A DNA stretch of 64,000 nucleotides, from IMG/VR virus record IMGVR_UViG_3300022927_000014; one strand, 5' to 3'. The stretch's first letter is position 1. Each line of letters begins with the position of its first letter. The notes beneath the pieces were generated by a model. That model had not been told where the DNA came from, ran no database searches, and saw only the letters and a program-made list of their open reading frames with translations. This stretch comes from an uncultured virus (IMG/VR IMGVR_UViG_3300022927_000014). Taxonomy: Duplodnaviria; Heunggongvirae; Uroviricota; Caudoviricetes. Of the stretch, positions 1 to 64,000 are shown one piece after another. The position numbers and the translations under genes are program-made.

Positions 1-804
1 GATCCTTTAGTAGATGGTGCAGGTTGCTGTCTTTCTTATGAAGAAAAGTATTTAGTAGAAGAAGGTCTGGCTTGCTTGGACTTAAAGTTGAACTTGGGCT
101 TTGTCCCTGCCTTTAACTCATGGGGTGCAGACACAAGTTTGCCTGTTGGAGACTCGAGTAACATCTCTAAAGATGAGTATTTAGGCTTCTCTAAAGAGTA
201 TAGAGTAGACAACTGTCCTACTGATACTATTTACCTCAGAAACCAGAACAACTTATCTTCTGTGGACTCAACTATCGCTGGAGCTAAGAACTTTGAAGCA
301 CCAATGCTTGTTAAAGTTGTTCTTTCTCATCCAGACCACCCTAAGTATGAAGTACATCCTGACGACAATACTAAGCTAGTAAACGCAACAGATATTAGTG
401 ATTTGACTTTAGAGATTGCAGATATTGCTAATGGGACACCTAACAATGTTTCAATCATAGACATCCATCCTTCACCTAACACTTCTTATCTTGGTCACTC
501 TTACCCACCTGATGACCGAGCACCTTTATGGTCAAGGAGAGGGTTGATGGGGATAGAGGTTCTTAGACCAGATGGTTCTAATTTTGATAGGGATGAAGCT
601 ATTGATAGACCAGATTTTACTTCTATTGATCTATATGGAAATCCTACATTGTATTATGCAAGGACAGAAGATTTATTGAGTTATGAGAGTTATGTTAAAC
701 AATCCTCATCTTTAACAAACAAGATAACTTATACACATAATTTAAATGTAGCACCGACAGGATTAAGTTCTGAATATAAGAAGCCTGTTAAAGGAGAAGG
801 TTAA
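1..804 (+). CDS. C-terminal part of a probable virion structural protein (5'-truncated by the window edge)
   Basis: Frame 1 is open from base 1 (DPLVDGAGCC...) into the 76..804 ORF; its stop overlaps the next start (TAATG); it lies in the structural cluster. Confidence 0.5.
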   Translation, partial: DPLVDGAGCCLSYEEKYLVEEGLACLDLKLNLGFVPAFNSWGADTSLPVGDSSNISKDEYLGFSKEYRVDNCPTDTIYLRNQNNLSSVDSTIAGAKNFEAPMLVKVVLSHPDHPKYEVHPDDNTKLVNATDISDLTLEIADIANGTPNNVSIIDIHPSPNTSYLGHSYPPDDRAPLWSRRGLMGIEVLRPDGSNFDRDEAIDRPDFTSIDLYGNPTLYYARTEDLLSYESYVKQSSSLTNKITYTHNLNVAPTGLSSEYKKPVKGEG

Positions 805-1598
805 TGCCTGCGATATTCAACCGAGCTGATGATAGTTTGATTCAGGTACTTCCTAGTTTTTCAAACTCTCTATTAACAGAGATGACAGGTAAGTATGTAA
901 TTGACTACCCAGAGCAATTTGACCTAAGTAGGGATTTAGATTCTTTGGATACTTCACTGAGTGCTGCTCAAGTAAGAAGTAATTTTAAAGACCTTGTTCA
1001 TAATAAGTTTGTTCAAGCTTTCCCTAGTTTTGATGTCTTTGATCACAACTACTTAGAAGACTTAAACCACCCATTTGAGAATGGCTTTTTCCCAAGCACA
1101 GATGCAGGTTCTTTATTGAGGACAGGCTATAAAGTAAGCTCTGGTCCTAATAAAACCTGTGTTATAGGAAGAAGCCCAAGGAAAAACACAATCGAGGGTT
1201 CAACCTTAACTACAGATATGACCTCACCTAAGAACAAATGCTTAATTACTCAAGAGATAGATATTGAGGGTTCAACACCAGATGGTCGTGGTCGTTTTGA
1301 GTTTATGGTTTACTTCAAAGATTGTCTTAGGAAACATACCAAAGACAGTAGCGACCTTTCTAGCACACCAGCAACCTTCGGCATGTTAAATCAAACAGGC
1401 AAAGTTGAGTATCAAACTAAAAGAGGTCTTGAAAATTTCCTTAGAGTTTATATTTCTGGAGACAATGGTAGTACCTATTCAGAGATAACTAACCTCACTT
1501 CATTCTCTTTTCCTCAGAGAAGAAATACTATAAGGTTGGCTTTTGTCAATTACACTGATTGGGATATAAACCTCTTAACATACACTTTGATGTACTGA
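804..1598 (+). CDS. Hypothetical protein, probably virion structural
   Basis: 264 aa ORF coupled to the upstream gene; C-terminal RVYISGDNGSTYSEI...IRLAF beta-strand pattern is typical of phage structural proteins. Confidence 0.5.
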   Translation: MPAIFNRADDSLIQVLPSFSNSLLTEMTGKYVIDYPEQFDLSRDLDSLDTSLSAAQVRSNFKDLVHNKFVQAFPSFDVFDHNYLEDLNHPFENGFFPSTDAGSLLRTGYKVSSGPNKTCVIGRSPRKNTIEGSTLTTDMTSPKNKCLITQEIDIEGSTPDGRGRFEFMVYFKDCLRKHTKDSSDLSSTPATFGMLNQTGKVEYQTKRGLENFLRVYISGDNGSTYSEITNLTSFSFPQRRNTIRLAFVNYTDWDINLLTYTLMY

Positions 1599-1617
1599 AA
1601 GAATAAAGGTAGGCAAC

Positions 1618-4600
1618 ATGGATGATTTTAAGACTTACGCAAGCCGAACATTAAATGCTGAAGGGACACAGTATCAGAATGTAATTTGGCAAGCTGGAAA
1701 GCCCCCCTTAGATAGTGAACTAAACTTAGTAGGTCAGATAGCCAAGCAAAATCTTCAAGATCTAGTTAAGGCTCAAGCCCACAGTGGTGTTTTAATTGAC
1801 CCTCGATCTTCTGATCGTGATTATATCTTTAGAGATTTATGGTCTAACTACTTTAAAGTTAAGTCTTTTTCTGCGGTTGTTAATGGACAAGTTGTAAATG
1901 TAGAAGAGCTTGAAATTAAGTTGCCACCACCACCTCCATCTGGTTCAAGGGTGGACTTTGTATTCTTAGAAGTCTGGAACTCTATTATTTCTGCCGAGAA
2001 CAGTGGACTCGTAGATAATAAGCCTTCTCCTACAGAAATCTATCAGAATGGTAATGTAGCAGGTTCTGTTTCTTTATCTGATGAATTAGTAGATGGCTTG
2101 GTTGGGTTTGAAACAACTAAAAGGGTTCAGACACAGTATCAAATCCGAGTTGTTTCAAGTGTAGACTTGAAAGCAAGTCCAGAAGGTATGTCTAGTCCTT
2201 TAGTTACTGCTGTAGGTCCAACAGATGGTTCTGCAAATGTAGCATTTAGTCATGTAGAGGGAGATGCAGGTCTTTGGGTTGCAGAAGTGAATGATGACTA
2301 TTTGTCTGAGAATAAAATCTATGGAATCCCACTGTGTAGTGTGTTCAGAAGAAACGAAGAACCTTACAGAGATGTCTCCAATGCAGGTGGTCCGAACCAG
2401 AATGGTTCAGTAAATAGAAAGCCTTCTTCTAGTAGCTCACAAGATGCATCTCCTTTAGTGCTAGCCTCACTAGATTCTTCTTTAAGTAGAGACTTTTTAG
2501 GTGCATTCACATTATCTAATCTTGAGGGGTCAGAGCTTTCTGATTTAGACTTGTTCTCTGGAGTGACTTCAAGATTCTTTGTTATTGGTAGTGGCCTTTC
2601 AAAAGAGATTATTAAAGCTTCAAGCATTGATCTTAATACGAACACTATTACTATTGAACAAAGAGGTGTTGCAGGAACACAGGCCAAGTACCATTCTTCT
2701 GGTGTTAGAATAAGACTTCACAACTCAAGACCTGATGGGAAATTTGCAGATGAAGTTCACCCTGAAGACATCTTAGATATGAGACATGCTACAACTTTAG
2801 GGGAGTGGGATTATCAATCCCTTCTTGAAAGTTCTGTAGCAGACCTTTTATTTGGAGAGCTTAAATCTACCTTTAAGCAAAACTCTATTAACTCATATTG
2901 CCAAGGAACGACTATTGAAGAAGTTTCTTATTTGAGTAGTGTTGCTTCAAACAGAACACACCAGATGGATTACCCTAATGGGTTTAGAGATACTTGGTCA
3001 GATGCATCTGTTCCTCAAATGGGTCTTACTTTATACTTAAACCCTGTTGTAAGTAGAGATGCTAATGGCTTGAGTACAGTTAACTTGAACGTAAGCTCTC
3101 AAAACGAATGGGAGATTGGACCAGATTTAAGTCCTTCTGCTTTCTTATTTGATGGTGCTACACCTTTACAAACCAGCTCTTTGCTTTTCCTTACTTTGGA
3201 TGGGTCTTTAGATAATCTGGGTTATGGTATAAAAGGCAACTCTATTCAAGACAAGGGTATCAGATTTATTTCTCCTAGAGAGAATGGGTCTGTGAATCTG
3301 AAAAAGAGACCACCTTTTATTATTGAGCAGCTTGGCTCGGAGCATGAGAATATAAGCTACCCTACTTTTGTTTCAAACTTTGAAAAGCCTTTCATTGTTT
3401 TAGGTCGAAACAGAGGAACAGAAAGTTTTGTGACAAGTGTTTCTGACCCAGACAAGAACAACCACAACTACACTGTACTGTATAAGAAATCTGCATTTAA
3501 TGAATCAGTGATGTCAGATGTGCAAGGGGCTGTGAGCGATGAATATGATCAAGTCCTTGCAGTTAAGCTGAACTCTAACCCTCTTAGTGCAGAGGATATG
3601 GCTCTCGTTTCTCCATTCAACTCCAATCTATATTTAGGTGACGAGTCGAATCTATATGCTGTTGTTTATGGTGACCCTACACAAGGTTCAAAGAACAATG
3701 GTGTTTATAAAGTAATCAGTCTTAACTCTTACTTTGTGAGTTCAGATTACTATATTGACAAAAACCTCACACCTTGGAATCCTTCTGCTGGCATTGCAGA
3801 CACTTTTATCCTTGAACCCATAGATAATATAGGAGATAGGGATGGCTTGCTAGATGATGGTATTTCTTTAACAATAGAGTTTAGAAGCCAAGAGATGACA
3901 GAGTTTGATGACGATATCTGTATAGCTGTGACTGAAGGCTCTGGGACTATATTAAATACTAATAATGAGTTCCAGCTTAGTGTTTCTGTCTTGTACCCAC
4001 CAGCTTTGGGTGCAACTGCGAATGTTCCTAAAAACATCCATAAGATAGGCATCACAGCTCCAAATAGAGAGCATTTACTAAACAATGCTCCAAGCGACTT
4101 GGATGTTGCAAATACTTCTGAGATCCCTCTTGTTTCAGGTGAGATTAATCTTCCCGTGAAGAACCATATCTCTTTGTGGAATAGACTACCTTCTTCAAGT
4201 CTTCCTGTAGGTTGGGCAGATGCTAGCAAGCTTGGTGGGAATATTATAAATGAAGAAGCTGATAGAGAGAGTGAAGTTTTTAAAGATGAGGGTTCAAAGA
4301 CTCTTGTTTTGAGACCTTATCAAAAGAAGCAAGTCTTAGTACATCAACATGAATCAGTTCAAAGCTTGATCCCTGCAAACTATTCTAATGGTGATTTAGT
4401 AGATGGTGCTTCCCTATTCTTGTCCACAGGTGCATATGTTATTCCAGAAGCTTTAGTACCTAGATTTGGTAGGCAAGATATACCATTACACACTAGAACT
4501 TCTTCAAGTGACTCTTTCTTGAACGGATTGAATCATATTTTTGTGGACAAGACTTCTAGCTCTGACCCTGTTTTTAACATTGTGGGTGGTATTTCAAATC

Positions 4601-6804
4601 AAGGTACTCCAGGTGTAGAACCTTTATTGTTTGATACACAAGGTGTATATGGTAAATATGACCAGACTCTCTCTAATGTAAATGCCATTGGTGTTAGAAA
4701 AAGAGAAGAGGGTGGTCAAGTAAACTCTAGAACAAATCCCATATATGCACCTACAAGTGACTTTGGAACTAATCTTCAAGGTATAGAGCTACCTCCTTAT
4801 TATGGTGTAGTGAGAGTTTATGGTATCTATGAGAGAAGTGCTTACCTACAACACATTGTTGGTGCAGGTAATACAAGTGGGCATAATGCTGACAGAATCA
4901 CTCAAATAGATGCTGTCTTAAATGGTGACTGTCCTAACTTACTTAGGACAGACACTTCATCATTCACTCTATATATCAACCAAAATGGCGGTAATCTGGA
5001 TATCAATAACTCTTTATATGAAGATGCACACACATATATTTTAACAGAGCACTCTATTGATATTACTCGTATTCCAACATACAACGAGACTTTAGCGTTT
5101 AAAGACTTTGACTATGTGGTTGAAGCTGTGGTCTTTGGTTTTTCAGATGGCTTCATTTCTAATAATAGGAACGTGCTTGTTAGAAGATTTAATGGTGCAG
5201 GTACTGTCCGTAATGCTGCTGATGTGAGTCGTATACCTGTGGATTCAGTGATTCCTTTTGCACCACCTCTTGGTTCTAAGATTTCTGTGGCTTACAAGAG
5301 ATCTGTTTATCAAGGAGATCCTTTCTTTACAAAAGGGATTAATCTCTTGGACAACACAGATCAGACTTTGCCTTATGGTAGAAAGAGCGTTAGTGATTTA
5401 CAGCTTGGTTCGAGAGACCAAACAAATGTAGATTTGCTAAATCGAAGGAACTTACAAGTTCTTGCAAGTATGGATTTCTACACCACATTAGGAACAGGTA
5501 AGATTGGTGGGGCTGTGTTCCCATCGACAGTAACTGATGTAGGTCACACAGAGCATAAGGTTTTCCGAAACCCCTCGCTTTATAATGGAGTTTACCCTAA
5601 GACTTTAACCTCTACTTTCACACTTGAGCCAAACAAAGGTGGATATGCTTCTATCTTCTTGTTTGAATCAGCAAGTGCACAGTATGTTCAAGACCCTGTG
5701 GCTTTCATTTTTACAAATACTGAAGAATCTGGTGGCTTTGCACATACTTTATCTGGTGCTAATGCAGAGGAAATGGTTTCCAACTTAATTGCTTTCTTGC
5801 AGAGTAAGAGTTATGAGGCTTTCCAAGTATCTGGCTTGTATGATGGTGGCAATTCTAAGTTCTTTGGGGTTATTACTAGAGAGCCTTATGACAACTTAGA
5901 GAGTAGCATCTTGTTAAACAAGGCATATGCAGGTAGGAACATTCAAATCTTTGAGGGTCTTAGAGAAACACCTATGAGTTTTAACTTCTATGACTCAGTT
6001 AATGGTGTCACTTTAGAGGGTTCATTAGGGCTTCCCTCAAGAGGTAAGACTCATGTTAATTTCTCAAGAACTGATTTCAATCCTCGTAACGCTGGGCAAG
6101 GGAACACTCCTATTTCCCTTGTAGGGCTTTCTTCAAGACTCCCCTTAGGCTCTTTAGTAAGAGACTCTGATCTTCTCTGTGAGGACATTTTAAACAACCA
6201 ATCAAGCTACTTACTTTCATCTACAGGAAACATCTCTACATTATCTAATTCAGTACCTGTAAATAATGAGGGCAGACCTTACACTAGAGCAGTTGGTGTG
6301 TCTGGTGAGGTCTTGCAATTAACAGATGGGGATTTGAGTCAGTCAGTTCCTTTAGCAGAGAGCAATACTTACTACTCTATCTCGAGAGGGAGTGGTTCAA
6401 TATTTGGTGCTTCTGGTAATGTACCTGGCTCTCCTTTTAGCTTCTTATCTGTATCTTTGAATGAAAGCTCTAAGCCTGTATTAAAAGGTTCTGTTCTTGC
6501 GTGTAGAGCAATGCTTGTTAAAAACTTTGAAGAGAGTTTCAATGGGAATGTTAGATCTTATGGTGATGAGCTTCAACTTCTTGTCGTCACACATTGTATA
6601 GATGGTGCAACCAGATCTCCATTATCTGCAAACACAAATAGTTCACAGTTGACAATAGGTGGTCAGATTTCTCCTACGGGTTATGGAGAAGGTTTTGCTT
6701 CTGCGGATAGATATAGAATTAAAGGCAAGCCTCTTGTTAAGATAAACTCGACAGAGACAGAGCTAGAAGTGACACCTGCTCCCTTTAACTCTAGCGAAAG
6801 CTAA
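1618..6804 (+). CDS. Large virion structural protein (baseplate wedge / fibre-attachment-like)
   Basis: 1728 aa, S/G/N/D-rich; the N-terminal VIWQAGKPPLDSELN and RVDFVFLEVW...ETTKRVQTQYQIRV segments resemble myovirus baseplate/fibre-associated proteins. Confidence 0.65.
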   Translation: MDDFKTYASRTLNAEGTQYQNVIWQAGKPPLDSELNLVGQIAKQNLQDLVKAQAHSGVLIDPRSSDRDYIFRDLWSNYFKVKSFSAVVNGQVVNVEELEIKLPPPPPSGSRVDFVFLEVWNSIISAENSGLVDNKPSPTEIYQNGNVAGSVSLSDELVDGLVGFETTKRVQTQYQIRVVSSVDLKASPEGMSSPLVTAVGPTDGSANVAFSHVEGDAGLWVAEVNDDYLSENKIYGIPLCSVFRRNEEPYRDVSNAGGPNQNGSVNRKPSSSSSQDASPLVLASLDSSLSRDFLGAFTLSNLEGSELSDLDLFSGVTSRFFVIGSGLSKEIIKASSIDLNTNTITIEQRGVAGTQAKYHSSGVRIRLHNSRPDGKFADEVHPEDILDMRHATTLGEWDYQSLLESSVADLLFGELKSTFKQNSINSYCQGTTIEEVSYLSSVASNRTHQMDYPNGFRDTWSDASVPQMGLTLYLNPVVSRDANGLSTVNLNVSSQNEWEIGPDLSPSAFLFDGATPLQTSSLLFLTLDGSLDNLGYGIKGNSIQDKGIRFISPRENGSVNLKKRPPFIIEQLGSEHENISYPTFVSNFEKPFIVLGRNRGTESFVTSVSDPDKNNHNYTVLYKKSAFNESVMSDVQGAVSDEYDQVLAVKLNSNPLSAEDMALVSPFNSNLYLGDESNLYAVVYGDPTQGSKNNGVYKVISLNSYFVSSDYYIDKNLTPWNPSAGIADTFILEPIDNIGDRDGLLDDGISLTIEFRSQEMTEFDDDICIAVTEGSGTILNTNNEFQLSVSVLYPPALGATANVPKNIHKIGITAPNREHLLNNAPSDLDVANTSEIPLVSGEINLPVKNHISLWNRLPSSSLPVGWADASKLGGNIINEEADRESEVFKDEGSKTLVLRPYQKKQVLVHQHESVQSLIPANYSNGDLVDGASLFLSTGAYVIPEALVPRFGRQDIPLHTRTSSSDSFLNGLNHIFVDKTSSSDPVFNIVGGISNQGTPGVEPLLFDTQGVYGKYDQTLSNVNAIGVRKREEGGQVNSRTNPIYAPTSDFGTNLQGIELPPYYGVVRVYGIYERSAYLQHIVGAGNTSGHNADRITQIDAVLNGDCPNLLRTDTSSFTLYINQNGGNLDINNSLYEDAHTYILTEHSIDITRIPTYNETLAFKDFDYVVEAVVFGFSDGFISNNRNVLVRRFNGAGTVRNAADVSRIPVDSVIPFAPPLGSKISVAYKRSVYQGDPFFTKGINLLDNTDQTLPYGRKSVSDLQLGSRDQTNVDLLNRRNLQVLASMDFYTTLGTGKIGGAVFPSTVTDVGHTEHKVFRNPSLYNGVYPKTLTSTFTLEPNKGGYASIFLFESASAQYVQDPVAFIFTNTEESGGFAHTLSGANAEEMVSNLIAFLQSKSYEAFQVSGLYDGGNSKFFGVITREPYDNLESSILLNKAYAGRNIQIFEGLRETPMSFNFYDSVNGVTLEGSLGLPSRGKTHVNFSRTDFNPRNAGQGNTPISLVGLSSRLPLGSLVRDSDLLCEDILNNQSSYLLSSTGNISTLSNSVPVNNEGRPYTRAVGVSGEVLQLTDGDLSQSVPLAESNTYYSISRGSGSIFGASGNVPGSPFSFLSVSLNESSKPVLKGSVLACRAMLVKNFEESFNGNVRSYGDELQLLVVTHCIDGATRSPLSANTNSSQLTIGGQISPTGYGEGFASADRYRIKGKPLVKINSTETELEVTPAPFNSSES

Positions 6805-6995
6805 TGAAGGGTCGCTTTAAAGGCCATTGCACAGGTTGTGCAAAGAAATTGCCTGAATCCAGATTGGGTTGGGGTTTAGTTTGGCCTGATGGATCTGGAT
6901 TTTGTGCAAAGTGTCTTTATGACAATCGCAAGGCAGTCAATTTTTTTGAAGACCGAAAGAAGAAGAGAAATGTTAAAAAAACCAATATTCATTGA
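6804..6995 (+). CDS. Small Cys-rich (zinc-finger-like) protein
   Basis: 63 aa with CTGC...CAKC; start overlaps the upstream stop (TAATG). Confidence 0.45.
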   Translation: MKGRFKGHCTGCAKKLPESRLGWGLVWPDGSGFCAKCLYDNRKAVNFFEDRKKKRNVKKTNIH

Positions 6996-7359
6996 AAACT
7001 CTAAAGTGCCTGTTATTCTTTCTTACTTTGCACCTATTGACATTAATGCAATCACTCTTGGCTTTGTTGTCTTTGCAAGAGGAGAGTTATCAGAGGTGAC
7101 AAGAAGACATGAAACAATTCATTACAGGCAATATCTAGAGCTATGGTTTATTGGTTTCATAGTCATCTATATATATGACTTCTTATACGCTGCTATAATC
7201 AAGCGTAAGGGCTTTTCTAGGGAAGCCTATCTCTCTATAAGGTTTGAGCAGGAAGCGTGGGACTGTGACGAATATATAAACTATTTGGAAATAAGAAGTC
7301 GTTTTGCTTGGAAGTTATATCCTTTGGGTGGGGAAGATTACTCACCTCCTAAAGAATGA
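6970..7359 (+). CDS. Small HExxH metallopeptidase-like membrane-associated protein
   Basis: RRHETIHYRQ, a hydrophobic segment, then FEQEA; start moved to the in-frame ATG at 6970 (MLKKPIF). Confidence 0.6.
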   Translation: MLKKPIFIENSKVPVILSYFAPIDINAITLGFVVFARGELSEVTRRHETIHYRQYLELWFIGFIVIYIYDFLYAAIIKRKGFSREAYLSIRFEQEAWDCDEYINYLEIRSRFAWKLYPLGGEDYSPPKE

Positions 7360-8949
7360 GGGCAGGTAATCTTTCCAGCTCTTGCTGGTGTACTTTTCAA
7401 AAAGCTTATTAACATAATCTCTCTGATCGGCTATAGTTTTCATAGAGTCTGGGAAATTCGCTTTTTGTATGAACTTAAACTTTGGCAACTCTCTTTTTAA
7501 CTCTTTGGTGATTTTTTCCCTATTTTCATCTGAGTTCATTTTGAGTCTTTTGATTTTAGCTTGCAGTAAGTCTGTGTCATTGTCTCTGATTCTGTCTTCG
7601 ATCAATTCAAGCTCTCTGTTTAGCCTTTTTAGGTCTTCTTTTGTAAGTTTGTTCTTCTTAGGAGTTCTTCTTTCATTAGCAGAGACTCTTTCGATGATCT
7701 TTTGGATCGTACCCAGATTAACAAACTCTGGCTCTGGATTGAGTATTTCAAGAATCTCTCCTTTTCTTTCTTCCAAAACCTTCAATTTTTTGAGGACACT
7801 ATCTACATCTTCGACTCTTTGAGAAATTTCACTGAGTATGTGTTTAGGTAGTTTTGTCTTCATTTTAGCCTTTAGCTTTTTGATTTCATCTTCCGATAGG
7901 CTGTCTTTAGCTTTATTTTCTTCTATCTTCTTTAAGTCGTATCTTTTATAGATGTCTAAAGCTTTTCCTTTGTCTCTCTCTTTAAGAGCATCCCTTAGAA
8001 GAGAAAAGCCCTCAATCTCATTTAAGATGTTTTCCTCAAGTACTTCGACCTCTTGAGGATCACCACTCAGACGACCCAAATCCCTTTTAAGCTCTTTAAT
8101 CTTTCTATTAATTTTGTTCTGTGTCTCAATTTCCTTAATTTTTGTTTCTAAGAGCCTAAGGGTTTTGAAGTCTTCTCCAGTGAAGAGGGTTGAATCGTAT
8201 TTCTCTTTGAACACTCTGAGAGATTCTATATCTTCCTTGAGTTTACTTAGGCTACTAAAGTAAGCAGAAGCAAGTTGACCTTTAGCTACTTCAAAGTCGT
8301 ACTTTCTTTGAAGATCCCGAATTTTTTCTTTCAAGTACATCAAATACTTAGTTGTCTTTTTTTCGAAAACTTCTCGAGAGACTAGTTCATAATTCCCACC
8401 AGTCTTTCTCTTAAACTTAAACTCAAGACTAATGTTCTGAGCAGGAAGCCCCACCTTTTCAAGCTCTGCTAAACTACTAAAGCTAAATATTGTTGAGAGG
8501 CTAATTGTCACACCATCAAACTTTGTTCTTCGATTGAAATTAATTCTTCCAAAGTCAGCACTTGTAAGATCAGCACCTGTGAAATCAGCAGAGTTAAGAA
8601 TAGATTTAACAAAGCTTGAATTTTGGAGAATAGCACCTGTGAAATCAGCACCTGTTAGATCTGAGCCATCAAACTCTGCATCTATCAAAGTAGAGCCAGA
8701 GAAGTCCAAGCCTGACAAGTCCATTTTTTGGAGTTGAAGACCTGTAACTTTGATACCACTCCAATTATACTCTAAAAGCTCTTCCTTTTTCATACGAGAA
8801 AAAAATCTGCCATCTCTCTGGATAAGTCTTGTAGGGTCTTCTTTTACTATGCTTTTGTCCTTAGATCTTAATTCATCTTGCAAGAGAGAAATGTTTTTAG
8901 CGATCTCATCAAGTTTATCTTTTCTTTTTCGGGCTGCTGTCTTAGTCAT
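7342..8949 (-). CDS. Pentapeptide-repeat protein with a long coiled-coil C-terminus
   Basis: MDLSG LDFSG STLID AEFDG SDLTG ADFTG AILQN... repeats followed by a K/E-rich helical region; RBS GGAG; starts MTKTA. Confidence 0.8.
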   Translation of the reverse strand: MTKTAARKRKDKLDEIAKNISLLQDELRSKDKSIVKEDPTRLIQRDGRFFSRMKKEELLEYNWSGIKVTGLQLQKMDLSGLDFSGSTLIDAEFDGSDLTGADFTGAILQNSSFVKSILNSADFTGADLTSADFGRINFNRRTKFDGVTISLSTIFSFSSLAELEKVGLPAQNISLEFKFKRKTGGNYELVSREVFEKKTTKYLMYLKEKIRDLQRKYDFEVAKGQLASAYFSSLSKLKEDIESLRVFKEKYDSTLFTGEDFKTLRLLETKIKEIETQNKINRKIKELKRDLGRLSGDPQEVEVLEENILNEIEGFSLLRDALKERDKGKALDIYKRYDLKKIEENKAKDSLSEDEIKKLKAKMKTKLPKHILSEISQRVEDVDSVLKKLKVLEERKGEILEILNPEPEFVNLGTIQKIIERVSANERRTPKKNKLTKEDLKRLNRELELIEDRIRDNDTDLLQAKIKRLKMNSDENREKITKELKRELPKFKFIQKANFPDSMKTIADQRDYVNKLFEKYTSKSWKDYLPSFFRR

Positions 8950-8978
8950 GGTGATCTCCTTGTCTACTTTCTCTTAGA

Positions 8979-8995
8979 TTATAAAAAACCTATTA
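8979..8995 (-). promoter_or_regulatory. Putative phage (late-type) promoter motif
   Basis: TAATAGGTTTTTTATAA about 30 nt upstream of the 8949 start. Confidence 0.5.
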
Positions 8996-11278
8996 GACGT
9001 TTGAAAGGTTTTGACCTCTAGGTACAATTAAAGTAGACATAGGAACTCCAAATAAGGGGTCTATATCAGACCCACAAACAATACCACCTATTGCTGTACC
9101 TGGTGAACTTAAAGAAATACTAGGGGCTTTCACACTAACAGTTCCAGAGACAATCGAAACACTTGCACTAGACATAGAAATCTTCAAGCCAGATGAAACA
9201 ACCACTGACCCTTGAGGAGACAAAAACTTGAACCCTGTAGCATCTGTGTTTTGTGTAGACCCAGATACAATAGTTGTGTCAGAGCCAACCCCTATTGTTT
9301 TTGACTCTGTTCCTGTTGTTAAAGTTTTAGTGTTGGTTGATGGACCTAAGAAGATTTCTTCCTTACCACCATATACATTTGTGTATGAGTCTGATGGTCC
9401 AGCAGGGTGTCCTGTGCCAGGGTTAGCAATTATTTTAACTTTTCTAACAGCTCCATGTAAAGCATTTGCATTGGGTGGTCCAGAGACAGAAACATCTAAA
9501 GACCCTACAGCAGTTTGCTTTATTCTTTCAGAGGACATGTTTAAAGCAGTTCCTGTTGAAAGACTCATTAGCTCTTTACTATTCAGTCTCACTTCACCAG
9601 CTTGAGAAAGGTCTACTAAAGGAGCTTTTAAAGAGATTGCAGAACCCGATTCAAGTTGTATTCTCTTATTACCAATTACTTCAACAGAAACCTCTGAACC
9701 AGCACCTGCAACCTCATTGCCTGTTCTAGACTCAGTACCCTCAATCTTTACCACACTAGAGCTAATTGATGTATTGCCTTCAGAAGCTAGCTCTAAAGAG
9801 GTTATTGTTCTTACCTCTCCCTTGTTTGCATTTAAAGAGAACCCACCTGCAACAGATAATTTAGCCGAGTCATCAGAGGGATTGCTTACAAAGCCCCTAT
9901 ACTTTCCACCTTTAGTAAAACTAGAAAATGTATCAGCAATCCCTTGTGGTGCAACAGGGGTGATTCTCAACAAAGCAGCAGAGTGGTCAGCAAAAGGAGT
10001 AGATGAGTTAGCACCCTCAATTTTCCCTCTTGTATTTTCCACCACAGGGATTAGAGGTATTCCATATAAAGAAGCACCTGCTGTTGTGAAAGGATTATTA
10101 CCTGTAGGTGTACCTAAAACCCATTCTATGAAAGGCATATTCCTAGCCTTTTCTAGTTCTTTGGGACATCTATCACTATCAAACCCGTCTGTTTGTTCTG
10201 TGACGGGAAGTGTTCCGTCAGAAGTGTGGTTTACTTCTATTCTATATTCAGTAAATGCACTGCCACTCTCTACAGCATTCCCACCATCTTTACTTACTCT
10301 AAATATAGACTTTCCACCATAGGTGATAGCTTCTTCATTCGTGTTCCCATAGAAGTCTTCTGAAACTAACCCTGCTTTATAAAGAAAGCGGTATGGATCT
10401 AAGGATGGAGGAATCCTACCCTCGAAGTTTCTGTTTCCTGTTATTTTTCCATCTTCATAGATTGCATCTTCACCTCTGTCAAAAAGAGGGTGAGGGGTGA
10501 GCTTACCTACACTAATGTTTTTCTCGTATTCTTCTGCAAGAGGATAGAAAGGATTGCCCTCTGAATCTATCTGTATTCCAGAATCCCACTTAATTCCATC
10601 AGAGAACATCTCTTTAGGTAGGTTTCGAGCATCTCTTTGAACCATACCTGCATACACTCTAGTTCCAGACATTGCATGGAACTGCTGTAGAGACCTCATA
10701 ATGATTGCTTGATCTTGGTCTCTTAAAGCAATCTCATTTGATCTTCTATTACTTAATAGAACACTTTCATTCAAGACTAAATCAGCACCTTGAGAAGAGC
10801 TGGCTGCCACATTACCTGGCTCATAATGTCTGAGCTTGTGTCTAATCCTCTGGTGATAACTTTCAACTGCTTGTCTTTTTTTGTTTGTGTCTATACCCTC
10901 ACCTGGTTGGTAGCTTTGTGTGGTGAGCCAATCATGACCAAGATAAGTTGCTCGAGGCCACCAAGCTAAGATTGCAGGTGTTTTATCATTAGATGCTGCA
11001 AGAGTGTCAGATGCGAACCATCCTACAATACATTGGTCACCAATTTCTGGTATACCACCCATGAAATGTCTATTACCCATAGAGGGCATAGCTAATTCTA
11101 CACCAGACAAAGGCTTTCCTACATCACCTTGACCATGTAAAACTTGAAGCGTACATCTCATTTCTTCCCAATGAACCTCGACTATTTTTGCAATGCAAAG
11201 AGACATTGAACTCCAGCCTTTGGCTGGGTCGGCTTCTTTTCTTCTTATGTCTTTTCTGACTTCATTTGCTGGCTTCAT
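8993..11278 (-). CDS. Baseplate central spike (Gp5/GpV/VgrG-like)
   Basis: N-terminal OB-fold-like pattern (IAKIVEVHWEEMRCTL...GGIPEIGDQCIVGW); S/T/G-rich beta-repeat C-terminus; directly downstream of the hub gene. Confidence 0.7.
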   Translation of the reverse strand: MKPANEVRKDIRRKEADPAKGWSSMSLCIAKIVEVHWEEMRCTLQVLHGQGDVGKPLSGVELAMPSMGNRHFMGGIPEIGDQCIVGWFASDTLAASNDKTPAILAWWPRATYLGHDWLTTQSYQPGEGIDTNKKRQAVESYHQRIRHKLRHYEPGNVAASSSQGADLVLNESVLLSNRRSNEIALRDQDQAIIMRSLQQFHAMSGTRVYAGMVQRDARNLPKEMFSDGIKWDSGIQIDSEGNPFYPLAEEYEKNISVGKLTPHPLFDRGEDAIYEDGKITGNRNFEGRIPPSLDPYRFLYKAGLVSEDFYGNTNEEAITYGGKSIFRVSKDGGNAVESGSAFTEYRIEVNHTSDGTLPVTEQTDGFDSDRCPKELEKARNMPFIEWVLGTPTGNNPFTTAGASLYGIPLIPVVENTRGKIEGANSSTPFADHSAALLRITPVAPQGIADTFSSFTKGGKYRGFVSNPSDDSAKLSVAGGFSLNANKGEVRTITSLELASEGNTSISSSVVKIEGTESRTGNEVAGAGSEVSVEVIGNKRIQLESGSAISLKAPLVDLSQAGEVRLNSKELMSLSTGTALNMSSERIKQTAVGSLDVSVSGPPNANALHGAVRKVKIIANPGTGHPAGPSDSYTNVYGGKEEIFLGPSTNTKTLTTGTESKTIGVGSDTTIVSGSTQNTDATGFKFLSPQGSVVVSSGLKISMSSASVSIVSGTVSVKAPSISLSSPGTAIGGIVCGSDIDPLFGVPMSTLIVPRGQNLSNV

Positions 11279-14200
11279 GTCTTATTCCTTTTGTTGTATG
11301 CTTCATTATACTTCTCTTTATCTGTTAAGTCCTCTAAAGCATCTCCGATATTTGAAGCTTGATTACTCAAATCTTCAAAACTAGCCTTTGTTTGTTTAAT
11401 AACAGAATCAAGTGAAATGCCCCTACCTGTTTGAAACTCTCCTCTAAGAGTCTTTTGGTGATTCTGCCATGAGAGTAGCTTCTCTTTAGAAGCTCTAATA
11501 GACTCGGCAACAAGAGGATTCTCTATTTCAACAAGTGAGCTATCTAAGTTTACAGAAGAATAAAGTAAGACCGCTTCTGAAGTCGTACCCTTACAAGAGC
11601 ACATAGCTTGCTCTCTCTGGTCTGGTCTTATCTCTAACAGAGACCTTGGCACATTTTGAATGATTTGCTCTTCTGATCTAGTCATCATCCTGCTGGCAAG
11701 TGTGTCAAAAGTAAAGCCCTTCTCTGGGTCTGTGCTTTCATCATCTAAATCAAGACCAAATGCCTTGTATATTTCTTGCACATGTTCCCTGCCCTCGCCT
11801 TGGTTATATATATTGCTAATTTTCTCTACAACCCTCTTTCTGTAGTATGCTTGAAAGGCTTCTGTTGTGTCATATCTGCTTAAACTATCTCTGATCTCAT
11901 TAATCTCTAACTGAGTAAACATTCTACTAGGGTCTTGTCTAAGAATAGCATCAAACAAAGTGTCTTTTGCTGGCCTAAGACCTCTACCATATTGATATGC
12001 ACCAAAAACCTCATAGCCTTTGTCGTCGGAAACAGGAAATACAGGTGAGATCATCTTGCCTTGTTTAAACTGTCTCCTCACTTCTTTTCGAGATCTGCCC
12101 TTTTTAAGCCTACCCTCTACATTAGGTTTGAACACTGACCTTGAAGTCTTTAACAATTTCGCTAAATCTTTAGCTCTGCTTTCTTCTGATGCTCTAAATA
12201 AATCAGGATAGTCTTGTCCCAGCTTTTCCATATGCTTAGTTGCAATCTCTGCAGCAAGTCTTCTCGCTTTAATATTCTTAGTATTTCCAGGTATAGTCTC
12301 TAGCTTTGAGCTATCCTCTAAGGGCTGTCCATTCAGGTAAAAATCAGAGGGGTAACCTGTAGGTATCTTGTTCCTTTGTCTAAATACAAAAGGTCTTATT
12401 TGAGCAAGGGTGGAAGTAGGCTTATATTTTTTAGTGATAGTTGTAGTTAAGACATTAATTAAGTTAGTCCGAAAAGAGTTACCAAAGCTATCACTAGACT
12501 CCCAAGCAGTGGGGTCTAGCTTTCTTCCTACCTCGACCTCTTTTTGCTCTATTGTTTGATTGACTTGGAATGTTAAAGTTTTGATGTCTTTTGTAGGAAC
12601 ATATTCAAAGCCATTTGTATATAAGGTTCTGGTGTTAATCCCTGCTACGACTTTTCCTCTTTCTTCTTTAACAAGCACATTGTCTTTTCCATGAAGTGGG
12701 TCGGAAACAACCATACTGATCCTTGTCGGGTCTGCAATGCCTGGAGGGTCAAACCTTAAATCTGGAACAACACCCTCTGTTTCTTCACTGACTGAAGGGA
12801 TATATGGTCCTTGATGCTCTCTACTAGGATGTGAACAAGAATAGTATCTGTAATAGCCAGGTAGGTGAGGGGCAAAGCTACTTTTCTTGTTATCAAGCTG
12901 TCTTAGTATGTCAGCTAAATTAAGACCATCATCTTGACCTTGGTTTTGATCTGTTTGTTTTCTTAGTTCTAGTATCAAGTCATAGAGAGTAAAGGTGGGG
13001 TCACTACCATTATTTGTTAGACCTTCAAGAGCCTTCTTAAATTCTTTCTCTGCACTTTCTAGTATTCTTTTAGCTTTAGCTTCGTTTGTAGAAGCAAGTT
13101 TACCTTTACCTAGTAGCTTTGAAGCTTTTTCCCTAGCAGATCTTTTTCTAGAGGCTGCCTTTTCTAAAGCAGATTCCCCTAATATGATACTCTTAGACTT
13201 GGCTTGCTTTTTACTTATTCTGTTAGTTACGACTCGACCATTTTTCAGCTTTCGTAAATAAGGAGATCTTTCTTTCTCTAAGCCTAGAGTTCCCTCTCTT
13301 CTTCCTATTTTAAAAGTCCATGGGCCTTCAAATAAACTACCACCTTCTACTGTCTTTATAATGCCATACCTTTTACCCTCAATAAGAAGCATGTTTCTAT
13401 ATGCCTGTCTAGCCTCTGTTCCAAGATAACCCATGTTCTGGTACTCGATAGCATTTTTAAATGCTTCAGGGCTCATTTTAAAGGGGTCTAGAGCCATGAC
13501 TACATTAGGGAAGCCTATTCTCTTTTTAACTGTGATTTTCTCTCCATAACTATTCTCCCTAGATTCAGTAGCATAGATGCTTTTCTCTGGAAGACTTGTA
13601 TCTGCAAGATCGACAGCTTCAGAAGGGTTTTCTGCATAGCTGACTTCAGTTCGACCAGGTGGGATAAACTTTTTCCTTTGGGCAGAGAGTGTCAATCCTG
13701 TAGTACACTCACCACCATAAGAAAAGTTATGAGAAACAGATTCAACATAATAGAAGCAATCATTCTCTTCTACATAGATAGGATAACCTGGCTTTAATTC
13801 TGGTCTTAGAGGAATAGTTATGCTGCAACCCTCTGTTGCTTTGTTAGCATTATCTAAAGCAACTACAGAAGCATAGAATGCTTTTCGAGCGGAATTGTAG
13901 AATGTTGTGTCAAAGGACAGGCTCTTCCATCCATACTTGGCAACAAGCTTGTAGTCTACATACATTCCTTTTACACCCCATTCACCTTCAAGGTTAGTTC
14001 CCTTTAAGTTCCTAAAAGGACCACCAGAACAAATGACATAGGTAAATTCGGGTTCATTGTGTTCATAACTGATAGATATAGTGTCTTCTCTATTAATCCT
14101 ATATATTCTATCTTCACTCGTATCCATATTATACATAGGGGGTTTGAATACAAGATCTCCATCCATATCTTGATAAAACTCATATCCTACTTTTTCAGCA

Positions 14201-15366
14201 ACTTCTTGAGCTAAACTCAACTTACTGCTGAACTGTGACTCCCAAAAGTTAACCTGTCCTAATGAACCAAGATCAGTAATGAAGCTCTGTAGAGATAAGA
14301 TATTAACAGCATCTTCTTTTTCACCTATGATAGAAGGAAGCTGTCTAACATCTAAAGTACGCAAGGTTCTACCTTGAGGGTCATGTGCTATGAACCCAGC
14401 TTTCATTAAGTTTGAAAGAGCACCTTTTTTAGCTTTACTATGTGGCTTAAGCTGTTCCTTAACAACTTTCTTAAATTCATTGTCCCTACCCTCAGGAGTA
14501 GTGTCCACCAAGATACTTTGCTCTAAAAGTGTGTAAGCCCTACCAGAAGCACCGAACATTCTTAAACCATAAAGACCATTGCCCCACCTATTTTCTAGGT
14601 ATCTTAAGTAAAGAGAATACTTTTGTTGCCCTGTTGAGATTTTACTAAGTAAGTTGTTCTTCTTTTGGAGAGCAAAGCCTGTACCCTCTGGAGAACCACC
14701 AGTGTCTCTATAAAGGTCATATATAATTTGGTGGGCTGTCATATTTGTATATACATGACCATTTAAACTAATAGACCCTCTAGCTTCTTTAGGGTTTGCA
14801 GCAAAGAATCCCTGTTCAGTATTTATCATCTGGCTATTCCACATACTTAAGATGTTGTTTGTGGAAATACTAATAGAATAAGAGTTGTCTTTATTGTCAA
14901 TGCTCACAGCACTAATGAAACCATGAAAGACAGGATAATAAGGTCTGGTTTCAATGCTATTTAAATCAATCTCTTCACTACCCTCTCCCGTAGAAAGTGT
15001 TGCAACTGCACTATCTGCTTTCAGAGAAAGGTCTTTAGTCTTAAAAAACCCCCTAAAAAAGACTTTAATCTCAATGCCTGTTTCAAGAATGAATTTACCA
15101 TCAACATAGACAACATCCCCATAACTTTTTGGGATGACTAAGTTAATGCTACAACTAGCTCCACCACTATCAATCCCACCACCTACTGAAACAGAAGTTA
15201 TGAAAGAAGAGAAATCTATTTTATTTTTGCAAGTAGGACAGCCTGGTAATGTCGTATTTCCATTAAACTGAACAATGGCATCTGGTGTCCATGATACAAC
15301 TGTCCTATATTTATTCTGTATGTCTAGTGACCAAGATCCTGCAAATGGCCTTTTATCTACTTTCAT
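11275..15366 (-). CDS. Baseplate hub protein (gp27/GpD-like) with large insertions
   Basis: GYEFYQDMDGDLVFKPP and SITIPLRPELKPGYPIY...YYVESVSHNF match hub-type patterns; position in the tail operon fits. Confidence 0.7.
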   Translation of the reverse strand: MKVDKRPFAGSWSLDIQNKYRTVVSWTPDAIVQFNGNTTLPGCPTCKNKIDFSSFITSVSVGGGIDSGGASCSINLVIPKSYGDVVYVDGKFILETGIEIKVFFRGFFKTKDLSLKADSAVATLSTGEGSEEIDLNSIETRPYYPVFHGFISAVSIDNKDNSYSISISTNNILSMWNSQMINTEQGFFAANPKEARGSISLNGHVYTNMTAHQIIYDLYRDTGGSPEGTGFALQKKNNLLSKISTGQQKYSLYLRYLENRWGNGLYGLRMFGASGRAYTLLEQSILVDTTPEGRDNEFKKVVKEQLKPHSKAKKGALSNLMKAGFIAHDPQGRTLRTLDVRQLPSIIGEKEDAVNILSLQSFITDLGSLGQVNFWESQFSSKLSLAQEVAEKVGYEFYQDMDGDLVFKPPMYNMDTSEDRIYRINREDTISISYEHNEPEFTYVICSGGPFRNLKGTNLEGEWGVKGMYVDYKLVAKYGWKSLSFDTTFYNSARKAFYASVVALDNANKATEGCSITIPLRPELKPGYPIYVEENDCFYYVESVSHNFSYGGECTTGLTLSAQRKKFIPPGRTEVSYAENPSEAVDLADTSLPEKSIYATESRENSYGEKITVKKRIGFPNVVMALDPFKMSPEAFKNAIEYQNMGYLGTEARQAYRNMLLIEGKRYGIIKTVEGGSLFEGPWTFKIGRREGTLGLEKERSPYLRKLKNGRVVTNRISKKQAKSKSIILGESALEKAASRKRSAREKASKLLGKGKLASTNEAKAKRILESAEKEFKKALEGLTNNGSDPTFTLYDLILELRKQTDQNQGQDDGLNLADILRQLDNKKSSFAPHLPGYYRYYSCSHPSREHQGPYIPSVSEETEGVVPDLRFDPPGIADPTRISMVVSDPLHGKDNVLVKEERGKVVAGINTRTLYTNGFEYVPTKDIKTLTFQVNQTIEQKEVEVGRKLDPTAWESSDSFGNSFRTNLINVLTTTITKKYKPTSTLAQIRPFVFRQRNKIPTGYPSDFYLNGQPLEDSSKLETIPGNTKNIKARRLAAEIATKHMEKLGQDYPDLFRASEESRAKDLAKLLKTSRSVFKPNVEGRLKKGRSRKEVRRQFKQGKMISPVFPVSDDKGYEVFGAYQYGRGLRPAKDTLFDAILRQDPSRMFTQLEINEIRDSLSRYDTTEAFQAYYRKRVVEKISNIYNQGEGREHVQEIYKAFGLDLDDESTDPEKGFTFDTLASRMMTRSEEQIIQNVPRSLLEIRPDQREQAMCSCKGTTSEAVLLYSSVNLDSSLVEIENPLVAESIRASKEKLLSWQNHQKTLRGEFQTGRGISLDSVIKQTKASFEDLSNQASNIGDALEDLTDKEKYNEAYNKRNKT

Positions 15367-15377
15367 TTTTAGATCCT

Positions 15378-16394
15378 TTAACTAAAGTCATAATCATCTT
15401 CTTGAGGTTGCAACTCTTGAGAAGCATCCTTTTCCAAAACAGATTTCTTAGTATTGAACAAATTAGGTGTAGGCTCATGCATAGGTAGCAAGAAGTTTCT
15501 AGTTTCAAAACCTTCTTGAGTATGTTTGTAAACTTCAAAATCCATTGAGAATTCGATGCCACCATTTTGTTGGCTTTCTCCAACAGAAAAACTTAGAGAA
15601 GTTATTCTACCTGTCCACCTTTGACCATCATAATATATGCTTTGAGTACCAACAGCATGGTTTGCCCTACTTCTCCCAAGTACATCACGAATCGCAGCAC
15701 TGTTTCTATAAACAGCAAGGATGTTCATGAGCTGTCTCCACCCAGCACTGTCTCTCCTTGAAGCAAATTGTAAACCTGTCAACCCTGATACATTACCATT
15801 TATATCTACAAGCTCTCTTCTAGCCCTACCTGCTATAAAAGCACCTATGGTACAGCTTATTTGTATCTTTACAATTTGCTCTCCCCACCTATAAAAGACA
15901 AATCCATACCTCGTGGACTCAGAGAAGTTTTGAACGCTCTCATAAGAAAATCCCATTGTAGTTGGGTTTATTAAAAAAACAATTGGAGGTGTTGCTCTGA
16001 TTTGTCTGTCTTGAGTGGCAATAGATATAAGTTGATCTCTATCAACAAGACCTGCATCCACCCTTGACTCTAGCCCATTAACTCTGCCACCTCTTATAGG
16101 AGATTTTGCAAATGTAGGGATTCTAGGGCTGTACTTTAAATCCTCATAAGACCTTATCCCTGCCATTCCAGGAGAAGAATATCTAGCACCACTAAAAGGC
16201 TTCTTCTTCCCTGATTTAACATAGTCACCCATAAAAGGTGCATCTATTGTTAAAACAAAAGGAGACATAGATCTAAGATGCTGTTGATTTGTAGGATCTA
16301 AAGGAATTGTCCCATCGTTGTCTTCTGGGAATAAGAAAAAGTCTTCAGAAGTAGGAAGCTGAAGAAAAGGCTGTGTGTCTATGGTAGCTTTCAT
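15378..16394 (-). CDS. Tail tube initiator / baseplate protein
   Basis: FLINPTTMGFSY...WGE...WTGRITSLSFS...FSMDF tube-fold pattern; paralogous to the adjacent 16397..16999 gene. Confidence 0.55.
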   Translation of the reverse strand: MKATIDTQPFLQLPTSEDFFLFPEDNDGTIPLDPTNQQHLRSMSPFVLTIDAPFMGDYVKSGKKKPFSGARYSSPGMAGIRSYEDLKYSPRIPTFAKSPIRGGRVNGLESRVDAGLVDRDQLISIATQDRQIRATPPIVFLINPTTMGFSYESVQNFSESTRYGFVFYRWGEQIVKIQISCTIGAFIAGRARRELVDINGNVSGLTGLQFASRRDSAGWRQLMNILAVYRNSAAIRDVLGRSRANHAVGTQSIYYDGQRWTGRITSLSFSVGESQQNGGIEFSMDFEVYKHTQEGFETRNFLLPMHEPTPNLFNTKKSVLEKDASQELQPQEDDYDFS

Positions 16395-16396
16395 TA

Positions 16397-16999
16397 TTAA
16401 AGCCTCCTAATAGATTGACTTCTTACACCATGATATTCTCTCTCAACCTGCATAGCGAGACTTACCTTAAACTGATAAGGAGTGGTTGCATCGTCTGTCA
16501 CACTGAAAGATTGAAACCAGCCAAACCAAGTACCACCATCAAAGGTCACTTTAATCTTACCCTGTAAGACAATTTGACCGATACTGTCATAAATAGACCC
16601 ATTGCTATGGAACATCGCTAAAAGGTCTAAATACTTGTCATAAGTAATAGTATCTCTACGAGTACCACCTATGTTAGTACCACCCTCTTCTAAAGCAACA
16701 GGTCCTGTGATAGCACTTAAGCCTGTATAGGGTCTAATAAAAGCACCAGAAGCAACATCTATACTCAAAGTGGTAGGTTCATCCCCCCAATAGTATTCAA
16801 CAAAACCATGTAGTGTCTGACTCATAGACCTTTGTTTTGTGTACTTGTATTCTATTTGCTCTGGGTTTGCGTGTAGAGTCAGCTTTATGTCATCTGGCAA
16901 TAAAGAAGTCATCCCATCAGGACTAACAATATCAAAGATAAAAGGTCTTATTCCTAAGTTAGCATTTTCAATGTCTTTAGTTATGTGAGATTTTATCAT
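16397..16999 (-). CDS. Tail tube initiator / baseplate protein
   Basis: LHANPEQIEYKY...WGDE...WFGWFQSFSVT pattern; immediately follows the tape measure gene. Confidence 0.55.
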   Translation of the reverse strand: MIKSHITKDIENANLGIRPFIFDIVSPDGMTSLLPDDIKLTLHANPEQIEYKYTKQRSMSQTLHGFVEYYWGDEPTTLSIDVASGAFIRPYTGLSAITGPVALEEGGTNIGGTRRDTITYDKYLDLLAMFHSNGSIYDSIGQIVLQGKIKVTFDGGTWFGWFQSFSVTDDATTPYQFKVSLAMQVEREYHGVRSQSIRRL

Positions 17000-19900
17000 T
17001 TGCTATATCCCTGAACAGAGTTCTTGAGTTTATTTATTTCTCTAACTACTTCTTGAGCAACTGCTTCTGGATTCTTAGCACCATTAACAGAAATGTTAGC
17101 ATTGATAGTATTGCCACCAAGCATATTCTGTATAGGACCATTGTCCTTGAAAGCCATTACGGAGTCTTTGCTATTTATTGGATATATTTTTCCTTTAGAA
17201 TAGAACCCATCGTTAAGCTTGACTCCCATTTCTAGCAGTTGGCTACCTGTATATCCATATCCCTCAAGGTCTGCTCTTGCTATGTTTCGCTGGTTAATTC
17301 TCTTTGCAAGCTCAGTTGAGCTCTCATTGTCTCCATATTTCAAGCCGATGGTACTTGCTAAGGTTTTTAATTTGCTTCTCTTTTCTACTTCCAAAGCTAA
17401 CTCAGCAGCTCTCTTTGCCTCTTTTTCTTTTTCTTGCTTTATAGAGCCATCTTTCATTATGGCTTTCTCTTCCTCTACAGCAGACTTCTTTGAATTATTT
17501 GGTTCACCAGCTTCAGCAAGTATCTCAAGGTATTTGTTTGAGTCTTCCATCGCATTTAGAGTTTGATTGCCTTCTTTAGTCTCTGATTCATATGCTACTG
17601 TCTGCCCACCTTTTAGATACATATCACCTTTTTTAGTATAGCCAGCTCTTGCTGCCAACTCTTCTGTACTAGCCACATGAACTTCCCCAGCTACCATTGT
17701 AGCACCAGCTTTTTTCCTCTCTCGGGCGATGTCTGCATCGAACTTCTTTTGAGACTCACTTTTTTCACTTGAGTAAACTTTGGTGGCTTTCATTGCCTCC
17801 ATTGCAGAATTGTTTCTAAGACTTGCTGTAGTTTGCTTCCCATCAAAGCTATAAGTGTTAAGAACTTTAATCTGCTCTGAGACTACCCTGCTTGCTCGAT
17901 TCAGATCTTCAAAATCTTTTTGCTCTTGTGCTAACTTATCTTTAAGAAACTGTTTTTTCTTGGGGTCTTTAGTTCGAGCTAATTCAGCCTCAGTTTTAGA
18001 AAGAGATTTATGCTTCTCTCTAGTTCTTTCTATTATGCCTTCTTTTCTAGAGTTAAGATCTGTAATGAGGTCTTTTTTGAGAGCTTTTGTTTCCTCAGAT
18101 TCGTCAGAGCCTTTTGAAAAACTCCAGCTAACTAAAGACATAAGAGCACTAGAGATGTCCATTAAGATCTGTCCAAGATATGCATTGATCTTATCAGCAA
18201 CACTTACAGTGGCACTAACCTGTTCTCTCAATAGTTGTTCTTGAGTGAGATCAGCTTTTCCACTTTTGTTAATAGTTTCACTCTGGGCTAAAATAAAAGT
18301 AGAGATGTCATCCACCAGAGCCCCCGATTTAGTCATCAGCTTTCCATCTTTAGTTTTTAGACCCATGTTGGCTAGTCTTTCTTCATCTTCTTTTGAAATG
18401 TCTTTTTTCTTTGCCAACCTTTTCGCAGTACGAAGTTGACCTTTATAAACCTCTTGCAAGTCTTCAAATTGTTGCATTTGATCTTTATTCAAGTCAGTGA
18501 ACTTCATCATTTGTTCTTTTTCTAGATCAGACATTGTAGCTAGAGTCCTACCTCCTAGATGAGTTTCAAGTCTTGCATATTGTGCAGCTAGACCAGCACC
18601 TGCACCCATAGCATCTAAACCCTCTGAAATATCTGTCCTACTTGCATTCTTATCAGCACCCAGAGCGAGGTCTATAGTATTTGAAAGCTCTCTACCTAAA
18701 CCTGCTGTTTCTTCACGCTCTGCTAACTCTCCAAGTATATCTTCTATCTGTGTTTGCGACATATTTTGAATTGACTTAATAAGACCTTCATTGCTAGTAG
18801 TATCTATCTTAGCTTTGTTTAAGATACTCATTCCTTTTTCACTTTTACCAAAAGTCCCCAATAAAGCATCCGCAGATCTTTTGGCTTCTGCATCCAATAT
18901 TTTCTTTAACTTTTTAGGGTTCGTAAGCATTTGTCTTTTTATTTGCTCGAGATAACCCTCTGATTTTAAGTTAGCTATATTACTAAGGAAGCCAGAGACT
19001 CCATCTGGACCAACGATCTTACCTAATCTTATAAATAAAGAACCTGCTTCTTTGCTTCTTAGATTCATATTATCAAGAGTGCTTGTTAAGTTTTTAACTT
19101 TTTCATAGAAGTTGTTAGTAGAATATCCAGTTTGAATTGCCATATCTCTAATATCAGCAAAGTCACTTACCATGCTTTTCAATGCTGACCCATCTTTTAT
19201 AGAGACACCTATTTCATAAGCAAAAGACTCTGCTCTGCTAACAGCTTCCTCCATAGTAATGCCCATCAAGACTGATGACTCTTTAAGCTTGACCATTTGA
19301 TTTTGCATTGCTTTAATGCCTTGCTCACCACCACCCAGAGCTCTAAATCCTAAATTTGCAGCGTCTAAAGATCCAGCTAGACTTACAACCTCATCACTAG
19401 TCATCCCTAAAGTGTTTAAGAAAGACCCTCTGGTAAATGCTTTTCTAACATCTTTTAGACTTCCTGCCAGATCTCCTTGTTTGACAGCCATCATGTCTGT
19501 AGCCGAGATACCTTCAAGGAGAGACTTGTTCATATCTTTAACTTTGCCTTCAGCCATCACAAAGAGTGAAACAACAGCAGCAAGTCCACCACCTACCACG
19601 GCAAATACTTTGGCGAGTTTTGCCAAAGAAGCTGCAGCTTTCATAAAGCCTTTTGCTTTAGTATCATCTGTTTCTTGAGATGCCTTTTGCTCTAACTTCC
19701 CAGCTTGTAAGCTTGCGAAATTACTTAAAGACCCAAATAAACTTTTAGGTAGATCAGAGAGGTCGCTAACTTTACTCTCTAAGAGATCCATCCCTTTGTT
19801 AAGAGAGCCCATTAATTTTTCTTCAAAGATATAACCAGCTTTACCAAGTTCTTCAACTTTTGCTTTTCTGTCTTCAAGATCTTGCATATATGCTTGGCTT

Positions 19901-20295
19901 GATTTCTCAAGCAACTTATTATATTCGACAATTTCTTTTTTGCTTTGTTTTTGCCTATCTGCAATGGTCTTAAAAGATGAGGTCACACTAGCAAGTTGTG
20001 CTTTGGCAGCGTTTAATGCCACCTCGTCACCCTCCCTTTTTGCTTTTTTGGACATTTTCTGAAACTTGTCGACCTGATTCATCATCAATTTAAGCTGGCT
20101 ATCTAAGCTATCCCCAAAGCCTTTTAACATTCTAGTTTGGGCTTCGTTATTTCGATCTGATGCTTTGCTTTGAAGATCTCTGATTTCACCAGCAATCTCT
20201 GCAGCTTCTTTCATGGAGTCTACAGATTTCTTAAAGACATCTGTCTTTGCAGCTTTATCTAAGGATTCAAAAAGCTTTGTGTAGTCTGTAGCCAT
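16996..20295 (-). CDS. Tail tape measure protein
   Basis: 1099 aa, helical and A/K/E-rich with a hydrophobic segment (VFAVVGGGLAAVVSLF); canonical position after the tube and chaperone genes. Confidence 0.75.
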   Translation of the reverse strand: MATDYTKLFESLDKAAKTDVFKKSVDSMKEAAEIAGEIRDLQSKASDRNNEAQTRMLKGFGDSLDSQLKLMMNQVDKFQKMSKKAKREGDEVALNAAKAQLASVTSSFKTIADRQKQSKKEIVEYNKLLEKSSQAYMQDLEDRKAKVEELGKAGYIFEEKLMGSLNKGMDLLESKVSDLSDLPKSLFGSLSNFASLQAGKLEQKASQETDDTKAKGFMKAAASLAKLAKVFAVVGGGLAAVVSLFVMAEGKVKDMNKSLLEGISATDMMAVKQGDLAGSLKDVRKAFTRGSFLNTLGMTSDEVVSLAGSLDAANLGFRALGGGEQGIKAMQNQMVKLKESSVLMGITMEEAVSRAESFAYEIGVSIKDGSALKSMVSDFADIRDMAIQTGYSTNNFYEKVKNLTSTLDNMNLRSKEAGSLFIRLGKIVGPDGVSGFLSNIANLKSEGYLEQIKRQMLTNPKKLKKILDAEAKRSADALLGTFGKSEKGMSILNKAKIDTTSNEGLIKSIQNMSQTQIEDILGELAEREETAGLGRELSNTIDLALGADKNASRTDISEGLDAMGAGAGLAAQYARLETHLGGRTLATMSDLEKEQMMKFTDLNKDQMQQFEDLQEVYKGQLRTAKRLAKKKDISKEDEERLANMGLKTKDGKLMTKSGALVDDISTFILAQSETINKSGKADLTQEQLLREQVSATVSVADKINAYLGQILMDISSALMSLVSWSFSKGSDESEETKALKKDLITDLNSRKEGIIERTREKHKSLSKTEAELARTKDPKKKQFLKDKLAQEQKDFEDLNRASRVVSEQIKVLNTYSFDGKQTTASLRNNSAMEAMKATKVYSSEKSESQKKFDADIARERKKAGATMVAGEVHVASTEELAARAGYTKKGDMYLKGGQTVAYESETKEGNQTLNAMEDSNKYLEILAEAGEPNNSKKSAVEEEKAIMKDGSIKQEKEKEAKRAAELALEVEKRSKLKTLASTIGLKYGDNESSTELAKRINQRNIARADLEGYGYTGSQLLEMGVKLNDGFYSKGKIYPINSKDSVMAFKDNGPIQNMLGGNTINANISVNGAKNPEAVAQEVVREINKLKNSVQGYSK

Positions 20296-20306
20296 AAGTA
20301 CCTTCT

Positions 20307-21341
20307 TTAAATTGTGGGTAGTTTCCTGTTTGAGACTTTATCCATGAGAGAAGTGTTTTCGGATTTAACAAGTTCTCTTGCGTTCAGATACTTATTAGAA
20401 AGAAGCATATCATATTCTTCTCCCTCGTTGACCTGAACAGCTTTTTTAGATTTAACAATCTGATCAATCTCGGTATCAGAGAAAGCTCTAAGAGGTGAAA
20501 CCATAGATAAACTATTCAGGTTGTCTTTCATCTCTTGGTATTGGCTTTCTTGGTTAGAAACAAACTTCCGACCATTCCTAAGAAACTCATTTAGCTTTTC
20601 TTTGTATTCTCTGATTTTAATATCGTGTTCGTCTTCAACACCCTCAACCCAGTTATAGTACTCTTTTTGCATATCCTCAGTGATTTTAGATTCTGCATCT
20701 TCTCTTTGAATTGCGATGCCTTGTTCAGCTTTTTTTAAGACCTCTTCTCTATACTTTTCTTCTTTATCTCTTCTTTGTTCCCAATCTTTTTGTACTTTCT
20801 TAACCCCTTTAGGGTTCATAGCAGATGCTTCAAAGAAAGTTCGACTCCATGCATCCTCGACTTGTTCTTTTCTATCTTCAACTTCGTTAAAGCTTATCCA
20901 CTGCATATGGATTTCACTAAGTTCATTTTTATATGGCATCTTAAACCCAAATTTGATTGAGTGATTCCACCTTCTCCAGAGATACCTTGAGGTTGAGGTG
21001 TAGCAAAAAGCTTCAAAAAAGGTAGATAGCTCGCTGTGTTTTTCTACAACTTTCCAAAAGTGAGGCATAATCCTTCTTTTGATTTTAGGACATGCCTTAA
21101 TCTCTTTGAGAAAAGAATAATTGAGGGATTGAGGTATCTCAAAACCTGCAATGGATTCTAAGCAAACAGCAAGTAAGAAATCTTCTTGATCACTACCTAC
21201 ATCACTGTAATTCAGACTTCTGGAGTAGTCTTCTGGATTAGGTACTCTGAAAGAGTATTTAGAACCTTTGCAGGTTAGAACCAACCCCTGCCCACCAGTG
21301 GATATGTAGTAATATAAGTCATCATAAAACAGTTTGCTCAT
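20307..21341 (-). CDS. Hypothetical protein, probable tail assembly chaperone
   Basis: 344 aa ORF between the tube and tape measure genes; the call rests on synteny only. Confidence 0.45.
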   Translation of the reverse strand: MSKLFYDDLYYYISTGGQGLVLTCKGSKYSFRVPNPEDYSRSLNYSDVGSDQEDFLLAVCLESIAGFEIPQSLNYSFLKEIKACPKIKRRIMPHFWKVVEKHSELSTFFEAFCYTSTSRYLWRRWNHSIKFGFKMPYKNELSEIHMQWISFNEVEDRKEQVEDAWSRTFFEASAMNPKGVKKVQKDWEQRRDKEEKYREEVLKKAEQGIAIQREDAESKITEDMQKEYYNWVEGVEDEHDIKIREYKEKLNEFLRNGRKFVSNQESQYQEMKDNLNSLSMVSPLRAFSDTEIDQIVKSKKAVQVNEGEEYDMLLSNKYLNARELVKSENTSLMDKVSNRKLPTI

Positions 21342-21873
21342 TGGAATCTTCTGAAATAGAGTCTAGATTTTGTGCTCGAACAATTTCTTCAGCTCTTTGC
21401 TTGAGTTGCTCAGAAGTAGCTTCAGTATCTTCAACATTTAACTTTAAAGACTCATCCATCTCGGATTCGATTTCTTCAGAGAGTGTAGTATAAGCTTCAA
21501 AGATTTTAGAGATAACAGGCCGACTCCAACTTTCTATGATCTTCAAAACAGCTTCTTGTCGAGAGATCTTAATAGGAACACCAGAAGCTGTTTTTTCTCC
21601 AGTCTCTAGGTCTTTAAGGTTTCTTAAGTCCATAGAGTTTACTTGAACAATAGCCCTAGACAAGGTTTCTCGTCTAAAGACATCTGCAAACTCCATAGCA
21701 AAAGAAGCATCTTCTGTAATGTCTGGAAGAAGCTTTTGAACTTCTGTCTCTTCAATAGGTGTTAATATTCTAAGAGTGACAGAAGTACCAACAAGGCTAA
21801 TTGTTTTTTCTTTTTTACACATCTCTGTTAAAGGAGACATGAGTTCTTTTAACTCAGATAGATTTAGGCTCAT
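21322..21873 (-). CDS. Probable tail assembly chaperone
   Basis: Acidic 183 aa protein (VTLRILTPIEE...ETLSRAIVQVN) directly after the tail tube gene. Confidence 0.55.
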   Translation of the reverse strand: MSLNLSELKELMSPLTEMCKKEKTISLVGTSVTLRILTPIEETEVQKLLPDITEDASFAMEFADVFRRETLSRAIVQVNSMDLRNLKDLETGEKTASGVPIKISRQEAVLKIIESWSRPVISKIFEAYTTLSEEIESEMDESLKLNVEDTEATSEQLKQRAEEIVRAQNLDSISEDSNEQTVL

Positions 21874-21939
21874 ATTTTATATTATCCTGTATTTTTTAAG
21901 GGAACGGCTTCCCTATTGTACCACTTTAAATCTTAAATC

Positions 21940-22806
21940 TTAGGGAAGATTAAGGTTTGCAGGAACTTGAGCAGCCGCTGCCGCTGCTACAACAGGATTA
22001 ACAGGGTTAGCTGGTTGCTCTCCACCAAAGTTTCTGTCTGCACCTACTGTAAGTGAGTTACCACCTAGTCCAGAATAGATGATAGAAGCTCCTTGACCCA
22101 ATGTAGGATCATTACCTGTAGCCATGAACTCACCATATGTAGAGTAAAGGTCATGCACATCTGTAACACTAGCACTGCAAGATTGACCTATGATACCACC
22201 ATCTGTGGTCATAGAACCAAATGCAACTTCTGTAAGCCAGCAAGCCTCAAAGTATGTGATAATTGCTTTGTGCTTTTGAGAAGGGTTACCACTTGAATCT
22301 TTATATTGGTCACCACCAGATGCATTTTGAGCACTAAAGTCAATGTCTTTAAGACCCTCAGAAGTAAGACCCTCTGCTTCTTGGTCAGCAGTAGTAGAAA
22401 GAACAATCTGTTGCTCAATATCAAAAGGCCATCTATGTTGTTGGAGTGTACGAACAGGACCATCTACACCACCTGCATAACCAAATGCTTGGTGACCATT
22501 TGATAGATATAGGAGGGTTCTCTCCATACTAACAGAGACAACACCTGTCACACCAGGTACAAGTTCTGCGATCTGATCACCAAAACCAATACCTCTAACC
22601 TCAGTTACATCCCTAGAACTAGAGCCAGCATCAAAAGAGTTTACAACACCGATTTGATAAAGAAGACCCTCATCACCACCATACACAGGTGTGAGAATAC
22701 GAACTTTTTGAGAGATAACAGCCCTAGTGTTAGGGCTTGAGTTGTATTTATAAAGAGAAGAAGTGCCTTGCACCCCAGCATTAGGGTTTCTATCTGTATT
22801 TCCCAT
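21940..22806 (-). CDS. Tail tube protein
   Basis: IGVVNSF...EVRGIG...ELVPG...SMERTLLY...PFDI...TYFEACW resembles contractile tail tube proteins; start placed at ATG 22806 behind GGAGA (alternative 22842). Confidence 0.7.
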   Translation of the reverse strand: MGNTDRNPNAGVQGTSSLYKYNSSPNTRAVISQKVRILTPVYGGDEGLLYQIGVVNSFDAGSSSRDVTEVRGIGFGDQIAELVPGVTGVVSVSMERTLLYLSNGHQAFGYAGGVDGPVRTLQQHRWPFDIEQQIVLSTTADQEAEGLTSEGLKDIDFSAQNASGGDQYKDSSGNPSQKHKAIITYFEACWLTEVAFGSMTTDGGIIGQSCSASVTDVHDLYSTYGEFMATGNDPTLGQGASIIYSGLGGNSLTVGADRNFGGEQPANPVNPVVAAAAAAQVPANLNLP

Positions 22807-22852
22807 TGAACTTTCTCCATTTATGATTGAGTTGTAATTCATTTATATTAAG

Positions 22853-22870
22853 CTTATAAAGAAACTATTA
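22853..22870 (-). promoter_or_regulatory. Putative late promoter of the tail operon
   Basis: TAATAGTTTCTTTATAAG upstream of the tail tube gene; same motif family as the other listed sites. Confidence 0.55.
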
Positions 22871-22884
22871 GAGGAGATACTGCT

Positions 22885-23577
22885 ATGGGTTATGGTTTGA
22901 TTGCTGCAAAGAAGAAGAAAAAGAAAAGAAAAAAAGATCCCAAGTATGTTCATGACAAATACAAAGAGATATTAGACAATCAGAAAGAAAAGGATGAGGG
23001 CAAGGCTAAAGCAGTGGCTTGGTCTATTTACTGTAAGTATAAGAATCCTGAAAGCCCTAGATGTAGCAAGAAGCCCTCAGAATACCTAACCAAGAAAGCA
23101 TATAGCTCTCCACAAGAAGAAAATATGTACAGAAAGAGAGCACAGCTTGTAGGTTCGATTTTAGATCAATTCGTGAGCGAAGCACTTCTAAAGTCTTATG
23201 ACATCATTGAACAAGAGTCCAATTCAAAGTATGTGGAAGAGCTAGCTCTTTATATGTGGACTAGAGGGCAAATACCTCATTCTTTGGTGAGCATTAGCTC
23301 TGAAGCTAAGACTCTAGGCTCTATCTCTAATGAGATACACAGAGAAAAAAAGCCTTCCAGACTACCTACGAGAGAAGAAAAGAGAGAAGTATACAAGATT
23401 CTCCGCAAGGTCTTCATCTCCATCTATAAGGATTCATCTGTTAAAGTTTGGGCGAAGCTCTACAATGTAATTGGAGACTTAAATCTTACAATCATTCAAC
23501 TAGAGATATTATCTTATGATAACAAGGTCAACACACCTAGCCTTTATAGTGATTTACTTGGGATTATTCTTGGTTAA
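22885..23577 (+). CDS. Basic hypothetical protein (poly-Lys N-terminus, ChaB-like AVAW segment)
   Basis: Strong RBS GAGGAG; KKKKKKRKK tract; KAKAVAWSIYC; internal TKKA and RKRA motifs. Confidence 0.55.
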   Translation: MGYGLIAAKKKKKKRKKDPKYVHDKYKEILDNQKEKDEGKAKAVAWSIYCKYKNPESPRCSKKPSEYLTKKAYSSPQEENMYRKRAQLVGSILDQFVSEALLKSYDIIEQESNSKYVEELALYMWTRGQIPHSLVSISSEAKTLGSISNEIHREKKPSRLPTREEKREVYKILRKVFISIYKDSSVKVWAKLYNVIGDLNLTIIQLEILSYDNKVNTPSLYSDLLGIILG

Positions 23578-23625
23578 GGTTCAATAATTTTATAACAAAG
23601 GTATTCTATAAATAAAGGAGTACCT

Positions 23626-25230
23626 ATGTTAGATGATGAACGAATAAAGAAAACAGTTGAGAAGCTTAGGCAGATTCGGGCTAAAGAAGATTTAAAGCCC
23701 CCACCTTGCTCAATACTCAACACACACCTGCCTAATGGAGCTGAACTAAAACTAAGACAGTATCAGATTCAAGGTATTTTACACCTTCTGGCAATGCCGA
23801 GATTTGTTCTAGGGGATGATACAGGTTTGGGAAAAACCCTACAAACAATCGCTGCTTTGTCTTATGTCTGGGATAAGAATCCAAACATAGCTGCTGTTAT
23901 ATGCACCACTAAGTCAGCAGTGGGGCAATGGGAGAGTGAATTTGATAAGTTCACCAATGGTGTGACAGTATTCAAGTGTTTGGGTACAAAGAAAAAGAGA
24001 GAGAAGATTCACAAAGAGTATCAACTTTTTGAAGGTCCAAAAGCTCTGATCATGGGGTACAGAACAGCAGTAATGGACTTTCAACACCTACAACATATGG
24101 TAGGTCATGTAATGGTATTTGATGAAGCCACAAACTTTAAAAATGACAGAGCACAAGTACATCAAGTATGTAAACACTTGGCTGGTTCAGCAGAGAAAGT
24201 TTGGTCTTTATCTGCGACAATCATTAAAAATAGACTCATGGAAGCATGGGCTATTTATCAAGTAACTGTACCTGGATTGTTTTCAAATAAGACTCACTTT
24301 ATGAGAGAGTATTGCATCACTAGAGAACAAAGCATAAAAGGCTCTAGGAGAAAGATACAGATTGTTGTTGGACACAGGAAGCGTGATATAGAAGCCTTTA
24401 GAGAGGTGATAGACCCTTTCTTTATTGGTCGCCCTAAGCATGAGGTTGCTAAAGAACTTCCTTTGCTTACAACTAAGATTTTAGAATGTGAGCTGAACAA
24501 GACCCAGAAAGCCAAGTATAAAGAAGCATTAGAAGGTATTCTTGAGACTATTGATGCTGAGACAGGTGAGGTTGTAGAAAAAGAAGTATCTAAGCTCACA
24601 GCAGTCACAATCTGTCAGCAGATAGTGAATCACCCAGCATTGATAGATTGTGATGGAGATTCTAGCAAACTTGAGAGTCTTCTAGATCTTTTAACAAACG
24701 AGTTAGAGGGCGAGAAGATTATTATCTTTAGTAGGCTTCGTAAAATGGTAGACATTATGGAAGCTGAAATTGAGGCTAAGGGTATCAAGACTTGTCGTAT
24801 CACAGGAGCTGAAAATGGAGACCAGAGACTTGCTAGTCAAAAGGCTTTCCAAGACCCAGAGAATGAAACTAAGGTTTGTTTGATTACAATGGCTGCTGCT
24901 GAAGGTGTGAACTTACAGCTAGCTAAAGCTGTTGTTTTTTATGACACTCCTTGGTCTGCTGGAGACTATCTACAGATCATAGGTCGAATGATTCGCATTG
25001 GGTCTATACATGACAAGGTTTTCAGTTACCATGTTTGTGCTAAGAAGACTATTGATGAGAGGGTTATGAAGACCCTTAAAGCTAAGATGGGCTTGATAGA
25101 AGCTGTCTTAGGTAAGCGTTTGAAAGAAGAAGGTGAGTCTGACGAGGTATTAGAGGTTGGTCAATCAGAGTTATCAGACATTTTTGATGGCCTTCTTGAA
25201 GATGCGAATGAGATCATAAAGGTGAAGTAA
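23626..25230 (+). CDS. SNF2-family (SF2) helicase/translocase
   Basis: LRQYQ Q-motif, GDDTGLGKT, FDEA, LSAT, AAAEGVNLQ, QIIGRMIRIG. Confidence 0.92.
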   Translation: MLDDERIKKTVEKLRQIRAKEDLKPPPCSILNTHLPNGAELKLRQYQIQGILHLLAMPRFVLGDDTGLGKTLQTIAALSYVWDKNPNIAAVICTTKSAVGQWESEFDKFTNGVTVFKCLGTKKKREKIHKEYQLFEGPKALIMGYRTAVMDFQHLQHMVGHVMVFDEATNFKNDRAQVHQVCKHLAGSAEKVWSLSATIIKNRLMEAWAIYQVTVPGLFSNKTHFMREYCITREQSIKGSRRKIQIVVGHRKRDIEAFREVIDPFFIGRPKHEVAKELPLLTTKILECELNKTQKAKYKEALEGILETIDAETGEVVEKEVSKLTAVTICQQIVNHPALIDCDGDSSKLESLLDLLTNELEGEKIIIFSRLRKMVDIMEAEIEAKGIKTCRITGAENGDQRLASQKAFQDPENETKVCLITMAAAEGVNLQLAKAVVFYDTPWSAGDYLQIIGRMIRIGSIHDKVFSYHVCAKKTIDERVMKTLKAKMGLIEAVLGKRLKEEGESDEVLEVGQSELSDIFDGLLEDANEIIKVK

Positions 25231-26030
25231 TGGAAAACCAGATTTTTAATGAGTCCTGTTTGGACACCATGAGCCGAATGGAAGACAACTCCATAGACTT
25301 AGTGGTTACTAGCCCTCCCTACGACAATCTTAGAAGCTACGATAATGACGTAGATCAAACTTGGGGAGAGTCCGTTTGGAAGCCGATTATCTCAGAGTTG
25401 AGTAGAGTTCTAGCAGAAGGTGGGGTTATCGTTTGGGTTGTGGGAGATGCTACAATTGATGGTTCAGAGACAGGAAGCTCATTTAAACAAGCTCTCTATT
25501 TCATGGAGTGTGGACTTAACCTTTATGACACAATGATTTGGGAGAAAACAGGAACACCATTTCCTTCACAGGTGAGATACAATGGGATCTTTGAATATAT
25601 GTTTGTTTTTTCTAAAGGCAAACCAAACACTTTCAACCCCTTAAAGAAGCCCAATAAGACAGCAGGCCAATACCGGAAGAATAGGACTTTCCGACAAAAA
25701 GACGGTGGGTTCTCGGAGGGTAAAGAGCTATCGGTTTCGGAAGAAAGTAATAGGAATAACATATGGGTCATTAAGAATGGCTTTAACAGGTCATCTAAAG
25801 ATAAATATGCTTTTGACCATCCTGCCATATTCCCAGAAAACCTAGCTCACGATCATATTATCTCTTGGTCTAACGAGGGAGACTTAATTTACGACCCATT
25901 CTTAGGTTCAGGTACTACAGCTAAGATGTGCAAGATCACTAAGAGAAAATACATTGGATCAGAGATTAGTGAAGATTATTTCAAGATCGCACTTAAGAGG
26001 ATCGAAGAAGCACAGGAGTATTTCTTTTAA
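25230..26030 (+). CDS. Beta-class N4-cytosine/N6-adenine DNA methyltransferase (copy 1)
   Basis: VTSPPY catalytic motif near the N-terminus; HPAIFP and DPFLGSGTT SAM-binding motif near the C-terminus. Confidence 0.93.
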   Translation: MENQIFNESCLDTMSRMEDNSIDLVVTSPPYDNLRSYDNDVDQTWGESVWKPIISELSRVLAEGGVIVWVVGDATIDGSETGSSFKQALYFMECGLNLYDTMIWEKTGTPFPSQVRYNGIFEYMFVFSKGKPNTFNPLKKPNKTAGQYRKNRTFRQKDGGFSEGKELSVSEESNRNNIWVIKNGFNRSSKDKYAFDHPAIFPENLAHDHIISWSNEGDLIYDPFLGSGTTAKMCKITKRKYIGSEISEDYFKIALKRIEEAQEYFF

Positions 26031-26833
26031 TGGAAAACCAGATTTTTAATGAGTCCTGTTTGGACACCATGGGCAGAATGGAAGACAACTCCATAGACTT
26101 AGTGGTTACTAGCCCTCCCTACGATAATCTTAGAACCTATGATAATGATGTAGATCAAACTTGGGGGGAATCCGTTTGGAAGCCGATTATCAAAGAGCTG
26201 GCTAGGGTTATCAAAGATGGAGGGGTTATCGTTTGGATTGTGAACGATGCAACAGTAGATGGTTCAGAGACAGGTTCTAGTTTCAAACAAGCCATTTATT
26301 TCATGGAGTGTGGGCTTAACCTTACGGACACTATGATTTGGGATAAAGGGTCAAATGGTGCTGTAGGGAATAATAAGATTTATTGGCAGTCTTTTGAATA
26401 TATGTTCGTCTTTTCTAAGGGTTCTCCTGCGACAATTAACTTAATAAAAGACAGGAAAAATAAGAGGGTAGAGAAGAAGAACAAGGGTACAAAAAGAATG
26501 AAAGATGGAGAGCTTATTCCCATCACAAAAGGGTCATACGGAGATTTCGGTAGGAGAACCAACATTTGGTCATACTTAACAGGCAGAGGACATTCAACTT
26601 TAGATGTGTATGCCTTTGAACACCCTGCTACATTTCCCGAAAACCTAGCTCACGATCATATTGTTTCTTGGTCTAATGAGGGAGATGTGGTTTACGATCC
26701 ATTCTTGGGTTCGGGCACTACAGCTAAAATGTCTAAGATGACCAAGAGAAAATATATAGGGTCTGAGATTAGTGAAGATTATTTCAAGATCGCACTTAAG
26801 AGAATCGAAGAATCACAGGAATACCTATTTTGA
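26030..26833 (+). CDS. Beta-class N4-cytosine/N6-adenine DNA methyltransferase (copy 2, tandem paralog)
   Basis: Same motifs (TSPPY, HPATFP, DPFLGSGTT); ends nearly identical to copy 1. Confidence 0.93.
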   Translation: MENQIFNESCLDTMGRMEDNSIDLVVTSPPYDNLRTYDNDVDQTWGESVWKPIIKELARVIKDGGVIVWIVNDATVDGSETGSSFKQAIYFMECGLNLTDTMIWDKGSNGAVGNNKIYWQSFEYMFVFSKGSPATINLIKDRKNKRVEKKNKGTKRMKDGELIPITKGSYGDFGRRTNIWSYLTGRGHSTLDVYAFEHPATFPENLAHDHIVSWSNEGDVVYDPFLGSGTTAKMSKMTKRKYIGSEISEDYFKIALKRIEESQEYLF

Positions 26834-26836
26834 TGC

Positions 26837-26905
26837 AAAAAAAAAGGTCTAGCTTTCGAGGGGCATTTGGTGAAAACAACACCAGCCCCCCTTTTGCTAG
26901 ACCTT
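26837..26905 (-). terminator. Long multi-stem hairpin with U-tract ending the minus-strand operon
   Basis: AAGGTCTAGC (26844-26853) pairs with GCTAGACCTT (26896-26905); inner GGGGC/GCCCC and TGGTG/CACCA stems; the A-run gives a U-tract on the minus strand; lies between convergent genes. Confidence 0.7.
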
Positions 26906-26980
26906 ACTAAAGAAGAATACTTAGTCCTATTTAAAAGACCAGATTCCTAGTAAAGAATGGGATTACATTCAGAAAAGACT

Positions 26981-27295
26981 TTAATCTGGGTCAATCATTT
27001 GAACCTTACGATTAAAGCCTGGTACATGGAACTTACACCATTCCCATGCTTCGAGTTCTTTAGCTACACCCTCTTTTCCTTCGAGACAGTTACGAAGGAA
27101 GTTGAGTCGGACACCAAGATCACCATGATTCTTTAAAAAAGTAAGGTTATCTATTTCTTCTAGTGTAGCTTTCTCAACAGCTTCTTTTAGAACCTTGAGT
27201 TCATCCTTATTGACAAGGAAAATAACTTGGTTATTTACACCGAACACATCGTTTAAAAGTTTTAATGCTTCTTTATTCATACTTACTCTTTCCAA
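26981..27295 (-). CDS. Hypothetical protein
   Basis: 104 aa ORF, last of a tightly packed minus-strand small-gene operon; the true start may be the second Met. Confidence 0.55.
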   Translation of the reverse strand: MERVSMNKEALKLLNDVFGVNNQVIFLVNKDELKVLKEAVEKATLEEIDNLTFLKNHGDLGVRLNFLRNCLEGKEGVAKELEAWEWCKFHVPGFNRKVQMIDPD

Positions 27296-27489
27296 GGTGG
27301 TAAGAAATCAAAGTTTGAGTTTCCTTGTTCAAGGGCAATTCTTTCTTGTCTGCGACACTCTGGATAATCTGGTCGCCTTTGTTCATTTTCTCTGCACTTA
27401 GGGCAGATTTTTTGTTGATTATACCATGAAGTATAAGAAACATTCCCTAACTCTTGGTCACATCTGTCACATACTCTAAAACTTGGCAA
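27283..27489 (-). CDS. Small zinc-finger-like phage protein
   Basis: CDRC...CPKC...PDY...GNSNF; RBS GAAGGA before a TTG start. Confidence 0.6.
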   Translation of the reverse strand: MPSFRVCDRCDQELGNVSYTSWYNQQKICPKCRENEQRRPDYPECRRQERIALEQGNSNFDFLPPWKE

Positions 27490-27772
27490 GGTACTGTCCT
27501 TCCTGTGCGATACAAGTTAAGTGGTCAAGAGCCTCAACAGTAAAGCCTGTTTTGATAGCTGCTTGATTCTCTAGGTCTTGGATAATAACTTGAAGCTCAG
27601 AGTTCTTCATACCATTAGCTGGCAGATAACTGTTATTTCCACCTCGACCCTTATTTGAAACATGAATAAAAGGTTTATTCTTGTGAAGCAAAACAGCTTC
27701 CCATGCAACTCCTTTAGGAGTTTCTCTCATTTTTAGGTCTGTTAGTTTTAAGTCTTTTAGCTTTACCTTCAT
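27476..27772 (-). CDS. Hypothetical phage protein
   Basis: 98 aa with an RET...VSNKGRGG segment; RBS GGAG upstream. Confidence 0.6.
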   Translation of the reverse strand: MKVKLKDLKLTDLKMRETPKGVAWEAVLLHKNKPFIHVSNKGRGGNNSYLPANGMKNSELQVIIQDLENQAAIKTGFTVEALDHLTCIAQEGQYLAKF

Positions 27773-27778
27773 AGGACT

Positions 27779-28090
27779 TTACTCCTTTAGATCTGTGTAA
27801 AACTTTAGACAGTTTCCAGACAGTCCACCTGGGAGAGTATCTCCAACTTTAACTCCTTGCCAAGGTGACATATCGTTGTTGAGGTAAATAACTTTCCACC
27901 TCGCCCGATAACCATCGCTGTTTTGTTCGTTCAAGATTTTACCTGTGCTTTGTACATGTACGATAAGAGTTTCTCCAGAGAAACATTTCATCTCTGCTGA
28001 AGCACCATATTGTCGGTAGGAGTCAAACTCCGCATCTGTACAACCTACACCTGCAAGTACCGCTAACCCAATAATAATTTTCTTAATCAT
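27779..28090 (-). CDS. Putative lipoprotein
   Basis: MIKKIIIGLAVLAGVG-C signal peptide ending in a lipobox-like Cys. Confidence 0.6.
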   Translation of the reverse strand: MIKKIIIGLAVLAGVGCTDAEFDSYRQYGASAEMKCFSGETLIVHVQSTGKILNEQNSDGYRARWKVIYLNNDMSPWQGVKVGDTLPGGLSGNCLKFYTDLKE

Positions 28091-28473
28091 AGTTTTAATC
28101 CTTTTTTGTTTAAATGCTCAACTCGGGTCTCACACTTACTGTTTTTTGTTTGAGTGATTAGATCTGCTTGCCCAACTGGTAGTTTGAGCCCATACTGATC
28201 TGTGTAGTAGTCAAGGTTCTTTAAGAAAACCCATCCTGTGGGGGCTTCCCATTGAACCCCATTAGCTGATACTACTATCTCTGGGTCATTCGTATATGCG
28301 TAAAACACACGATCACGCAGACCTTTGTAGCAAGAAATAGTATGATATTGCTCAGTAGTCTTCTGAACAGTTTCTACCTGTTGTGTGCTAAAAGCAACTA
28401 AGACCAAGAGAAGTAATACAAACAGACCTTGAAATAGCTTAGATTGTGTTATTCTTTTTAATTTTTCTAACAA
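28087..28473 (-). CDS. Membrane-anchored or secreted hypothetical protein
   Basis: N-terminal hydrophobic LFVLLLLVLVAF; TTG start behind GAAAGGA. Confidence 0.55.
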   Translation of the reverse strand: MLEKLKRITQSKLFQGLFVLLLLVLVAFSTQQVETVQKTTEQYHTISCYKGLRDRVFYAYTNDPEIVVSANGVQWEAPTGWVFLKNLDYYTDQYGLKLPVGQADLITQTKNSKCETRVEHLNKKGLKL

Positions 28474-28482
28474 CTTTAATTC

Positions 28483-28523
28483 CTTTCATTCGATTTTTAT
28501 ATACTTATATTATCGAATGAAAG
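28483..28523. promoter_or_regulatory. Perfect 12-bp inverted repeat around a 17-nt AT-rich spacer at the head of the minus-strand operon
   Basis: CTTTCATTCGAT (28483-28494) and ATCGAATGAAAG (28512-28523); one arm overlaps the RBS of the 28473 gene. Confidence 0.65.
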
Positions 28524-28724
28524 AGGGGGGGAGTGACTTTTAATAGTGACCTATAGAAAAAACAATCCAACCAAAGACAACACAAATAAAAGCTTCCTTG
28601 AACTTCTCAACTCTTTCTTCATGTGTCTCTTGCTCGAAGATTTGAGATCTTATTTTATAGGCATACAGAAAGATGCAAAAAGAAACAACATCAGCTATAA
28701 AGGTGTACATAGGATCATTCTTTT

Positions 28725-28739
28725 TAATCTATTTATATG
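28725..28739 (+). promoter_or_regulatory. Putative late promoter motif
   Basis: TAATCTATTTATATG about 33 nt upstream of 28772. Confidence 0.55.
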
Positions 28740-28771
28740 CAATCTCTTAACAGAAGATAAGGAGAGGCTCT

Positions 28772-30256
28772 ATGGACAGCACAATAACAGATTTAGAATA
28801 TGATTCAAACTTTAACTTATGGGTTGGAACAAGCCCTGTTAAAGTAGATGGTAAAGAAAACCCAATAGGGTATTGGACATTGAAGTCATGGAGAGATATG
28901 TCTCCTAAGAAAGAGATGAAGAGTAAAGAGAATGAAGTAAGAAAGCAGTTTGCAGATAAGAAGTTTTTAGAGTTTAAGAGAGCAATAGAAGCAAAAAAGA
29001 AGTCTGAATCTGGTGAGGATATCTCGGACATAGATCTTTCTGGTTTACCTGAAGATGTTCAAGTTGGAATAAAGCAAGAGATTCCCTTAGACCAAGTTAA
29101 AAAGATTACTAGGAGAAAGAACTATGGAATCCCCTCCAAGTTTTATTTCGAGAATAACCTGCATCTGTCAAAAGAAATGTCAGAGGAAGCGATAGATAAG
29201 CTTGCTGAGGAACTCAAAAAGATGATGGTGTTTCCTACAAGACAAAGAAGCATGGTAAGAACTAAAATATTACCTTACTTAGGAACAGGTGTTCCTTCTA
29301 CATATTGGAAGTTTGTGTCAAAGATTGCAGATTCTTATTTAGCTCGCACTACAGATAAGATGGATGAGCTTTTCCTTAACAAGTTTGACGAGATGGCTTT
29401 TGGCAAAACACCAGAGGAAAGACAAGAGATTAAGAAAAGAATTGAAACTCTAAGAAAGAGCAACCCAGAGGTCATTTCTAGGAACTTTTTTACAGTAGTT
29501 CAAACTGCAATAAGTTGGATTGCCATTCCACTTGCTTTTCTTGGAACAATTAAAAAGTTCACAGGCTTAACAGGTTTCTTATTTAGAATAGCCACTAAGA
29601 TGGCCCCTGTTCTTGCTTCTTCATTGAAGGGTCTAGCAGCTCTTTATGCTGGCTGTTTTCTAGGGGTTGTGGTTCTTGGTAGTACAGTCTTTAAGTTTTT
29701 CCATACCGACCATGTTGAAAATAAAAAGAAGCAACAAAGAAAAAAGAAGGACTCAGATCCTAATGAATACCTAGCCTTTGATACACTAGCTTATCAAGTA
29801 TATAGTGGTGTTGTTATTCCAGAAGACATCACAGCACATTTTCAAAAAGAGCTAGACTTTATAATGTATACAGACTCTGGAACAGAGGAACAAAGAAAAA
29901 AGAGTATTCTCGACCTATGGAAAAGATTTGACTTGAATGTTCGTTCTTCTATTGAAAAGGGTATCTATCTTAGAAAAGAAGAAGAAGGCTCTGGTTTAAC
30001 TATCTTTGACGACCCTGATCTTAGGTCTAATCGTAGAGCGAGTGTAAAACCAAAAGTAGACCCTTTCTTTACAAAGTTCTATATGATAGTCAAGAATATA
30101 GAAGCAGAGGAAAAAGTCGAAGAAGCTCTTGCGAGTCCTGAATTCAAAGACATTGCAAAAGATGTTATGAAAGGCAAGGTTAAGATTCCTCCACAGTTAG
30201 CTAAAATGACAGCTAACTTGTTGGCTTTAGAAGCTAAATCTCTTACCCAAAGTTGA
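28772..30256 (+). CDS. Hypothetical protein with central hydrophobic segments
   Basis: 494 aa; RBS AAGGAGAGG; hydrophobic stretches ISWIAIPLAFLG and LAALYAGCFLGVVVLG; RRAS motif before the C-terminal tail. Confidence 0.7.
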   Translation: MDSTITDLEYDSNFNLWVGTSPVKVDGKENPIGYWTLKSWRDMSPKKEMKSKENEVRKQFADKKFLEFKRAIEAKKKSESGEDISDIDLSGLPEDVQVGIKQEIPLDQVKKITRRKNYGIPSKFYFENNLHLSKEMSEEAIDKLAEELKKMMVFPTRQRSMVRTKILPYLGTGVPSTYWKFVSKIADSYLARTTDKMDELFLNKFDEMAFGKTPEERQEIKKRIETLRKSNPEVISRNFFTVVQTAISWIAIPLAFLGTIKKFTGLTGFLFRIATKMAPVLASSLKGLAALYAGCFLGVVVLGSTVFKFFHTDHVENKKKQQRKKKDSDPNEYLAFDTLAYQVYSGVVIPEDITAHFQKELDFIMYTDSGTEEQRKKSILDLWKRFDLNVRSSIEKGIYLRKEEEGSGLTIFDDPDLRSNRRASVKPKVDPFFTKFYMIVKNIEAEEKVEEALASPEFKDIAKDVMKGKVKIPPQLAKMTANLLALEAKSLTQS

Positions 30257-30569
30257 ATGGATTTGGACTAGGGATTTTGTAGTCTCCCATAGCACCATCT
30301 GACCCTGCTTCTGACCCAGCTTCTTCAACAGTAGAATCTGACCCAGCTTCTTCAACAGTAGAATCTGACCCTGCTTCTTCAACAGTAGCATCTGACCCAG
30401 CTTCTTCAACAGTAGCATCTGATTCCTCTGGTTCAATTTCAGCATCTTCTTCTCTAACTTCCATATCTAAAGAGACTTCTTCAACTTCAGAATCAGTTTT
30501 CTTAATAGGTTTTGCAGATTCTTCTCCACAAGCAGTTAGAACAAGAATAAATAGAATTAAGTATCTCAT
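30243..30569 (-). CDS. Acidic low-complexity lipoprotein
   Basis: MRYLILFILVLTA-C lipobox behind GGAG; EEAGSD[AS]TV repeats. Confidence 0.7.
   Translation of the reverse strand: MRYLILFILVLTACGEESAKPIKKTDSEVEEVSLDMEVREEDAEIEPEESDATVEEAGSDATVEEAGSDSTVEEAGSDSTVEEAGSEAGSDGAMGDYKIPSPNPFNFG
30310..30422. repeat. 27-bp tandem repeat, about 4 copies, in frame within the lipoprotein gene
   Basis: Unit TCTGACC[C]AGCTTCTTCAACAGTAG[AC]A with minor variants, read directly. Confidence 0.9.
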
Positions 30570-30644
30570 GGGTTGCTCCTTCCAAGGCAAAAAAATAGGT
30601 TGAGACTACAACGCTTTTTAGAGTATTTAAGACCTATGAATTTT

Positions 30645-30658
30645 TAGTCTCTTTATAG
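30645..30658 (+). promoter_or_regulatory. Putative late promoter motif
   Basis: TAGTCTCTTTATAG about 40 nt upstream of 30698. Confidence 0.5.
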
Positions 30659-30697
30659 CCTCTTTAAAGAGAACAATTAACTTAAAAGGAAAAAGCT

Positions 30698-31183
30698 ATG
30701 AGAAGAATCACAGCATCCGAGAAAATCGCCCAGCTTGAAAAGAGAGTCGCTCAACTTGAAAAAGAAAGCTTTGACTTAAAGCAGATTCCAGATTGGCTCT
30801 TTGGAAGAGTGGATTCTAAAATGGAAGACCTTCATACACAACTTAACTACAACTTCAAAAATCTTTTTGGAAACAAGGTTAAAATCACCTATCCTGTTAA
30901 ACAACAGATCAAAAACCCTTTTAATGTTTCACAAGCTAAGTATGTAGGTAAGCTCATTGTTGGTCGTGAACACATTAACTACACTGTTCTTGTTCTTAAC
31001 AACTCTAAAATCCAACTCGAGGGACTCAACCCTTTCTCACCAGAGCAGTTCTATAAGTCTTCTAACTTTGTTTTCTACATCTCTAACAAGAAGGTTGTTT
31101 CTTCAAGAGACATTACCTCTGTTGCTTCTTTAGAAGCTATTGTAGATGCTATTGAAGCTAAGTACTCTCATATCTTAGCCTAA
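30698..31183 (+). CDS. Leader-bearing orphan protein (leader MRRITASEKIAQLEKRVAQLEKES)
   Basis: RBS AAAGGA; N-terminal 24 aa shared with four other genes; body unrelated to theirs. Confidence 0.75.
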   Translation: MRRITASEKIAQLEKRVAQLEKESFDLKQIPDWLFGRVDSKMEDLHTQLNYNFKNLFGNKVKITYPVKQQIKNPFNVSQAKYVGKLIVGREHINYTVLVLNNSKIQLEGLNPFSPEQFYKSSNFVFYISNKKVVSSRDITSVASLEAIVDAIEAKYSHILA

Positions 31184-31629
31184 ACCCCATCTAAAGGGTG
31201 TCTTAAAGAATGATGTGAAGGCTTACTTGATTTGAAGTAGGCTTCCATTATTCTTACTAGGTCAGAATTTGTCCATGCAATACCATCATTAGATTCTTCT
31301 GGTTTTGGTTCTACTACTTCAGGCTCAAAAGGCATTTCTGAAAGAACTATTGCATGGACATTCTTCCTACCTTGTGCAATAGCTTTTATAGCTCTATGGC
31401 AACCATCTATAATATTTCCATTGTGTACTAAGATAGGGAATGAGAGATCAGCTTCCAATACTCTTCCTATATGATCACACAGGTGTGTCTGACCCCAGAA
31501 CCATTTTTGTAAAAAAGAGTCTGGTATAGACCATTCAACGAATGTTTGGTCTTTCGTCATCTCCCAAAGTTTTTTTACTTCCCATTGGTAAGTCACACCA
31601 TTTTCAGTGTGGGAATAAGTATGTCCCAT
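31180..31629 (-). CDS. ParB/sulfiredoxin N-terminal-like domain protein
   Basis: ADLSFPILV...IIDGCHRAIKA motif. Confidence 0.7.
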   Translation of the reverse strand: MGHTYSHTENGVTYQWEVKKLWEMTKDQTFVEWSIPDSFLQKWFWGQTHLCDHIGRVLEADLSFPILVHNGNIIDGCHRAIKAIAQGRKNVHAIVLSEMPFEPEVVEPKPEESNDGIAWTNSDLVRIMEAYFKSSKPSHHSLRHPLDGV

Positions 31630-31633
31630 GTGT

Positions 31634-33412
31634 TTACTCCATGCTAGAGAGCATCTCTAAGTTTGCTTTTAATCTTCTTCTGTAACTAGGGTCTCTTTTA
31701 ACCCTACTAGCAATTCTTTGCAGAGCTGCTTTTTTGTTTCCTTTGAACTTCTTTTTAATAAAGTCAGCAACGATACCAACAGTCTTAATGCCTTGACTAA
31801 AGAGGTATTTAACTAGCCAACCTAGTAGTATAAAAGGTTCTGATGCGATTGCAAAGAGAATACCTACCAAAGCAGTAATAAAAGAAGCAGAGCTTAAAAG
31901 GATAGATAAAGTAGTAGATCCTAATACAACACCCATTTTTCTTAGGTGTGAAGCTGTAAACTTAGCATTTGTTAGCAATGCAAAGATGGCTACAAAAACA
32001 ATGAACCCACCAGCAGAAGTTGCAGCACCCATTAGCACTGTTTTTGCAGAAAGAGCTTTACCTGTAAAGAGGAAACTCTTAAGGTAAGGCCAGATAAGCT
32101 TAAAAGCAGCTATTTTCAGCCCAACAAAAATTGATTTAACTGCTAATATCTTAGTGTCTGGCAACAAAGATAGATACTTCATTATCTCAGAATACTTGCG
32201 AATAGAGTACATCAAAACAATTTGTGCTTTAGAAGAAGGCTCTTTGAAGTTTGGTATTTCGTGTAGGCTAAATTTACCTTTTTGTACAGACTTGTACTCA
32301 TCATACTTTCTTCTAAGCTCAAACAACTCTCCTTTTAGCAAAGCCTCATCTGCTCTATTGTCAGCCAGCTCAATCTTCTCTTCTAGTTCTCTAATTTGCA
32401 TAGCTACAGATTCAAACTTTGAATTATTCTCAGCTACAACTTCTCTGTACTTTTGAGAAATTGTACTTTTAATGTCTTTCATATCTTCAAAGCTAGTAGT
32501 AAGAAACCATCCTTCTTTTAGATTTATATACTCATCTAACAAAGAAAGGTACTCTTTGTAGTTTGGATCAAAGCCAAAAAATTTCTCTAGACGTTCAAAT
32601 GGTATATTTGCAGCCATAGCTACTTCGCCTAGAGTTTTTGCTTTAACTAAAGTAACGACATTATCCGCCCAGATTGCAGGATTCCTTTGAGGGTCAAATT
32701 CATCTAAAACCATCTGTGCGAAAGGGTTGTGCTCTGCCATTTTCTTTACTGTCTTTGGAGTATACTCAACAAACATAGGCCAAAGAGAGCCTAAGTGTAT
32801 TTTTTTATTCAAGACAGCTCCAATCAAGTACTTAACCTTAGCAACCATTCCCTTATCTATCTTCTTGCTTGCTTTTTCAGAGATGTCATTAATGACAGTA
32901 GCAGTAGCATCTAAAACTACTTTCTCTTTATCAGAAGCAAGTCTTCTATTGTCAGACATAAGGTGTGCAAGAATTAAGTTATTCATACTAGCTTTTTTAC
33001 TGTGTTTCATTTTCCAAGACTTCCATTTGCTATGTGCAGGACTAGATTTGAGTGAGGGGTCATGCCCCCAATTTCTGAGACTGATTTCCCATTTGGACAT
33101 TCCAGAGCCCTTAATAGGTTGTCCTGGTTTGCCACCTAACATACGAGAGTTAAAACCATTCTCCTGAGCAGCATTATCAAAGTCTTGAGCTGTCCATTTG
33201 TCGAATGGCTTCGACTTTCTTCTCTTTATTCTGTGAAAAGAGTCATAGCCAGATTGTATATCACCAGCTTCTTCTGCTTCTTCTCTATTAATTGAAGCAA
33301 GAAGCCTATCATCATTCTTTGCCCATGAGTCTAAAGACTTCTGACTCATGTTTATAAGTGACTTCCACTTATTGTAGATTTCTTTTTTTTCTTCTGGTGA
33401 TCTTTTGGCCAT
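31634..33412 (-). CDS. Multidomain protein: DUF3140-like N-terminus, coiled coil, multi-pass hydrophobic region
   Basis: INMSQKSLDSW...SLRNWGHDP resembles DUF3140; KKAS/RRLAS linker; long hydrophobic C-terminal third; KKAALQRIASR tail; RBS AAGGAGG. Confidence 0.65.
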   Translation of the reverse strand: MAKRSPEEKKEIYNKWKSLINMSQKSLDSWAKNDDRLLASINREEAEEAGDIQSGYDSFHRIKRRKSKPFDKWTAQDFDNAAQENGFNSRMLGGKPGQPIKGSGMSKWEISLRNWGHDPSLKSSPAHSKWKSWKMKHSKKASMNNLILAHLMSDNRRLASDKEKVVLDATATVINDISEKASKKIDKGMVAKVKYLIGAVLNKKIHLGSLWPMFVEYTPKTVKKMAEHNPFAQMVLDEFDPQRNPAIWADNVVTLVKAKTLGEVAMAANIPFERLEKFFGFDPNYKEYLSLLDEYINLKEGWFLTTSFEDMKDIKSTISQKYREVVAENNSKFESVAMQIRELEEKIELADNRADEALLKGELFELRRKYDEYKSVQKGKFSLHEIPNFKEPSSKAQIVLMYSIRKYSEIMKYLSLLPDTKILAVKSIFVGLKIAAFKLIWPYLKSFLFTGKALSAKTVLMGAATSAGGFIVFVAIFALLTNAKFTASHLRKMGVVLGSTTLSILLSSASFITALVGILFAIASEPFILLGWLVKYLFSQGIKTVGIVADFIKKKFKGNKKAALQRIASRVKRDPSYRRRLKANLEMLSSME

Positions 33413-33442
33413 AAGACACCTCCTTACACTACCTTATTTATA

Positions 33443-33457
33443 CTTATAAATAGATTA
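33443..33457 (-). promoter_or_regulatory. Putative late promoter motif
   Basis: TAATCTATTTATAAG about 31 nt upstream of 33412; first 13 nt identical to the 28725 site. Confidence 0.6.
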
Positions 33458-33868
33458 GTGATAAGTGATGTGGTTGTACCCATGAATTAAGTCTGGAAAA
33501 AGATCCATGATGTCTAAAGATTGGATATTAACTGCTTCAGCTACATCTTCAAGATTACAAGAAATAGCACTAGGGTAGTTGCTACTTTTGTCGTATAGCA
33601 CACCAATGACTTTTCTGTTCCCTATAATATCTTGAATTAAAAACCAGATGTAAACAAAATCTGAGTTGAGCATTTTTTTGTTTACAAATTTAACCCACTC
33701 CTCATTACTTCCCAGAAGAAGCTCTATGTTTTCATAATCTTCTTCTGTATAATAAGCGTGTGGTGGCATAGTAGTTAAATCTACACCTTTCTCTATAGCA
33801 ATCCTTGCGTGGTTCTGCATAAAAGAGATACATGAGTTAAGTAATTTATTATGGAGGATGTTTGACAT
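33455..33868 (-). CDS. Hypothetical protein
   Basis: ORF 33455..33925 with a probable start at 33868 (MSNILH). Confidence 0.5.
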   Translation of the reverse strand: MSNILHNKLLNSCISFMQNHARIAIEKGVDLTTMPPHAYYTEEDYENIELLLGSNEEWVKFVNKKMLNSDFVYIWFLIQDIIGNRKVIGVLYDKSSNYPSAISCNLEDVAEAVNIQSLDIMDLFPDLIHGYNHITYH

Positions 33869-34112
33869 GAAGCCCAAACCTTTCAAATCTAAAGAATATA
33901 TTGTTGAGTTTAAAAAATATGGCAACCTGATATCTCAGTTGCGTAATGTTCTTTCTTCTTATAGAAATAGCAGTAGCTTATGGGAAAACAATGACCTATT
34001 AAACCAAACTAAGAGATGTCAGAAAGAATTAGATTCTCTGATGGGTATGATAAGCAGTATTGAAAAGAAAGAATCAGCCAGACTAAGGAAAGAGAAAAAT
34101 GCCAACTTATAA
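33858..34112 (+). CDS. Hypothetical small coiled-coil protein
   Basis: 84 aa; GGAGG immediately upstream; overlaps the start of the FmdB-like gene. Confidence 0.45.
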   Translation: MFDMKPKPFKSKEYIVEFKKYGNLISQLRNVLSSYRNSSSLWENNDLLNQTKRCQKELDSLMGMISSIEKKESARLRKEKNANL

Positions 34113-34284
34113 CTACAGGTGCAAAAAAGAAGAGTGCAAACACGAGTTTGAAAAAATGCACAAGATGAATGACCCTAAGCCTGACTGTCCTAAGTGTAAA
34201 GAACCAGACCCAGAGAAGCTAATTTCTAAGAGTGGTACTTTTATACTAAAGGGCAAAGGCTGGTTTAATACAGGTGGCTACTAG
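34099..34284 (+). CDS. FmdB-family zinc ribbon protein
   Basis: MPTYNYRC..C.HEFE...CPKC...KLIS...FILKGKGWF signature. Confidence 0.85.
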   Translation: MPTYNYRCKKEECKHEFEKMHKMNDPKPDCPKCKEPDPEKLISKSGTFILKGKGWFNTGGY

Positions 34285-34607
34285 TGAGACCTTACCTATT
34301 CCCTATCTTCTTACTTTGCGTGTCAAATGTGATATTCTGGTTTAAGGGGAACTCAAAAGAGCTTTTCGGTCTTGATTGGAGTCCTTTTAAGTGGTGGCTT
34401 TTTACAAGCCTATTTACTAATTATATGACCTTAACTGCATGGTGGAAGCTAATCCAGCTAGGGGATGTTTGGAAAGCTGGAGTTGTTTGGGGCTTGGTGA
34501 GTTTGACAACAGACCTCTTACTGAACACTGCATATTTTGGATTTAATTGGAAAGGCATACTTGCATTGTGTTTATGTGCAATAGCAGCCTTAATTGCTCA
34601 TAGTTAG
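34284..34607 (+). CDS. Small multi-pass membrane protein (SMR/DMT-sized)
   Basis: 107 aa with about four hydrophobic segments; GTG start overlaps the upstream TAG. Confidence 0.6.
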   Translation: MRPYLFPIFLLCVSNVIFWFKGNSKELFGLDWSPFKWWLFTSLFTNYMTLTAWWKLIQLGDVWKAGVVWGLVSLTTDLLLNTAYFGFNWKGILALCLCAIAALIAHS

Positions 34608-34618
34608 TTTATTTATAC
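34605..34618 (+). promoter_or_regulatory. Putative late promoter motif upstream of the topoisomerase IB gene
   Basis: TAGTTTATTTATAC about 38 nt upstream of ATG 34656. Confidence 0.45.
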
Positions 34619-34655
34619 TTTGCTGTAGGCAACAAGTGCAGCAAAGGTGTTGAAG

Positions 34656-35993
34656 ATGACTACTAAGAAGAAAAAGATTAAAGAAAAGAAACAGCTTGCC
34701 TTTCAAAAAAAGTCAGCAGCCGCTTTTAGAGCTTTAGGGAGAGCTGTTTATAGACATAGGCACAAAGCTAGGAAAAAGTACCCTAGCAGGTCAAATGAGT
34801 CGTTTAAGAAAAGAGGTAGATGGCTTATCCGCTTTCTGGATAAAGAACCTAAGACCATAGAATTTCTTGATACCTTTATTGGAACAGAAGATATGAATCC
34901 TCGAACAAAAGGTTGGAGAAGAAAAGTCTTAGAGCTTCTCTCTCTTTACCTTTTAAACAAGATCACATTGAGAGAAGCCTCTAAACTATTTGTGCCTATA
35001 GCTGCTAAGTCTTATGAAGTTGTTGCTTTAAACAAACAGCAAAATAAGATTCAAAAAACATTGCCACCAGAGATCATGGCCTTTTTGCCTAGCTCTATTG
35101 TTGTAGAAGTAGACAAAAACAACAACATCAAGGGCATCAATGATATGTTTGTAAATGATACATATACATTGAAGGAAAAAATAAAGACCCAGAAGAAGCT
35201 AGTTTACCGATACAACACTATTGTTAAGCAAGTAAAGAAAGATATGAAATCCAGAGATGAGATTACTAAGCTCTGTGCTTTAGTTACTTCCATCATAATG
35301 GAAACAGGCATTAGACCTGGAAAGATTGGTAATAGTGCTGTCAAGATTATAGAAGACAAGAAGATAGAAGTAGAGACTTTTGGAGCTGTTTCTCTCAATG
35401 CAGACCATGTGTCTTTTGTTAAAGACAACTTTGCAGAATTAAAGTTTGTAGGTAAGAAGGGTGGCTTGAACACAGCATCTCTCAAAGACTCAGATGTGAT
35501 CAAAGTTTTAAAAGACTATGTAGATAACTCATTGAAGTCTGGTTCTAAGTACATATTTACAACTAGAGATGGTGAACAGTTTGATTACAAAGACCTTTCA
35601 AGCTACTTTAGGAAGAACTTTAAGGGCTTTAAAATCACAGACTTTAGAAAGCTAAGAGCTACTAGAACTGTTTTTGAGGTTCTTAAAGATGAAAGAAGAA
35701 ATATGCTAGGCAGGATCAAAGAGATTGCGTCTGGTGAGGTTGAGTCTATCAAAGCTAAAGCTACCGAAGAGATTGTTAAAACAATAGAATTGGCTCACCA
35801 GCAGGCACAGGCTGCCTTGAGTCACATGGATTCAAGCACAACTCAAGATGCTTATATTAACCCTCAGGTTCTCTTACGCTTCTTAAGCACTGCAAAGATA
35901 GAGTCTTCTTTTAGAGACTATATCATGCAAGGCAAAACAAAGTTCAGATTTGATCCTATGATGTTTGTTAAAGAAGCTGAGAAGCTGGCATAA
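34656..35993 (+). CDS. DNA topoisomerase IB (poxvirus/bacterial type)
   Basis: Catalytic residues in order: ETGIRPG (R), FVGKKG (K), KITDFRKLRAT (R), LSH (H), TTQDAYINP (Y). Confidence 0.85.
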   Translation: MTTKKKKIKEKKQLAFQKKSAAAFRALGRAVYRHRHKARKKYPSRSNESFKKRGRWLIRFLDKEPKTIEFLDTFIGTEDMNPRTKGWRRKVLELLSLYLLNKITLREASKLFVPIAAKSYEVVALNKQQNKIQKTLPPEIMAFLPSSIVVEVDKNNNIKGINDMFVNDTYTLKEKIKTQKKLVYRYNTIVKQVKKDMKSRDEITKLCALVTSIIMETGIRPGKIGNSAVKIIEDKKIEVETFGAVSLNADHVSFVKDNFAELKFVGKKGGLNTASLKDSDVIKVLKDYVDNSLKSGSKYIFTTRDGEQFDYKDLSSYFRKNFKGFKITDFRKLRATRTVFEVLKDERRNMLGRIKEIASGEVESIKAKATEEIVKTIELAHQQAQAALSHMDSSTTQDAYINPQVLLRFLSTAKIESSFRDYIMQGKTKFRFDPMMFVKEAEKLA

Positions 35994-36474
35994 GCTTTAT
36001 AGGTTCTACATCAGAAGCCCAATGGTTTCTAATTGAGTTAATGATATAGTGACCATGCTCTACTTTATTGACCTTAATATCTCCATGAGTTGAATTGGTA
36101 TAGATCATATACCTTGCTCTGGGTACGTCATCAAATAGGATGTCTGTTAAAACTGTGTCAACTTCAAGACTATCTATAAAAAAAGAAAAGTATGTTGTGA
36201 TCTCAGCTTTAGGTAAAGAAGGATGGCTCATAACCACAGAGTGATACCTATATTCTTTGTTAGCAGAAATATCTTTTTGATCCTCTGTTGTCTTGACAAA
36301 TTCGTAACCCATTTCAAGCATTAGACTTTGATAAAAACTCGTTGTGTTTGCTAAAAACAAGTACATCTGAACTTCATAATCATCACCAACAGCATTTGAG
36401 AAGCTAATAATAGGGTCTGGGATATTTATGTTCATAATCCTTTGACCATTTGAAACTTGTGTATAATTATCCAT
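35968..36474 (-). CDS. Hypothetical protein
   Basis: 168 aa ORF coupled to the upstream gene; RBS GAGG. Confidence 0.55.
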   Translation of the reverse strand: MDNYTQVSNGQRIMNINIPDPIISFSNAVGDDYEVQMYLFLANTTSFYQSLMLEMGYEFVKTTEDQKDISANKEYRYHSVVMSHPSLPKAEITTYFSFFIDSLEVDTVLTDILFDDVPRARYMIYTNSTHGDIKVNKVEHGHYIINSIRNHWASDVEPIKLMPASQLL

Positions 36475-37075
36475 TTGTTAACCTCACAAAAGCTCTAGGA
36501 ATCCAATATGATTCAGACTGTCTGAGCATAGTCTGAAAATCTTCTTCGGACATGTCTGTAGGAGTTCCACCATCCCAGCCATAATAGTTGGCTTTCAAAG
36601 CATAGGGTGTAATAGGTGGCATAGATTCATCATTGTCTGGATATGCATTTATGCTTATTAGTTCCCAATTATCTGCACGAGGCTCTAGCTCATTGTCACC
36701 TGTTATAGAAAGGGCTAATGAGTTGTAGAAAATCAACCCTACTTTTTGAGCTTGGGGTTTCTGACTACGAAGAACTTCCCTGTAAGGTCTCGGTTCTTCA
36801 CCTTCTACTCTAGACCTAATTCCCTCAAAGACTTCTTCATCTTCTTGTATTAAACAAACTGCTGAATAAAAGTGTTGGCTTAGGTTTTCTGGGAGAGTAG
36901 CAACGAGGACTCTACCACCTTCATTGTGGTTTAATGGTAGATATCCTTCTCTTGTTTCAGCAACTAGTAAGAGATTAGCCACTTCCTCTAAGGGGAGTGT
37001 AGAGTGAGATAGGGGTGCTTCTGCGGTGTGTCTTTTAGCAAAGCTATTTACAGCAATCTTGTTTATAGTAGTCAA
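36467..37075 (-). CDS. Hypothetical protein, DUF3228-like
   Basis: NSFAKRH...RSRVEGEEP...WELISINA...PITP...NY..GG pattern recalled from DUF3228; TTG start behind AAAGGA. Confidence 0.55.
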   Translation of the reverse strand: MTTINKIAVNSFAKRHTAEAPLSHSTLPLEEVANLLLVAETREGYLPLNHNEGGRVLVATLPENLSQHFYSAVCLIQEDEEVFEGIRSRVEGEEPRPYREVLRSQKPQAQKVGLIFYNSLALSITGDNELEPRADNWELISINAYPDNDESMPPITPYALKANYYGWDGGTPTDMSEEDFQTMLRQSESYWIPRAFVRLTNG

Positions 37076-37150
37076 TTAAATTTCCTTTTGTGTAATATAA
37101 TACCTAATCTAATGTGTTTTTTTTCTTAGATCGAACACTATACTTATAGA

Positions 37151-38572
37151 TTACTCTAAAGAAGTTCCTTTAATTTCTTTAATCTTATCAGAGATTTTTT
37201 TGAGGTACTTATCCGTAGTAGCCTCTATGCTTTTTAGTTCTATACCTGTAAACTCAAAATACTGCATAGCTTCTTCATTATCTAATAGCTGTTTAGCTAC
37301 CTCTGATGTACTGATTTCACCTTGGTAATTCTCACCTTCTTCATTGGTTATATAGCACAAACAAAGCTCTCCTTGAGGGTTTTCCTTTGTGAAAACATAA
37401 CATTTATCTCTGATATAGGTTGAGGAGCTAGGGTCTGATGGTTTGTAGCCCTCTCTCTTATCAATTTCCTCTAAGACTTTTTGAGCATGTTCAATAGGGT
37501 ACTCTAAAAGCATACCTTCCATATACCCATATGGCTTAGTTCCAAGTACAAGATGTTTTCTTCCTGTGCTATATATGTTGAAAGACCTTGATAGGTTATT
37601 AACATGGCCTCTTCTCTTTTTTGTGATTAGCTCTGGAAAGATAGGTTCATACATAAGAGAGCCATAGACGAAAACCTTTAGAGTGTTTTCATGTGGGGCC
37701 ATTAGAGGAATGTCTAACTTATTTTTTTCTAGGTTTGACAGAGTGACTTCACCCTCATCATTTAGATAAATACGCTTAACACAAAACTTACATTTCTCTT
37801 TGCCCTTGAAGTGTTTCTCATAGCCCTCATAAATACTATCTTCATCTATTAGGATTACAGTCATTCTTTTATACACAGGGTCTAATATGATCTGATTAGA
37901 AGTGAACATATTGTCTGTCTTTCTAACCACATTAAAAGGATTATGTATGTCCTTTATTCTTTGAGTATAAAGCTTTTTGACTAGATCCATTGGAGATCTT
38001 TTGTAGGATTGCATTGCTTTCAATGCAGTATTGTATCTCGTTTCAGAAGATTCCCTATCTTCACCCTCAAGGTAGCCTGCGTCTGGGTGTCTAATACCGT
38101 GATTAGTTCTAACAAAGTGTTTATCTGTAATCTCCTCAACCTTTGGAGAATGCAAGCTTGTTTGTTCTACAATAAAAGTGTTCTTACCATCCGTGATAAT
38201 ATTATGACCTCTAACACCATTCCTATGGTGTGTCATTACATGAAGTGCTTCTAAAAGAGAATTACACTCTAAAGCCTTTAGAAACCTCCAAGCATCTCCT
38301 GAGAATCTGTTTCTATCTCCAGGTCTTTTTTTCTTACCCTCTTTTTCATCAGAGATTACAGCAAGAGCAGCATTTGTTATTGCAATACCATGCTCATTAA
38401 TGCCCTCTACCCAGCCCGATATAGTATCTTGGAAATAAAGTATTTCAGTGCCATTTTCAGCCCTTACATGGTATATCTTAAAAGTAGGGACATAGTTCCT
38501 ATCTCTATTTTTGAACACTATCTTTCTATTTCCTACTTCAGTGAGTGCAATCACACAAGCGTTTTTATCCAT
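37151..38572 (-). CDS. Fusion of an N-terminal Cys Ntn-hydrolase (C45/C59-like) and a ChaC/GGCT-like cyclotransferase
   Basis: C-VIA...FKNRDR...EGINEHGIAITN...VRTNH (Ntn fold), followed by VFVYGSLMY...RSF...EEIDKREG (GGCT/ChaC fold). Confidence 0.8.
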   Translation of the reverse strand: MDKNACVIALTEVGNRKIVFKNRDRNYVPTFKIYHVRAENGTEILYFQDTISGWVEGINEHGIAITNAALAVISDEKEGKKKRPGDRNRFSGDAWRFLKALECNSLLEALHVMTHHRNGVRGHNIITDGKNTFIVEQTSLHSPKVEEITDKHFVRTNHGIRHPDAGYLEGEDRESSETRYNTALKAMQSYKRSPMDLVKKLYTQRIKDIHNPFNVVRKTDNMFTSNQIILDPVYKRMTVILIDEDSIYEGYEKHFKGKEKCKFCVKRIYLNDEGEVTLSNLEKNKLDIPLMAPHENTLKVFVYGSLMYEPIFPELITKKRRGHVNNLSRSFNIYSTGRKHLVLGTKPYGYMEGMLLEYPIEHAQKVLEEIDKREGYKPSDPSSSTYIRDKCYVFTKENPQGELCLCYITNEEGENYQGEISTSEVAKQLLDNEEAMQYFEFTGIELKSIEATTDKYLKKISDKIKEIKGTSLE

Positions 38573-38641
38573 AGTGGGAATCCTTTGTTTTTATATCTCT
38601 ATAGGATAAAGGTATATAACAATTACAATACGAGGCGAGAA

Positions 38642-39052
38642 ATGAGACACTCAAACCAAAGACAGGAGCATGATATGGGTGCTGGTATTATGCTTACTTG
38701 CAAGAAAAAAGTTTTAATACTCAAAAGGGCTAACTACAAGAAAGATCCTTTTGCAGGATATTGGAACTTTCCAGGTGGTAAAACAGATAACACTGAATCT
38801 GCATATGAAACAGCCCTTCGAGAAACCTTTGAAGAAACAGGCTTTGAAGAAAGAGACATTAAGATCTATAAACATGTAGAAAGCAGAGGCTACACAATGT
38901 TTATAGGTGTTCTTGATGAAGAGTATATGCCTGTTCTTGATGAAGAACACACAGACTACAAATGGGTAGATATTGAAGAAGTAAGAAACTATATCTTACA
39001 CCCAAAAGATGAAAGGTGCTTCAAGAAGTATCTTGCTAGCAAGAAGAAATAA
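38642..39052 (+). CDS. NUDIX hydrolase
   Basis: Nudix box GGKTDNTESAYETALRETFEETG; start is 38642 or a slightly later Met. Confidence 0.9.
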   Translation: MRHSNQRQEHDMGAGIMLTCKKKVLILKRANYKKDPFAGYWNFPGGKTDNTESAYETALRETFEETGFEERDIKIYKHVESRGYTMFIGVLDEEYMPVLDEEHTDYKWVDIEEVRNYILHPKDERCFKKYLASKKK

Positions 39053-40117
39053 CTACCAGACTTGGAAGTGAACTCCTAAAGACCAAGTGTTAGTTCCATC
39101 AGATCCTGCTACCCAACCGAGACCAGGTGCTAGGTTTAGGTTCTTACCTAGCAAATAAGGATGCCATGTTGCTTTTGCCCCCAAGAAAACATTTGAGGGA
39201 GTGATAACACCATTAGCACCTATTCTGTATTGGCCTTTCTGGAAGTTAAGTAAACTTGCTCCGATGGAAAGCCCAAATTCATTCGCTTGATAAGTACTGC
39301 CTACCAAAAGACTAGGTTCAAAAAGTTTTAACAAAGTAGAGTTCTGAGCATCTTTTTTAGGTACATATATGAGCTTACTGTCAAGGTTAGGGTCGCCTTT
39401 TATGAGCTTGCTTTCAAGACCTGGTATTGGAACAAAATTGCCTTCTTGAACATAGCCACCTAATACATGAATCCCTTGATTCTGAACAGCACCAGAACCC
39501 AATCTTGATTGATCTTCACCATATGTGATGGCTACAACTTTAAAGGCTAAGTTAAGGTCAATGCTTCCAAGACCTTTCCATAGATTCAGAGAAGAGAATC
39601 TAGCTAGTGGTTTGCCATTTACTTGATAAGGAGACTCCCATTCAAAAGTGAATGGGGTACATTTATCTGGGTGGTCAGAGCATCTAGTTATATCTAGTCC
39701 GTCTACACCTTTCCAAGACGGGGGTGGTGCTGTTTTTTCTTTTACAGTCCTACCTATTTTCCCAATCCCTTTTTTAATCCTACCCTCCATACCTAAAACT
39801 CTTTGAGAGATACTATCTACCCTAGCACCTGTTTCTTTTGTGTATTTGTAAATAGCATCTTGTGTTCTTTGGTCTAGATTCGAAATAATCTTTGAAGATT
39901 GTTCTTCTAGCTCTTTCCTTGAAACCATTTGAGATTTAACAACATTAATCTCATCTCTGGTCTCTGACAAGATTCTAGCAGTCTTACTTAACTCTCCATT
40001 CATTTGTTTCTGAATAGTGTTGTCTAACTGACTTATCTTATAGGTCATCCATGCATTGTTAGCAAGAGAGAGTGTGAGCAGACCTGAAGCTATATATGCT
40101 GCTATTTTAATATCCAT
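39053..40117 (-). CDS. Envelope protein: N-terminal TM/signal, coiled coil, C-terminal amphipathic beta-strands
   Basis: MDIKIAAYIASGLLTLSLA; heptad region; ends ...WSLGVHFQVW; start 40117 behind AAAGGA. Confidence 0.65.
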   Translation of the reverse strand: MDIKIAAYIASGLLTLSLANNAWMTYKISQLDNTIQKQMNGELSKTARILSETRDEINVVKSQMVSRKELEEQSSKIISNLDQRTQDAIYKYTKETGARVDSISQRVLGMEGRIKKGIGKIGRTVKEKTAPPPSWKGVDGLDITRCSDHPDKCTPFTFEWESPYQVNGKPLARFSSLNLWKGLGSIDLNLAFKVVAITYGEDQSRLGSGAVQNQGIHVLGGYVQEGNFVPIPGLESKLIKGDPNLDSKLIYVPKKDAQNSTLLKLFEPSLLVGSTYQANEFGLSIGASLLNFQKGQYRIGANGVITPSNVFLGAKATWHPYLLGKNLNLAPGLGWVAGSDGTNTWSLGVHFQVW

Positions 40118-40161
40118 TTTATTGTCCTTTGTCTTAGGCATCATTAAAAAAGAGGTATATA

Positions 40162-41010
40162 ATGAATAAAATATCAACACAAGAAATTAGAAAGCTTGAA
40201 ATTAGGATAGCAAGGTTAGAGAAGGAGTCCAAGATTCTTGATTGGTTGAAGTCTATCCCTATAAACCTACTCTCTAAGATTCAAGACTCCTTTGGAGAAA
40301 TTTCTTCTCTTTTAAAGCTTACCTTAAAAAAGAATAAGGAAAGTATCTTAGAGGGCTTAGTTAAGTTCTTAGAAGTTAGAGTCAGCAGTGCATTAGATAA
40401 ATCTCTTATGTCTGGATACCCTATTAGGTTTTATATCACTAATTTTGACCCAAACAATCCTATGAACTCTGAAGCCCAGCTTATGGTTAAAGAAGTAGGT
40501 GGTGAGTTAAAATCTTATGAAGCTACTATCCGAGATATGCCATCAATGCTTAAAGATGTTGAGGGTCTACCCCCTAGCATAGATAAAGATATTAAAGGTG
40601 CATATATTTCATGGTGGAAAGACTTTGAAGAAGAACTAAAAATGCTTCGTGAAGGAAGGATGAGTAGGTCTACGGATTTGAAATCTTTCTGGAACAGAAT
40701 CAAAGGTGCAAGTAAGTTTCTTTACAGGTTCTTGAGAGTTGTCTACAGCTTTAAATGGGCTTATGAAGTGTTCTCTTTAGTTGTGATGTTTACAACCCTA
40801 ATGCCTTTGGCAGAAGTTGCACCAGAAAGAGGGAAGACCCTCACTTATCTAGGTGTTGGTAAGATGATCTTAAACATATTTGAAAAGGTTCTTCGCAGAA
40901 GAAAAGTAAATATGGATCTCTTTGATGAGCTTGCAGCTAAAAAAGCATCTTCTCACCCTTACCCATATTGTAATAGCTTAGTCTCTCATTACGAAAGGGT
41001 TTGCAAGTGA
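40162..41010 (+). CDS. Leader-bearing membrane protein (paralog of 41689..42567)
   Basis: Leader MNKISTQEIRKLEIRIARLEKES; DIKGAYISWWKDF and RRRKVNMD shared with 41689; hydrophobic segment. Confidence 0.75.
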   Translation: MNKISTQEIRKLEIRIARLEKESKILDWLKSIPINLLSKIQDSFGEISSLLKLTLKKNKESILEGLVKFLEVRVSSALDKSLMSGYPIRFYITNFDPNNPMNSEAQLMVKEVGGELKSYEATIRDMPSMLKDVEGLPPSIDKDIKGAYISWWKDFEEELKMLREGRMSRSTDLKSFWNRIKGASKFLYRFLRVVYSFKWAYEVFSLVVMFTTLMPLAEVAPERGKTLTYLGVGKMILNIFEKVLRRRKVNMDLFDELAAKKASSHPYPYCNSLVSHYERVCK

Positions 41011-41636
41011 GGCAACTAACAGCATCACAGAAAATCGCTATCCTTGAGAACAGAGTAGCTCAACTTGAAAAACAAGCAATGCTTGAAAGCATCTTAGCTA
41101 AGATAAAAAGCAAGTTGTCCCGATTCAAGCCCCTTAAGGTAGCTCAACATGTGGCCAAAGACTCTAAAATGACAGTGGGGAAGTTTGAAGCCTTAGCAAA
41201 AGCGAATCCAAAGGAACTTAAAGAGTTAAAGAAAGCTGTGAGGTCTTCTAATCCTCAAACCTCTATTTTAAAGCTATTAGACATTTACAATAATAAAGAA
41301 AATGCAATCTATTTGAAAAGTGTATATGGGATAGATCTTGAGTCTCAAGAAAGAACAAAGAATGCAAGGAAGCTAGTTCAGCTCAACAGTCTGCCTGACT
41401 TTGCTCTCTATTTTGGTAGTATCATAGCCTTTTTTATTTGTGATTTCGTTGTTGAGCTTTTATTTGACTATCTCCTTGAACTGATAGCTGAAGATCTCGA
41501 GAAATCAGACAATGTATTCAGGAAACTTAAACGTGCTTGCCTCTACTTGATCTTAGCACCTACTATGGGATTACACATACTACTTTCTGGGATCAAAGAA
41601 GGGCTGAAAGCAATGAACCCTTTTGCGTTTTTTTAA
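41007..41636 (+). CDS. Leader-bearing protein with C-terminal hydrophobic helices
   Basis: GTG at 41007 overlaps the upstream TGA (GTGA) and gives a leader identical to that of 41689; hydrophobic FALYFGSIIAFFICDFVV and CLYLILAPTMGLHILL. Confidence 0.75.
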   Translation: MRQLTASQKIAILENRVAQLEKQAMLESILAKIKSKLSRFKPLKVAQHVAKDSKMTVGKFEALAKANPKELKELKKAVRSSNPQTSILKLLDIYNNKENAIYLKSVYGIDLESQERTKNARKLVQLNSLPDFALYFGSIIAFFICDFVVELLFDYLLELIAEDLEKSDNVFRKLKRACLYLILAPTMGLHILLSGIKEGLKAMNPFAFF

Positions 41637-41650
41637 TAACTGTTTTATAG
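41634..41650 (+). promoter_or_regulatory. Putative late promoter motif
   Basis: TAATAACTGTTTTATAG about 39 nt upstream of 41689. Confidence 0.5.
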
Positions 41651-41688
41651 TCCACACCACTTTAGACAAATCGAAGAAAGAATAAACC

Positions 41689-42567
41689 ATGAGACAACTA
41701 ACAGCATCACAAAAAATCGCTATTCTTGAGAACAGAGTGGCTCAACTTGAAAAGCAAGCAATCATTCAAATGATTAAGAATCTGGGAATGAACTGGTTTA
41801 AACCTCTAATTGCAGCAGCTCAAGACCTTGTGTCCACTTTCAAGGGGTCAATTATAAGTAATAGAGATACTTTTGCTTCTGCTGCTGAAATGAACTTACA
41901 GGCGAGACTGACCGAAGCTCTCCAAAGAAATATGTTTTTTGGGAAAACCACATCAATAAGTGTTGAAAAATTTGATGCTAAAAACCCAGTAAACTCTGTT
42001 TTGAAAGTCTCCTATTCTGTAAATGGAGAACCCAGGTTTCTTGATTTCACTCTGAGTTCTGTACAGAAAATTAGAGAGATTGACAGTAAAACCCAAAAAG
42101 ACATTATGGGAGCATATGTTTCATGGTGGAAAGATTGGGGTGATTCTCTGGATATTGTAATCAATGGCAAATCTCCATCAAAAAGTATGGTTCAGAGCGT
42201 AATTGATTTTTTCTCTAGGAAGTTTAAGTTCCTTGGGAGATTGCTTTCTGCACTAGTTAAATTTGGAACAAAAATAAGAACCCTAACCCTGATCCCTACT
42301 TTAGTAGCATCTTTAATAGTTTGCCTTTGTGGACCTCTCGGCCTAGTTGTTGGTAGTACTGTAGCTATGAACCAAATTGGGTTAATGACACTACCAAAAG
42401 TTGTAGACATGATTCTTAAGATGATTGAGGGTGCTTTCAGAAGAAGAAAAGTAAACATTGATAAGTTCAATGAAATAATTGGCAAACAAGCATCTGTGAA
42501 TAAGTATGCAAGTAAATACCCACACACATATTCTATGTTATTAAGACTTGAGGGTGCTGGAGTCTAA
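41689..42567 (+). CDS. Leader-bearing membrane protein (paralog of 40162..41010)
   Basis: Leader MRQLTASQKIAILENRVAQLEKQA; DIMGAYVSWWKDW; hydrophobic hairpin; KQAS/KYAS tail. Confidence 0.75.
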   Translation: MRQLTASQKIAILENRVAQLEKQAIIQMIKNLGMNWFKPLIAAAQDLVSTFKGSIISNRDTFASAAEMNLQARLTEALQRNMFFGKTTSISVEKFDAKNPVNSVLKVSYSVNGEPRFLDFTLSSVQKIREIDSKTQKDIMGAYVSWWKDWGDSLDIVINGKSPSKSMVQSVIDFFSRKFKFLGRLLSALVKFGTKIRTLTLIPTLVASLIVCLCGPLGLVVGSTVAMNQIGLMTLPKVVDMILKMIEGAFRRRKVNIDKFNEIIGKQASVNKYASKYPHTYSMLLRLEGAGV

Positions 42568-42568
42568 T

Positions 42569-43195
42569 ATGAACCAGAGAGACATAAAGAATATCAGAGA
42601 AGATCTTGATCGAATTGAAAGTAAATACCAAGTCTTAGGGAGTGCTATGAACAACCCTAAGTACAGTTGGAACTTCTATTCAATTGAAGATCTTAAAGAC
42701 ATCCTTAAAGAGGTTGATTCTTTCCATAAAGCAGATCTTCAAAAAGCACAGTCTTGGGCTAATATAGAGCTTAATAGAATATCTACTCCAGGTAGCTTTG
42801 GGATTGATCAACTTAACTTTGGATGGCATGACCTTATTTACAAAACAAATAAGGTTTTGATGATCAAAGAATATCTCCCTGAACTTATTAAAAAAAGAGA
42901 GCGAGATAGAGATGAAGTTCTTGAGGACATCAAAGATGTAAGAGAGCTTGTTGCTAAATCATACGAAAGCGACAGTGATCCTTTGGTTAGATTAAGTCTT
43001 GAAAGACTCACTAAGAAGATAACAAGACTCAAACCAGTATTTAAAGATGTCACTGAAGAAATGAGCGAGTTAAAAAGAGACTTAGAGAGGGCTCAAGAGT
43101 TCCTACCTAAAGTTAAAAATAAGCTTAGAAAGTGGTTTAGGTTAGCAGACCAACAAGCTAGTATAAGAGTGGCTAGTAGACACCTCAAAAAATAA
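42569..43195 (+). CDS. Helical hypothetical protein with a C-terminal QASIRVASR tail
   Basis: Start at ATG 42569 behind GGAG; coiled-coil composition. Confidence 0.65.
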   Translation: MNQRDIKNIREDLDRIESKYQVLGSAMNNPKYSWNFYSIEDLKDILKEVDSFHKADLQKAQSWANIELNRISTPGSFGIDQLNFGWHDLIYKTNKVLMIKEYLPELIKKRERDRDEVLEDIKDVRELVAKSYESDSDPLVRLSLERLTKKITRLKPVFKDVTEEMSELKRDLERAQEFLPKVKNKLRKWFRLADQQASIRVASRHLKK

Positions 43196-43260
43196 CACTC
43201 TTTGCTTGCCTCTTATCTTATAATAGAAAGTAACTATTAAGATTTGAGACAAGGAGAGAT

Positions 43261-45861
43261 ATGTTTAATGATATGCTTGCAGAGCTACTCAGACCTACAA
43301 TCAACCCAAAAGGTTGGATGAAGGACTGTGAGCTACTACTAGGAACTGAAAGTAATCTTGAAGAATGTATTCAAGAATGTATGAATGCACCTGATGGTGT
43401 GTATGGCTTAGACCTTGAAACAACAGGGTTAGACAATCGTGTATTTAATGGTGTCACCAGAGACAAGATTGTGGGTGTCTGTCTTGCCCCTCATAAAGAT
43501 AAAGGCTACTACTTCCCTCTTGCCCATGCGGAGGGGTCAAAACACAATATCTCATGGAGAGTTATGGGGGATGCCCTCAAGCGTTTGTTTGATCTTGAAG
43601 TAAAGTCAGACCCTGTGTTCCATAATGCTTCTTTTGACCAAGAGTTTCTTGAGTTCAATGGGTATGTAGACAGGCTAGGCAAAGAGAGATGGGACAATCA
43701 AAAGAGGTGGCATGATACGCTTATTATCAAGTATCTTCTCAACCCAAGAGAAAAGGGTGGTCGTGGTTTAAAGCATCTTTCTAAAGTATTGCTTGAAAGA
43801 GAGATGATTGAGCTTGAAGACCTAATGCCAGATGCTGTGGATAAAAACTATTCTACTTTAGACCCTAGCTGGGATCCCTGTGTTTTATATGCATCAGCAG
43901 ATGCCATGAACACAGTTGGAATCTTCAACATTCTGAACAAAGAGTATGAAGAAGATACAGCTCACACTAAGTTCATCTACAACCTTGAGAAGAAAACTTT
44001 GTTATGTACTCGTTGGATGATGAGGAATAGGGTTCATGTAGACAGGAAAACAGCACTCAAGTTTTGTCAAGAGGGTCAAGAGCTTTGGTTCAATGCATTG
44101 CTTGAAGTATATGAGGGTGCTAAAGACATACTTGGTCGAGACATTACTCCAAACTATGTTCGTATCTTAAAAGGTGACATTAAAGGTCTGAATCTTTTCA
44201 ACCACATGGAAGTAGAGGGTGCAAGCTATAAGACTCGAGTGGATGAAGCTCGTAAGGAAGCAAACAGACTACACCCAGACACAAAAGAAACTATCACTAA
44301 GCCTGTTAAGAGGTTAAGTAGCGATAAGTTTAAAAAGGCAGAAGGCTTTGAAGATGTAGACTTCCCTTTAACCTATGATATTCTTTCACCTCAACAGTTA
44401 GGTCTGTTGTTTAGAGAGTTAGATGTTCCAGGTCTGATGGTCACGGAGAAGTCTGGTCAAGTAGCGACAGGGAAAGATGCTATTGATTCTGTGATTGAGG
44501 AAGCCTCTGAGGGATTCCCATTCATGGCAAAGATTAAAACCTTCCGAGAGCTTGGTAAAGCATTGGGTCAGTACCTTATTCCATTCGTAGAAGATGTAGG
44601 TCCAGATGGCACACTCAAACCTAAGTTTGATCAGTTTTCTGCTGACACAGGTCGCTTTTCTTGCAAGACAAACAGTAGACCTTGGAAAGTCAAAGATGGT
44701 GGTTGTCGTGTACCATTTCAAGGTATTCCAGCCACCTATGACAAGAACAAGCCTAAATGCATATCTAAAATGAGACAGTGTATCTCTGTAAGGGATGACA
44801 ACTATTGGTTAGCGGCCATTGACTATGCAGGTGTGGAATTAAGGTTGGTGACTAACCTATCTAAAGAGCCTAAGTGGATTGATGCTTTCTTCTCTTGTTC
44901 TGAATGTGGAAAGAAATATCAGCAAGAGCTTGGTGACGATGGCTTTGTTATTGCACCACCAAGTCTTTGTTCATGTGGTTCAGATAAGATTGGTGATCTT
45001 CACACAGGTACTGCTGTTGCTTTCTATGGAGAGGGTTCAAAGAAGCAAGACAATTGGAAAGTCCTTCGTGGTAATGGTAAGGCTTGTAATTTTGCCCTTT
45101 GTTATGGTGGTACAGGCAAGGCTGTTCAAAGGTCTATTGGCTGTGACGCTAAAGAGGGTGATGAAAAGTACAGAGTCTTTACCAAGACTTACTCTGGACT
45201 TACAGGTTGGTGGTCTCAACAACATAAGTTTGCTCGAAAGGCAGGTTATGTGAAAACTGCTATGGGCAGAGTACAGCCTTTACCAGACATCAACTCTGAT
45301 CAGTTTAGGTTTAAGAGTAAAGATGAACGAAAGGCATTGAACGGACCGATTCAAGGAACAAGTGCAGATGTTACCAAGTTAGCTATGGCTCTCATTTATG
45401 AGAATGTCCAAAAGCGAGGTTGGGAAGATAAGCTGTTAATGGTTTTAACAGTCCATGACGAAATTGTATTTGAGATCCACAAAGACATTCTTAAAGAGGC
45501 TATTGAAATGATTTCAGACCTTATGACTAAGAACAATGTGGTTCAAAAAATGAATTGGCCTATTCCATTACTTGTAGACGTTGAGTTAGGTAAGGATTGG
45601 ACTGTTCCTTATGACTTGAAGGACATTATGCAAGCAGATGGAGACCCAGAGCTTGTTAAAATATTTGAGGGAGAGAAGCCTGAAGAGGTTGTCGAGACAG
45701 TAGAAGCTGTGGAAGTACCTACTATTTTAACATTTGAGGTATTGAGCCTTGATGAAGAAACAGCAGATAAAATTGCTGAGTGGATTAAAGAAAGAAAACT
45801 ACTCAATGATGAGTGGGATGTGTCCTACGAGGGCAGATCAGTAAAAGTATTATTTGAATAA
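43261..45861 (+). CDS. polA: Family A DNA polymerase with a 3'-5' exonuclease domain
   Basis: ExoI DLETTGL, ExoII HNASFD, ExoIII YASAD; DTGRFS; motif A DYAGVELR; motif B KACNFALCYG; NGPIQGTSAD; motif C VHDE. Confidence 0.95.
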   Translation: MFNDMLAELLRPTINPKGWMKDCELLLGTESNLEECIQECMNAPDGVYGLDLETTGLDNRVFNGVTRDKIVGVCLAPHKDKGYYFPLAHAEGSKHNISWRVMGDALKRLFDLEVKSDPVFHNASFDQEFLEFNGYVDRLGKERWDNQKRWHDTLIIKYLLNPREKGGRGLKHLSKVLLEREMIELEDLMPDAVDKNYSTLDPSWDPCVLYASADAMNTVGIFNILNKEYEEDTAHTKFIYNLEKKTLLCTRWMMRNRVHVDRKTALKFCQEGQELWFNALLEVYEGAKDILGRDITPNYVRILKGDIKGLNLFNHMEVEGASYKTRVDEARKEANRLHPDTKETITKPVKRLSSDKFKKAEGFEDVDFPLTYDILSPQQLGLLFRELDVPGLMVTEKSGQVATGKDAIDSVIEEASEGFPFMAKIKTFRELGKALGQYLIPFVEDVGPDGTLKPKFDQFSADTGRFSCKTNSRPWKVKDGGCRVPFQGIPATYDKNKPKCISKMRQCISVRDDNYWLAAIDYAGVELRLVTNLSKEPKWIDAFFSCSECGKKYQQELGDDGFVIAPPSLCSCGSDKIGDLHTGTAVAFYGEGSKKQDNWKVLRGNGKACNFALCYGGTGKAVQRSIGCDAKEGDEKYRVFTKTYSGLTGWWSQQHKFARKAGYVKTAMGRVQPLPDINSDQFRFKSKDERKALNGPIQGTSADVTKLAMALIYENVQKRGWEDKLLMVLTVHDEIVFEIHKDILKEAIEMISDLMTKNNVVQKMNWPIPLLVDVELGKDWTVPYDLKDIMQADGDPELVKIFEGEKPEEVVETVEAVEVPTILTFEVLSLDEETADKIAEWIKERKLLNDEWDVSYEGRSVKVLFE

Positions 45862-45871
45862 GGAGGGACAA

Positions 45872-46645
45872 ATGAAAGTTGAATTAGATGGTGGAAATAT
45901 CACACTTTATCATGGAGACTGCACCGAAGTATTGAAGTCCCTATCTCCAAACAGCGTAGAGGTTGCAGTTACATCACCTCCTTATAATCTTCACCTTGAG
46001 GGTGCTGAATACTCCAAATCTAAAACCGCTATGGCATGGAATAAGAAGTATGAAGATTGGTATGATGACAATATGTCAGAGTGGATGTATCAAGGGTGGC
46101 AACAAAGCGTAGTGCATGAACTGGTGAGAGTTTGTAGAAGTAGCGTATTCTACAACCACAAGATCAGATATGCATACCATCCTCGCAACAAAGAAAGAAA
46201 CCTTACAAACATATACCACCCTATGGATTGGCTGAACAAGTTTCCTATCTGGTGCGAAATCATCTGGGATAGGTGTGGTATAGGTCACCCCTGTGGTCGG
46301 TATCACATCCAGACCGAAAAGATCTATCAGATAGGCAAACCTTGTAAATGGGATAACAAAGATGGTCTGACCAACATTTGGAAGATCCCTCCATCAAAGA
46401 ATAAAGGTCATGTGTGTACCTTCCCAGAAAAGCTGGTGGACAACTGCATATTACCTACGACAGAAAAAGGTGACATAGTGATAGATCCTTTTCTGGGGTC
46501 TGGTACTACTGGGGTAGTCGCTGTTCAAAGAGGTCGTAAATTCATCGGGATAGAGAAAAATGAAAAGTTTTTTGAATTAGCTCTAAAAAACATAGAGGAC
46601 GAGATTAAGAAAAGAGATTCATCTCTGTTCTTCTATGAGGGCTAA
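45872..46645 (+). CDS. Beta-class DNA methyltransferase (third copy, divergent)
   Basis: LYHGDC, VTSPPY, HVCTFP, DPFLGSGTT; start at ATG 45872 behind GGAGG. Confidence 0.92.
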   Translation: MKVELDGGNITLYHGDCTEVLKSLSPNSVEVAVTSPPYNLHLEGAEYSKSKTAMAWNKKYEDWYDDNMSEWMYQGWQQSVVHELVRVCRSSVFYNHKIRYAYHPRNKERNLTNIYHPMDWLNKFPIWCEIIWDRCGIGHPCGRYHIQTEKIYQIGKPCKWDNKDGLTNIWKIPPSKNKGHVCTFPEKLVDNCILPTTEKGDIVIDPFLGSGTTGVVAVQRGRKFIGIEKNEKFFELALKNIEDEIKKRDSSLFFYEG

Positions 46646-46695
46646 TAAAGAAAGAAGTTATCTAAAAAAGAATAAAATTTAAGGAGGAAAGTATT

Positions 46696-46953
46696 ATGGG
46701 TAGAGGTGGTAGAAATAAAACCCCAGCAGAGAGGGCTTTAGAAGTAATTTGTACTATGGCAGGGATTCCTTTTTCAGAGTTCGAGCAACTCTTGAAAAAG
46801 TCACAGGGAGACAGAGCCAGAGAAAGGGATTTCCCAGAGTCATCTTATGAGATGGTGAGGAAATCTTATTTTAATAACTCTTCTATATCGAAAGATGAGT
46901 GGAGAAAGCTATTTCAGCACTGTAAAGAACCTAAAAGCAACTTTGGAAAATAG
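46696..46953 (+). CDS. Hypothetical protein
   Basis: 85 aa; strong RBS AAGGAGG. Confidence 0.6.
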   Translation: MGRGGRNKTPAERALEVICTMAGIPFSEFEQLLKKSQGDRARERDFPESSYEMVRKSYFNNSSISKDEWRKLFQHCKEPKSNFGK

Positions 46954-46955
46954 AC

Positions 46956-47264
46956 ATGACAGATAGTTTTAAAGATGAGATAGAACTTCATGCGGAAGAA
47001 AATGGGCTTTCATACCATGATGCAATCTTGGATTTGGTAGCTAAAGAAAACATGATGAGTAAAGACAGAGTAATTGCTGTGGGTTTCAGCACTCATAAAG
47101 CAATGTCTCACCTGATATACAATACATGGTCTGACTTTAGGTCTTTTTCTTTAGCTTTTAATAATCTCATTCTGGCTAAATATGTTAAGCCTGCAAGATA
47201 TAATAGGACTATTAGTCAAAGTTCAATGAGAAGTCTTTACATGAACGCTAAAAGAGCAAATTAA
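46956..47264 (+). CDS. Hypothetical protein
   Basis: 102 aa, 2 nt after the upstream stop. Confidence 0.55.
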   Translation: MTDSFKDEIELHAEENGLSYHDAILDLVAKENMMSKDRVIAVGFSTHKAMSHLIYNTWSDFRSFSLAFNNLILAKYVKPARYNRTISQSSMRSLYMNAKRAN

Positions 47265-47905
47265 GTTCTCTCATACTTTATAATTTCATCTACAAGGCCA
47301 AGCTCAAGGCACTTCTCTGGGTTCATCCACAGATCCCTTTTAAGAAGTTCTTTGAGCTTTTTCTTTTTGAGCTTGGTGTGCTTCAAGTAGATAGACTCTA
47401 ACATTTCCATGAGTGAGTCCATAGATTCTTTCTCATCTACAAGATTCCCATAAGTACCCCAGACACCTGTACTTACTTGGTGAATAAGCATAAAGCTGTG
47501 TTCTGTGATGTGTCTTTGAGCACCAACACAAGACATGATAGTTGCAGCACTCGCAGCAGATCCTTCTACATAAGTGAAGACAGGAACTTCTGATTCTAGG
47601 ATATGACTAGCACCAGCAAGTCCTGAGAATGCACACCCACCACCAGAGTTTATGTGTAAGTGGATAGGTGGGATAGAGGGTAGGCTTAGGTCAGTCATAA
47701 GATTAACAATCTGTTGACCTACACTCCTGATAGCAATCCCAACTTCCATTACAGACTTTGGGGTGATGTCTGCATAGAGGTAAATGTGGTTATCAGAGAT
47801 AGTGATGTCACCTTGGTAATTACCCTCTTGAGAACCTGCATATACTTGTCCCTCTGAGTTTTCATAAACTCTGCGGTTTGTTGGTCTGTTTAGATACTTA
47901 TTCAT
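47261..47905 (-). CDS. clpP: ClpP-like serine protease
   Basis: LHINSGGG, AASAA (Ser), MLIHQ (His), DLWMNPEKCLELGLVDEI (Asp region); start 47905 behind GAGG. Confidence 0.88.
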   Translation of the reverse strand: MNKYLNRPTNRRVYENSEGQVYAGSQEGNYQGDITISDNHIYLYADITPKSVMEVGIAIRSVGQQIVNLMTDLSLPSIPPIHLHINSGGGCAFSGLAGASHILESEVPVFTYVEGSAASAATIMSCVGAQRHITEHSFMLIHQVSTGVWGTYGNLVDEKESMDSLMEMLESIYLKHTKLKKKKLKELLKRDLWMNPEKCLELGLVDEIIKYERT

Positions 47906-48324
47906 ACAGTCACCTCTCTTATGATGTGGTAACCTTCTAGCCAAGCAATGACTAAAGGTCTGAGTAATGGGTTTGTTATTGGGGAGAAGCAATCAGGCAT
48001 CTTTCTATTTCCCATTTGACACTTTTTCTTATCGAATGAGAGGCAGACGTTTTGCTCATCACAATCTTTAGGTACTTTTAGCATTTTTAAGCACCCATTT
48101 GGCTCTCTAAGCCCAGAGTTTAACAAAGGAGTACAATCACCCCTAGAGGCTCTGTCTATTGTCTCTATTTCGATTTCTGGAATCAATGAGGACATTTCAA
48201 GCTCCGAGATTTCATAGTATGCCCCCCAGTTGTTTTCTGTGGGTATAATTCTAGCAATCCGAACCTCACCCCATGTAGGATCAAAAAATCTGCTGAATAT
48301 AATGCCATCTCTTCTATAAGTCAT
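47902..48324 (-). CDS. Hypothetical Cys-containing protein
   Basis: 140 aa; stop overlaps the clpP start (ATGA). Confidence 0.6.
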   Translation of the reverse strand: MTYRRDGIIFSRFFDPTWGEVRIARIIPTENNWGAYYEISELEMSSLIPEIEIETIDRASRGDCTPLLNSGLREPNGCLKMLKVPKDCDEQNVCLSFDKKKCQMGNRKMPDCFSPITNPLLRPLVIAWLEGYHIIREVTV

Positions 48325-48373
48325 AGATGCAACCCCCTTATTTTAATTAACAGACAAGATTTAAGGATTATTA

Positions 48374-48970
48374 ATGTCAGAAATTGAGCCTCGTTTAGTT
48401 GTTTTAGAAGGAAGTGACCGAGTTTATGAGACTTTCGTTAAGCCATACCTTTCTAAGTTTAAGTCAGTTTCTTTAACAAATGAAGATGTTAAAAAACTAA
48501 AAGACAAGGTAGAAGCGATCAAGAAAGTAAAAGAAAAAGAATACTGGTTTGATTCAGGGTCTATGGAAAAGAGATGGATGACAGGTTGGGGTGGAGAACT
48601 TGCTGTTGAAAAGTATCTGGGCTTGAAAGTTGCAGACTTCACTATTGGCAAAGCATACAACTATGCTTACTCTGACTTAAAAGAAGCAGGGTATGATGTA
48701 GGTGTTAAAACCTGTAATGAGGGAGACTTCCCTTTATTAAAAAAGCCTAGTGTATCTAGTCAAATCAATACTGAGATCTTTGTGATGAAAAGAGATGATC
48801 TTAATTATTTGATTTGTGGTCTTGGTTCTCGAGAAGTTTTGAACAACCCAAAAAACTATTCTTCGCTTCTTGTAAGAAGCCCTTCTGTTAGACATAAAGC
48901 CTGCTTCTATAGGTTTGATCTATTGAAGCATGACTTTAGCCTTGAAGATCTTAGAGAGTATTGTTCTTAA
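48374..48970 (+). CDS. Putative PD-(D/E)xK-like nuclease
   Basis: GWGGELAV...SDL...DVGVKT resembles the E...D...xVK arrangement of restriction-like phage nucleases. Confidence 0.45.
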   Translation: MSEIEPRLVVLEGSDRVYETFVKPYLSKFKSVSLTNEDVKKLKDKVEAIKKVKEKEYWFDSGSMEKRWMTGWGGELAVEKYLGLKVADFTIGKAYNYAYSDLKEAGYDVGVKTCNEGDFPLLKKPSVSSQINTEIFVMKRDDLNYLICGLGSREVLNNPKNYSSLLVRSPSVRHKACFYRFDLLKHDFSLEDLREYCS

Positions 48971-51035
48971 ATCTTCTACTTAGTCCAGAGAACCCGTGAT
49001 TCTTTTTTTGATTGTAAACACAAGTAGCTAAAGCACCAGAATCACCCACAAGGTATACTTCATCTTTCGCTCTTGTTATAGCAGTATATAGTAAAGACCT
49101 TTGCAATAAGTTAGAGCTACAGCTACTGACTAAAGGCATGATAATAAGGTCATACTCCAGACCTTGGCTTTTATGTACAGTGGTAGCATAAGCAAGTCTT
49201 AAGATTTTCGATACTTGGTCTCTAGGGATAGAAACTATTTGATCTTGCACACCTTTAATCAGAACATCAACAGAGCTTTTGTTAATGCCACAAATACGAC
49301 CAACATCTCCATTAAAGACCTCTAAGTCATATTCATTCTTGGTGATCATTACTCGGTCACCCTCTCTCAAGGTGTCTTTTCCAATTTTTAAACGAGAGCC
49401 TCCAATGTCAGGATTGAGAACAGACCTCAACTCTTTGTTTAAGTTGGTCACACCTAACAGGCCATGATGTGTAGGGCTTATAACATGAAAGTCCACATCA
49501 TCTATATGGAAGTCTCTACAAAGAGAGATGATAGCTTCTAGTGCTTTTTGTTCTGACTCTTTCTCTAAAAAGTGAAACTCAGTATTACTTTGGGGAGTGA
49601 TTCCATTATGAACATCATGTGCTGCTTGTGTGACTCCAGAGCCTTCACCTTGTCTAAAGACTTCCACAAGGTGTGTTCTTGGTACACTTTGACTTTCAAT
49701 AATATCGGAAAGAACAAAGCCAGCACCTACAGGTGGTAGCTGTGCAATGTCTCCAACCATAATAACTCTACACTTAGGTGCTATCCCTCTCATCATTCTC
49801 CACATGAGGTGAAGATCTACCATAGAGGACTCATCAATAATCAGAACAGTTTCTGTTCTAGGGTTATTAATGTGATGTTTCCAGATTTCAGCTCTAGGGT
49901 TTACTTTTGTTAGGATAGGTTTTAGGTTTTCTGATTCTTCTTCTTTTTTAATTCCCTCATAGTCTGACTTCTTTTCATCAGATTCAGAGGGCTGACCTGC
50001 ACCAAAAGCTCTATGTATAGTTACAGCTTTAACACCTGAGAGTATGGTAGCTCTTTTTGCAGCGATTCCTGTGGGTGCGACAAGTAAGATTTGTTCTTGG
50101 TAATCAATTAGGATTTTGCAGATAGTAGACAAGATAGTTGTTTTACCTGTACCAGGCAAACCTGTGACTATAGAGAAAGGTTCAGTGATTCCTTGTCTTA
50201 TTGCATTAACTTGAGTGTCTGTAAGATTGTATCTAGTATAGCTCTTTATTTCTTCATCAGAGATTTCGATTCCAGATTGCTTTCTAACAGGAGAAGTGAC
50301 TAAGCTTGCTACTTCTTCTTCCATTTGATGATAAGCGGGCAAATAAAGGCATTTCTTGCTCTCATTCCTATCAATAATCATCTTTGGAGGGTCACACTCG
50401 ACCATTTCTTTTATGCACTTTGCAATTTCAGTAGGTTCAGTGATTCCTGTAAGTAGAGAAGCATCTCTAAAAACAGTATTACTATCTAAGAAACAGTTGC
50501 CTTGTTGTACTCCTTGAGCCATAGACCAGAAGATGCAGGCTTGAACTCTATATGGGTTAGTGATGTTATACTTATCTTCCATAAGAGTTTTAGCAATAGC
50601 ATCAGCACCTTGAAAAGAAACACCTTTGTAAACAAGATACCAAGGATTTTCTTTAATCATATCAGGATTGCTTTTGATTTCTCTCCACAAGCTATTGATG
50701 ATACTAACAGGTATGCCAGAATCTACAAGAGAGCTAATAAGTTCTAATGAGGATTCCATTTCTGGGTTAGACCACTCAGCCCATTGGGTGAGAGCAGTTC
50801 CTTTTAGAAACTTTGGGTTAATAGGGTTTCGAGAGATCTCAAGAACAGGCTTATTGTTTTTATCTAGCTTTCGTTTGCCTGAAAAAGTAAAGACAGAGCC
50901 ACTAGAAACAGGTCCTACAACATTTCCTTTAACAACAATAGGTTCTGTTCCTATTTCTGAAGCTACAATACACCTAAGAATATAATAAGGTGGGTTTGCA
51001 AATATTTGGCTTAAAACTTTACTGGCATAATACAT
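48951..51035 (-). CDS. recD2: RecD2-like SF1B helicase
   Basis: NPW.L..GVSF..AD helix-hairpin region, TGLPGTGKTT, APTGIAA, IDESSM, GDIAQLPPVG, AYATTVHKSQG, LLYTAITRA; start 51035 behind GGAG. Confidence 0.93.
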   Translation of the reverse strand: MYYASKVLSQIFANPPYYILRCIVASEIGTEPIVVKGNVVGPVSSGSVFTFSGKRKLDKNNKPVLEISRNPINPKFLKGTALTQWAEWSNPEMESSLELISSLVDSGIPVSIINSLWREIKSNPDMIKENPWYLVYKGVSFQGADAIAKTLMEDKYNITNPYRVQACIFWSMAQGVQQGNCFLDSNTVFRDASLLTGITEPTEIAKCIKEMVECDPPKMIIDRNESKKCLYLPAYHQMEEEVASLVTSPVRKQSGIEISDEEIKSYTRYNLTDTQVNAIRQGITEPFSIVTGLPGTGKTTILSTICKILIDYQEQILLVAPTGIAAKRATILSGVKAVTIHRAFGAGQPSESDEKKSDYEGIKKEEESENLKPILTKVNPRAEIWKHHINNPRTETVLIIDESSMVDLHLMWRMMRGIAPKCRVIMVGDIAQLPPVGAGFVLSDIIESQSVPRTHLVEVFRQGEGSGVTQAAHDVHNGITPQSNTEFHFLEKESEQKALEAIISLCRDFHIDDVDFHVISPTHHGLLGVTNLNKELRSVLNPDIGGSRLKIGKDTLREGDRVMITKNEYDLEVFNGDVGRICGINKSSVDVLIKGVQDQIVSIPRDQVSKILRLAYATTVHKSQGLEYDLIIMPLVSSCSSNLLQRSLLYTAITRAKDEVYLVGDSGALATCVYNQKKNHGFSGLSRRFKNNTL

Positions 51036-51519
51036 CTTGGTTCTCCTTCCACCAACTTCTAAAGCCATTTATAAAGGGATTAAATAATTCATCAAGACAA
51101 CCTACATCAAGACAATCTATAAGGTACTCAAATGGATATATGTCCTCAAAGACCCTCCATGCAAAACTATAACAGGATTCTTGAGGTACGACTGTTAAGA
51201 CTTCAACCTTTATCTTTTTATTTTCTTTTAGACAGAACCTATCTAGTTGCCATCTTTTGTAGCTTGCAATCTTTTCTTCCCATCTTTTATCTAAATAAAG
51301 GTTTCGAATCCAAGTCTCATCAATATCATTTATGCTATTGAGAGGGGGCGATAAAGAGGGCGATTTTTCTTCTCGGATGAAATTTAATTCTTCCATAGTA
51401 GAAGCAATGGCTTTTTCTATAGGTAATATCCCATTAGTATGGTTTACAAACCCATCTTCCATTAAGATTGGGATGGCCTCTTTAAGACCCCCAGAGTTTT
51501 TAGTGAATAGCATATACAA
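51019..51519 (-). CDS. Hypothetical protein
   Basis: 166 aa overlapping the recD2 start; RBS AAGGA. Confidence 0.55.
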   Translation of the reverse strand: MYMLFTKNSGGLKEAIPILMEDGFVNHTNGILPIEKAIASTMEELNFIREEKSPSLSPPLNSINDIDETWIRNLYLDKRWEEKIASYKRWQLDRFCLKENKKIKVEVLTVVPQESCYSFAWRVFEDIYPFEYLIDCLDVGCLDELFNPFINGFRSWWKENQDVLCQ

Positions 51520-51595
51520 TTATTGTCCTTAAAAAGTGTGTGCTTTAATCCCTAATCTTATAAGATAGGAAACTTAACAAGGAGATAAATTAAAC

Positions 51596-52297
51596 ATGGT
51601 ATGTAAAAAGTGCAATGGCTTTGGGTACATTCAAAGTGACGATGGTCATATGGGAATCCCACGAGCAATTCAATGTGAATGTAAGATTAAAAAAGCCCTA
51701 GCAGACCAAGCTGAAAGAGCATGGGCAAATTTAAGTCTAGTCCCTGTAAAGAAAAGCTCTCCACTGAGTAAGTTGTTCTCTAAGAACCTTGTAATATCTT
51801 CAGAGAAAGACATTTTAAGGATGCATTTAAGAACCTGCTTTGCAAAGCAGAATAGACCCTCTCACTTTTACAAAGTCATTGGTGACCACACTCTAATGTC
51901 AGCTTGGCTAGGAAGTATGCATGTGCAAGGGATTGCAGTTGCTGACCCAGATTTCCAAAGAGAGTTAAAAGTTTATTCTCTTGAAGACCTAGCAGAGTCT
52001 CCACAATTATTAGTTGTAAGACTTGGTACTAAGATGGCAAGAAATTCTGCTATGCCAGAAGTCTTGGTAGAGGCCATTGAAATTAGAGAACACTTAAACA
52101 AGCCTACTTGGTTGGTAGAAGAACCATATAAACCTCTTGAAGAAGGACATCTTTCATGGAGTCCAACTTTAGAGGATATGATTGAGACTTGGGAGAAGGT
52201 TATCCTAACCACCCCAGAGGGGAAAAAGACAAAGCAAAAAACAGGTAGTGGTAGAACAACTACATCTTTAGGAAGCCATAAGAGGGTTAAGCTGTAA
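51596..52297 (+). CDS. DnaC/DnaI-like helicase-loader homolog, apparently lacking a Walker A motif
   Basis: N-terminal CKKCNGFG...CEC zinc motif; IEIREHLNKPTW resembles the R...kPT segment of DnaC/IstB; coupled to dnaB. Confidence 0.6.
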   Translation: MVCKKCNGFGYIQSDDGHMGIPRAIQCECKIKKALADQAERAWANLSLVPVKKSSPLSKLFSKNLVISSEKDILRMHLRTCFAKQNRPSHFYKVIGDHTLMSAWLGSMHVQGIAVADPDFQRELKVYSLEDLAESPQLLVVRLGTKMARNSAMPEVLVEAIEIREHLNKPTWLVEEPYKPLEEGHLSWSPTLEDMIETWEKVILTTPEGKKTKQKTGSGRTTTSLGSHKRVKL

Positions 52298-53817
52298 TGA
52301 GTAATATTTTAAGAAGTATTGTTCCATCACCAAGTTCTGGTGATAATGAAAAACTAATGTACCAAAACTTTATTACTTTGAGGGAGTCTGTCTTAAGATT
52401 CGATATGCCCTCTGATGTAAATATTTATGAGTACATCAAAGACTTTAGTCAAAAGCATGGTCACTTACCTAATGCTAAAAGTATTCGAGATTACTTTGAG
52501 CAAAACCAGAGCTTTGATGAAGCGGATAGGATACAGCAGATAAGTACACAAAGTGTTGCTTATCGAGGTGACTTTATCTCTCTAATAGAAAAGTCTGTTG
52601 AAGAGGGTAGGCTTACTAATCTAGCTTCTATGCTTGCTGATGCTAAGATGATAGCTAAGTCAGGTCTTGAAATTAAAGAGGGTAAGACTAAGAGAACTCT
52701 AAAAGGTGCAAGGGATGCTAGTAATCACCTCTTGAACCAGATCTCAAAAATCAACACACCTACTTTTGGTAGTCGTATTGGTGGAGAAGCACTTAGTGAT
52801 GGTGATGACTTCTGGGATGCTTATGAGAAAGCTAAGAACAGTGAGTTAGACATCAGACCAATGACAGGATTATCTGTCATTGACAATGCTATTGGTGGTT
52901 TCAAAAAGAAAGAGCTTTATATCTTAGCAGCTTTTACAGGTCACTTGAAATCAACTAGCTCTTTAAATTGGGTTTATAATCAAGCAATCTATGGTGGCAC
53001 TAACACCATTTACTTCTCATTAGAGATGCACTACCCACAGTGTCGAAGGATTATCTACACCTACCACTCAATGCACCCTAAGTTTAGAAAGAAGCGTATT
53101 GCTTTAGGACTTCAAACAGGTCAGACAGATGTCTGTATAGACCCTAAGAAGATTAAAGAGGGTACACTGACCAAAGACGAAGAGGCATTTATGAAAGAGG
53201 TTGTTAAAGATCTCAATGATGGTGTTAAGTCTGGTCAATATGGCTCACTTCGATTTGAAGTAGCTGACCCTAATTTGATGGACTTTACAGTTGAAGATTT
53301 AAGAGCAAGAGCAGAAGCGATTGCACAATCTGAGTCAGTAAAGATGATTGTAGTAGACCACGCTCTCTTGGTATCTCCTAGAAGATGGGTAGCTAGTACA
53401 ACAGACAGGCTTAATGAGGTTATTCGTGACCTTAAAAAGACTGCTCTGGGCTTCAATAGAGGTGAGGGTATTCCTATTCTTTGCTTGTTCCAAATTAGTC
53501 GTGAGGGCTTCAAGTCAGCAGAAAAGAATGGTGGCTCTTATAACCTAACTCACTTGAGTTATGCAAATGAAGCAGAGCGTTCTGCGGATGTGGTTATCTC
53601 AAGTTGGTTTGGTGAAGACATGAAGCAGAACTCACAGGTTAAGTATCAATGCCTAAAGTCTAGAGATCAAGCTCCTTTCGATAACTTTGAAGCTCAGATT
53701 TCATGGCCTGCTGGTCGAGTTCTTGATATGCCTTTACAGTTTCAATCTAGTACAGCCAAAAGCAAGCCTGCCCCTAAGGGAGATGCTTTAGATAAGATAC
53801 TAGATGAGGAACTTTAA
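52297..53817 (+). CDS. dnaB: DnaB-like replicative helicase
   Basis: TGLSVIDNAIGGF, variant P-loop AAFTGHLKST, YFSLEM, IVVDH, LFQISR, ERSADVV, KSR. Confidence 0.88.
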   Translation: MSNILRSIVPSPSSGDNEKLMYQNFITLRESVLRFDMPSDVNIYEYIKDFSQKHGHLPNAKSIRDYFEQNQSFDEADRIQQISTQSVAYRGDFISLIEKSVEEGRLTNLASMLADAKMIAKSGLEIKEGKTKRTLKGARDASNHLLNQISKINTPTFGSRIGGEALSDGDDFWDAYEKAKNSELDIRPMTGLSVIDNAIGGFKKKELYILAAFTGHLKSTSSLNWVYNQAIYGGTNTIYFSLEMHYPQCRRIIYTYHSMHPKFRKKRIALGLQTGQTDVCIDPKKIKEGTLTKDEEAFMKEVVKDLNDGVKSGQYGSLRFEVADPNLMDFTVEDLRARAEAIAQSESVKMIVVDHALLVSPRRWVASTTDRLNEVIRDLKKTALGFNRGEGIPILCLFQISREGFKSAEKNGGSYNLTHLSYANEAERSADVVISSWFGEDMKQNSQVKYQCLKSRDQAPFDNFEAQISWPAGRVLDMPLQFQSSTAKSKPAPKGDALDKILDEEL

Positions 53818-54128
53818 TGAGAAGAAAGAAAAATGATGACCTTTATTTCATTCAATCTGCAAAGACAGGGATGATTAAAATAGGAAGATCTAAGAACCCA
53901 GAAAAAAGACTGAAGCAACTCCAGACAGGCTCTCCAAATAAGCTTAAGCTTATAGCTTCTTTTAAAGAAGAGGGCTGGAGAGAGTCTGAACTCCATGAGC
54001 ATTTAAGAGAGTGGAAAGTTAGAAGCAATGGAGAATGGTTTACCTATGATTGTGTAGGTAATATACCCAAGCACTTCTATGAAAGAATAGAGTGGGGCTC
54101 TTTTGATGATTGGTGGGAGAGTCCTTAG
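53817..54128 (+). CDS. GIY-YIG-like (T5orf172/MUG113) protein
   Basis: LYFIQ...IKIGRS..PEKRLKQLQTGSP...E..LH...GEWF. Confidence 0.85.
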   Translation: MRRKKNDDLYFIQSAKTGMIKIGRSKNPEKRLKQLQTGSPNKLKLIASFKEEGWRESELHEHLREWKVRSNGEWFTYDCVGNIPKHFYERIEWGSFDDWWESP

Positions 54129-55099
54129 TAAGTCTGGAACTTTTGTAAGAGGTGATCTCTTTTTTGTTCCGCAATCTTGCTTAGGGTTACTCCCATACAC
54201 TTTTTGTTAAGATAATCCTCTATAGAAGAGATAAGCTTATTCTTAGCTAACTGCACTTCTTTAGAATATCTTTGCTCATTATATGGAGTCTCAAGCTCCC
54301 AATCTTTTAGGCTCTTTTCATAGAACTTCATATCTTGATTTCGTTTTTCCACCTTTTCTTTTGAAAGGTGGCTCTTAAATTGGTCTTCAATTTTTAAGAG
54401 AGTCTCTTCTGTGTCTCTTATAGCAACAAGAACAAACAAGAAGTTTTTCTTCTTAAAGATATCTCTTTGGACATAGAGAACTTTGTCATAGAATGCTCTT
54501 ATTTCAAGACCAAACTTCTTTTTTATTACATCACTCAGATATTTAATATTGGTGTACTTGCTGAAATTGCTTTCTAAGAACCCTATCCAAGTCTCTTCAA
54601 AGTCTCTCTTGTAAGAAGATATTTTCACATAGAGATTAGAACTATTGTAAAGAGCAATCCTATAATCTTTAGGGTTTATTTTTAATGGGTTTAATGATTT
54701 GTTCAGATCTTCTATCTTCTCTAGTTCACTAATGTTGTATAGCTTCTCTATTATCTTTCTCACAGTTCGACTACCTAGAGATTTCTTTATAGCACCTGGT
54801 TTCTTTTCTTCAATCTTATTTAACATTTCTAATTCTTTAGAAACGACCTTTGCTATTTTTATAGGCAGGTTTGAAACAAAGTCATCAGGATAAACAGAAG
54901 TTAGCCCCCCATAAGGACTTCTCTCATATTTGTAATACTGTCGGCCTATAACATCACCAGAGTTATTGTAAAGGTAGTCTCCTGCATAAATCCCCTTTTT
55001 TTTAGCTAGAGCGTCTACTTTCATTATATCAAGAGATGAGCCATAGACCTCTAAAAAAGTACCTTCTCTTGTCTTAAAAGTTTTATATCTTATCTTCAT
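54125..55099 (-). CDS. Hypothetical basic helical protein
   Basis: 324 aa; RBS AAGGAG; late-type motif upstream. Confidence 0.65.
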   Translation of the reverse strand: MKIRYKTFKTREGTFLEVYGSSLDIMKVDALAKKKGIYAGDYLYNNSGDVIGRQYYKYERSPYGGLTSVYPDDFVSNLPIKIAKVVSKELEMLNKIEEKKPGAIKKSLGSRTVRKIIEKLYNISELEKIEDLNKSLNPLKINPKDYRIALYNSSNLYVKISSYKRDFEETWIGFLESNFSKYTNIKYLSDVIKKKFGLEIRAFYDKVLYVQRDIFKKKNFLFVLVAIRDTEETLLKIEDQFKSHLSKEKVEKRNQDMKFYEKSLKDWELETPYNEQRYSKEVQLAKNKLISSIEDYLNKKCMGVTLSKIAEQKRDHLLQKFQTY

Positions 55100-55126
55100 A
55101 ACAGAACTCCTTCTTCAATCGAGTGT

Positions 55127-55142
55127 CATATAAAGAGTATTA
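55127..55142 (-). promoter_or_regulatory. Putative late promoter motif
   Basis: TAATACTCTTTATATG about 28 nt upstream of 55099. Confidence 0.55.
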
Positions 55143-57179
55143 AGCGATTACAATGTAATTGACTTTAATACTTATTGAGCCATTACTGTAGTTTGCAATC
55201 CCTAAAACACTAGAATGGCCAGCAGCATCACTATACCTCAGTTGCAGGTAGCGTTTTGTCGCATACACAAAGGAAGCCCCAACATAAAGATAAGGACTCC
55301 CATCTATCTCCATAAAAGAGCTGGTGGAAGTCACAAAAGATAAGACTTTAACATTATCATATAGCAGATTCCCACTTGAGTCTATGGGGCTGTAAAGACC
55401 TGTGTAATCTTCTGTAGTCTCTGGATAGAAAAGGGTGTTTTCATTATTATTTAGATGACCCATACGAATGTCTGTAGATCCTCCAGAATTATAAGTCACA
55501 TCTTGAAAGAATAAAGGAATCACATCAACATGGTAGTTCAGATTGATGTCAAAAGAAACAGACCCAGAACCTAAGATACTTATACCTAAAGCTCTCAATA
55601 CATTATTAGCACCTAGAGCCATTAATTTGTTTGGTGCATCCGAGACAATAGCACTTGAAGATACTGTGACATTAGTACCAGCATCAATCTCCACACCAAG
55701 ACCTGAAAGTGATACAGTATCTGTGGCTGTAGTAGTTATATTCTCTGCCGTAGTTTCAATCGAACCACTAACAGCAGAGAATTCAATCAAACCACTAGCA
55801 GCAGTAGTGGTCACACTTGGTGCTGTAATATTTATTTCATCATCTCCAGTAACATCTACTGTGCGACCATCAATAGCAACAGAACCTCTCTTTTCTAAAA
55901 TACTGTTGCCACTAACAGCACCACCTCGAATGGTCACAGAACCTCCAAAGATACCACCATTGCCATTATTTAAACCTAAGAAGCTACCACCCTCAATCAA
56001 TACATCTCCTGCATATGCAAAGTCACTATCCAAAAGAGAGAAATCAAAGTCTTCAACAGCACCACCTCGAATAAAAACCTTTCCTTTAGTTGCTGCATCT
56101 TTAGAGGTAGGTTCATCAGCAGTACCAGCTCCGATAACAACATCTCCAGGTGTGCCACTTAGATTTGAATCGCCACTGTAGATATGAATGTCACCACCAC
56201 TTGAATCTGTAAATCCTGAAGCACCCTCTATGGTTAAACCACCTGCTGTGCCACCAGAATAGTTATCGCCTACTTTTATATCTATATCTCCACCAATACC
56301 TTGATCTGTTTTACCTGTACCTATATTTATAGAGCCAGCAGTTCCACTATTTGAATTGCTAGTTTTGATAGAAAGGTCACCACTACTAGAAGAACCGTAT
56401 AGTGAGCCTGTGAAACTACCTGTACTGATAGAAATACCACCTGTAAATTCACTAGGGTCTGTTCGATCTGAAGTGTGTAAATTAACACCAGACGCTCTAC
56501 CTTTTATATCTACATAGTAGGCATCCATTGTAAGATTCCCATAACCATAGGCTATTAAGTTAATGTAGCCACCCCAAGTTTCTGAATCTTGCAAACCATT
56601 GTTTGCTTTACCACCTAAAATATTAACATCTCCAGCTCTATTAAAGTAAGATCCATCGAGAGCCATATTGCCCCCTCTTACATCAATACGGCCTGGATCA
56701 TCTCCTGTATTGTCACTTTGACCATAGATTAAGACATTTGCATTCAAGCTTGTGTATGTAGGCTTAGGTACAGGGGAGATTAAAATATCATCTCCAGACC
56801 TAAGCTCTAGTCTTTCTTCACTTTGGACATATATGTGACCTCTTTCAGAGAGGGTAAGAGGAGTAGCATACTCTCCACTTTTAATAAGTATTCGACCAGA
56901 GCTAACTCCTGTACCAGAAATCAACTCTATTTTCCCACCGACACCGCCTGTTTTTGACTCTCCTGCATGCAATAGGATTTCACCCCCAGCACCATCAAAA
57001 GAGTCTCCAGATTCTAGGGTAATAATGCCACCATCTCCAAAACCAGAGGCAGAGTTTATAAGTATACCTCTTTCAGAGCTTCCGAAAAGAGAAGCACTAT
57101 CTATTGAGGGTTTAATAATTCGACCTCTTTGTTGAGACTGGCTGATTGAAACTTCTAAGGAATCTTTAGTTGAACTCAT
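55140..57179 (-). CDS. Gly/Ser-rich repeat protein, probable tail fibre/spike (beta-helix-like)
   Basis: Recurrent GG[DE]I.I..G units (GGIITLESG, GGEILLHAG, GGDIDIKVG, GGDIHIYSG). Confidence 0.6.
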   Translation of the reverse strand: MSSTKDSLEVSISQSQQRGRIIKPSIDSASLFGSSERGILINSASGFGDGGIITLESGDSFDGAGGEILLHAGESKTGGVGGKIELISGTGVSSGRILIKSGEYATPLTLSERGHIYVQSEERLELRSGDDILISPVPKPTYTSLNANVLIYGQSDNTGDDPGRIDVRGGNMALDGSYFNRAGDVNILGGKANNGLQDSETWGGYINLIAYGYGNLTMDAYYVDIKGRASGVNLHTSDRTDPSEFTGGISISTGSFTGSLYGSSSSGDLSIKTSNSNSGTAGSINIGTGKTDQGIGGDIDIKVGDNYSGGTAGGLTIEGASGFTDSSGGDIHIYSGDSNLSGTPGDVVIGAGTADEPTSKDAATKGKVFIRGGAVEDFDFSLLDSDFAYAGDVLIEGGSFLGLNNGNGGIFGGSVTIRGGAVSGNSILEKRGSVAIDGRTVDVTGDDEINITAPSVTTTAASGLIEFSAVSGSIETTAENITTTATDTVSLSGLGVEIDAGTNVTVSSSAIVSDAPNKLMALGANNVLRALGISILGSGSVSFDINLNYHVDVIPLFFQDVTYNSGGSTDIRMGHLNNNENTLFYPETTEDYTGLYSPIDSSGNLLYDNVKVLSFVTSTSSFMEIDGSPYLYVGASFVYATKRYLQLRYSDAAGHSSVLGIANYSNGSISIKVNYIVIA

Positions 57180-57271
57180 GTTAACCTCTCTTTTTTAGTA
57201 TAGGCTTAATAAAAGACATAGTGATAGTTAATCTATTGCTTGTCACTTTTGCTAAATAAAGGAGTTCATCT

Positions 57272-58606
57272 ATGAGTAAATACAACGCTATAAGAGAAGA
57301 GAATGAAAAGTTTAATGCATGGATTCTTGAAGAAGAAGAGGCAGGTGGCTTCTTTGATCCTATAGAAGAAAGAAAAGTTAGGTTTTTTAATGAACTGAGT
57401 GAAGAAGGCAAGGAGAAAGCATACGAAGAATTTGAAGCTACCAAAGAAATCAAAGACATTAAAAGATATAGGGCTCTGGCATTTCAGGGCAAGCTTTTTG
57501 CTTTGCGGTGGTTGTTAAAAAGATCTAAGGATTTTGAAGAATTTAAAGAGCCTTTAGAAAACAAAACCAAGAAATTAGATCTCAGTCCTAGTAAAGATCG
57601 AAGAACAAAAATCAAAGATATGACCCAGACCAAAGCAAGAGACTTATACTTGGAAGATGTTATATTTGATGACTTAGACCTATCTTGGTCAGACTTCTCG
57701 GGTAGCACTCTAGTCAACTGTAGTTTTAATAACACAACACTGACAGGTGCAAAGTTTGTAAACTGTTCTTTACAGATAGTAGACTTTGGTGGTGCAGACC
57801 TCACCTTAGTGGACTTCAAAAATGTGGATCTTCGAGCCACCAAGGACTTTGGTAAGGCAACAATTAAGCAAACCAACTTATCTGGTGCTGATGTTAGAGG
57901 TGTTGATCTAAGAGGTGCTGGAGAAAGTAAGGAAGATCTTTTCTATGTTAGTCCAACAACTAAATTTGATGTTACTAACAAAAAGCTGATTACTAAAGTG
58001 CCTATTTACATGGAGAAGTTTGATGTTCTGTTAAAAAACATAGAAGACCAAATCAATAAAGGAAAAGAAATTGGATATGATAAGTCTAAAGTCAAAGAAC
58101 TAAAAAAATATCTTAATGAAAATACATTTAAGGTCTTCTATGGAGATAGGATATTAAAAGTACTAGACTACTACAAAAAAGAGCTTTCTTGGAGAAAACG
58201 CTTGCCAGATTCCTTTTTGCCTTTTTCTTATTCTTTTAAAGACTTAAAGAAGTTCTTTAGGAACACTGACAGCCAAGTTAAGAATATGGTTAGCAAGATT
58301 AATCAAAAGATTGGCTCAAAGAGATATGTACTGACAGAGCCTGTTAATACTAACAGCCATACTAACAGATTAAAGGGCAAGATAGTCTATGGGGGAAATC
58401 TTTTAGGTTTATCTCAAACAGTGCCCTATTACATAATTGTAAACATTGGAAATTCTGGCTTTGGCCTTAGAAGATTTTATACACCAGAGTCTTATATCTT
58501 CTGCATACCTCAAAAGAGTTGCTCATCCGAATTTGAAGAATTTGGTCAAAGAGAGCTAGGTACTATTGTTATGAAGATAGAAGACTTAATCTGGAGAGAA
58601 CGTTAG
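57272..58606 (+). CDS. Pentapeptide-repeat protein
   Basis: LDLSW SDFSG STLVN CSFNN TTLTG AKFVN...ADLTL VDFKN VDLRA; RBS AAGGAG. Confidence 0.8.
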   Translation: MSKYNAIREENEKFNAWILEEEEAGGFFDPIEERKVRFFNELSEEGKEKAYEEFEATKEIKDIKRYRALAFQGKLFALRWLLKRSKDFEEFKEPLENKTKKLDLSPSKDRRTKIKDMTQTKARDLYLEDVIFDDLDLSWSDFSGSTLVNCSFNNTTLTGAKFVNCSLQIVDFGGADLTLVDFKNVDLRATKDFGKATIKQTNLSGADVRGVDLRGAGESKEDLFYVSPTTKFDVTNKKLITKVPIYMEKFDVLLKNIEDQINKGKEIGYDKSKVKELKKYLNENTFKVFYGDRILKVLDYYKKELSWRKRLPDSFLPFSYSFKDLKKFFRNTDSQVKNMVSKINQKIGSKRYVLTEPVNTNSHTNRLKGKIVYGGNLLGLSQTVPYYIIVNIGNSGFGLRRFYTPESYIFCIPQKSCSSEFEEFGQRELGTIVMKIEDLIWRER

Positions 58607-59070
58607 TACTGATATAAAGCCATGATCTTTTGACGCTGGCGAGGTGTTCTAACGCTATTTTTGACGATAGTTTTAATGTTCTGGATGATGAATTTAGGGT
58701 TTTCAGAAGAGAAGTTAGGCACTACCACTAAATTAAATTGTTCTCTGGTGTATATACTTGTTAAGTAAACCCTTAGTAGGTCTTGCTCCTTATCAAGCTC
58801 TACATTAATAAACATAAGTTGTTGTCTATCATTTTTGATATGACCTCGTGCCTCTAATTGGTATATTTTATTGGGCTTTTTGATGTAGCCATCATCACCT
58901 TTGGTGTTTGCAAGACCATAGTCTACCAGAGCATCTCCTGTTCCGTTAGCTATTGCCTTAAGGGTTTCTTTAATTTTATCTCCAAAAATGTCAAATAGTC
59001 CAGCTTCTTTTTCAAGCCTGGCGATTCTCATTTCAAGAGATCTGATTTGTTGTGCTGCTGTTCTTCTCAT
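58603..59070 (-). CDS. Leader-bearing orphan protein (leader MRRTAAQQIRSLEMRIARLEKEA)
   Basis: Start moved to ATG 59070 behind TAGGA so that the leader aligns with the other four. Confidence 0.75.
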   Translation of the reverse strand: MRRTAAQQIRSLEMRIARLEKEAGLFDIFGDKIKETLKAIANGTGDALVDYGLANTKGDDGYIKKPNKIYQLEARGHIKNDRQQLMFINVELDKEQDLLRVYLTSIYTREQFNLVVVPNFSSENPKFIIQNIKTIVKNSVRTPRQRQKIMALYQY

Positions 59071-59111
59071 TTTACGTTTTCCTATCTGATAAAGATTCAT
59101 TCCTTGTGGGA

Positions 59112-59127
59112 CATAAAAGACATATTA
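59112..59127 (-). promoter_or_regulatory. Putative late promoter motif
   Basis: TAATATGTCTTTTATG; the 12-mer TATGTCTTTTAT recurs upstream of 57179 (57209-57220). Confidence 0.55.
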
Positions 59128-60954
59128 ATATAAAGGTGTCTTTGCGACAGAGATTTCACGACTAGATGCTTTAACTTCTTCTTCTACAATGTCGATGATA
59201 TCATCAACAACCAACTCTGAAGAGAGATCTCTTACTGCGTTGACTACATTTTGTGGGATGCTAAAGAGTTTTTCTAACAGACCTGTACAAGTCACTATGT
59301 TTGATGTTGTCAACTCTTCTTCAAAGGTATGTGGCATAACAGATAAGATCAAGCTCATACGAACACCCTCTGCCATAGGGATTGCAACAAGAGAGTAAGG
59401 GTAGCTCTTGTCACTATCTTTAAAGTAAGACTTTACCCTATCTTTGTAGATCCTATTAACAACAGAGAGTTGAATATCTCCCCTTTGCATTTCTTTTTCT
59501 CTGATGTTCAAATATATGTCAATATACTTCATCATTGTAGATTTGAAGTTAGCAGGTGTAACTCCCATAGTAGTTATAGGCAAGCAGAGTTTGCAAGACT
59601 CCCACAAGGCTGCAATGTAATCCTCTGGCTCTGTGCTGTTCTCTGCAATATTTGCCATTGAAGTACCCCATTTTTTAGAGCTACTGTGCAGATCACCCTC
59701 AATCTTGATTCCCTGATAGGTGAATCCACCATTAACAGCCAAGAACAAGTTGACCCACTGAGGAATAGATTTGGTTCTCTTCCTCATTCTTTTTGCAAAG
59801 TCAGACTTTCCTTTTTTAACCTTTGTTTTAATCTTAGGGTTAAAGATTTTAGCATCTGCATCCATACAATTATCAACAAAAGAAGCAAAGAGCCTAAGTT
59901 GTCCAATGCTCATAAACTTGTATTTCTTAATGATCATTGGTGCAAGCTTCCTCGAAGACACCTCACTACAAGTCATTACTATATCTTGAACTATATCTTC
60001 ATCCCATCTCTTAGCGATAAGCATAGCCCAATCTTCATCAAGCATTCTCCATACACTCGCAGACAAGAATAAGAGATCTTTCTTCTTTTGTAGCATATTT
60101 GCAGACATATTATATGTTGCGTTCTCTTTAAATGCCTTACCCTCTAAAGCTCTGGTGATAAGATTATCTACTTCTTTTTGAGCAACTAAAGGGTCTGTGC
60201 CATCAAAGAGTTCCATTTGGTCATAGACAGTTGTATTTGATGAGGTGTCCTCTATATTTTCAATTGGGTCACCATAAGCATTTTCGTCTGTGTTTAAGTC
60301 TACAATATATCTTTTCCTCTTTAAGTCACCTGGCATGATCTCTCGTTTGGTGAAGTGAGGACTTTTTGGGTCATATACTCTTCTAATATAATTGCCAACA
60401 TACTTAATTGCAGATGCAATGTCTGTAAACTTACTAGGGTCTTTGTTGAGTCTGTACCAGACACCACCATTAAGCTCCATTTGAGTCTTACCAGCACTAG
60501 AGCGAGAAGCTTCAGGTTCGCTCTTATTTCTGCCATGAGGTATTAAGAAATATCTAGAGAAAAGGTCTGTACCTAAGTCCATAAAAGAACCTCTAAATGT
60601 AGATGCTAATTTACTAAGCATAGTAGCCCATTCAGCACCACCAGAACCATTCCACTCATCCATAATCATCTTATCAAGAGAGCTGTCTCTTCTTCTTAAT
60701 TGTCTTCTTAGCCCTCGAAAGTCCGAAGGTAAAGTAGAGTCTGTAGGTTCTAATTCTGTTTGACCAAGAGCGAATAAAGTGGACCATGCAGTGTAATAAA
60801 AGTACCTTTGAGAAGTCTCTTTATTAAAAGGGTCGCTAAGGTCTTTCAAAAAAGCTTCTTTAAGCCACATCTCTGAGGCTGCTTTGATGAGATTCTCTGA
60901 AGCTTGCTTATCTCTCTGGCTTATAATGTCAACTAACTTTAAATATGGACTCAT
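59125..60954 (-). CDS. Large hypothetical protein with an N-terminal KQAS/KAAS/KEA-containing segment
   Basis: 609 aa; RBS GGGAGGG; late-type motif TAAATCTTTTATAAG at 60982-60996. Confidence 0.7.
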   Translation of the reverse strand: MSPYLKLVDIISQRDKQASENLIKAASEMWLKEAFLKDLSDPFNKETSQRYFYYTAWSTLFALGQTELEPTDSTLPSDFRGLRRQLRRRDSSLDKMIMDEWNGSGGAEWATMLSKLASTFRGSFMDLGTDLFSRYFLIPHGRNKSEPEASRSSAGKTQMELNGGVWYRLNKDPSKFTDIASAIKYVGNYIRRVYDPKSPHFTKREIMPGDLKRKRYIVDLNTDENAYGDPIENIEDTSSNTTVYDQMELFDGTDPLVAQKEVDNLITRALEGKAFKENATYNMSANMLQKKKDLLFLSASVWRMLDEDWAMLIAKRWDEDIVQDIVMTCSEVSSRKLAPMIIKKYKFMSIGQLRLFASFVDNCMDADAKIFNPKIKTKVKKGKSDFAKRMRKRTKSIPQWVNLFLAVNGGFTYQGIKIEGDLHSSSKKWGTSMANIAENSTEPEDYIAALWESCKLCLPITTMGVTPANFKSTMMKYIDIYLNIREKEMQRGDIQLSVVNRIYKDRVKSYFKDSDKSYPYSLVAIPMAEGVRMSLILSVMPHTFEEELTTSNIVTCTGLLEKLFSIPQNVVNAVRDLSSELVVDDIIDIVEEEVKASSREISVAKTPLY

Positions 60955-61015
60955 GTGTAATCCCTCCCTTGTCTACTCTTTCTTATAAAAGATTTACAAA
61001 AGATAACTGTACCCC

Positions 61016-61043
61016 TTGCTTTTTATTGATAAGTGTATATAAT
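61016..61043 (+). promoter_or_regulatory. Sigma70-type promoter for the sigma-like gene
   Basis: TTGCTT-N16-TATAAT. Confidence 0.5.
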
Positions 61044-61110
61044 CAATAACACATCACGACAAAGTTCCGTTAGAACAAAGTCAAAGTTAAAGTAAAAACA
61101 AGGAGTGTAA

Positions 61111-61995
61111 ATGTTTAATATCTCGGTAGAGAGTACCCAACCTATTCTCAAAGAGTTGACTATTCTTAACATCCAGCCCTCATTCAATTTCCTCTATGAA
61201 CTTGATTCTTTAAACAGAGAAGTCTCTAAATACAAGCTCTTTAAAAAGAGATCACGAAAGAGATTATCTGGCAATCCAACCAAAGCAAAAGAGCTTAATA
61301 GTTGGAATGAAACCCAGAAGTGGATTTTCGATGCTGAGTCAAATCGGTTTGAGAAGATAAAGAACTTCTGTATCAAGACAGCCTCTAAGGATATCAAGAC
61401 AGGTGACATCATCTATGACAACTATGAAGATTTCTTCATGGGATGGGTCACAGACCTCTGTAAAAGAAACACCTTAGCTACAAAGATCAATAGCGGTGAG
61501 AAGATCAACAACTCAGTGCTTTATTGGTGGTACAGACAGTTTATTCAGAGAGCTTCTATGAAGTCTGCACAAGATGCTCATTCAAGAGTTTATGGTGTTC
61601 GGACTCAAAGTGAAATCACCCATGAAAAGGTTCATGAACATGATCTTGCTTACTTAGATGCTTCTGGCCTACAAGAAGCTAAAGTAGTCCACAAGTTTAA
61701 TGAGGAAACAGGTTCTACAACAGGAGAGCCTGACTATTATGTTGATGAAGACCCTTATCAAAAGCTACACCTGCAAAGTGTGCATGCTTTTGTTAAAAAA
61801 GTTTTTTTGAGGTCTTATGGGAGTGTTGAAAAGACAGAGAATAGATACCAGCTTTTCCTTGAAATCCTTGAAGGTAAAGGTGGTTATTCAAATCTTGAAG
61901 AATGGGCTGAGTCTCATGGTATTTCTATTAACAAGCTAAAGAAGCGTATCTCTCACATTGAAAGTCTTTTAAGTAAGCACAAAGACGAGATCTAA
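61111..61995 (+). CDS. Divergent sigma70/ECF-like transcription factor
   Basis: C-terminal region-4-like HTH (LFLEIL.G...SNLEEWAESHGISINKLKKRISHIESLL); region-2-like YEDFF...LYWWYRQFI; RBS AAGGAG. Confidence 0.5.
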   Translation: MFNISVESTQPILKELTILNIQPSFNFLYELDSLNREVSKYKLFKKRSRKRLSGNPTKAKELNSWNETQKWIFDAESNRFEKIKNFCIKTASKDIKTGDIIYDNYEDFFMGWVTDLCKRNTLATKINSGEKINNSVLYWWYRQFIQRASMKSAQDAHSRVYGVRTQSEITHEKVHEHDLAYLDASGLQEAKVVHKFNEETGSTTGEPDYYVDEDPYQKLHLQSVHAFVKKVFLRSYGSVEKTENRYQLFLEILEGKGGYSNLEEWAESHGISINKLKKRISHIESLLSKHKDEI

Positions 61996-62030
61996 TTCTT
62001 TACCAATGCCCTCTAAAACAATTTGCTTTT

Positions 62031-62072
62031 AAGCCCTGCTTCCCAGAAATGGAAGGCAGGGCTTTTTTTTTT
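62031..62072 (+). terminator. Rho-independent terminator
   Basis: AAGCCCTGC.TTCC / GGAAGGCAGGGCTT stem followed by T10, between convergent genes. Confidence 0.85.
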
Positions 62073-63696
62073 ACAAGAATTTTTTGAGGTTCTTAATCTC
62101 TGACTTTAAATTTTGTAGAGCACTTGAAGCAATATGCATCTTTTCAGAGGCAGCTTTACCTGCCTTTTGTTTCTGGTTTACAGACTTAACATACTTCTGA
62201 ACCTGTGCCTTGATTTCAGCAACAGCTTTTTCCATTTCAGCCCTGTAGCCATCTGCATCAAAGTTCCCATCTTCATCAATAAACTGAGAAACAGCTAGTA
62301 GCTCATCTTTACCTATGTTCCCATAAAATTGAGCAAGGGCATCTTCAAAGTTGACTTTAGCAGCAACTCTCATTGCATTGTCTACTGCATTACCTACTAA
62401 GAATGCACTACCACCAACAACTTTGCCTATACCTGAAATGCCTGCGTTGAAAGTGCCCCAAAGCAGACCCTCTGACACTTCTTTAGCTCCAATGGCAAGC
62501 TCTTTTGTAGCTTCAGCTATAGCTGACATAGCACTTTGCCTACCTTTTGTGATTTCTTCACTAATCTTAGTCTGGCTTTCTTTATTGACACTATTTCCAA
62601 AAACTGCGGAGATTGCTTTCTTAACAGAGTTTGAGATTTTCTTGGTGTCAACTTGAGCAGCTTGACTAAAACCCTCAGAGAACGAATCTCGAGGGTCTCT
62701 AGTGCCATCTAGCATAGCTTTACCAATAGCTTTCGGTGCTTTACCAAAGGCTGCTTGGATAGGAGTAGCGAGAGCTGGCCCCCATGTAGGTAAATGTTCA
62801 GAGCTTTTAACAACTTGATCAGTCCACCTTGTTTTGTTGTGTTTTTTCATAAACGCAACAGCTTTACTATTCAGAGGATGGTCTTTCTTTGATGCATAAG
62901 ACCTAACAGTAGAAAGAGCTAAGTCTTTACCTTCAAATTGAACTCTTTCAACTTTTTTTGGCTTAGATTCAGGCTTGCTTTTCGGTTTCTTTTTGTCTTT
63001 GCCAAAAATTGCAACTCTTTCATTATGTGCTTTTTTAATTCCGAAGAAGCCACCTATGTCTCTTTTAAAACGATTCCATTTATTACCAGCTATATTTGCA
63101 AGGCTGTCATTCTCTTCAACGACTTTACATAGCCTATCAAATTCTGGCTCAAGCTCTCTAAATATGGGAAGCTCTAGTCTTCCTAAATTGTTTTTTTCTC
63201 GATATATGCCTTGTTTTATCTTATCAAGAGCATCAAAAGAAGAAGCTGTCTCTGCTTCTTCAGTCCAGCCTTTGATTAAATCCCTTACTCTCTTTAGCTT
63301 TTTAGTACGCTCTTTGACAATATCATCTATGGTAGTCTTAATCTTATACAAGTCCTTTGCTTTATTTTGAACTCGACTATAATAGTGGTGGTGTAAAGAA
63401 TTGTTTATAGCCTTAAGATCTATCTTCTTCATGGTATAAAATATGTTCTTCATATCTTTAGTTGATAGGTCTTCTGGACTATAAGTGCTAGAAAACATAC
63501 CTTTACCATAAGACAAAACTTTGTAGTTAAGTTCTGACCATATCTTCTCAACTTTATGACCATCCTCTATTAGCTTCTTGAGACTAGGCCACTTCTTATC
63601 AAAGTCAGCCCTATGTCTCTCTAAAGCTTCACCACTAGGCTGGTAAGGTAGTCTTTTCAAGTATTCATCAAATTCTATCTCTTTGTTAATATTCAT
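62071..63696 (-). CDS. Two-module hypothetical protein: helical N-half; Ala/Gly-rich C-half with a hydrophobic segment
   Basis: 541 aa; junction IKKAHNERVA; GLLWGTFNAGISGIGKVVGGSAFLVG; C-terminal GKAAS/HIAS tail. Confidence 0.7.
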   Translation of the reverse strand: MNINKEIEFDEYLKRLPYQPSGEALERHRADFDKKWPSLKKLIEDGHKVEKIWSELNYKVLSYGKGMFSSTYSPEDLSTKDMKNIFYTMKKIDLKAINNSLHHHYYSRVQNKAKDLYKIKTTIDDIVKERTKKLKRVRDLIKGWTEEAETASSFDALDKIKQGIYREKNNLGRLELPIFRELEPEFDRLCKVVEENDSLANIAGNKWNRFKRDIGGFFGIKKAHNERVAIFGKDKKKPKSKPESKPKKVERVQFEGKDLALSTVRSYASKKDHPLNSKAVAFMKKHNKTRWTDQVVKSSEHLPTWGPALATPIQAAFGKAPKAIGKAMLDGTRDPRDSFSEGFSQAAQVDTKKISNSVKKAISAVFGNSVNKESQTKISEEITKGRQSAMSAIAEATKELAIGAKEVSEGLLWGTFNAGISGIGKVVGGSAFLVGNAVDNAMRVAAKVNFEDALAQFYGNIGKDELLAVSQFIDEDGNFDADGYRAEMEKAVAEIKAQVQKYVKSVNQKQKAGKAASEKMHIASSALQNLKSEIKNLKKFL

Positions 63697-63699
63697 ATC

Positions 63700-63999
63700 T
63701 TAGCCTCTAATTCTACGCTCATGTAGAAATATAACATCTCCACTGCTGGGGTTTTTTCTAGCTAGAGACTTCCAGACTCTAATAGCTTTATCTGAAGTAG
63801 TTCTAGTATGACAATAGTTAGGAATAAAGAAGATAGGGATTCCAACATCCTCTCTTACTTTATTTGCAATGGTTTTATACATCAATATGCCACATTTTTT
63901 ATTTCGATGCTCTTCATCTAGGTTAGATTCTGTTATCTCAAAAACAGGAATACCATTTTCCCATGTGCTTGCAGGGAAAGAATCGCTCCACAGTTCCCA
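63700..63999 (-). CDS. C-terminal part of a GNAT-like acetyltransferase (truncated by the window edge)
   Basis: Frame is open to the window end: ...FEITESNLDEEHRNKKCGILMYK (motif A-like)...TSDKAIRVWKSL. Confidence 0.55.
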   Translation of the reverse strand, partial: WELWSDSFPASTWENGIPVFEITESNLDEEHRNKKCGILMYKTIANKVREDVGIPIFFIPNYCHTRTTSDKAIRVWKSLARKNPSSGDVIFLHERRIRG

Positions 64000-64000
64000 T

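What the first reader, a model, noticed from the sequence alone, without database searches (positions are those of the whole stretch)
30698..59070. Interchangeable 23-24 aa N-terminal leader on five dispersed genes: candidate capsid-targeting (virion cargo) system
Seen in sequence: 30698 MRRITASEKIAQLEKRVAQLEKES, 41007 and 41689 MRQLTASQKIAILENRVAQLEKQA, 40162 MNKISTQEIRKLEIRIARLEKES, and 59070(-) MRRTAAQQIRSLEMRIARLEKEA. The consensus is I-x-x-L-E-x-R-[VI]-A-x-L-E-K-[EQ]-[AS], and similarity stops right after K-x-[AS]. It has no hydrophobic core, so it is not a Sec signal. Established: T4 internal proteins use a short cleaved capsid-targeting sequence, and phiKZ-like head proteins carry propeptides removed by the prohead protease after Glu. 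Inference: this is an analogous but different short coiled-coil address tag that loads unrelated cargo into the prohead and is cut after K-x-A/S, so that the cargo is injected at infection.
Basis: partly seen in the sequence, partly recalled or inferred. Interest (0 to 1): 0.88.

Follow-up and report, generated by a model that had tools for sequence, protein, structure and literature searches.

The report
Cleavable coiled-coil capsid-loading tag, jumbo phage
About thirty mostly unrelated late proteins of this uncultured giant phage start with the same short helix followed by a likely cut site for the phage's head protease, so the helix is probably a removable "load me into the head" label like phage T4's, an idea not yet measured but testable in the cultured relative phage G.

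Summary
The five leaders are real. The 312-kb jumbo myophage (capsid 38% identical to phage G gp27) carries 29 copies, 28 of them N-terminal, none in shuffles; 1,115 protein clusters carry it library-wide. It has two separable parts: a helix bearing the Arg-h-x-x-h-Glu trimer motif (71 of 73), and a K/R-x-A/S site that survives when the spacer changes. That site also flanks the head-protease domain and studs the scaffold, but not tail proteins. Leader genes share an upstream motif with structural operons. Relatives use unrelated leaders ending in the same site: LR745208 (11 copies) and cultured phage G (28 genes). Best reading (0.62): a T4-CTS-like prohead-loading propeptide cut by the head protease, here after K/R-x-A/S rather than Glu. 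Packaging, cleavage and injection are all inferred. Corrections: 41007 starts with GTG, and 40162 and 41689 are full-length paralogues. Against: the site is also 2.4-fold enriched in enzymes, no virion data were found, and the receptor is unknown.

The parts
30698..30769 (+). Leader, 24 aa (helix with R-V-A-Q-L-E, then K-E-S) on a 161-aa gene (30698-31183) with no family match
30645..30656 (+). Late-type upstream motif (TA-N5-TTTAT) about 40 nt before the 30698 start
   Evidence: promoter function inferred
40162..40230 (+). Leader, 23 aa, ending K-E-S, on a 282-aa gene (40162-41010), paralogue of 41689
40111..40122 (+). Late-type upstream motif before 40162 (fits the pattern; scores only 0.6 bits with the matrix trained on structural operons)
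40939..41010 (+). C-terminal K-K-A-S site and short helical trailer of the 40162 protein
41007..41078 (+). Leader, 24 aa, GTG start, ending K-Q-A, on a 209-aa gene (41007-41636) with a hydrophobic C-terminal segment; overlaps the 40162 stop
41637..41648 (+). Late-type upstream motif before 41689
41689..41760 (+). Leader, 24 aa, same peptide as 41007 with five synonymous differences and an unrelated upstream sequence, on a 292-aa gene (41689-42567) with a hydrophobic segment
42484..42567 (+). C-terminal K-Q-A-S / K-Y-A-S sites and helical trailer of the 41689 protein, kept across the paralogue family
59002..59070 (-). Leader, 23 aa, ending K-E-A, on a 155-aa gene (58603-59070) with no family match
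43154..43195 (+). Short C-terminal basic helix (R-V-A-S-R-H) ending gene 42569-43195; a second, shorter tag type
   Evidence: role inferred
31634..31735 (-). C-terminal K-K-A-A / R-I-A-S sites and trailer of the 592-aa gene 31634-33412
   Evidence: role inferred
60874..60954 (-). N-terminal K-Q-A-S / K-A-A-S sites of the 609-aa gene 59125-60954
   Evidence: role inferred
62071..62157 (-). C-terminal K-A-A-S site and helical trailer of the 541-aa gene 62071-63696
   Evidence: role inferred

Best explanation
The leader is a removable prohead-loading propeptide of a phage-G-like jumbo myophage. Step 1 (inferred from sequence): the genes are expressed late with virion genes. Step 2 (predicted): the helix forms a short parallel three-stranded coiled coil, so tagged proteins bundle with each other, and the basic bundle joins the strongly acidic scaffold core as the prohead forms; the receptor is not identified. 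Step 3 (inferred): the head protease (genome 176745-178133) cuts after K/R-x-A or K/R-x-S, trimming itself, the scaffold, the portal N-terminus and the tags; some cargo also loses a C-terminal trailer. Step 4 (inferred by analogy with T4): the freed bodies stay in the mature head and enter the cell with the DNA, some as membrane-inserting proteins, others as host-directed enzymes. Shown here: the tag, its modularity, its selection as peptide, and the distribution of the site. Not shown: binding, packaging, cutting, ejection.
For: Modularity: 80 tagged bodies of four genomes fall in 67 clusters; 142 bodies from the library search in 112 clusters; 148 of the best 150 library hits begin within the first 7 residues. 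Separable site: K/R-x-[AS] within 16 residues of the helix in 75 of 80; where it is not adjacent, K/R-x-A follows after a 1-7 residue spacer in 20 of 27 against 13% of 7,452 background windows. Same site in head proteins: K/R-x-A-S 20 observed vs 3.0 expected in 9 head-module proteins, 7 vs 7.5 in 19 tail proteins; 23 of 23 protease orthologues have it just before the catalytic domain and 19 of 23 just after; 31 of 31 scaffold orthologues have it 15-28 residues before the C-terminus; portal K-V-A-M before the conserved domain in 4 of 4 genomes. Convergence: LR745208 (capsid 89% identical) has an unrelated helix-turn-helix leader, 11 of 11 copies ending K/R-x-A; phage G has a short basic tag on 28 of 680 ORFs vs 0.3 expected, on bodies that include SLOG, GNAT and deoxyribosyltransferase-like domains. 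Late-type motif trained on 13 structural operons only: 13 of 20 leader genes vs 8 of 31 enzyme genes here; 22 of 29 vs 4 of 37, 10 of 15 vs 1 of 30, 8 of 9 vs 4 of 23 in G001, G003, G004. Peptide-level selection: pN/pS 0.25-0.37. Trimer: R-h-x-x-h-E in 71 of 73 (motif defined in PMC3653964); three copies model as a parallel in-register bundle, score 0.72, best of 3 controls 0.09, runs agreeing in 100% of contacts, pLDDT 86; the mark was reached by 20 of 30 solved pairs and 1 of 23 single chains.
Against: No virion proteomics or N-terminal data for this phage or for the tagged phage G proteins could be read. K/R-x-A-S is also enriched in 48 replication and metabolic enzymes (26 vs 10.8) and in the remaining 232 genes (57 vs 31.7), so the site is not exclusive; the head set was chosen after I had seen the sequences. 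At the 8-bit threshold the promoter contrast in this genome is not significant (9 of 20 vs 7 of 31, p=0.13). In this genome 13 of 27 leaders end in K-x-S rather than K-x-A, and 5 of 80 lack the site. The protease assignment rests on PHROGs, synteny and invariant His/Ser residues; my fold model was poor. The trimer pass may come from memory of designed coiled coils, which are the closest solved sequences, and the calibration covered two copies only. The scaffold does not carry the leader helix. Orthologue counts are of related sequences and are not independent events.
Confidence: 0.62

Rival explanations
1. The tag does bring proteins into the prohead and is cut, but the bodies are core filler or are degraded and leave with the scaffold; nothing is injected.
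For: Tagged bodies are themselves enriched in K/R-x-A-S (17 vs 3.7 expected); nearly all have no known domain (1 of 150; 0 of 49 above cut-off); a 52-aa gene is little more than two degenerate leaders.
Against: Most extra sites are single and near the C-terminus, as a trailer; bodies include folded enzymes (JmjC hydroxylase; WGR domain; SLOG, GNAT in phage G); the 41689 family keeps a conserved core across 15 sequences.
Confidence: 0.13
2. The leader is a retained trimerisation module that clusters accessory late proteins outside the head (cell membrane, tail, cytoplasmic assembly); the K-x-A/S at its end is a helix cap, not a cut site.
For: R-h-x-x-h-E is nearly invariant and three copies model as a bundle (0.72 vs best control 0.09; 20 of 30 and 1 of 23 in calibration); 139 of 149 library hits have K/R-x-[AS] directly in helix register.
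Against: The site moves with variable spacers; unrelated leaders without the trimer motif end in the same site in LR745208 and phage G; the site marks head but not tail proteins.
Confidence: 0.1
3. Tagged proteins with hydrophobic segments are membrane anchors that tether proheads during assembly; the protease releases the head by cutting the tag, so the bodies stay in the old host cell.
For: 13 of 30 tagged proteins here have a TM-like stretch vs 25 of 269 other genes; T4 proheads nucleate on the inner membrane (PMC5694885).
Against: Only 5 of 150 library hits are TM-like; most bodies are small and soluble; it cannot explain dozens of different bodies.
Confidence: 0.05
4. The leader is a by-product of a mobile expression cassette (late promoter, ribosome site, first codons) copied in front of new genes; the peptide has no address function.
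For: Leaders are genome-specific: nearest neighbour in the same genome for 61 of 73; they come with a shared upstream motif.
Against: pN/pS 0.25-0.37; 41007 and 41689 differ at five synonymous sites and no replacement site while their upstream DNA is unrelated; invariant residues use varied codons.
Confidence: 0.04
5. The tag is a degron or adaptor signal for the phage's ClpP-like protease (window 47261-47905) or a host protease, timing the turnover of late proteins.
For: A ClpP-type gene is in the window (phrog_94, E 2.5e-39); phage G also encodes ClpP and ClpX (PMC12484599).
Against: The site brackets the catalytic domain of the head-operon protease in its orthologues, as expected for self-processing; ClpP does not cut at one defined site (own knowledge).
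Confidence: 0.06

Closest known systems
T4 capsid-targeting sequence (CTS) of internal proteins and Alt, removed by gp21
   Same: Short shared N-terminal peptide on unrelated proteins; proposed loading through the scaffold core and removal by the prohead protease (PMC5694885 passages).
   Different: 16-24 residues with a trimer-type coiled coil rather than 10-20 residues without one; proposed cut after K/R-x-A/S rather than after Glu; about 30 genes; capsid of the phage G type; C-terminal trailers on some cargo. Function not measured here.
Propeptides of SPN3US and phiKZ head proteins (gp245, gp175 proteases)
   Same: Several sites per protein, processed portal, protease that trims its own C-terminus, identical N-termini on diverged paralogues gp53/gp54 (PMC5694885, PMC10052503 passages).
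   Different: Those cut at A-x-E or S-x-E and most propeptides exceed 100 residues; different phage lineage; no shared short leader on dozens of unrelated bodies.
Bacillus phage G head module (gp14 portal, gp19 protease, gp21, gp26, gp27)
   Same: Capsid 38% identical; K/R-x-A-S/A sites in gp7, gp14, gp19; its own N-terminal tag on 28 ORFs.
   Different: Phage G lacks this coiled-coil leader; its tag is 6-12 basic residues. I found no paper describing either the tag or the protease specificity; the 2020 structure paper was not held.
R-h-x-x-h-E trimerisation motif of short coiled coils (coronin 1, cc-beta)
   Same: Arg(g)-h(a)-x-x-h(d)-Glu(e) in 71 of 73 leaders; definition from PMC3653964.
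   Different: Here it is a 2-heptad N-terminal tag followed by a putative protease site; the same paper notes the motif also occurs in some dimers.

Membership tests
T4-type capsid-targeting sequence | Short peptide shared at the N-terminus of otherwise unrelated proteins | tested here: met
   28 of 29 hits N-terminal; 67 body clusters of 80; 148 of 150
T4-type capsid-targeting sequence | Ends in the motif found at processing sites of scaffold, portal and the protease itself | tested here: met
   K/R-x-A/S by sequence only; motif not exclusive to head proteins
T4-type capsid-targeting sequence | Cleavage after Glu by a T4 gp21-type protease | tested here: not met
   The conserved end is K/R-x-A/S; the protease is of the phage G gp19 / cluster C type. 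So not a member of the T4 CTS family in the strict sense
T4-type capsid-targeting sequence | Genes expressed late with virion genes | tested here: inconclusive
   Shared upstream motif in four genomes but no usable RNA data
T4-type capsid-targeting sequence | Tagged proteins are in the mature head without the tag | not testable with these tools
   No virion proteomics readable
T4-type capsid-targeting sequence | Tag is sufficient to package a foreign protein | not testable with these tools
   Needs a fusion experiment
Prohead serine protease (HK97 gp4 / T4 gp21 / assemblin fold) | His and Ser catalytic residues, gene next to scaffold and capsid | tested here: met
   phrog_18299 E 1.3e-16; H130 and S181-M-G invariant in 22 of 22; order protease, scaffold-like, decoration-like, capsid
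Prohead serine protease (HK97 gp4 / T4 gp21 / assemblin fold) | Fold match to a solved prohead protease | tested here: inconclusive
   Model pLDDT 42, no match
Major capsid protein with removable propeptide | N-terminal extension ending in the protease site | tested here: inconclusive
   K-L-A-A at residues 26-29 lies inside the region aligned to phage G gp27, which lacks it; the 6WKK chain is 280 of 282 residues. Probably not processed
R-h-x-x-h-E trimeric coiled coil | Arg(g), hydrophobic a and d, Glu(e) | tested here: met
   71 of 73; 148 of 149
R-h-x-x-h-E trimeric coiled coil | Forms a parallel trimer in solution | tested here: inconclusive
   Model only: 0.72 vs best control 0.09; 20 of 30 pairs and 1 of 23 single chains reach the mark; dimer and tetramer not modelled
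Sec signal peptide | Hydrophobic core of 7-15 residues | tested here: not met
   Alignment shows a charged heptad pattern

The most novel reading that the evidence does not exclude
Phage-G-like jumbo phages run a large, open cargo system in which a K/R-x-A/S head protease is the fixed part and the address tag is replaceable: a self-trimerising coiled coil here, a helix-turn-helix in LR745208, a short basic run in phage G. The trimer tag would let any mix of tagged proteins co-assemble into the head core without a dedicated receptor, so a new gene becomes an injected effector by gaining about 70 bases; more than a thousand protein families would be pre-packaged anti-host or membrane effectors identifiable from their first 24 residues.
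Probability: 0.35. Interest if true: 0.82.

Novelty: new variant of a known kind. Interest (0 to 1): 0.62.

Why it matters
If right, it assigns a location (inside the head) and a processing rule to about a tenth of the genes of a widespread jumbo-phage clade and to at least 1,115 protein clusters with almost no annotation. It predicts the specificity of the phage G-type head protease, which I could not find in print, and names 28 phage G genes whose products should be head cargo with trimmed N-termini. That can be checked by re-searching existing phage G mass spectra. A portable 24-residue packaging tag would also parallel the engineering use of the T4 CTS.

Tried and rejected
tblastn of the 24-aa leader against GenBank phages: no match. 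Leader profile in LR745208, Tunturi_5 and phage G: 0 matches; G009 0 and G005 0 then 1 weak. The leader against cellular genome contigs was not searched, so its presence in prophage-like contigs is open. PHROGs, Pfam and ESM Atlas give no family for the five window proteins. AlphaFold model of the 41689 family (pLDDT 56) found no fold match in BFVD; protease model too poor to use. Idea that the scaffold carries a copy of the leader helix as partner: not found in 31 scaffolds and 23 proteases, best score 1.9 bits; only 10 of 31 scaffolds hold a K/R-h-x-x-h-E. De novo search for a shared leader in Tunturi_5: no cluster, three weak candidates. A short R/K-V-A-x-R-F/Y tag: terminally biased (23 of 34 matches, 19% of residues are terminal) but followed by the site in only 4 of 17 N-terminal and preceded in 3 of 7 C-terminal cases; left as a lead. 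RNA runs: two with small shares, scattered low-depth contigs over leader genes and the polymerase alike, no evidence on expression. Phage G proteomics in PMC12484599 is only in a figure, no table among the supplements, and by its text detects 55% of nucleic-acid genes, so it would not discriminate.
Full report
Observation. The five leaders are at 30698, 40162, 41007, 41689 (+) and 59070 (-), each at the start of its ORF. The 41007 gene starts with GTG. The window lies in a 312,136-base single-contig virus record, in which I called 337 genes. An HMM of the five leaders, iterated over 4,196 stop-to-stop ORFs, settles on 29 hits at E<0.05: 28 N-terminal, one internal; five shuffled sets gave none. 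The consensus is M-x(0-7)-I-x-x-L-E-x-R-[IV]-A-x-L-E-[KR]-x-[AS].

The phage. PHROGs (289 proteins scanned) finds a portal, terminase, baseplate genes, a head-maturation protease (genome 176745-178133) and a major capsid protein (180564-181442). The capsid is 89% identical to LR745208, 47% to Tunturi_5, 38% to Bacillus phage G gp27 and 29% to cluster C mycobacteriophages. Between protease and capsid lie a 549-aa protein of net charge -101, read as scaffold by position and composition, and a decoration-like gene. 573 IMG/VR stretches encode a close capsid relative. The host is unknown.

Spread of the tag. Whole-record searches gave 32, 13, 17, 9, 0 and 11 copies in G001-G006 and 2, 5, 0, 12, 5 in five fragments. 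In four genomes 81 of 85 hits are N-terminal. A profile of 73 leaders matches 1,115 clusters of the 1.84-billion library at E<=0.001; 148 of the best 150 begin within the first 7 residues. The bodies are diverse: 67 clusters among 80 (five hits without the strict core were dropped) and 112 among 142. Homologous bodies occur with the long leader, with another tag or with only a short K/R-x-A start. Almost none is annotated: a JmjC hydroxylase and a pentapeptide-repeat protein among 31 from this genome, none above cut-off among 49 from relatives, one WGR domain among 150. 13 of 30 tagged proteins here are TM-like against 25 of 269 others, but only 5 of 150 library hits.

Part one, the helix. The invariant residues form Arg(g)-h(a)-x-x-h(d)-Glu(e), the trimerisation motif of short coiled coils as defined in PMC3653964 (passages read), in 71 of 73 leaders and 148 of 149 library hits. 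Three copies model as a parallel in-register bundle with Glu21 against Arg16: score 0.72, best of 3 controls 0.09, runs agreeing in 100% of contacts, pLDDT 86; the mark was reached by 20 of 30 solved pairs and 1 of 23 single chains. The pass may reflect memory, since designed coiled-coil peptides are the nearest solved sequences; the calibration covered two copies only, and other stoichiometries were not modelled. The peptide is what is conserved: pN/pS is 0.25-0.37 in four genomes, and 41007 and 41689 differ only at synonymous sites while their upstream DNA is unrelated. Leaders are most similar within a genome (61 of 73), so they spread by copying inside each lineage.

Part two, the site. 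K/R-x-[AS] follows the helix within 16 residues in 75 of 80 leaders; in the 27 where it is not adjacent, K/R-x-A appears after a 1-7 residue spacer in 20, against 13% of background windows. K/R-x-A-S occurs 20 times in nine head-module proteins (3.0 expected), 7 times in 19 tail proteins (7.5 expected) and 17 times in tagged bodies (3.7 expected). It is also enriched in 48 enzymes (26 vs 10.8) and in the other 232 genes (57 vs 31.7); with the wider K/R-x-A-[SAG] these fall to 1.3 and 1.1-fold while the head set stays at 3.4-fold. I chose the head set after seeing the sequences. Among orthologues (47 and 58 BLAST hits reduced to 23 and 31 distinct), 23 of 23 proteases have the site just before the catalytic domain and 19 of 23 just after it, and 31 of 31 scaffolds have it shortly before the conserved C-terminal peptide. 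The portal has K-V-A-M before its conserved domain in 4 of 4 genomes. Phage G and Tunturi_5 head proteins show the same sites. This is the pattern reported for SPN3US and T4, where the protease trims itself, the portal, core proteins and cargo (PMC10052503 and PMC5694885, passages read), but there the cut follows Glu. The capsid protein is probably not processed.

Convergent tags. LR745208 has no copy of this leader but has 11 copies of an unrelated 27-residue leader, 10 N-terminal, all 11 ending in K/R-x-A. Phage G has a short tag, M-[KR]-R-L-[IVKR]-[KR], on 28 of 680 ORFs against 0.3 expected; 23 have K/R-x-[AS] just after, a count that is not independent of the tag's own basic end. They include gp9, gp12, gp13, gp17, gp20, gp38, gp53 and gp57, and bodies with SLOG, GNAT and deoxyribosyltransferase-like domains and a PARP-like match below cut-off, the sort of host-directed enzyme that T4 injects as Alt (analogy). 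Three unrelated tags ending in one site is the strongest argument that the site, and so the protease, is the fixed element. Tunturi_5 showed no shared leader.

Timing. A motif, about ATA-N5-TTTATA some 40 bases upstream, trained only on 13 structural operons, scores >=6 bits before 13 of 20 operon-first leader genes and 8 of 31 enzyme genes (p=0.009; at 8 bits 9 of 20 vs 7 of 31, p=0.13), and before 22 of 29 vs 4 of 37, 10 of 15 vs 1 of 30, 8 of 9 vs 4 of 23 genes in G001, G003 and G004. I read it as a late promoter; RNA data were uninformative.

Mechanism. Late-made tagged proteins bundle through the helix and join the acidic scaffold core; the head protease cuts after K/R-x-A/S, releasing tags, trailers and scaffold fragments; the bodies remain in the head and are ejected. 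The tag, its modularity and the site's distribution are shown; binding, packaging, cutting and ejection are inferred. The receptor is unknown, and the scaffold does not carry the leader helix. Rivals are core filler without injection, a retained trimerisation module, membrane tethers, a ClpP degron and an expression cassette, the last contradicted by the codon pattern.

Known or new. It works like the T4 capsid-targeting sequence but fails the Glu-cleavage feature, so it is not a member in the strict sense. Searches for a description (listings only) returned only T4, SPN3US and phiKZ work; passages of PMC12484599 (supplement files 1 and the first part of 2 read, all 8 searched for four terms), PMC7824862 and PMC11924767 do not mention the tag or the site. 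The 2020 phage G structure paper was not held and may report processing sites; its tables could bear on the claim. Earlier notes of this scan describe similar tags in at least 33 other genomes, so such tags look common among jumbo phages; none matched this sequence, and they are unchecked. Verdict: real, a new variant of a known kind, with a direct test available in phage G. Interest 0.62.

Noticed in passing
LR745208 (loci L174-L198), also G001 L098:12021-13097, G003 L131:3623-3958 and L126:18183-19283: A second leader family (L-R-S-K-L-I-R-L-A-H ... L-L-P-L-L, then K-x-A), 11 copies in LR745208 and degenerate copies in genomes that also use the coiled-coil leader.
   Followed up: partly
Bacillus phage G, JN638751 (loci L149-L173): Short basic N-terminal tag on 28 ORFs, five in the head region; at least seven of them open directly into an H-x-T-[SD] motif typical of ADP-ribosyltransferase folds.
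   Followed up: partly
window 28772-30256, 31634-33412, 42569-43195, 59125-60954, 62071-63696: Genes without the long leader but with terminal K/R-x-A-S sites and short basic helical trailers; candidates for the same processing system.
   Followed up: partly
L006:5589-5747 (genome 155589-155747): A 52-aa ORF inside the cluster of leader genes that consists of two degenerate leader helices.
   Followed up: no
genome 289857-291914 (L013) and G001 L101:7294-7938, L115:1198-1938, G004 L133:8458-9024: One domain starts right after different tags in four genes, and two neighbouring genes here share a swapped 97-aa segment ending in R-A-S / R-T-A-S plus a helix: domain shuffling at the putative cut site.
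   Followed up: partly
window 34656-35993 and genome 184900-186267: Two topoisomerase IB-like genes (PF01028), both preceded by the late-type motif.
   Followed up: no
window 37151-38572: Fusion of an Ntn-hydrolase (PF03417) and a ChaC/gamma-glutamyl cyclotransferase domain.
   Followed up: no
window 47261-47905: ClpP-type protease gene apart from the head operon (phrog_94).
   Followed up: no
window 7342-8949, 57272-58606 and at least ten genes elsewhere: Expanded pentapeptide-repeat proteins, one with the leader and two with C-terminal site plus trailer.
   Followed up: no
window 25230-26833, 45872-46645: Three DNA methyltransferase genes, two in tandem and near-identical at their starts.
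   Followed up: no
genome 286351-289860 (L013): Purine cluster with an adenylosuccinate synthetase that PHROGs files under a PurZ-like name (phrog_1211); whether it is PurA or PurZ was not tested.
   Followed up: no
L079:4492-7212 and genome 252721-255843: A head protease interrupted by an intein (Hint domains); the terminase here looks intein-bearing by inspection.
   Followed up: no
window 30243-30569 (-): Small lipoprotein-like ORF with tandem acidic 9-residue repeats, divergent from the 30698 leader gene.
   Followed up: no
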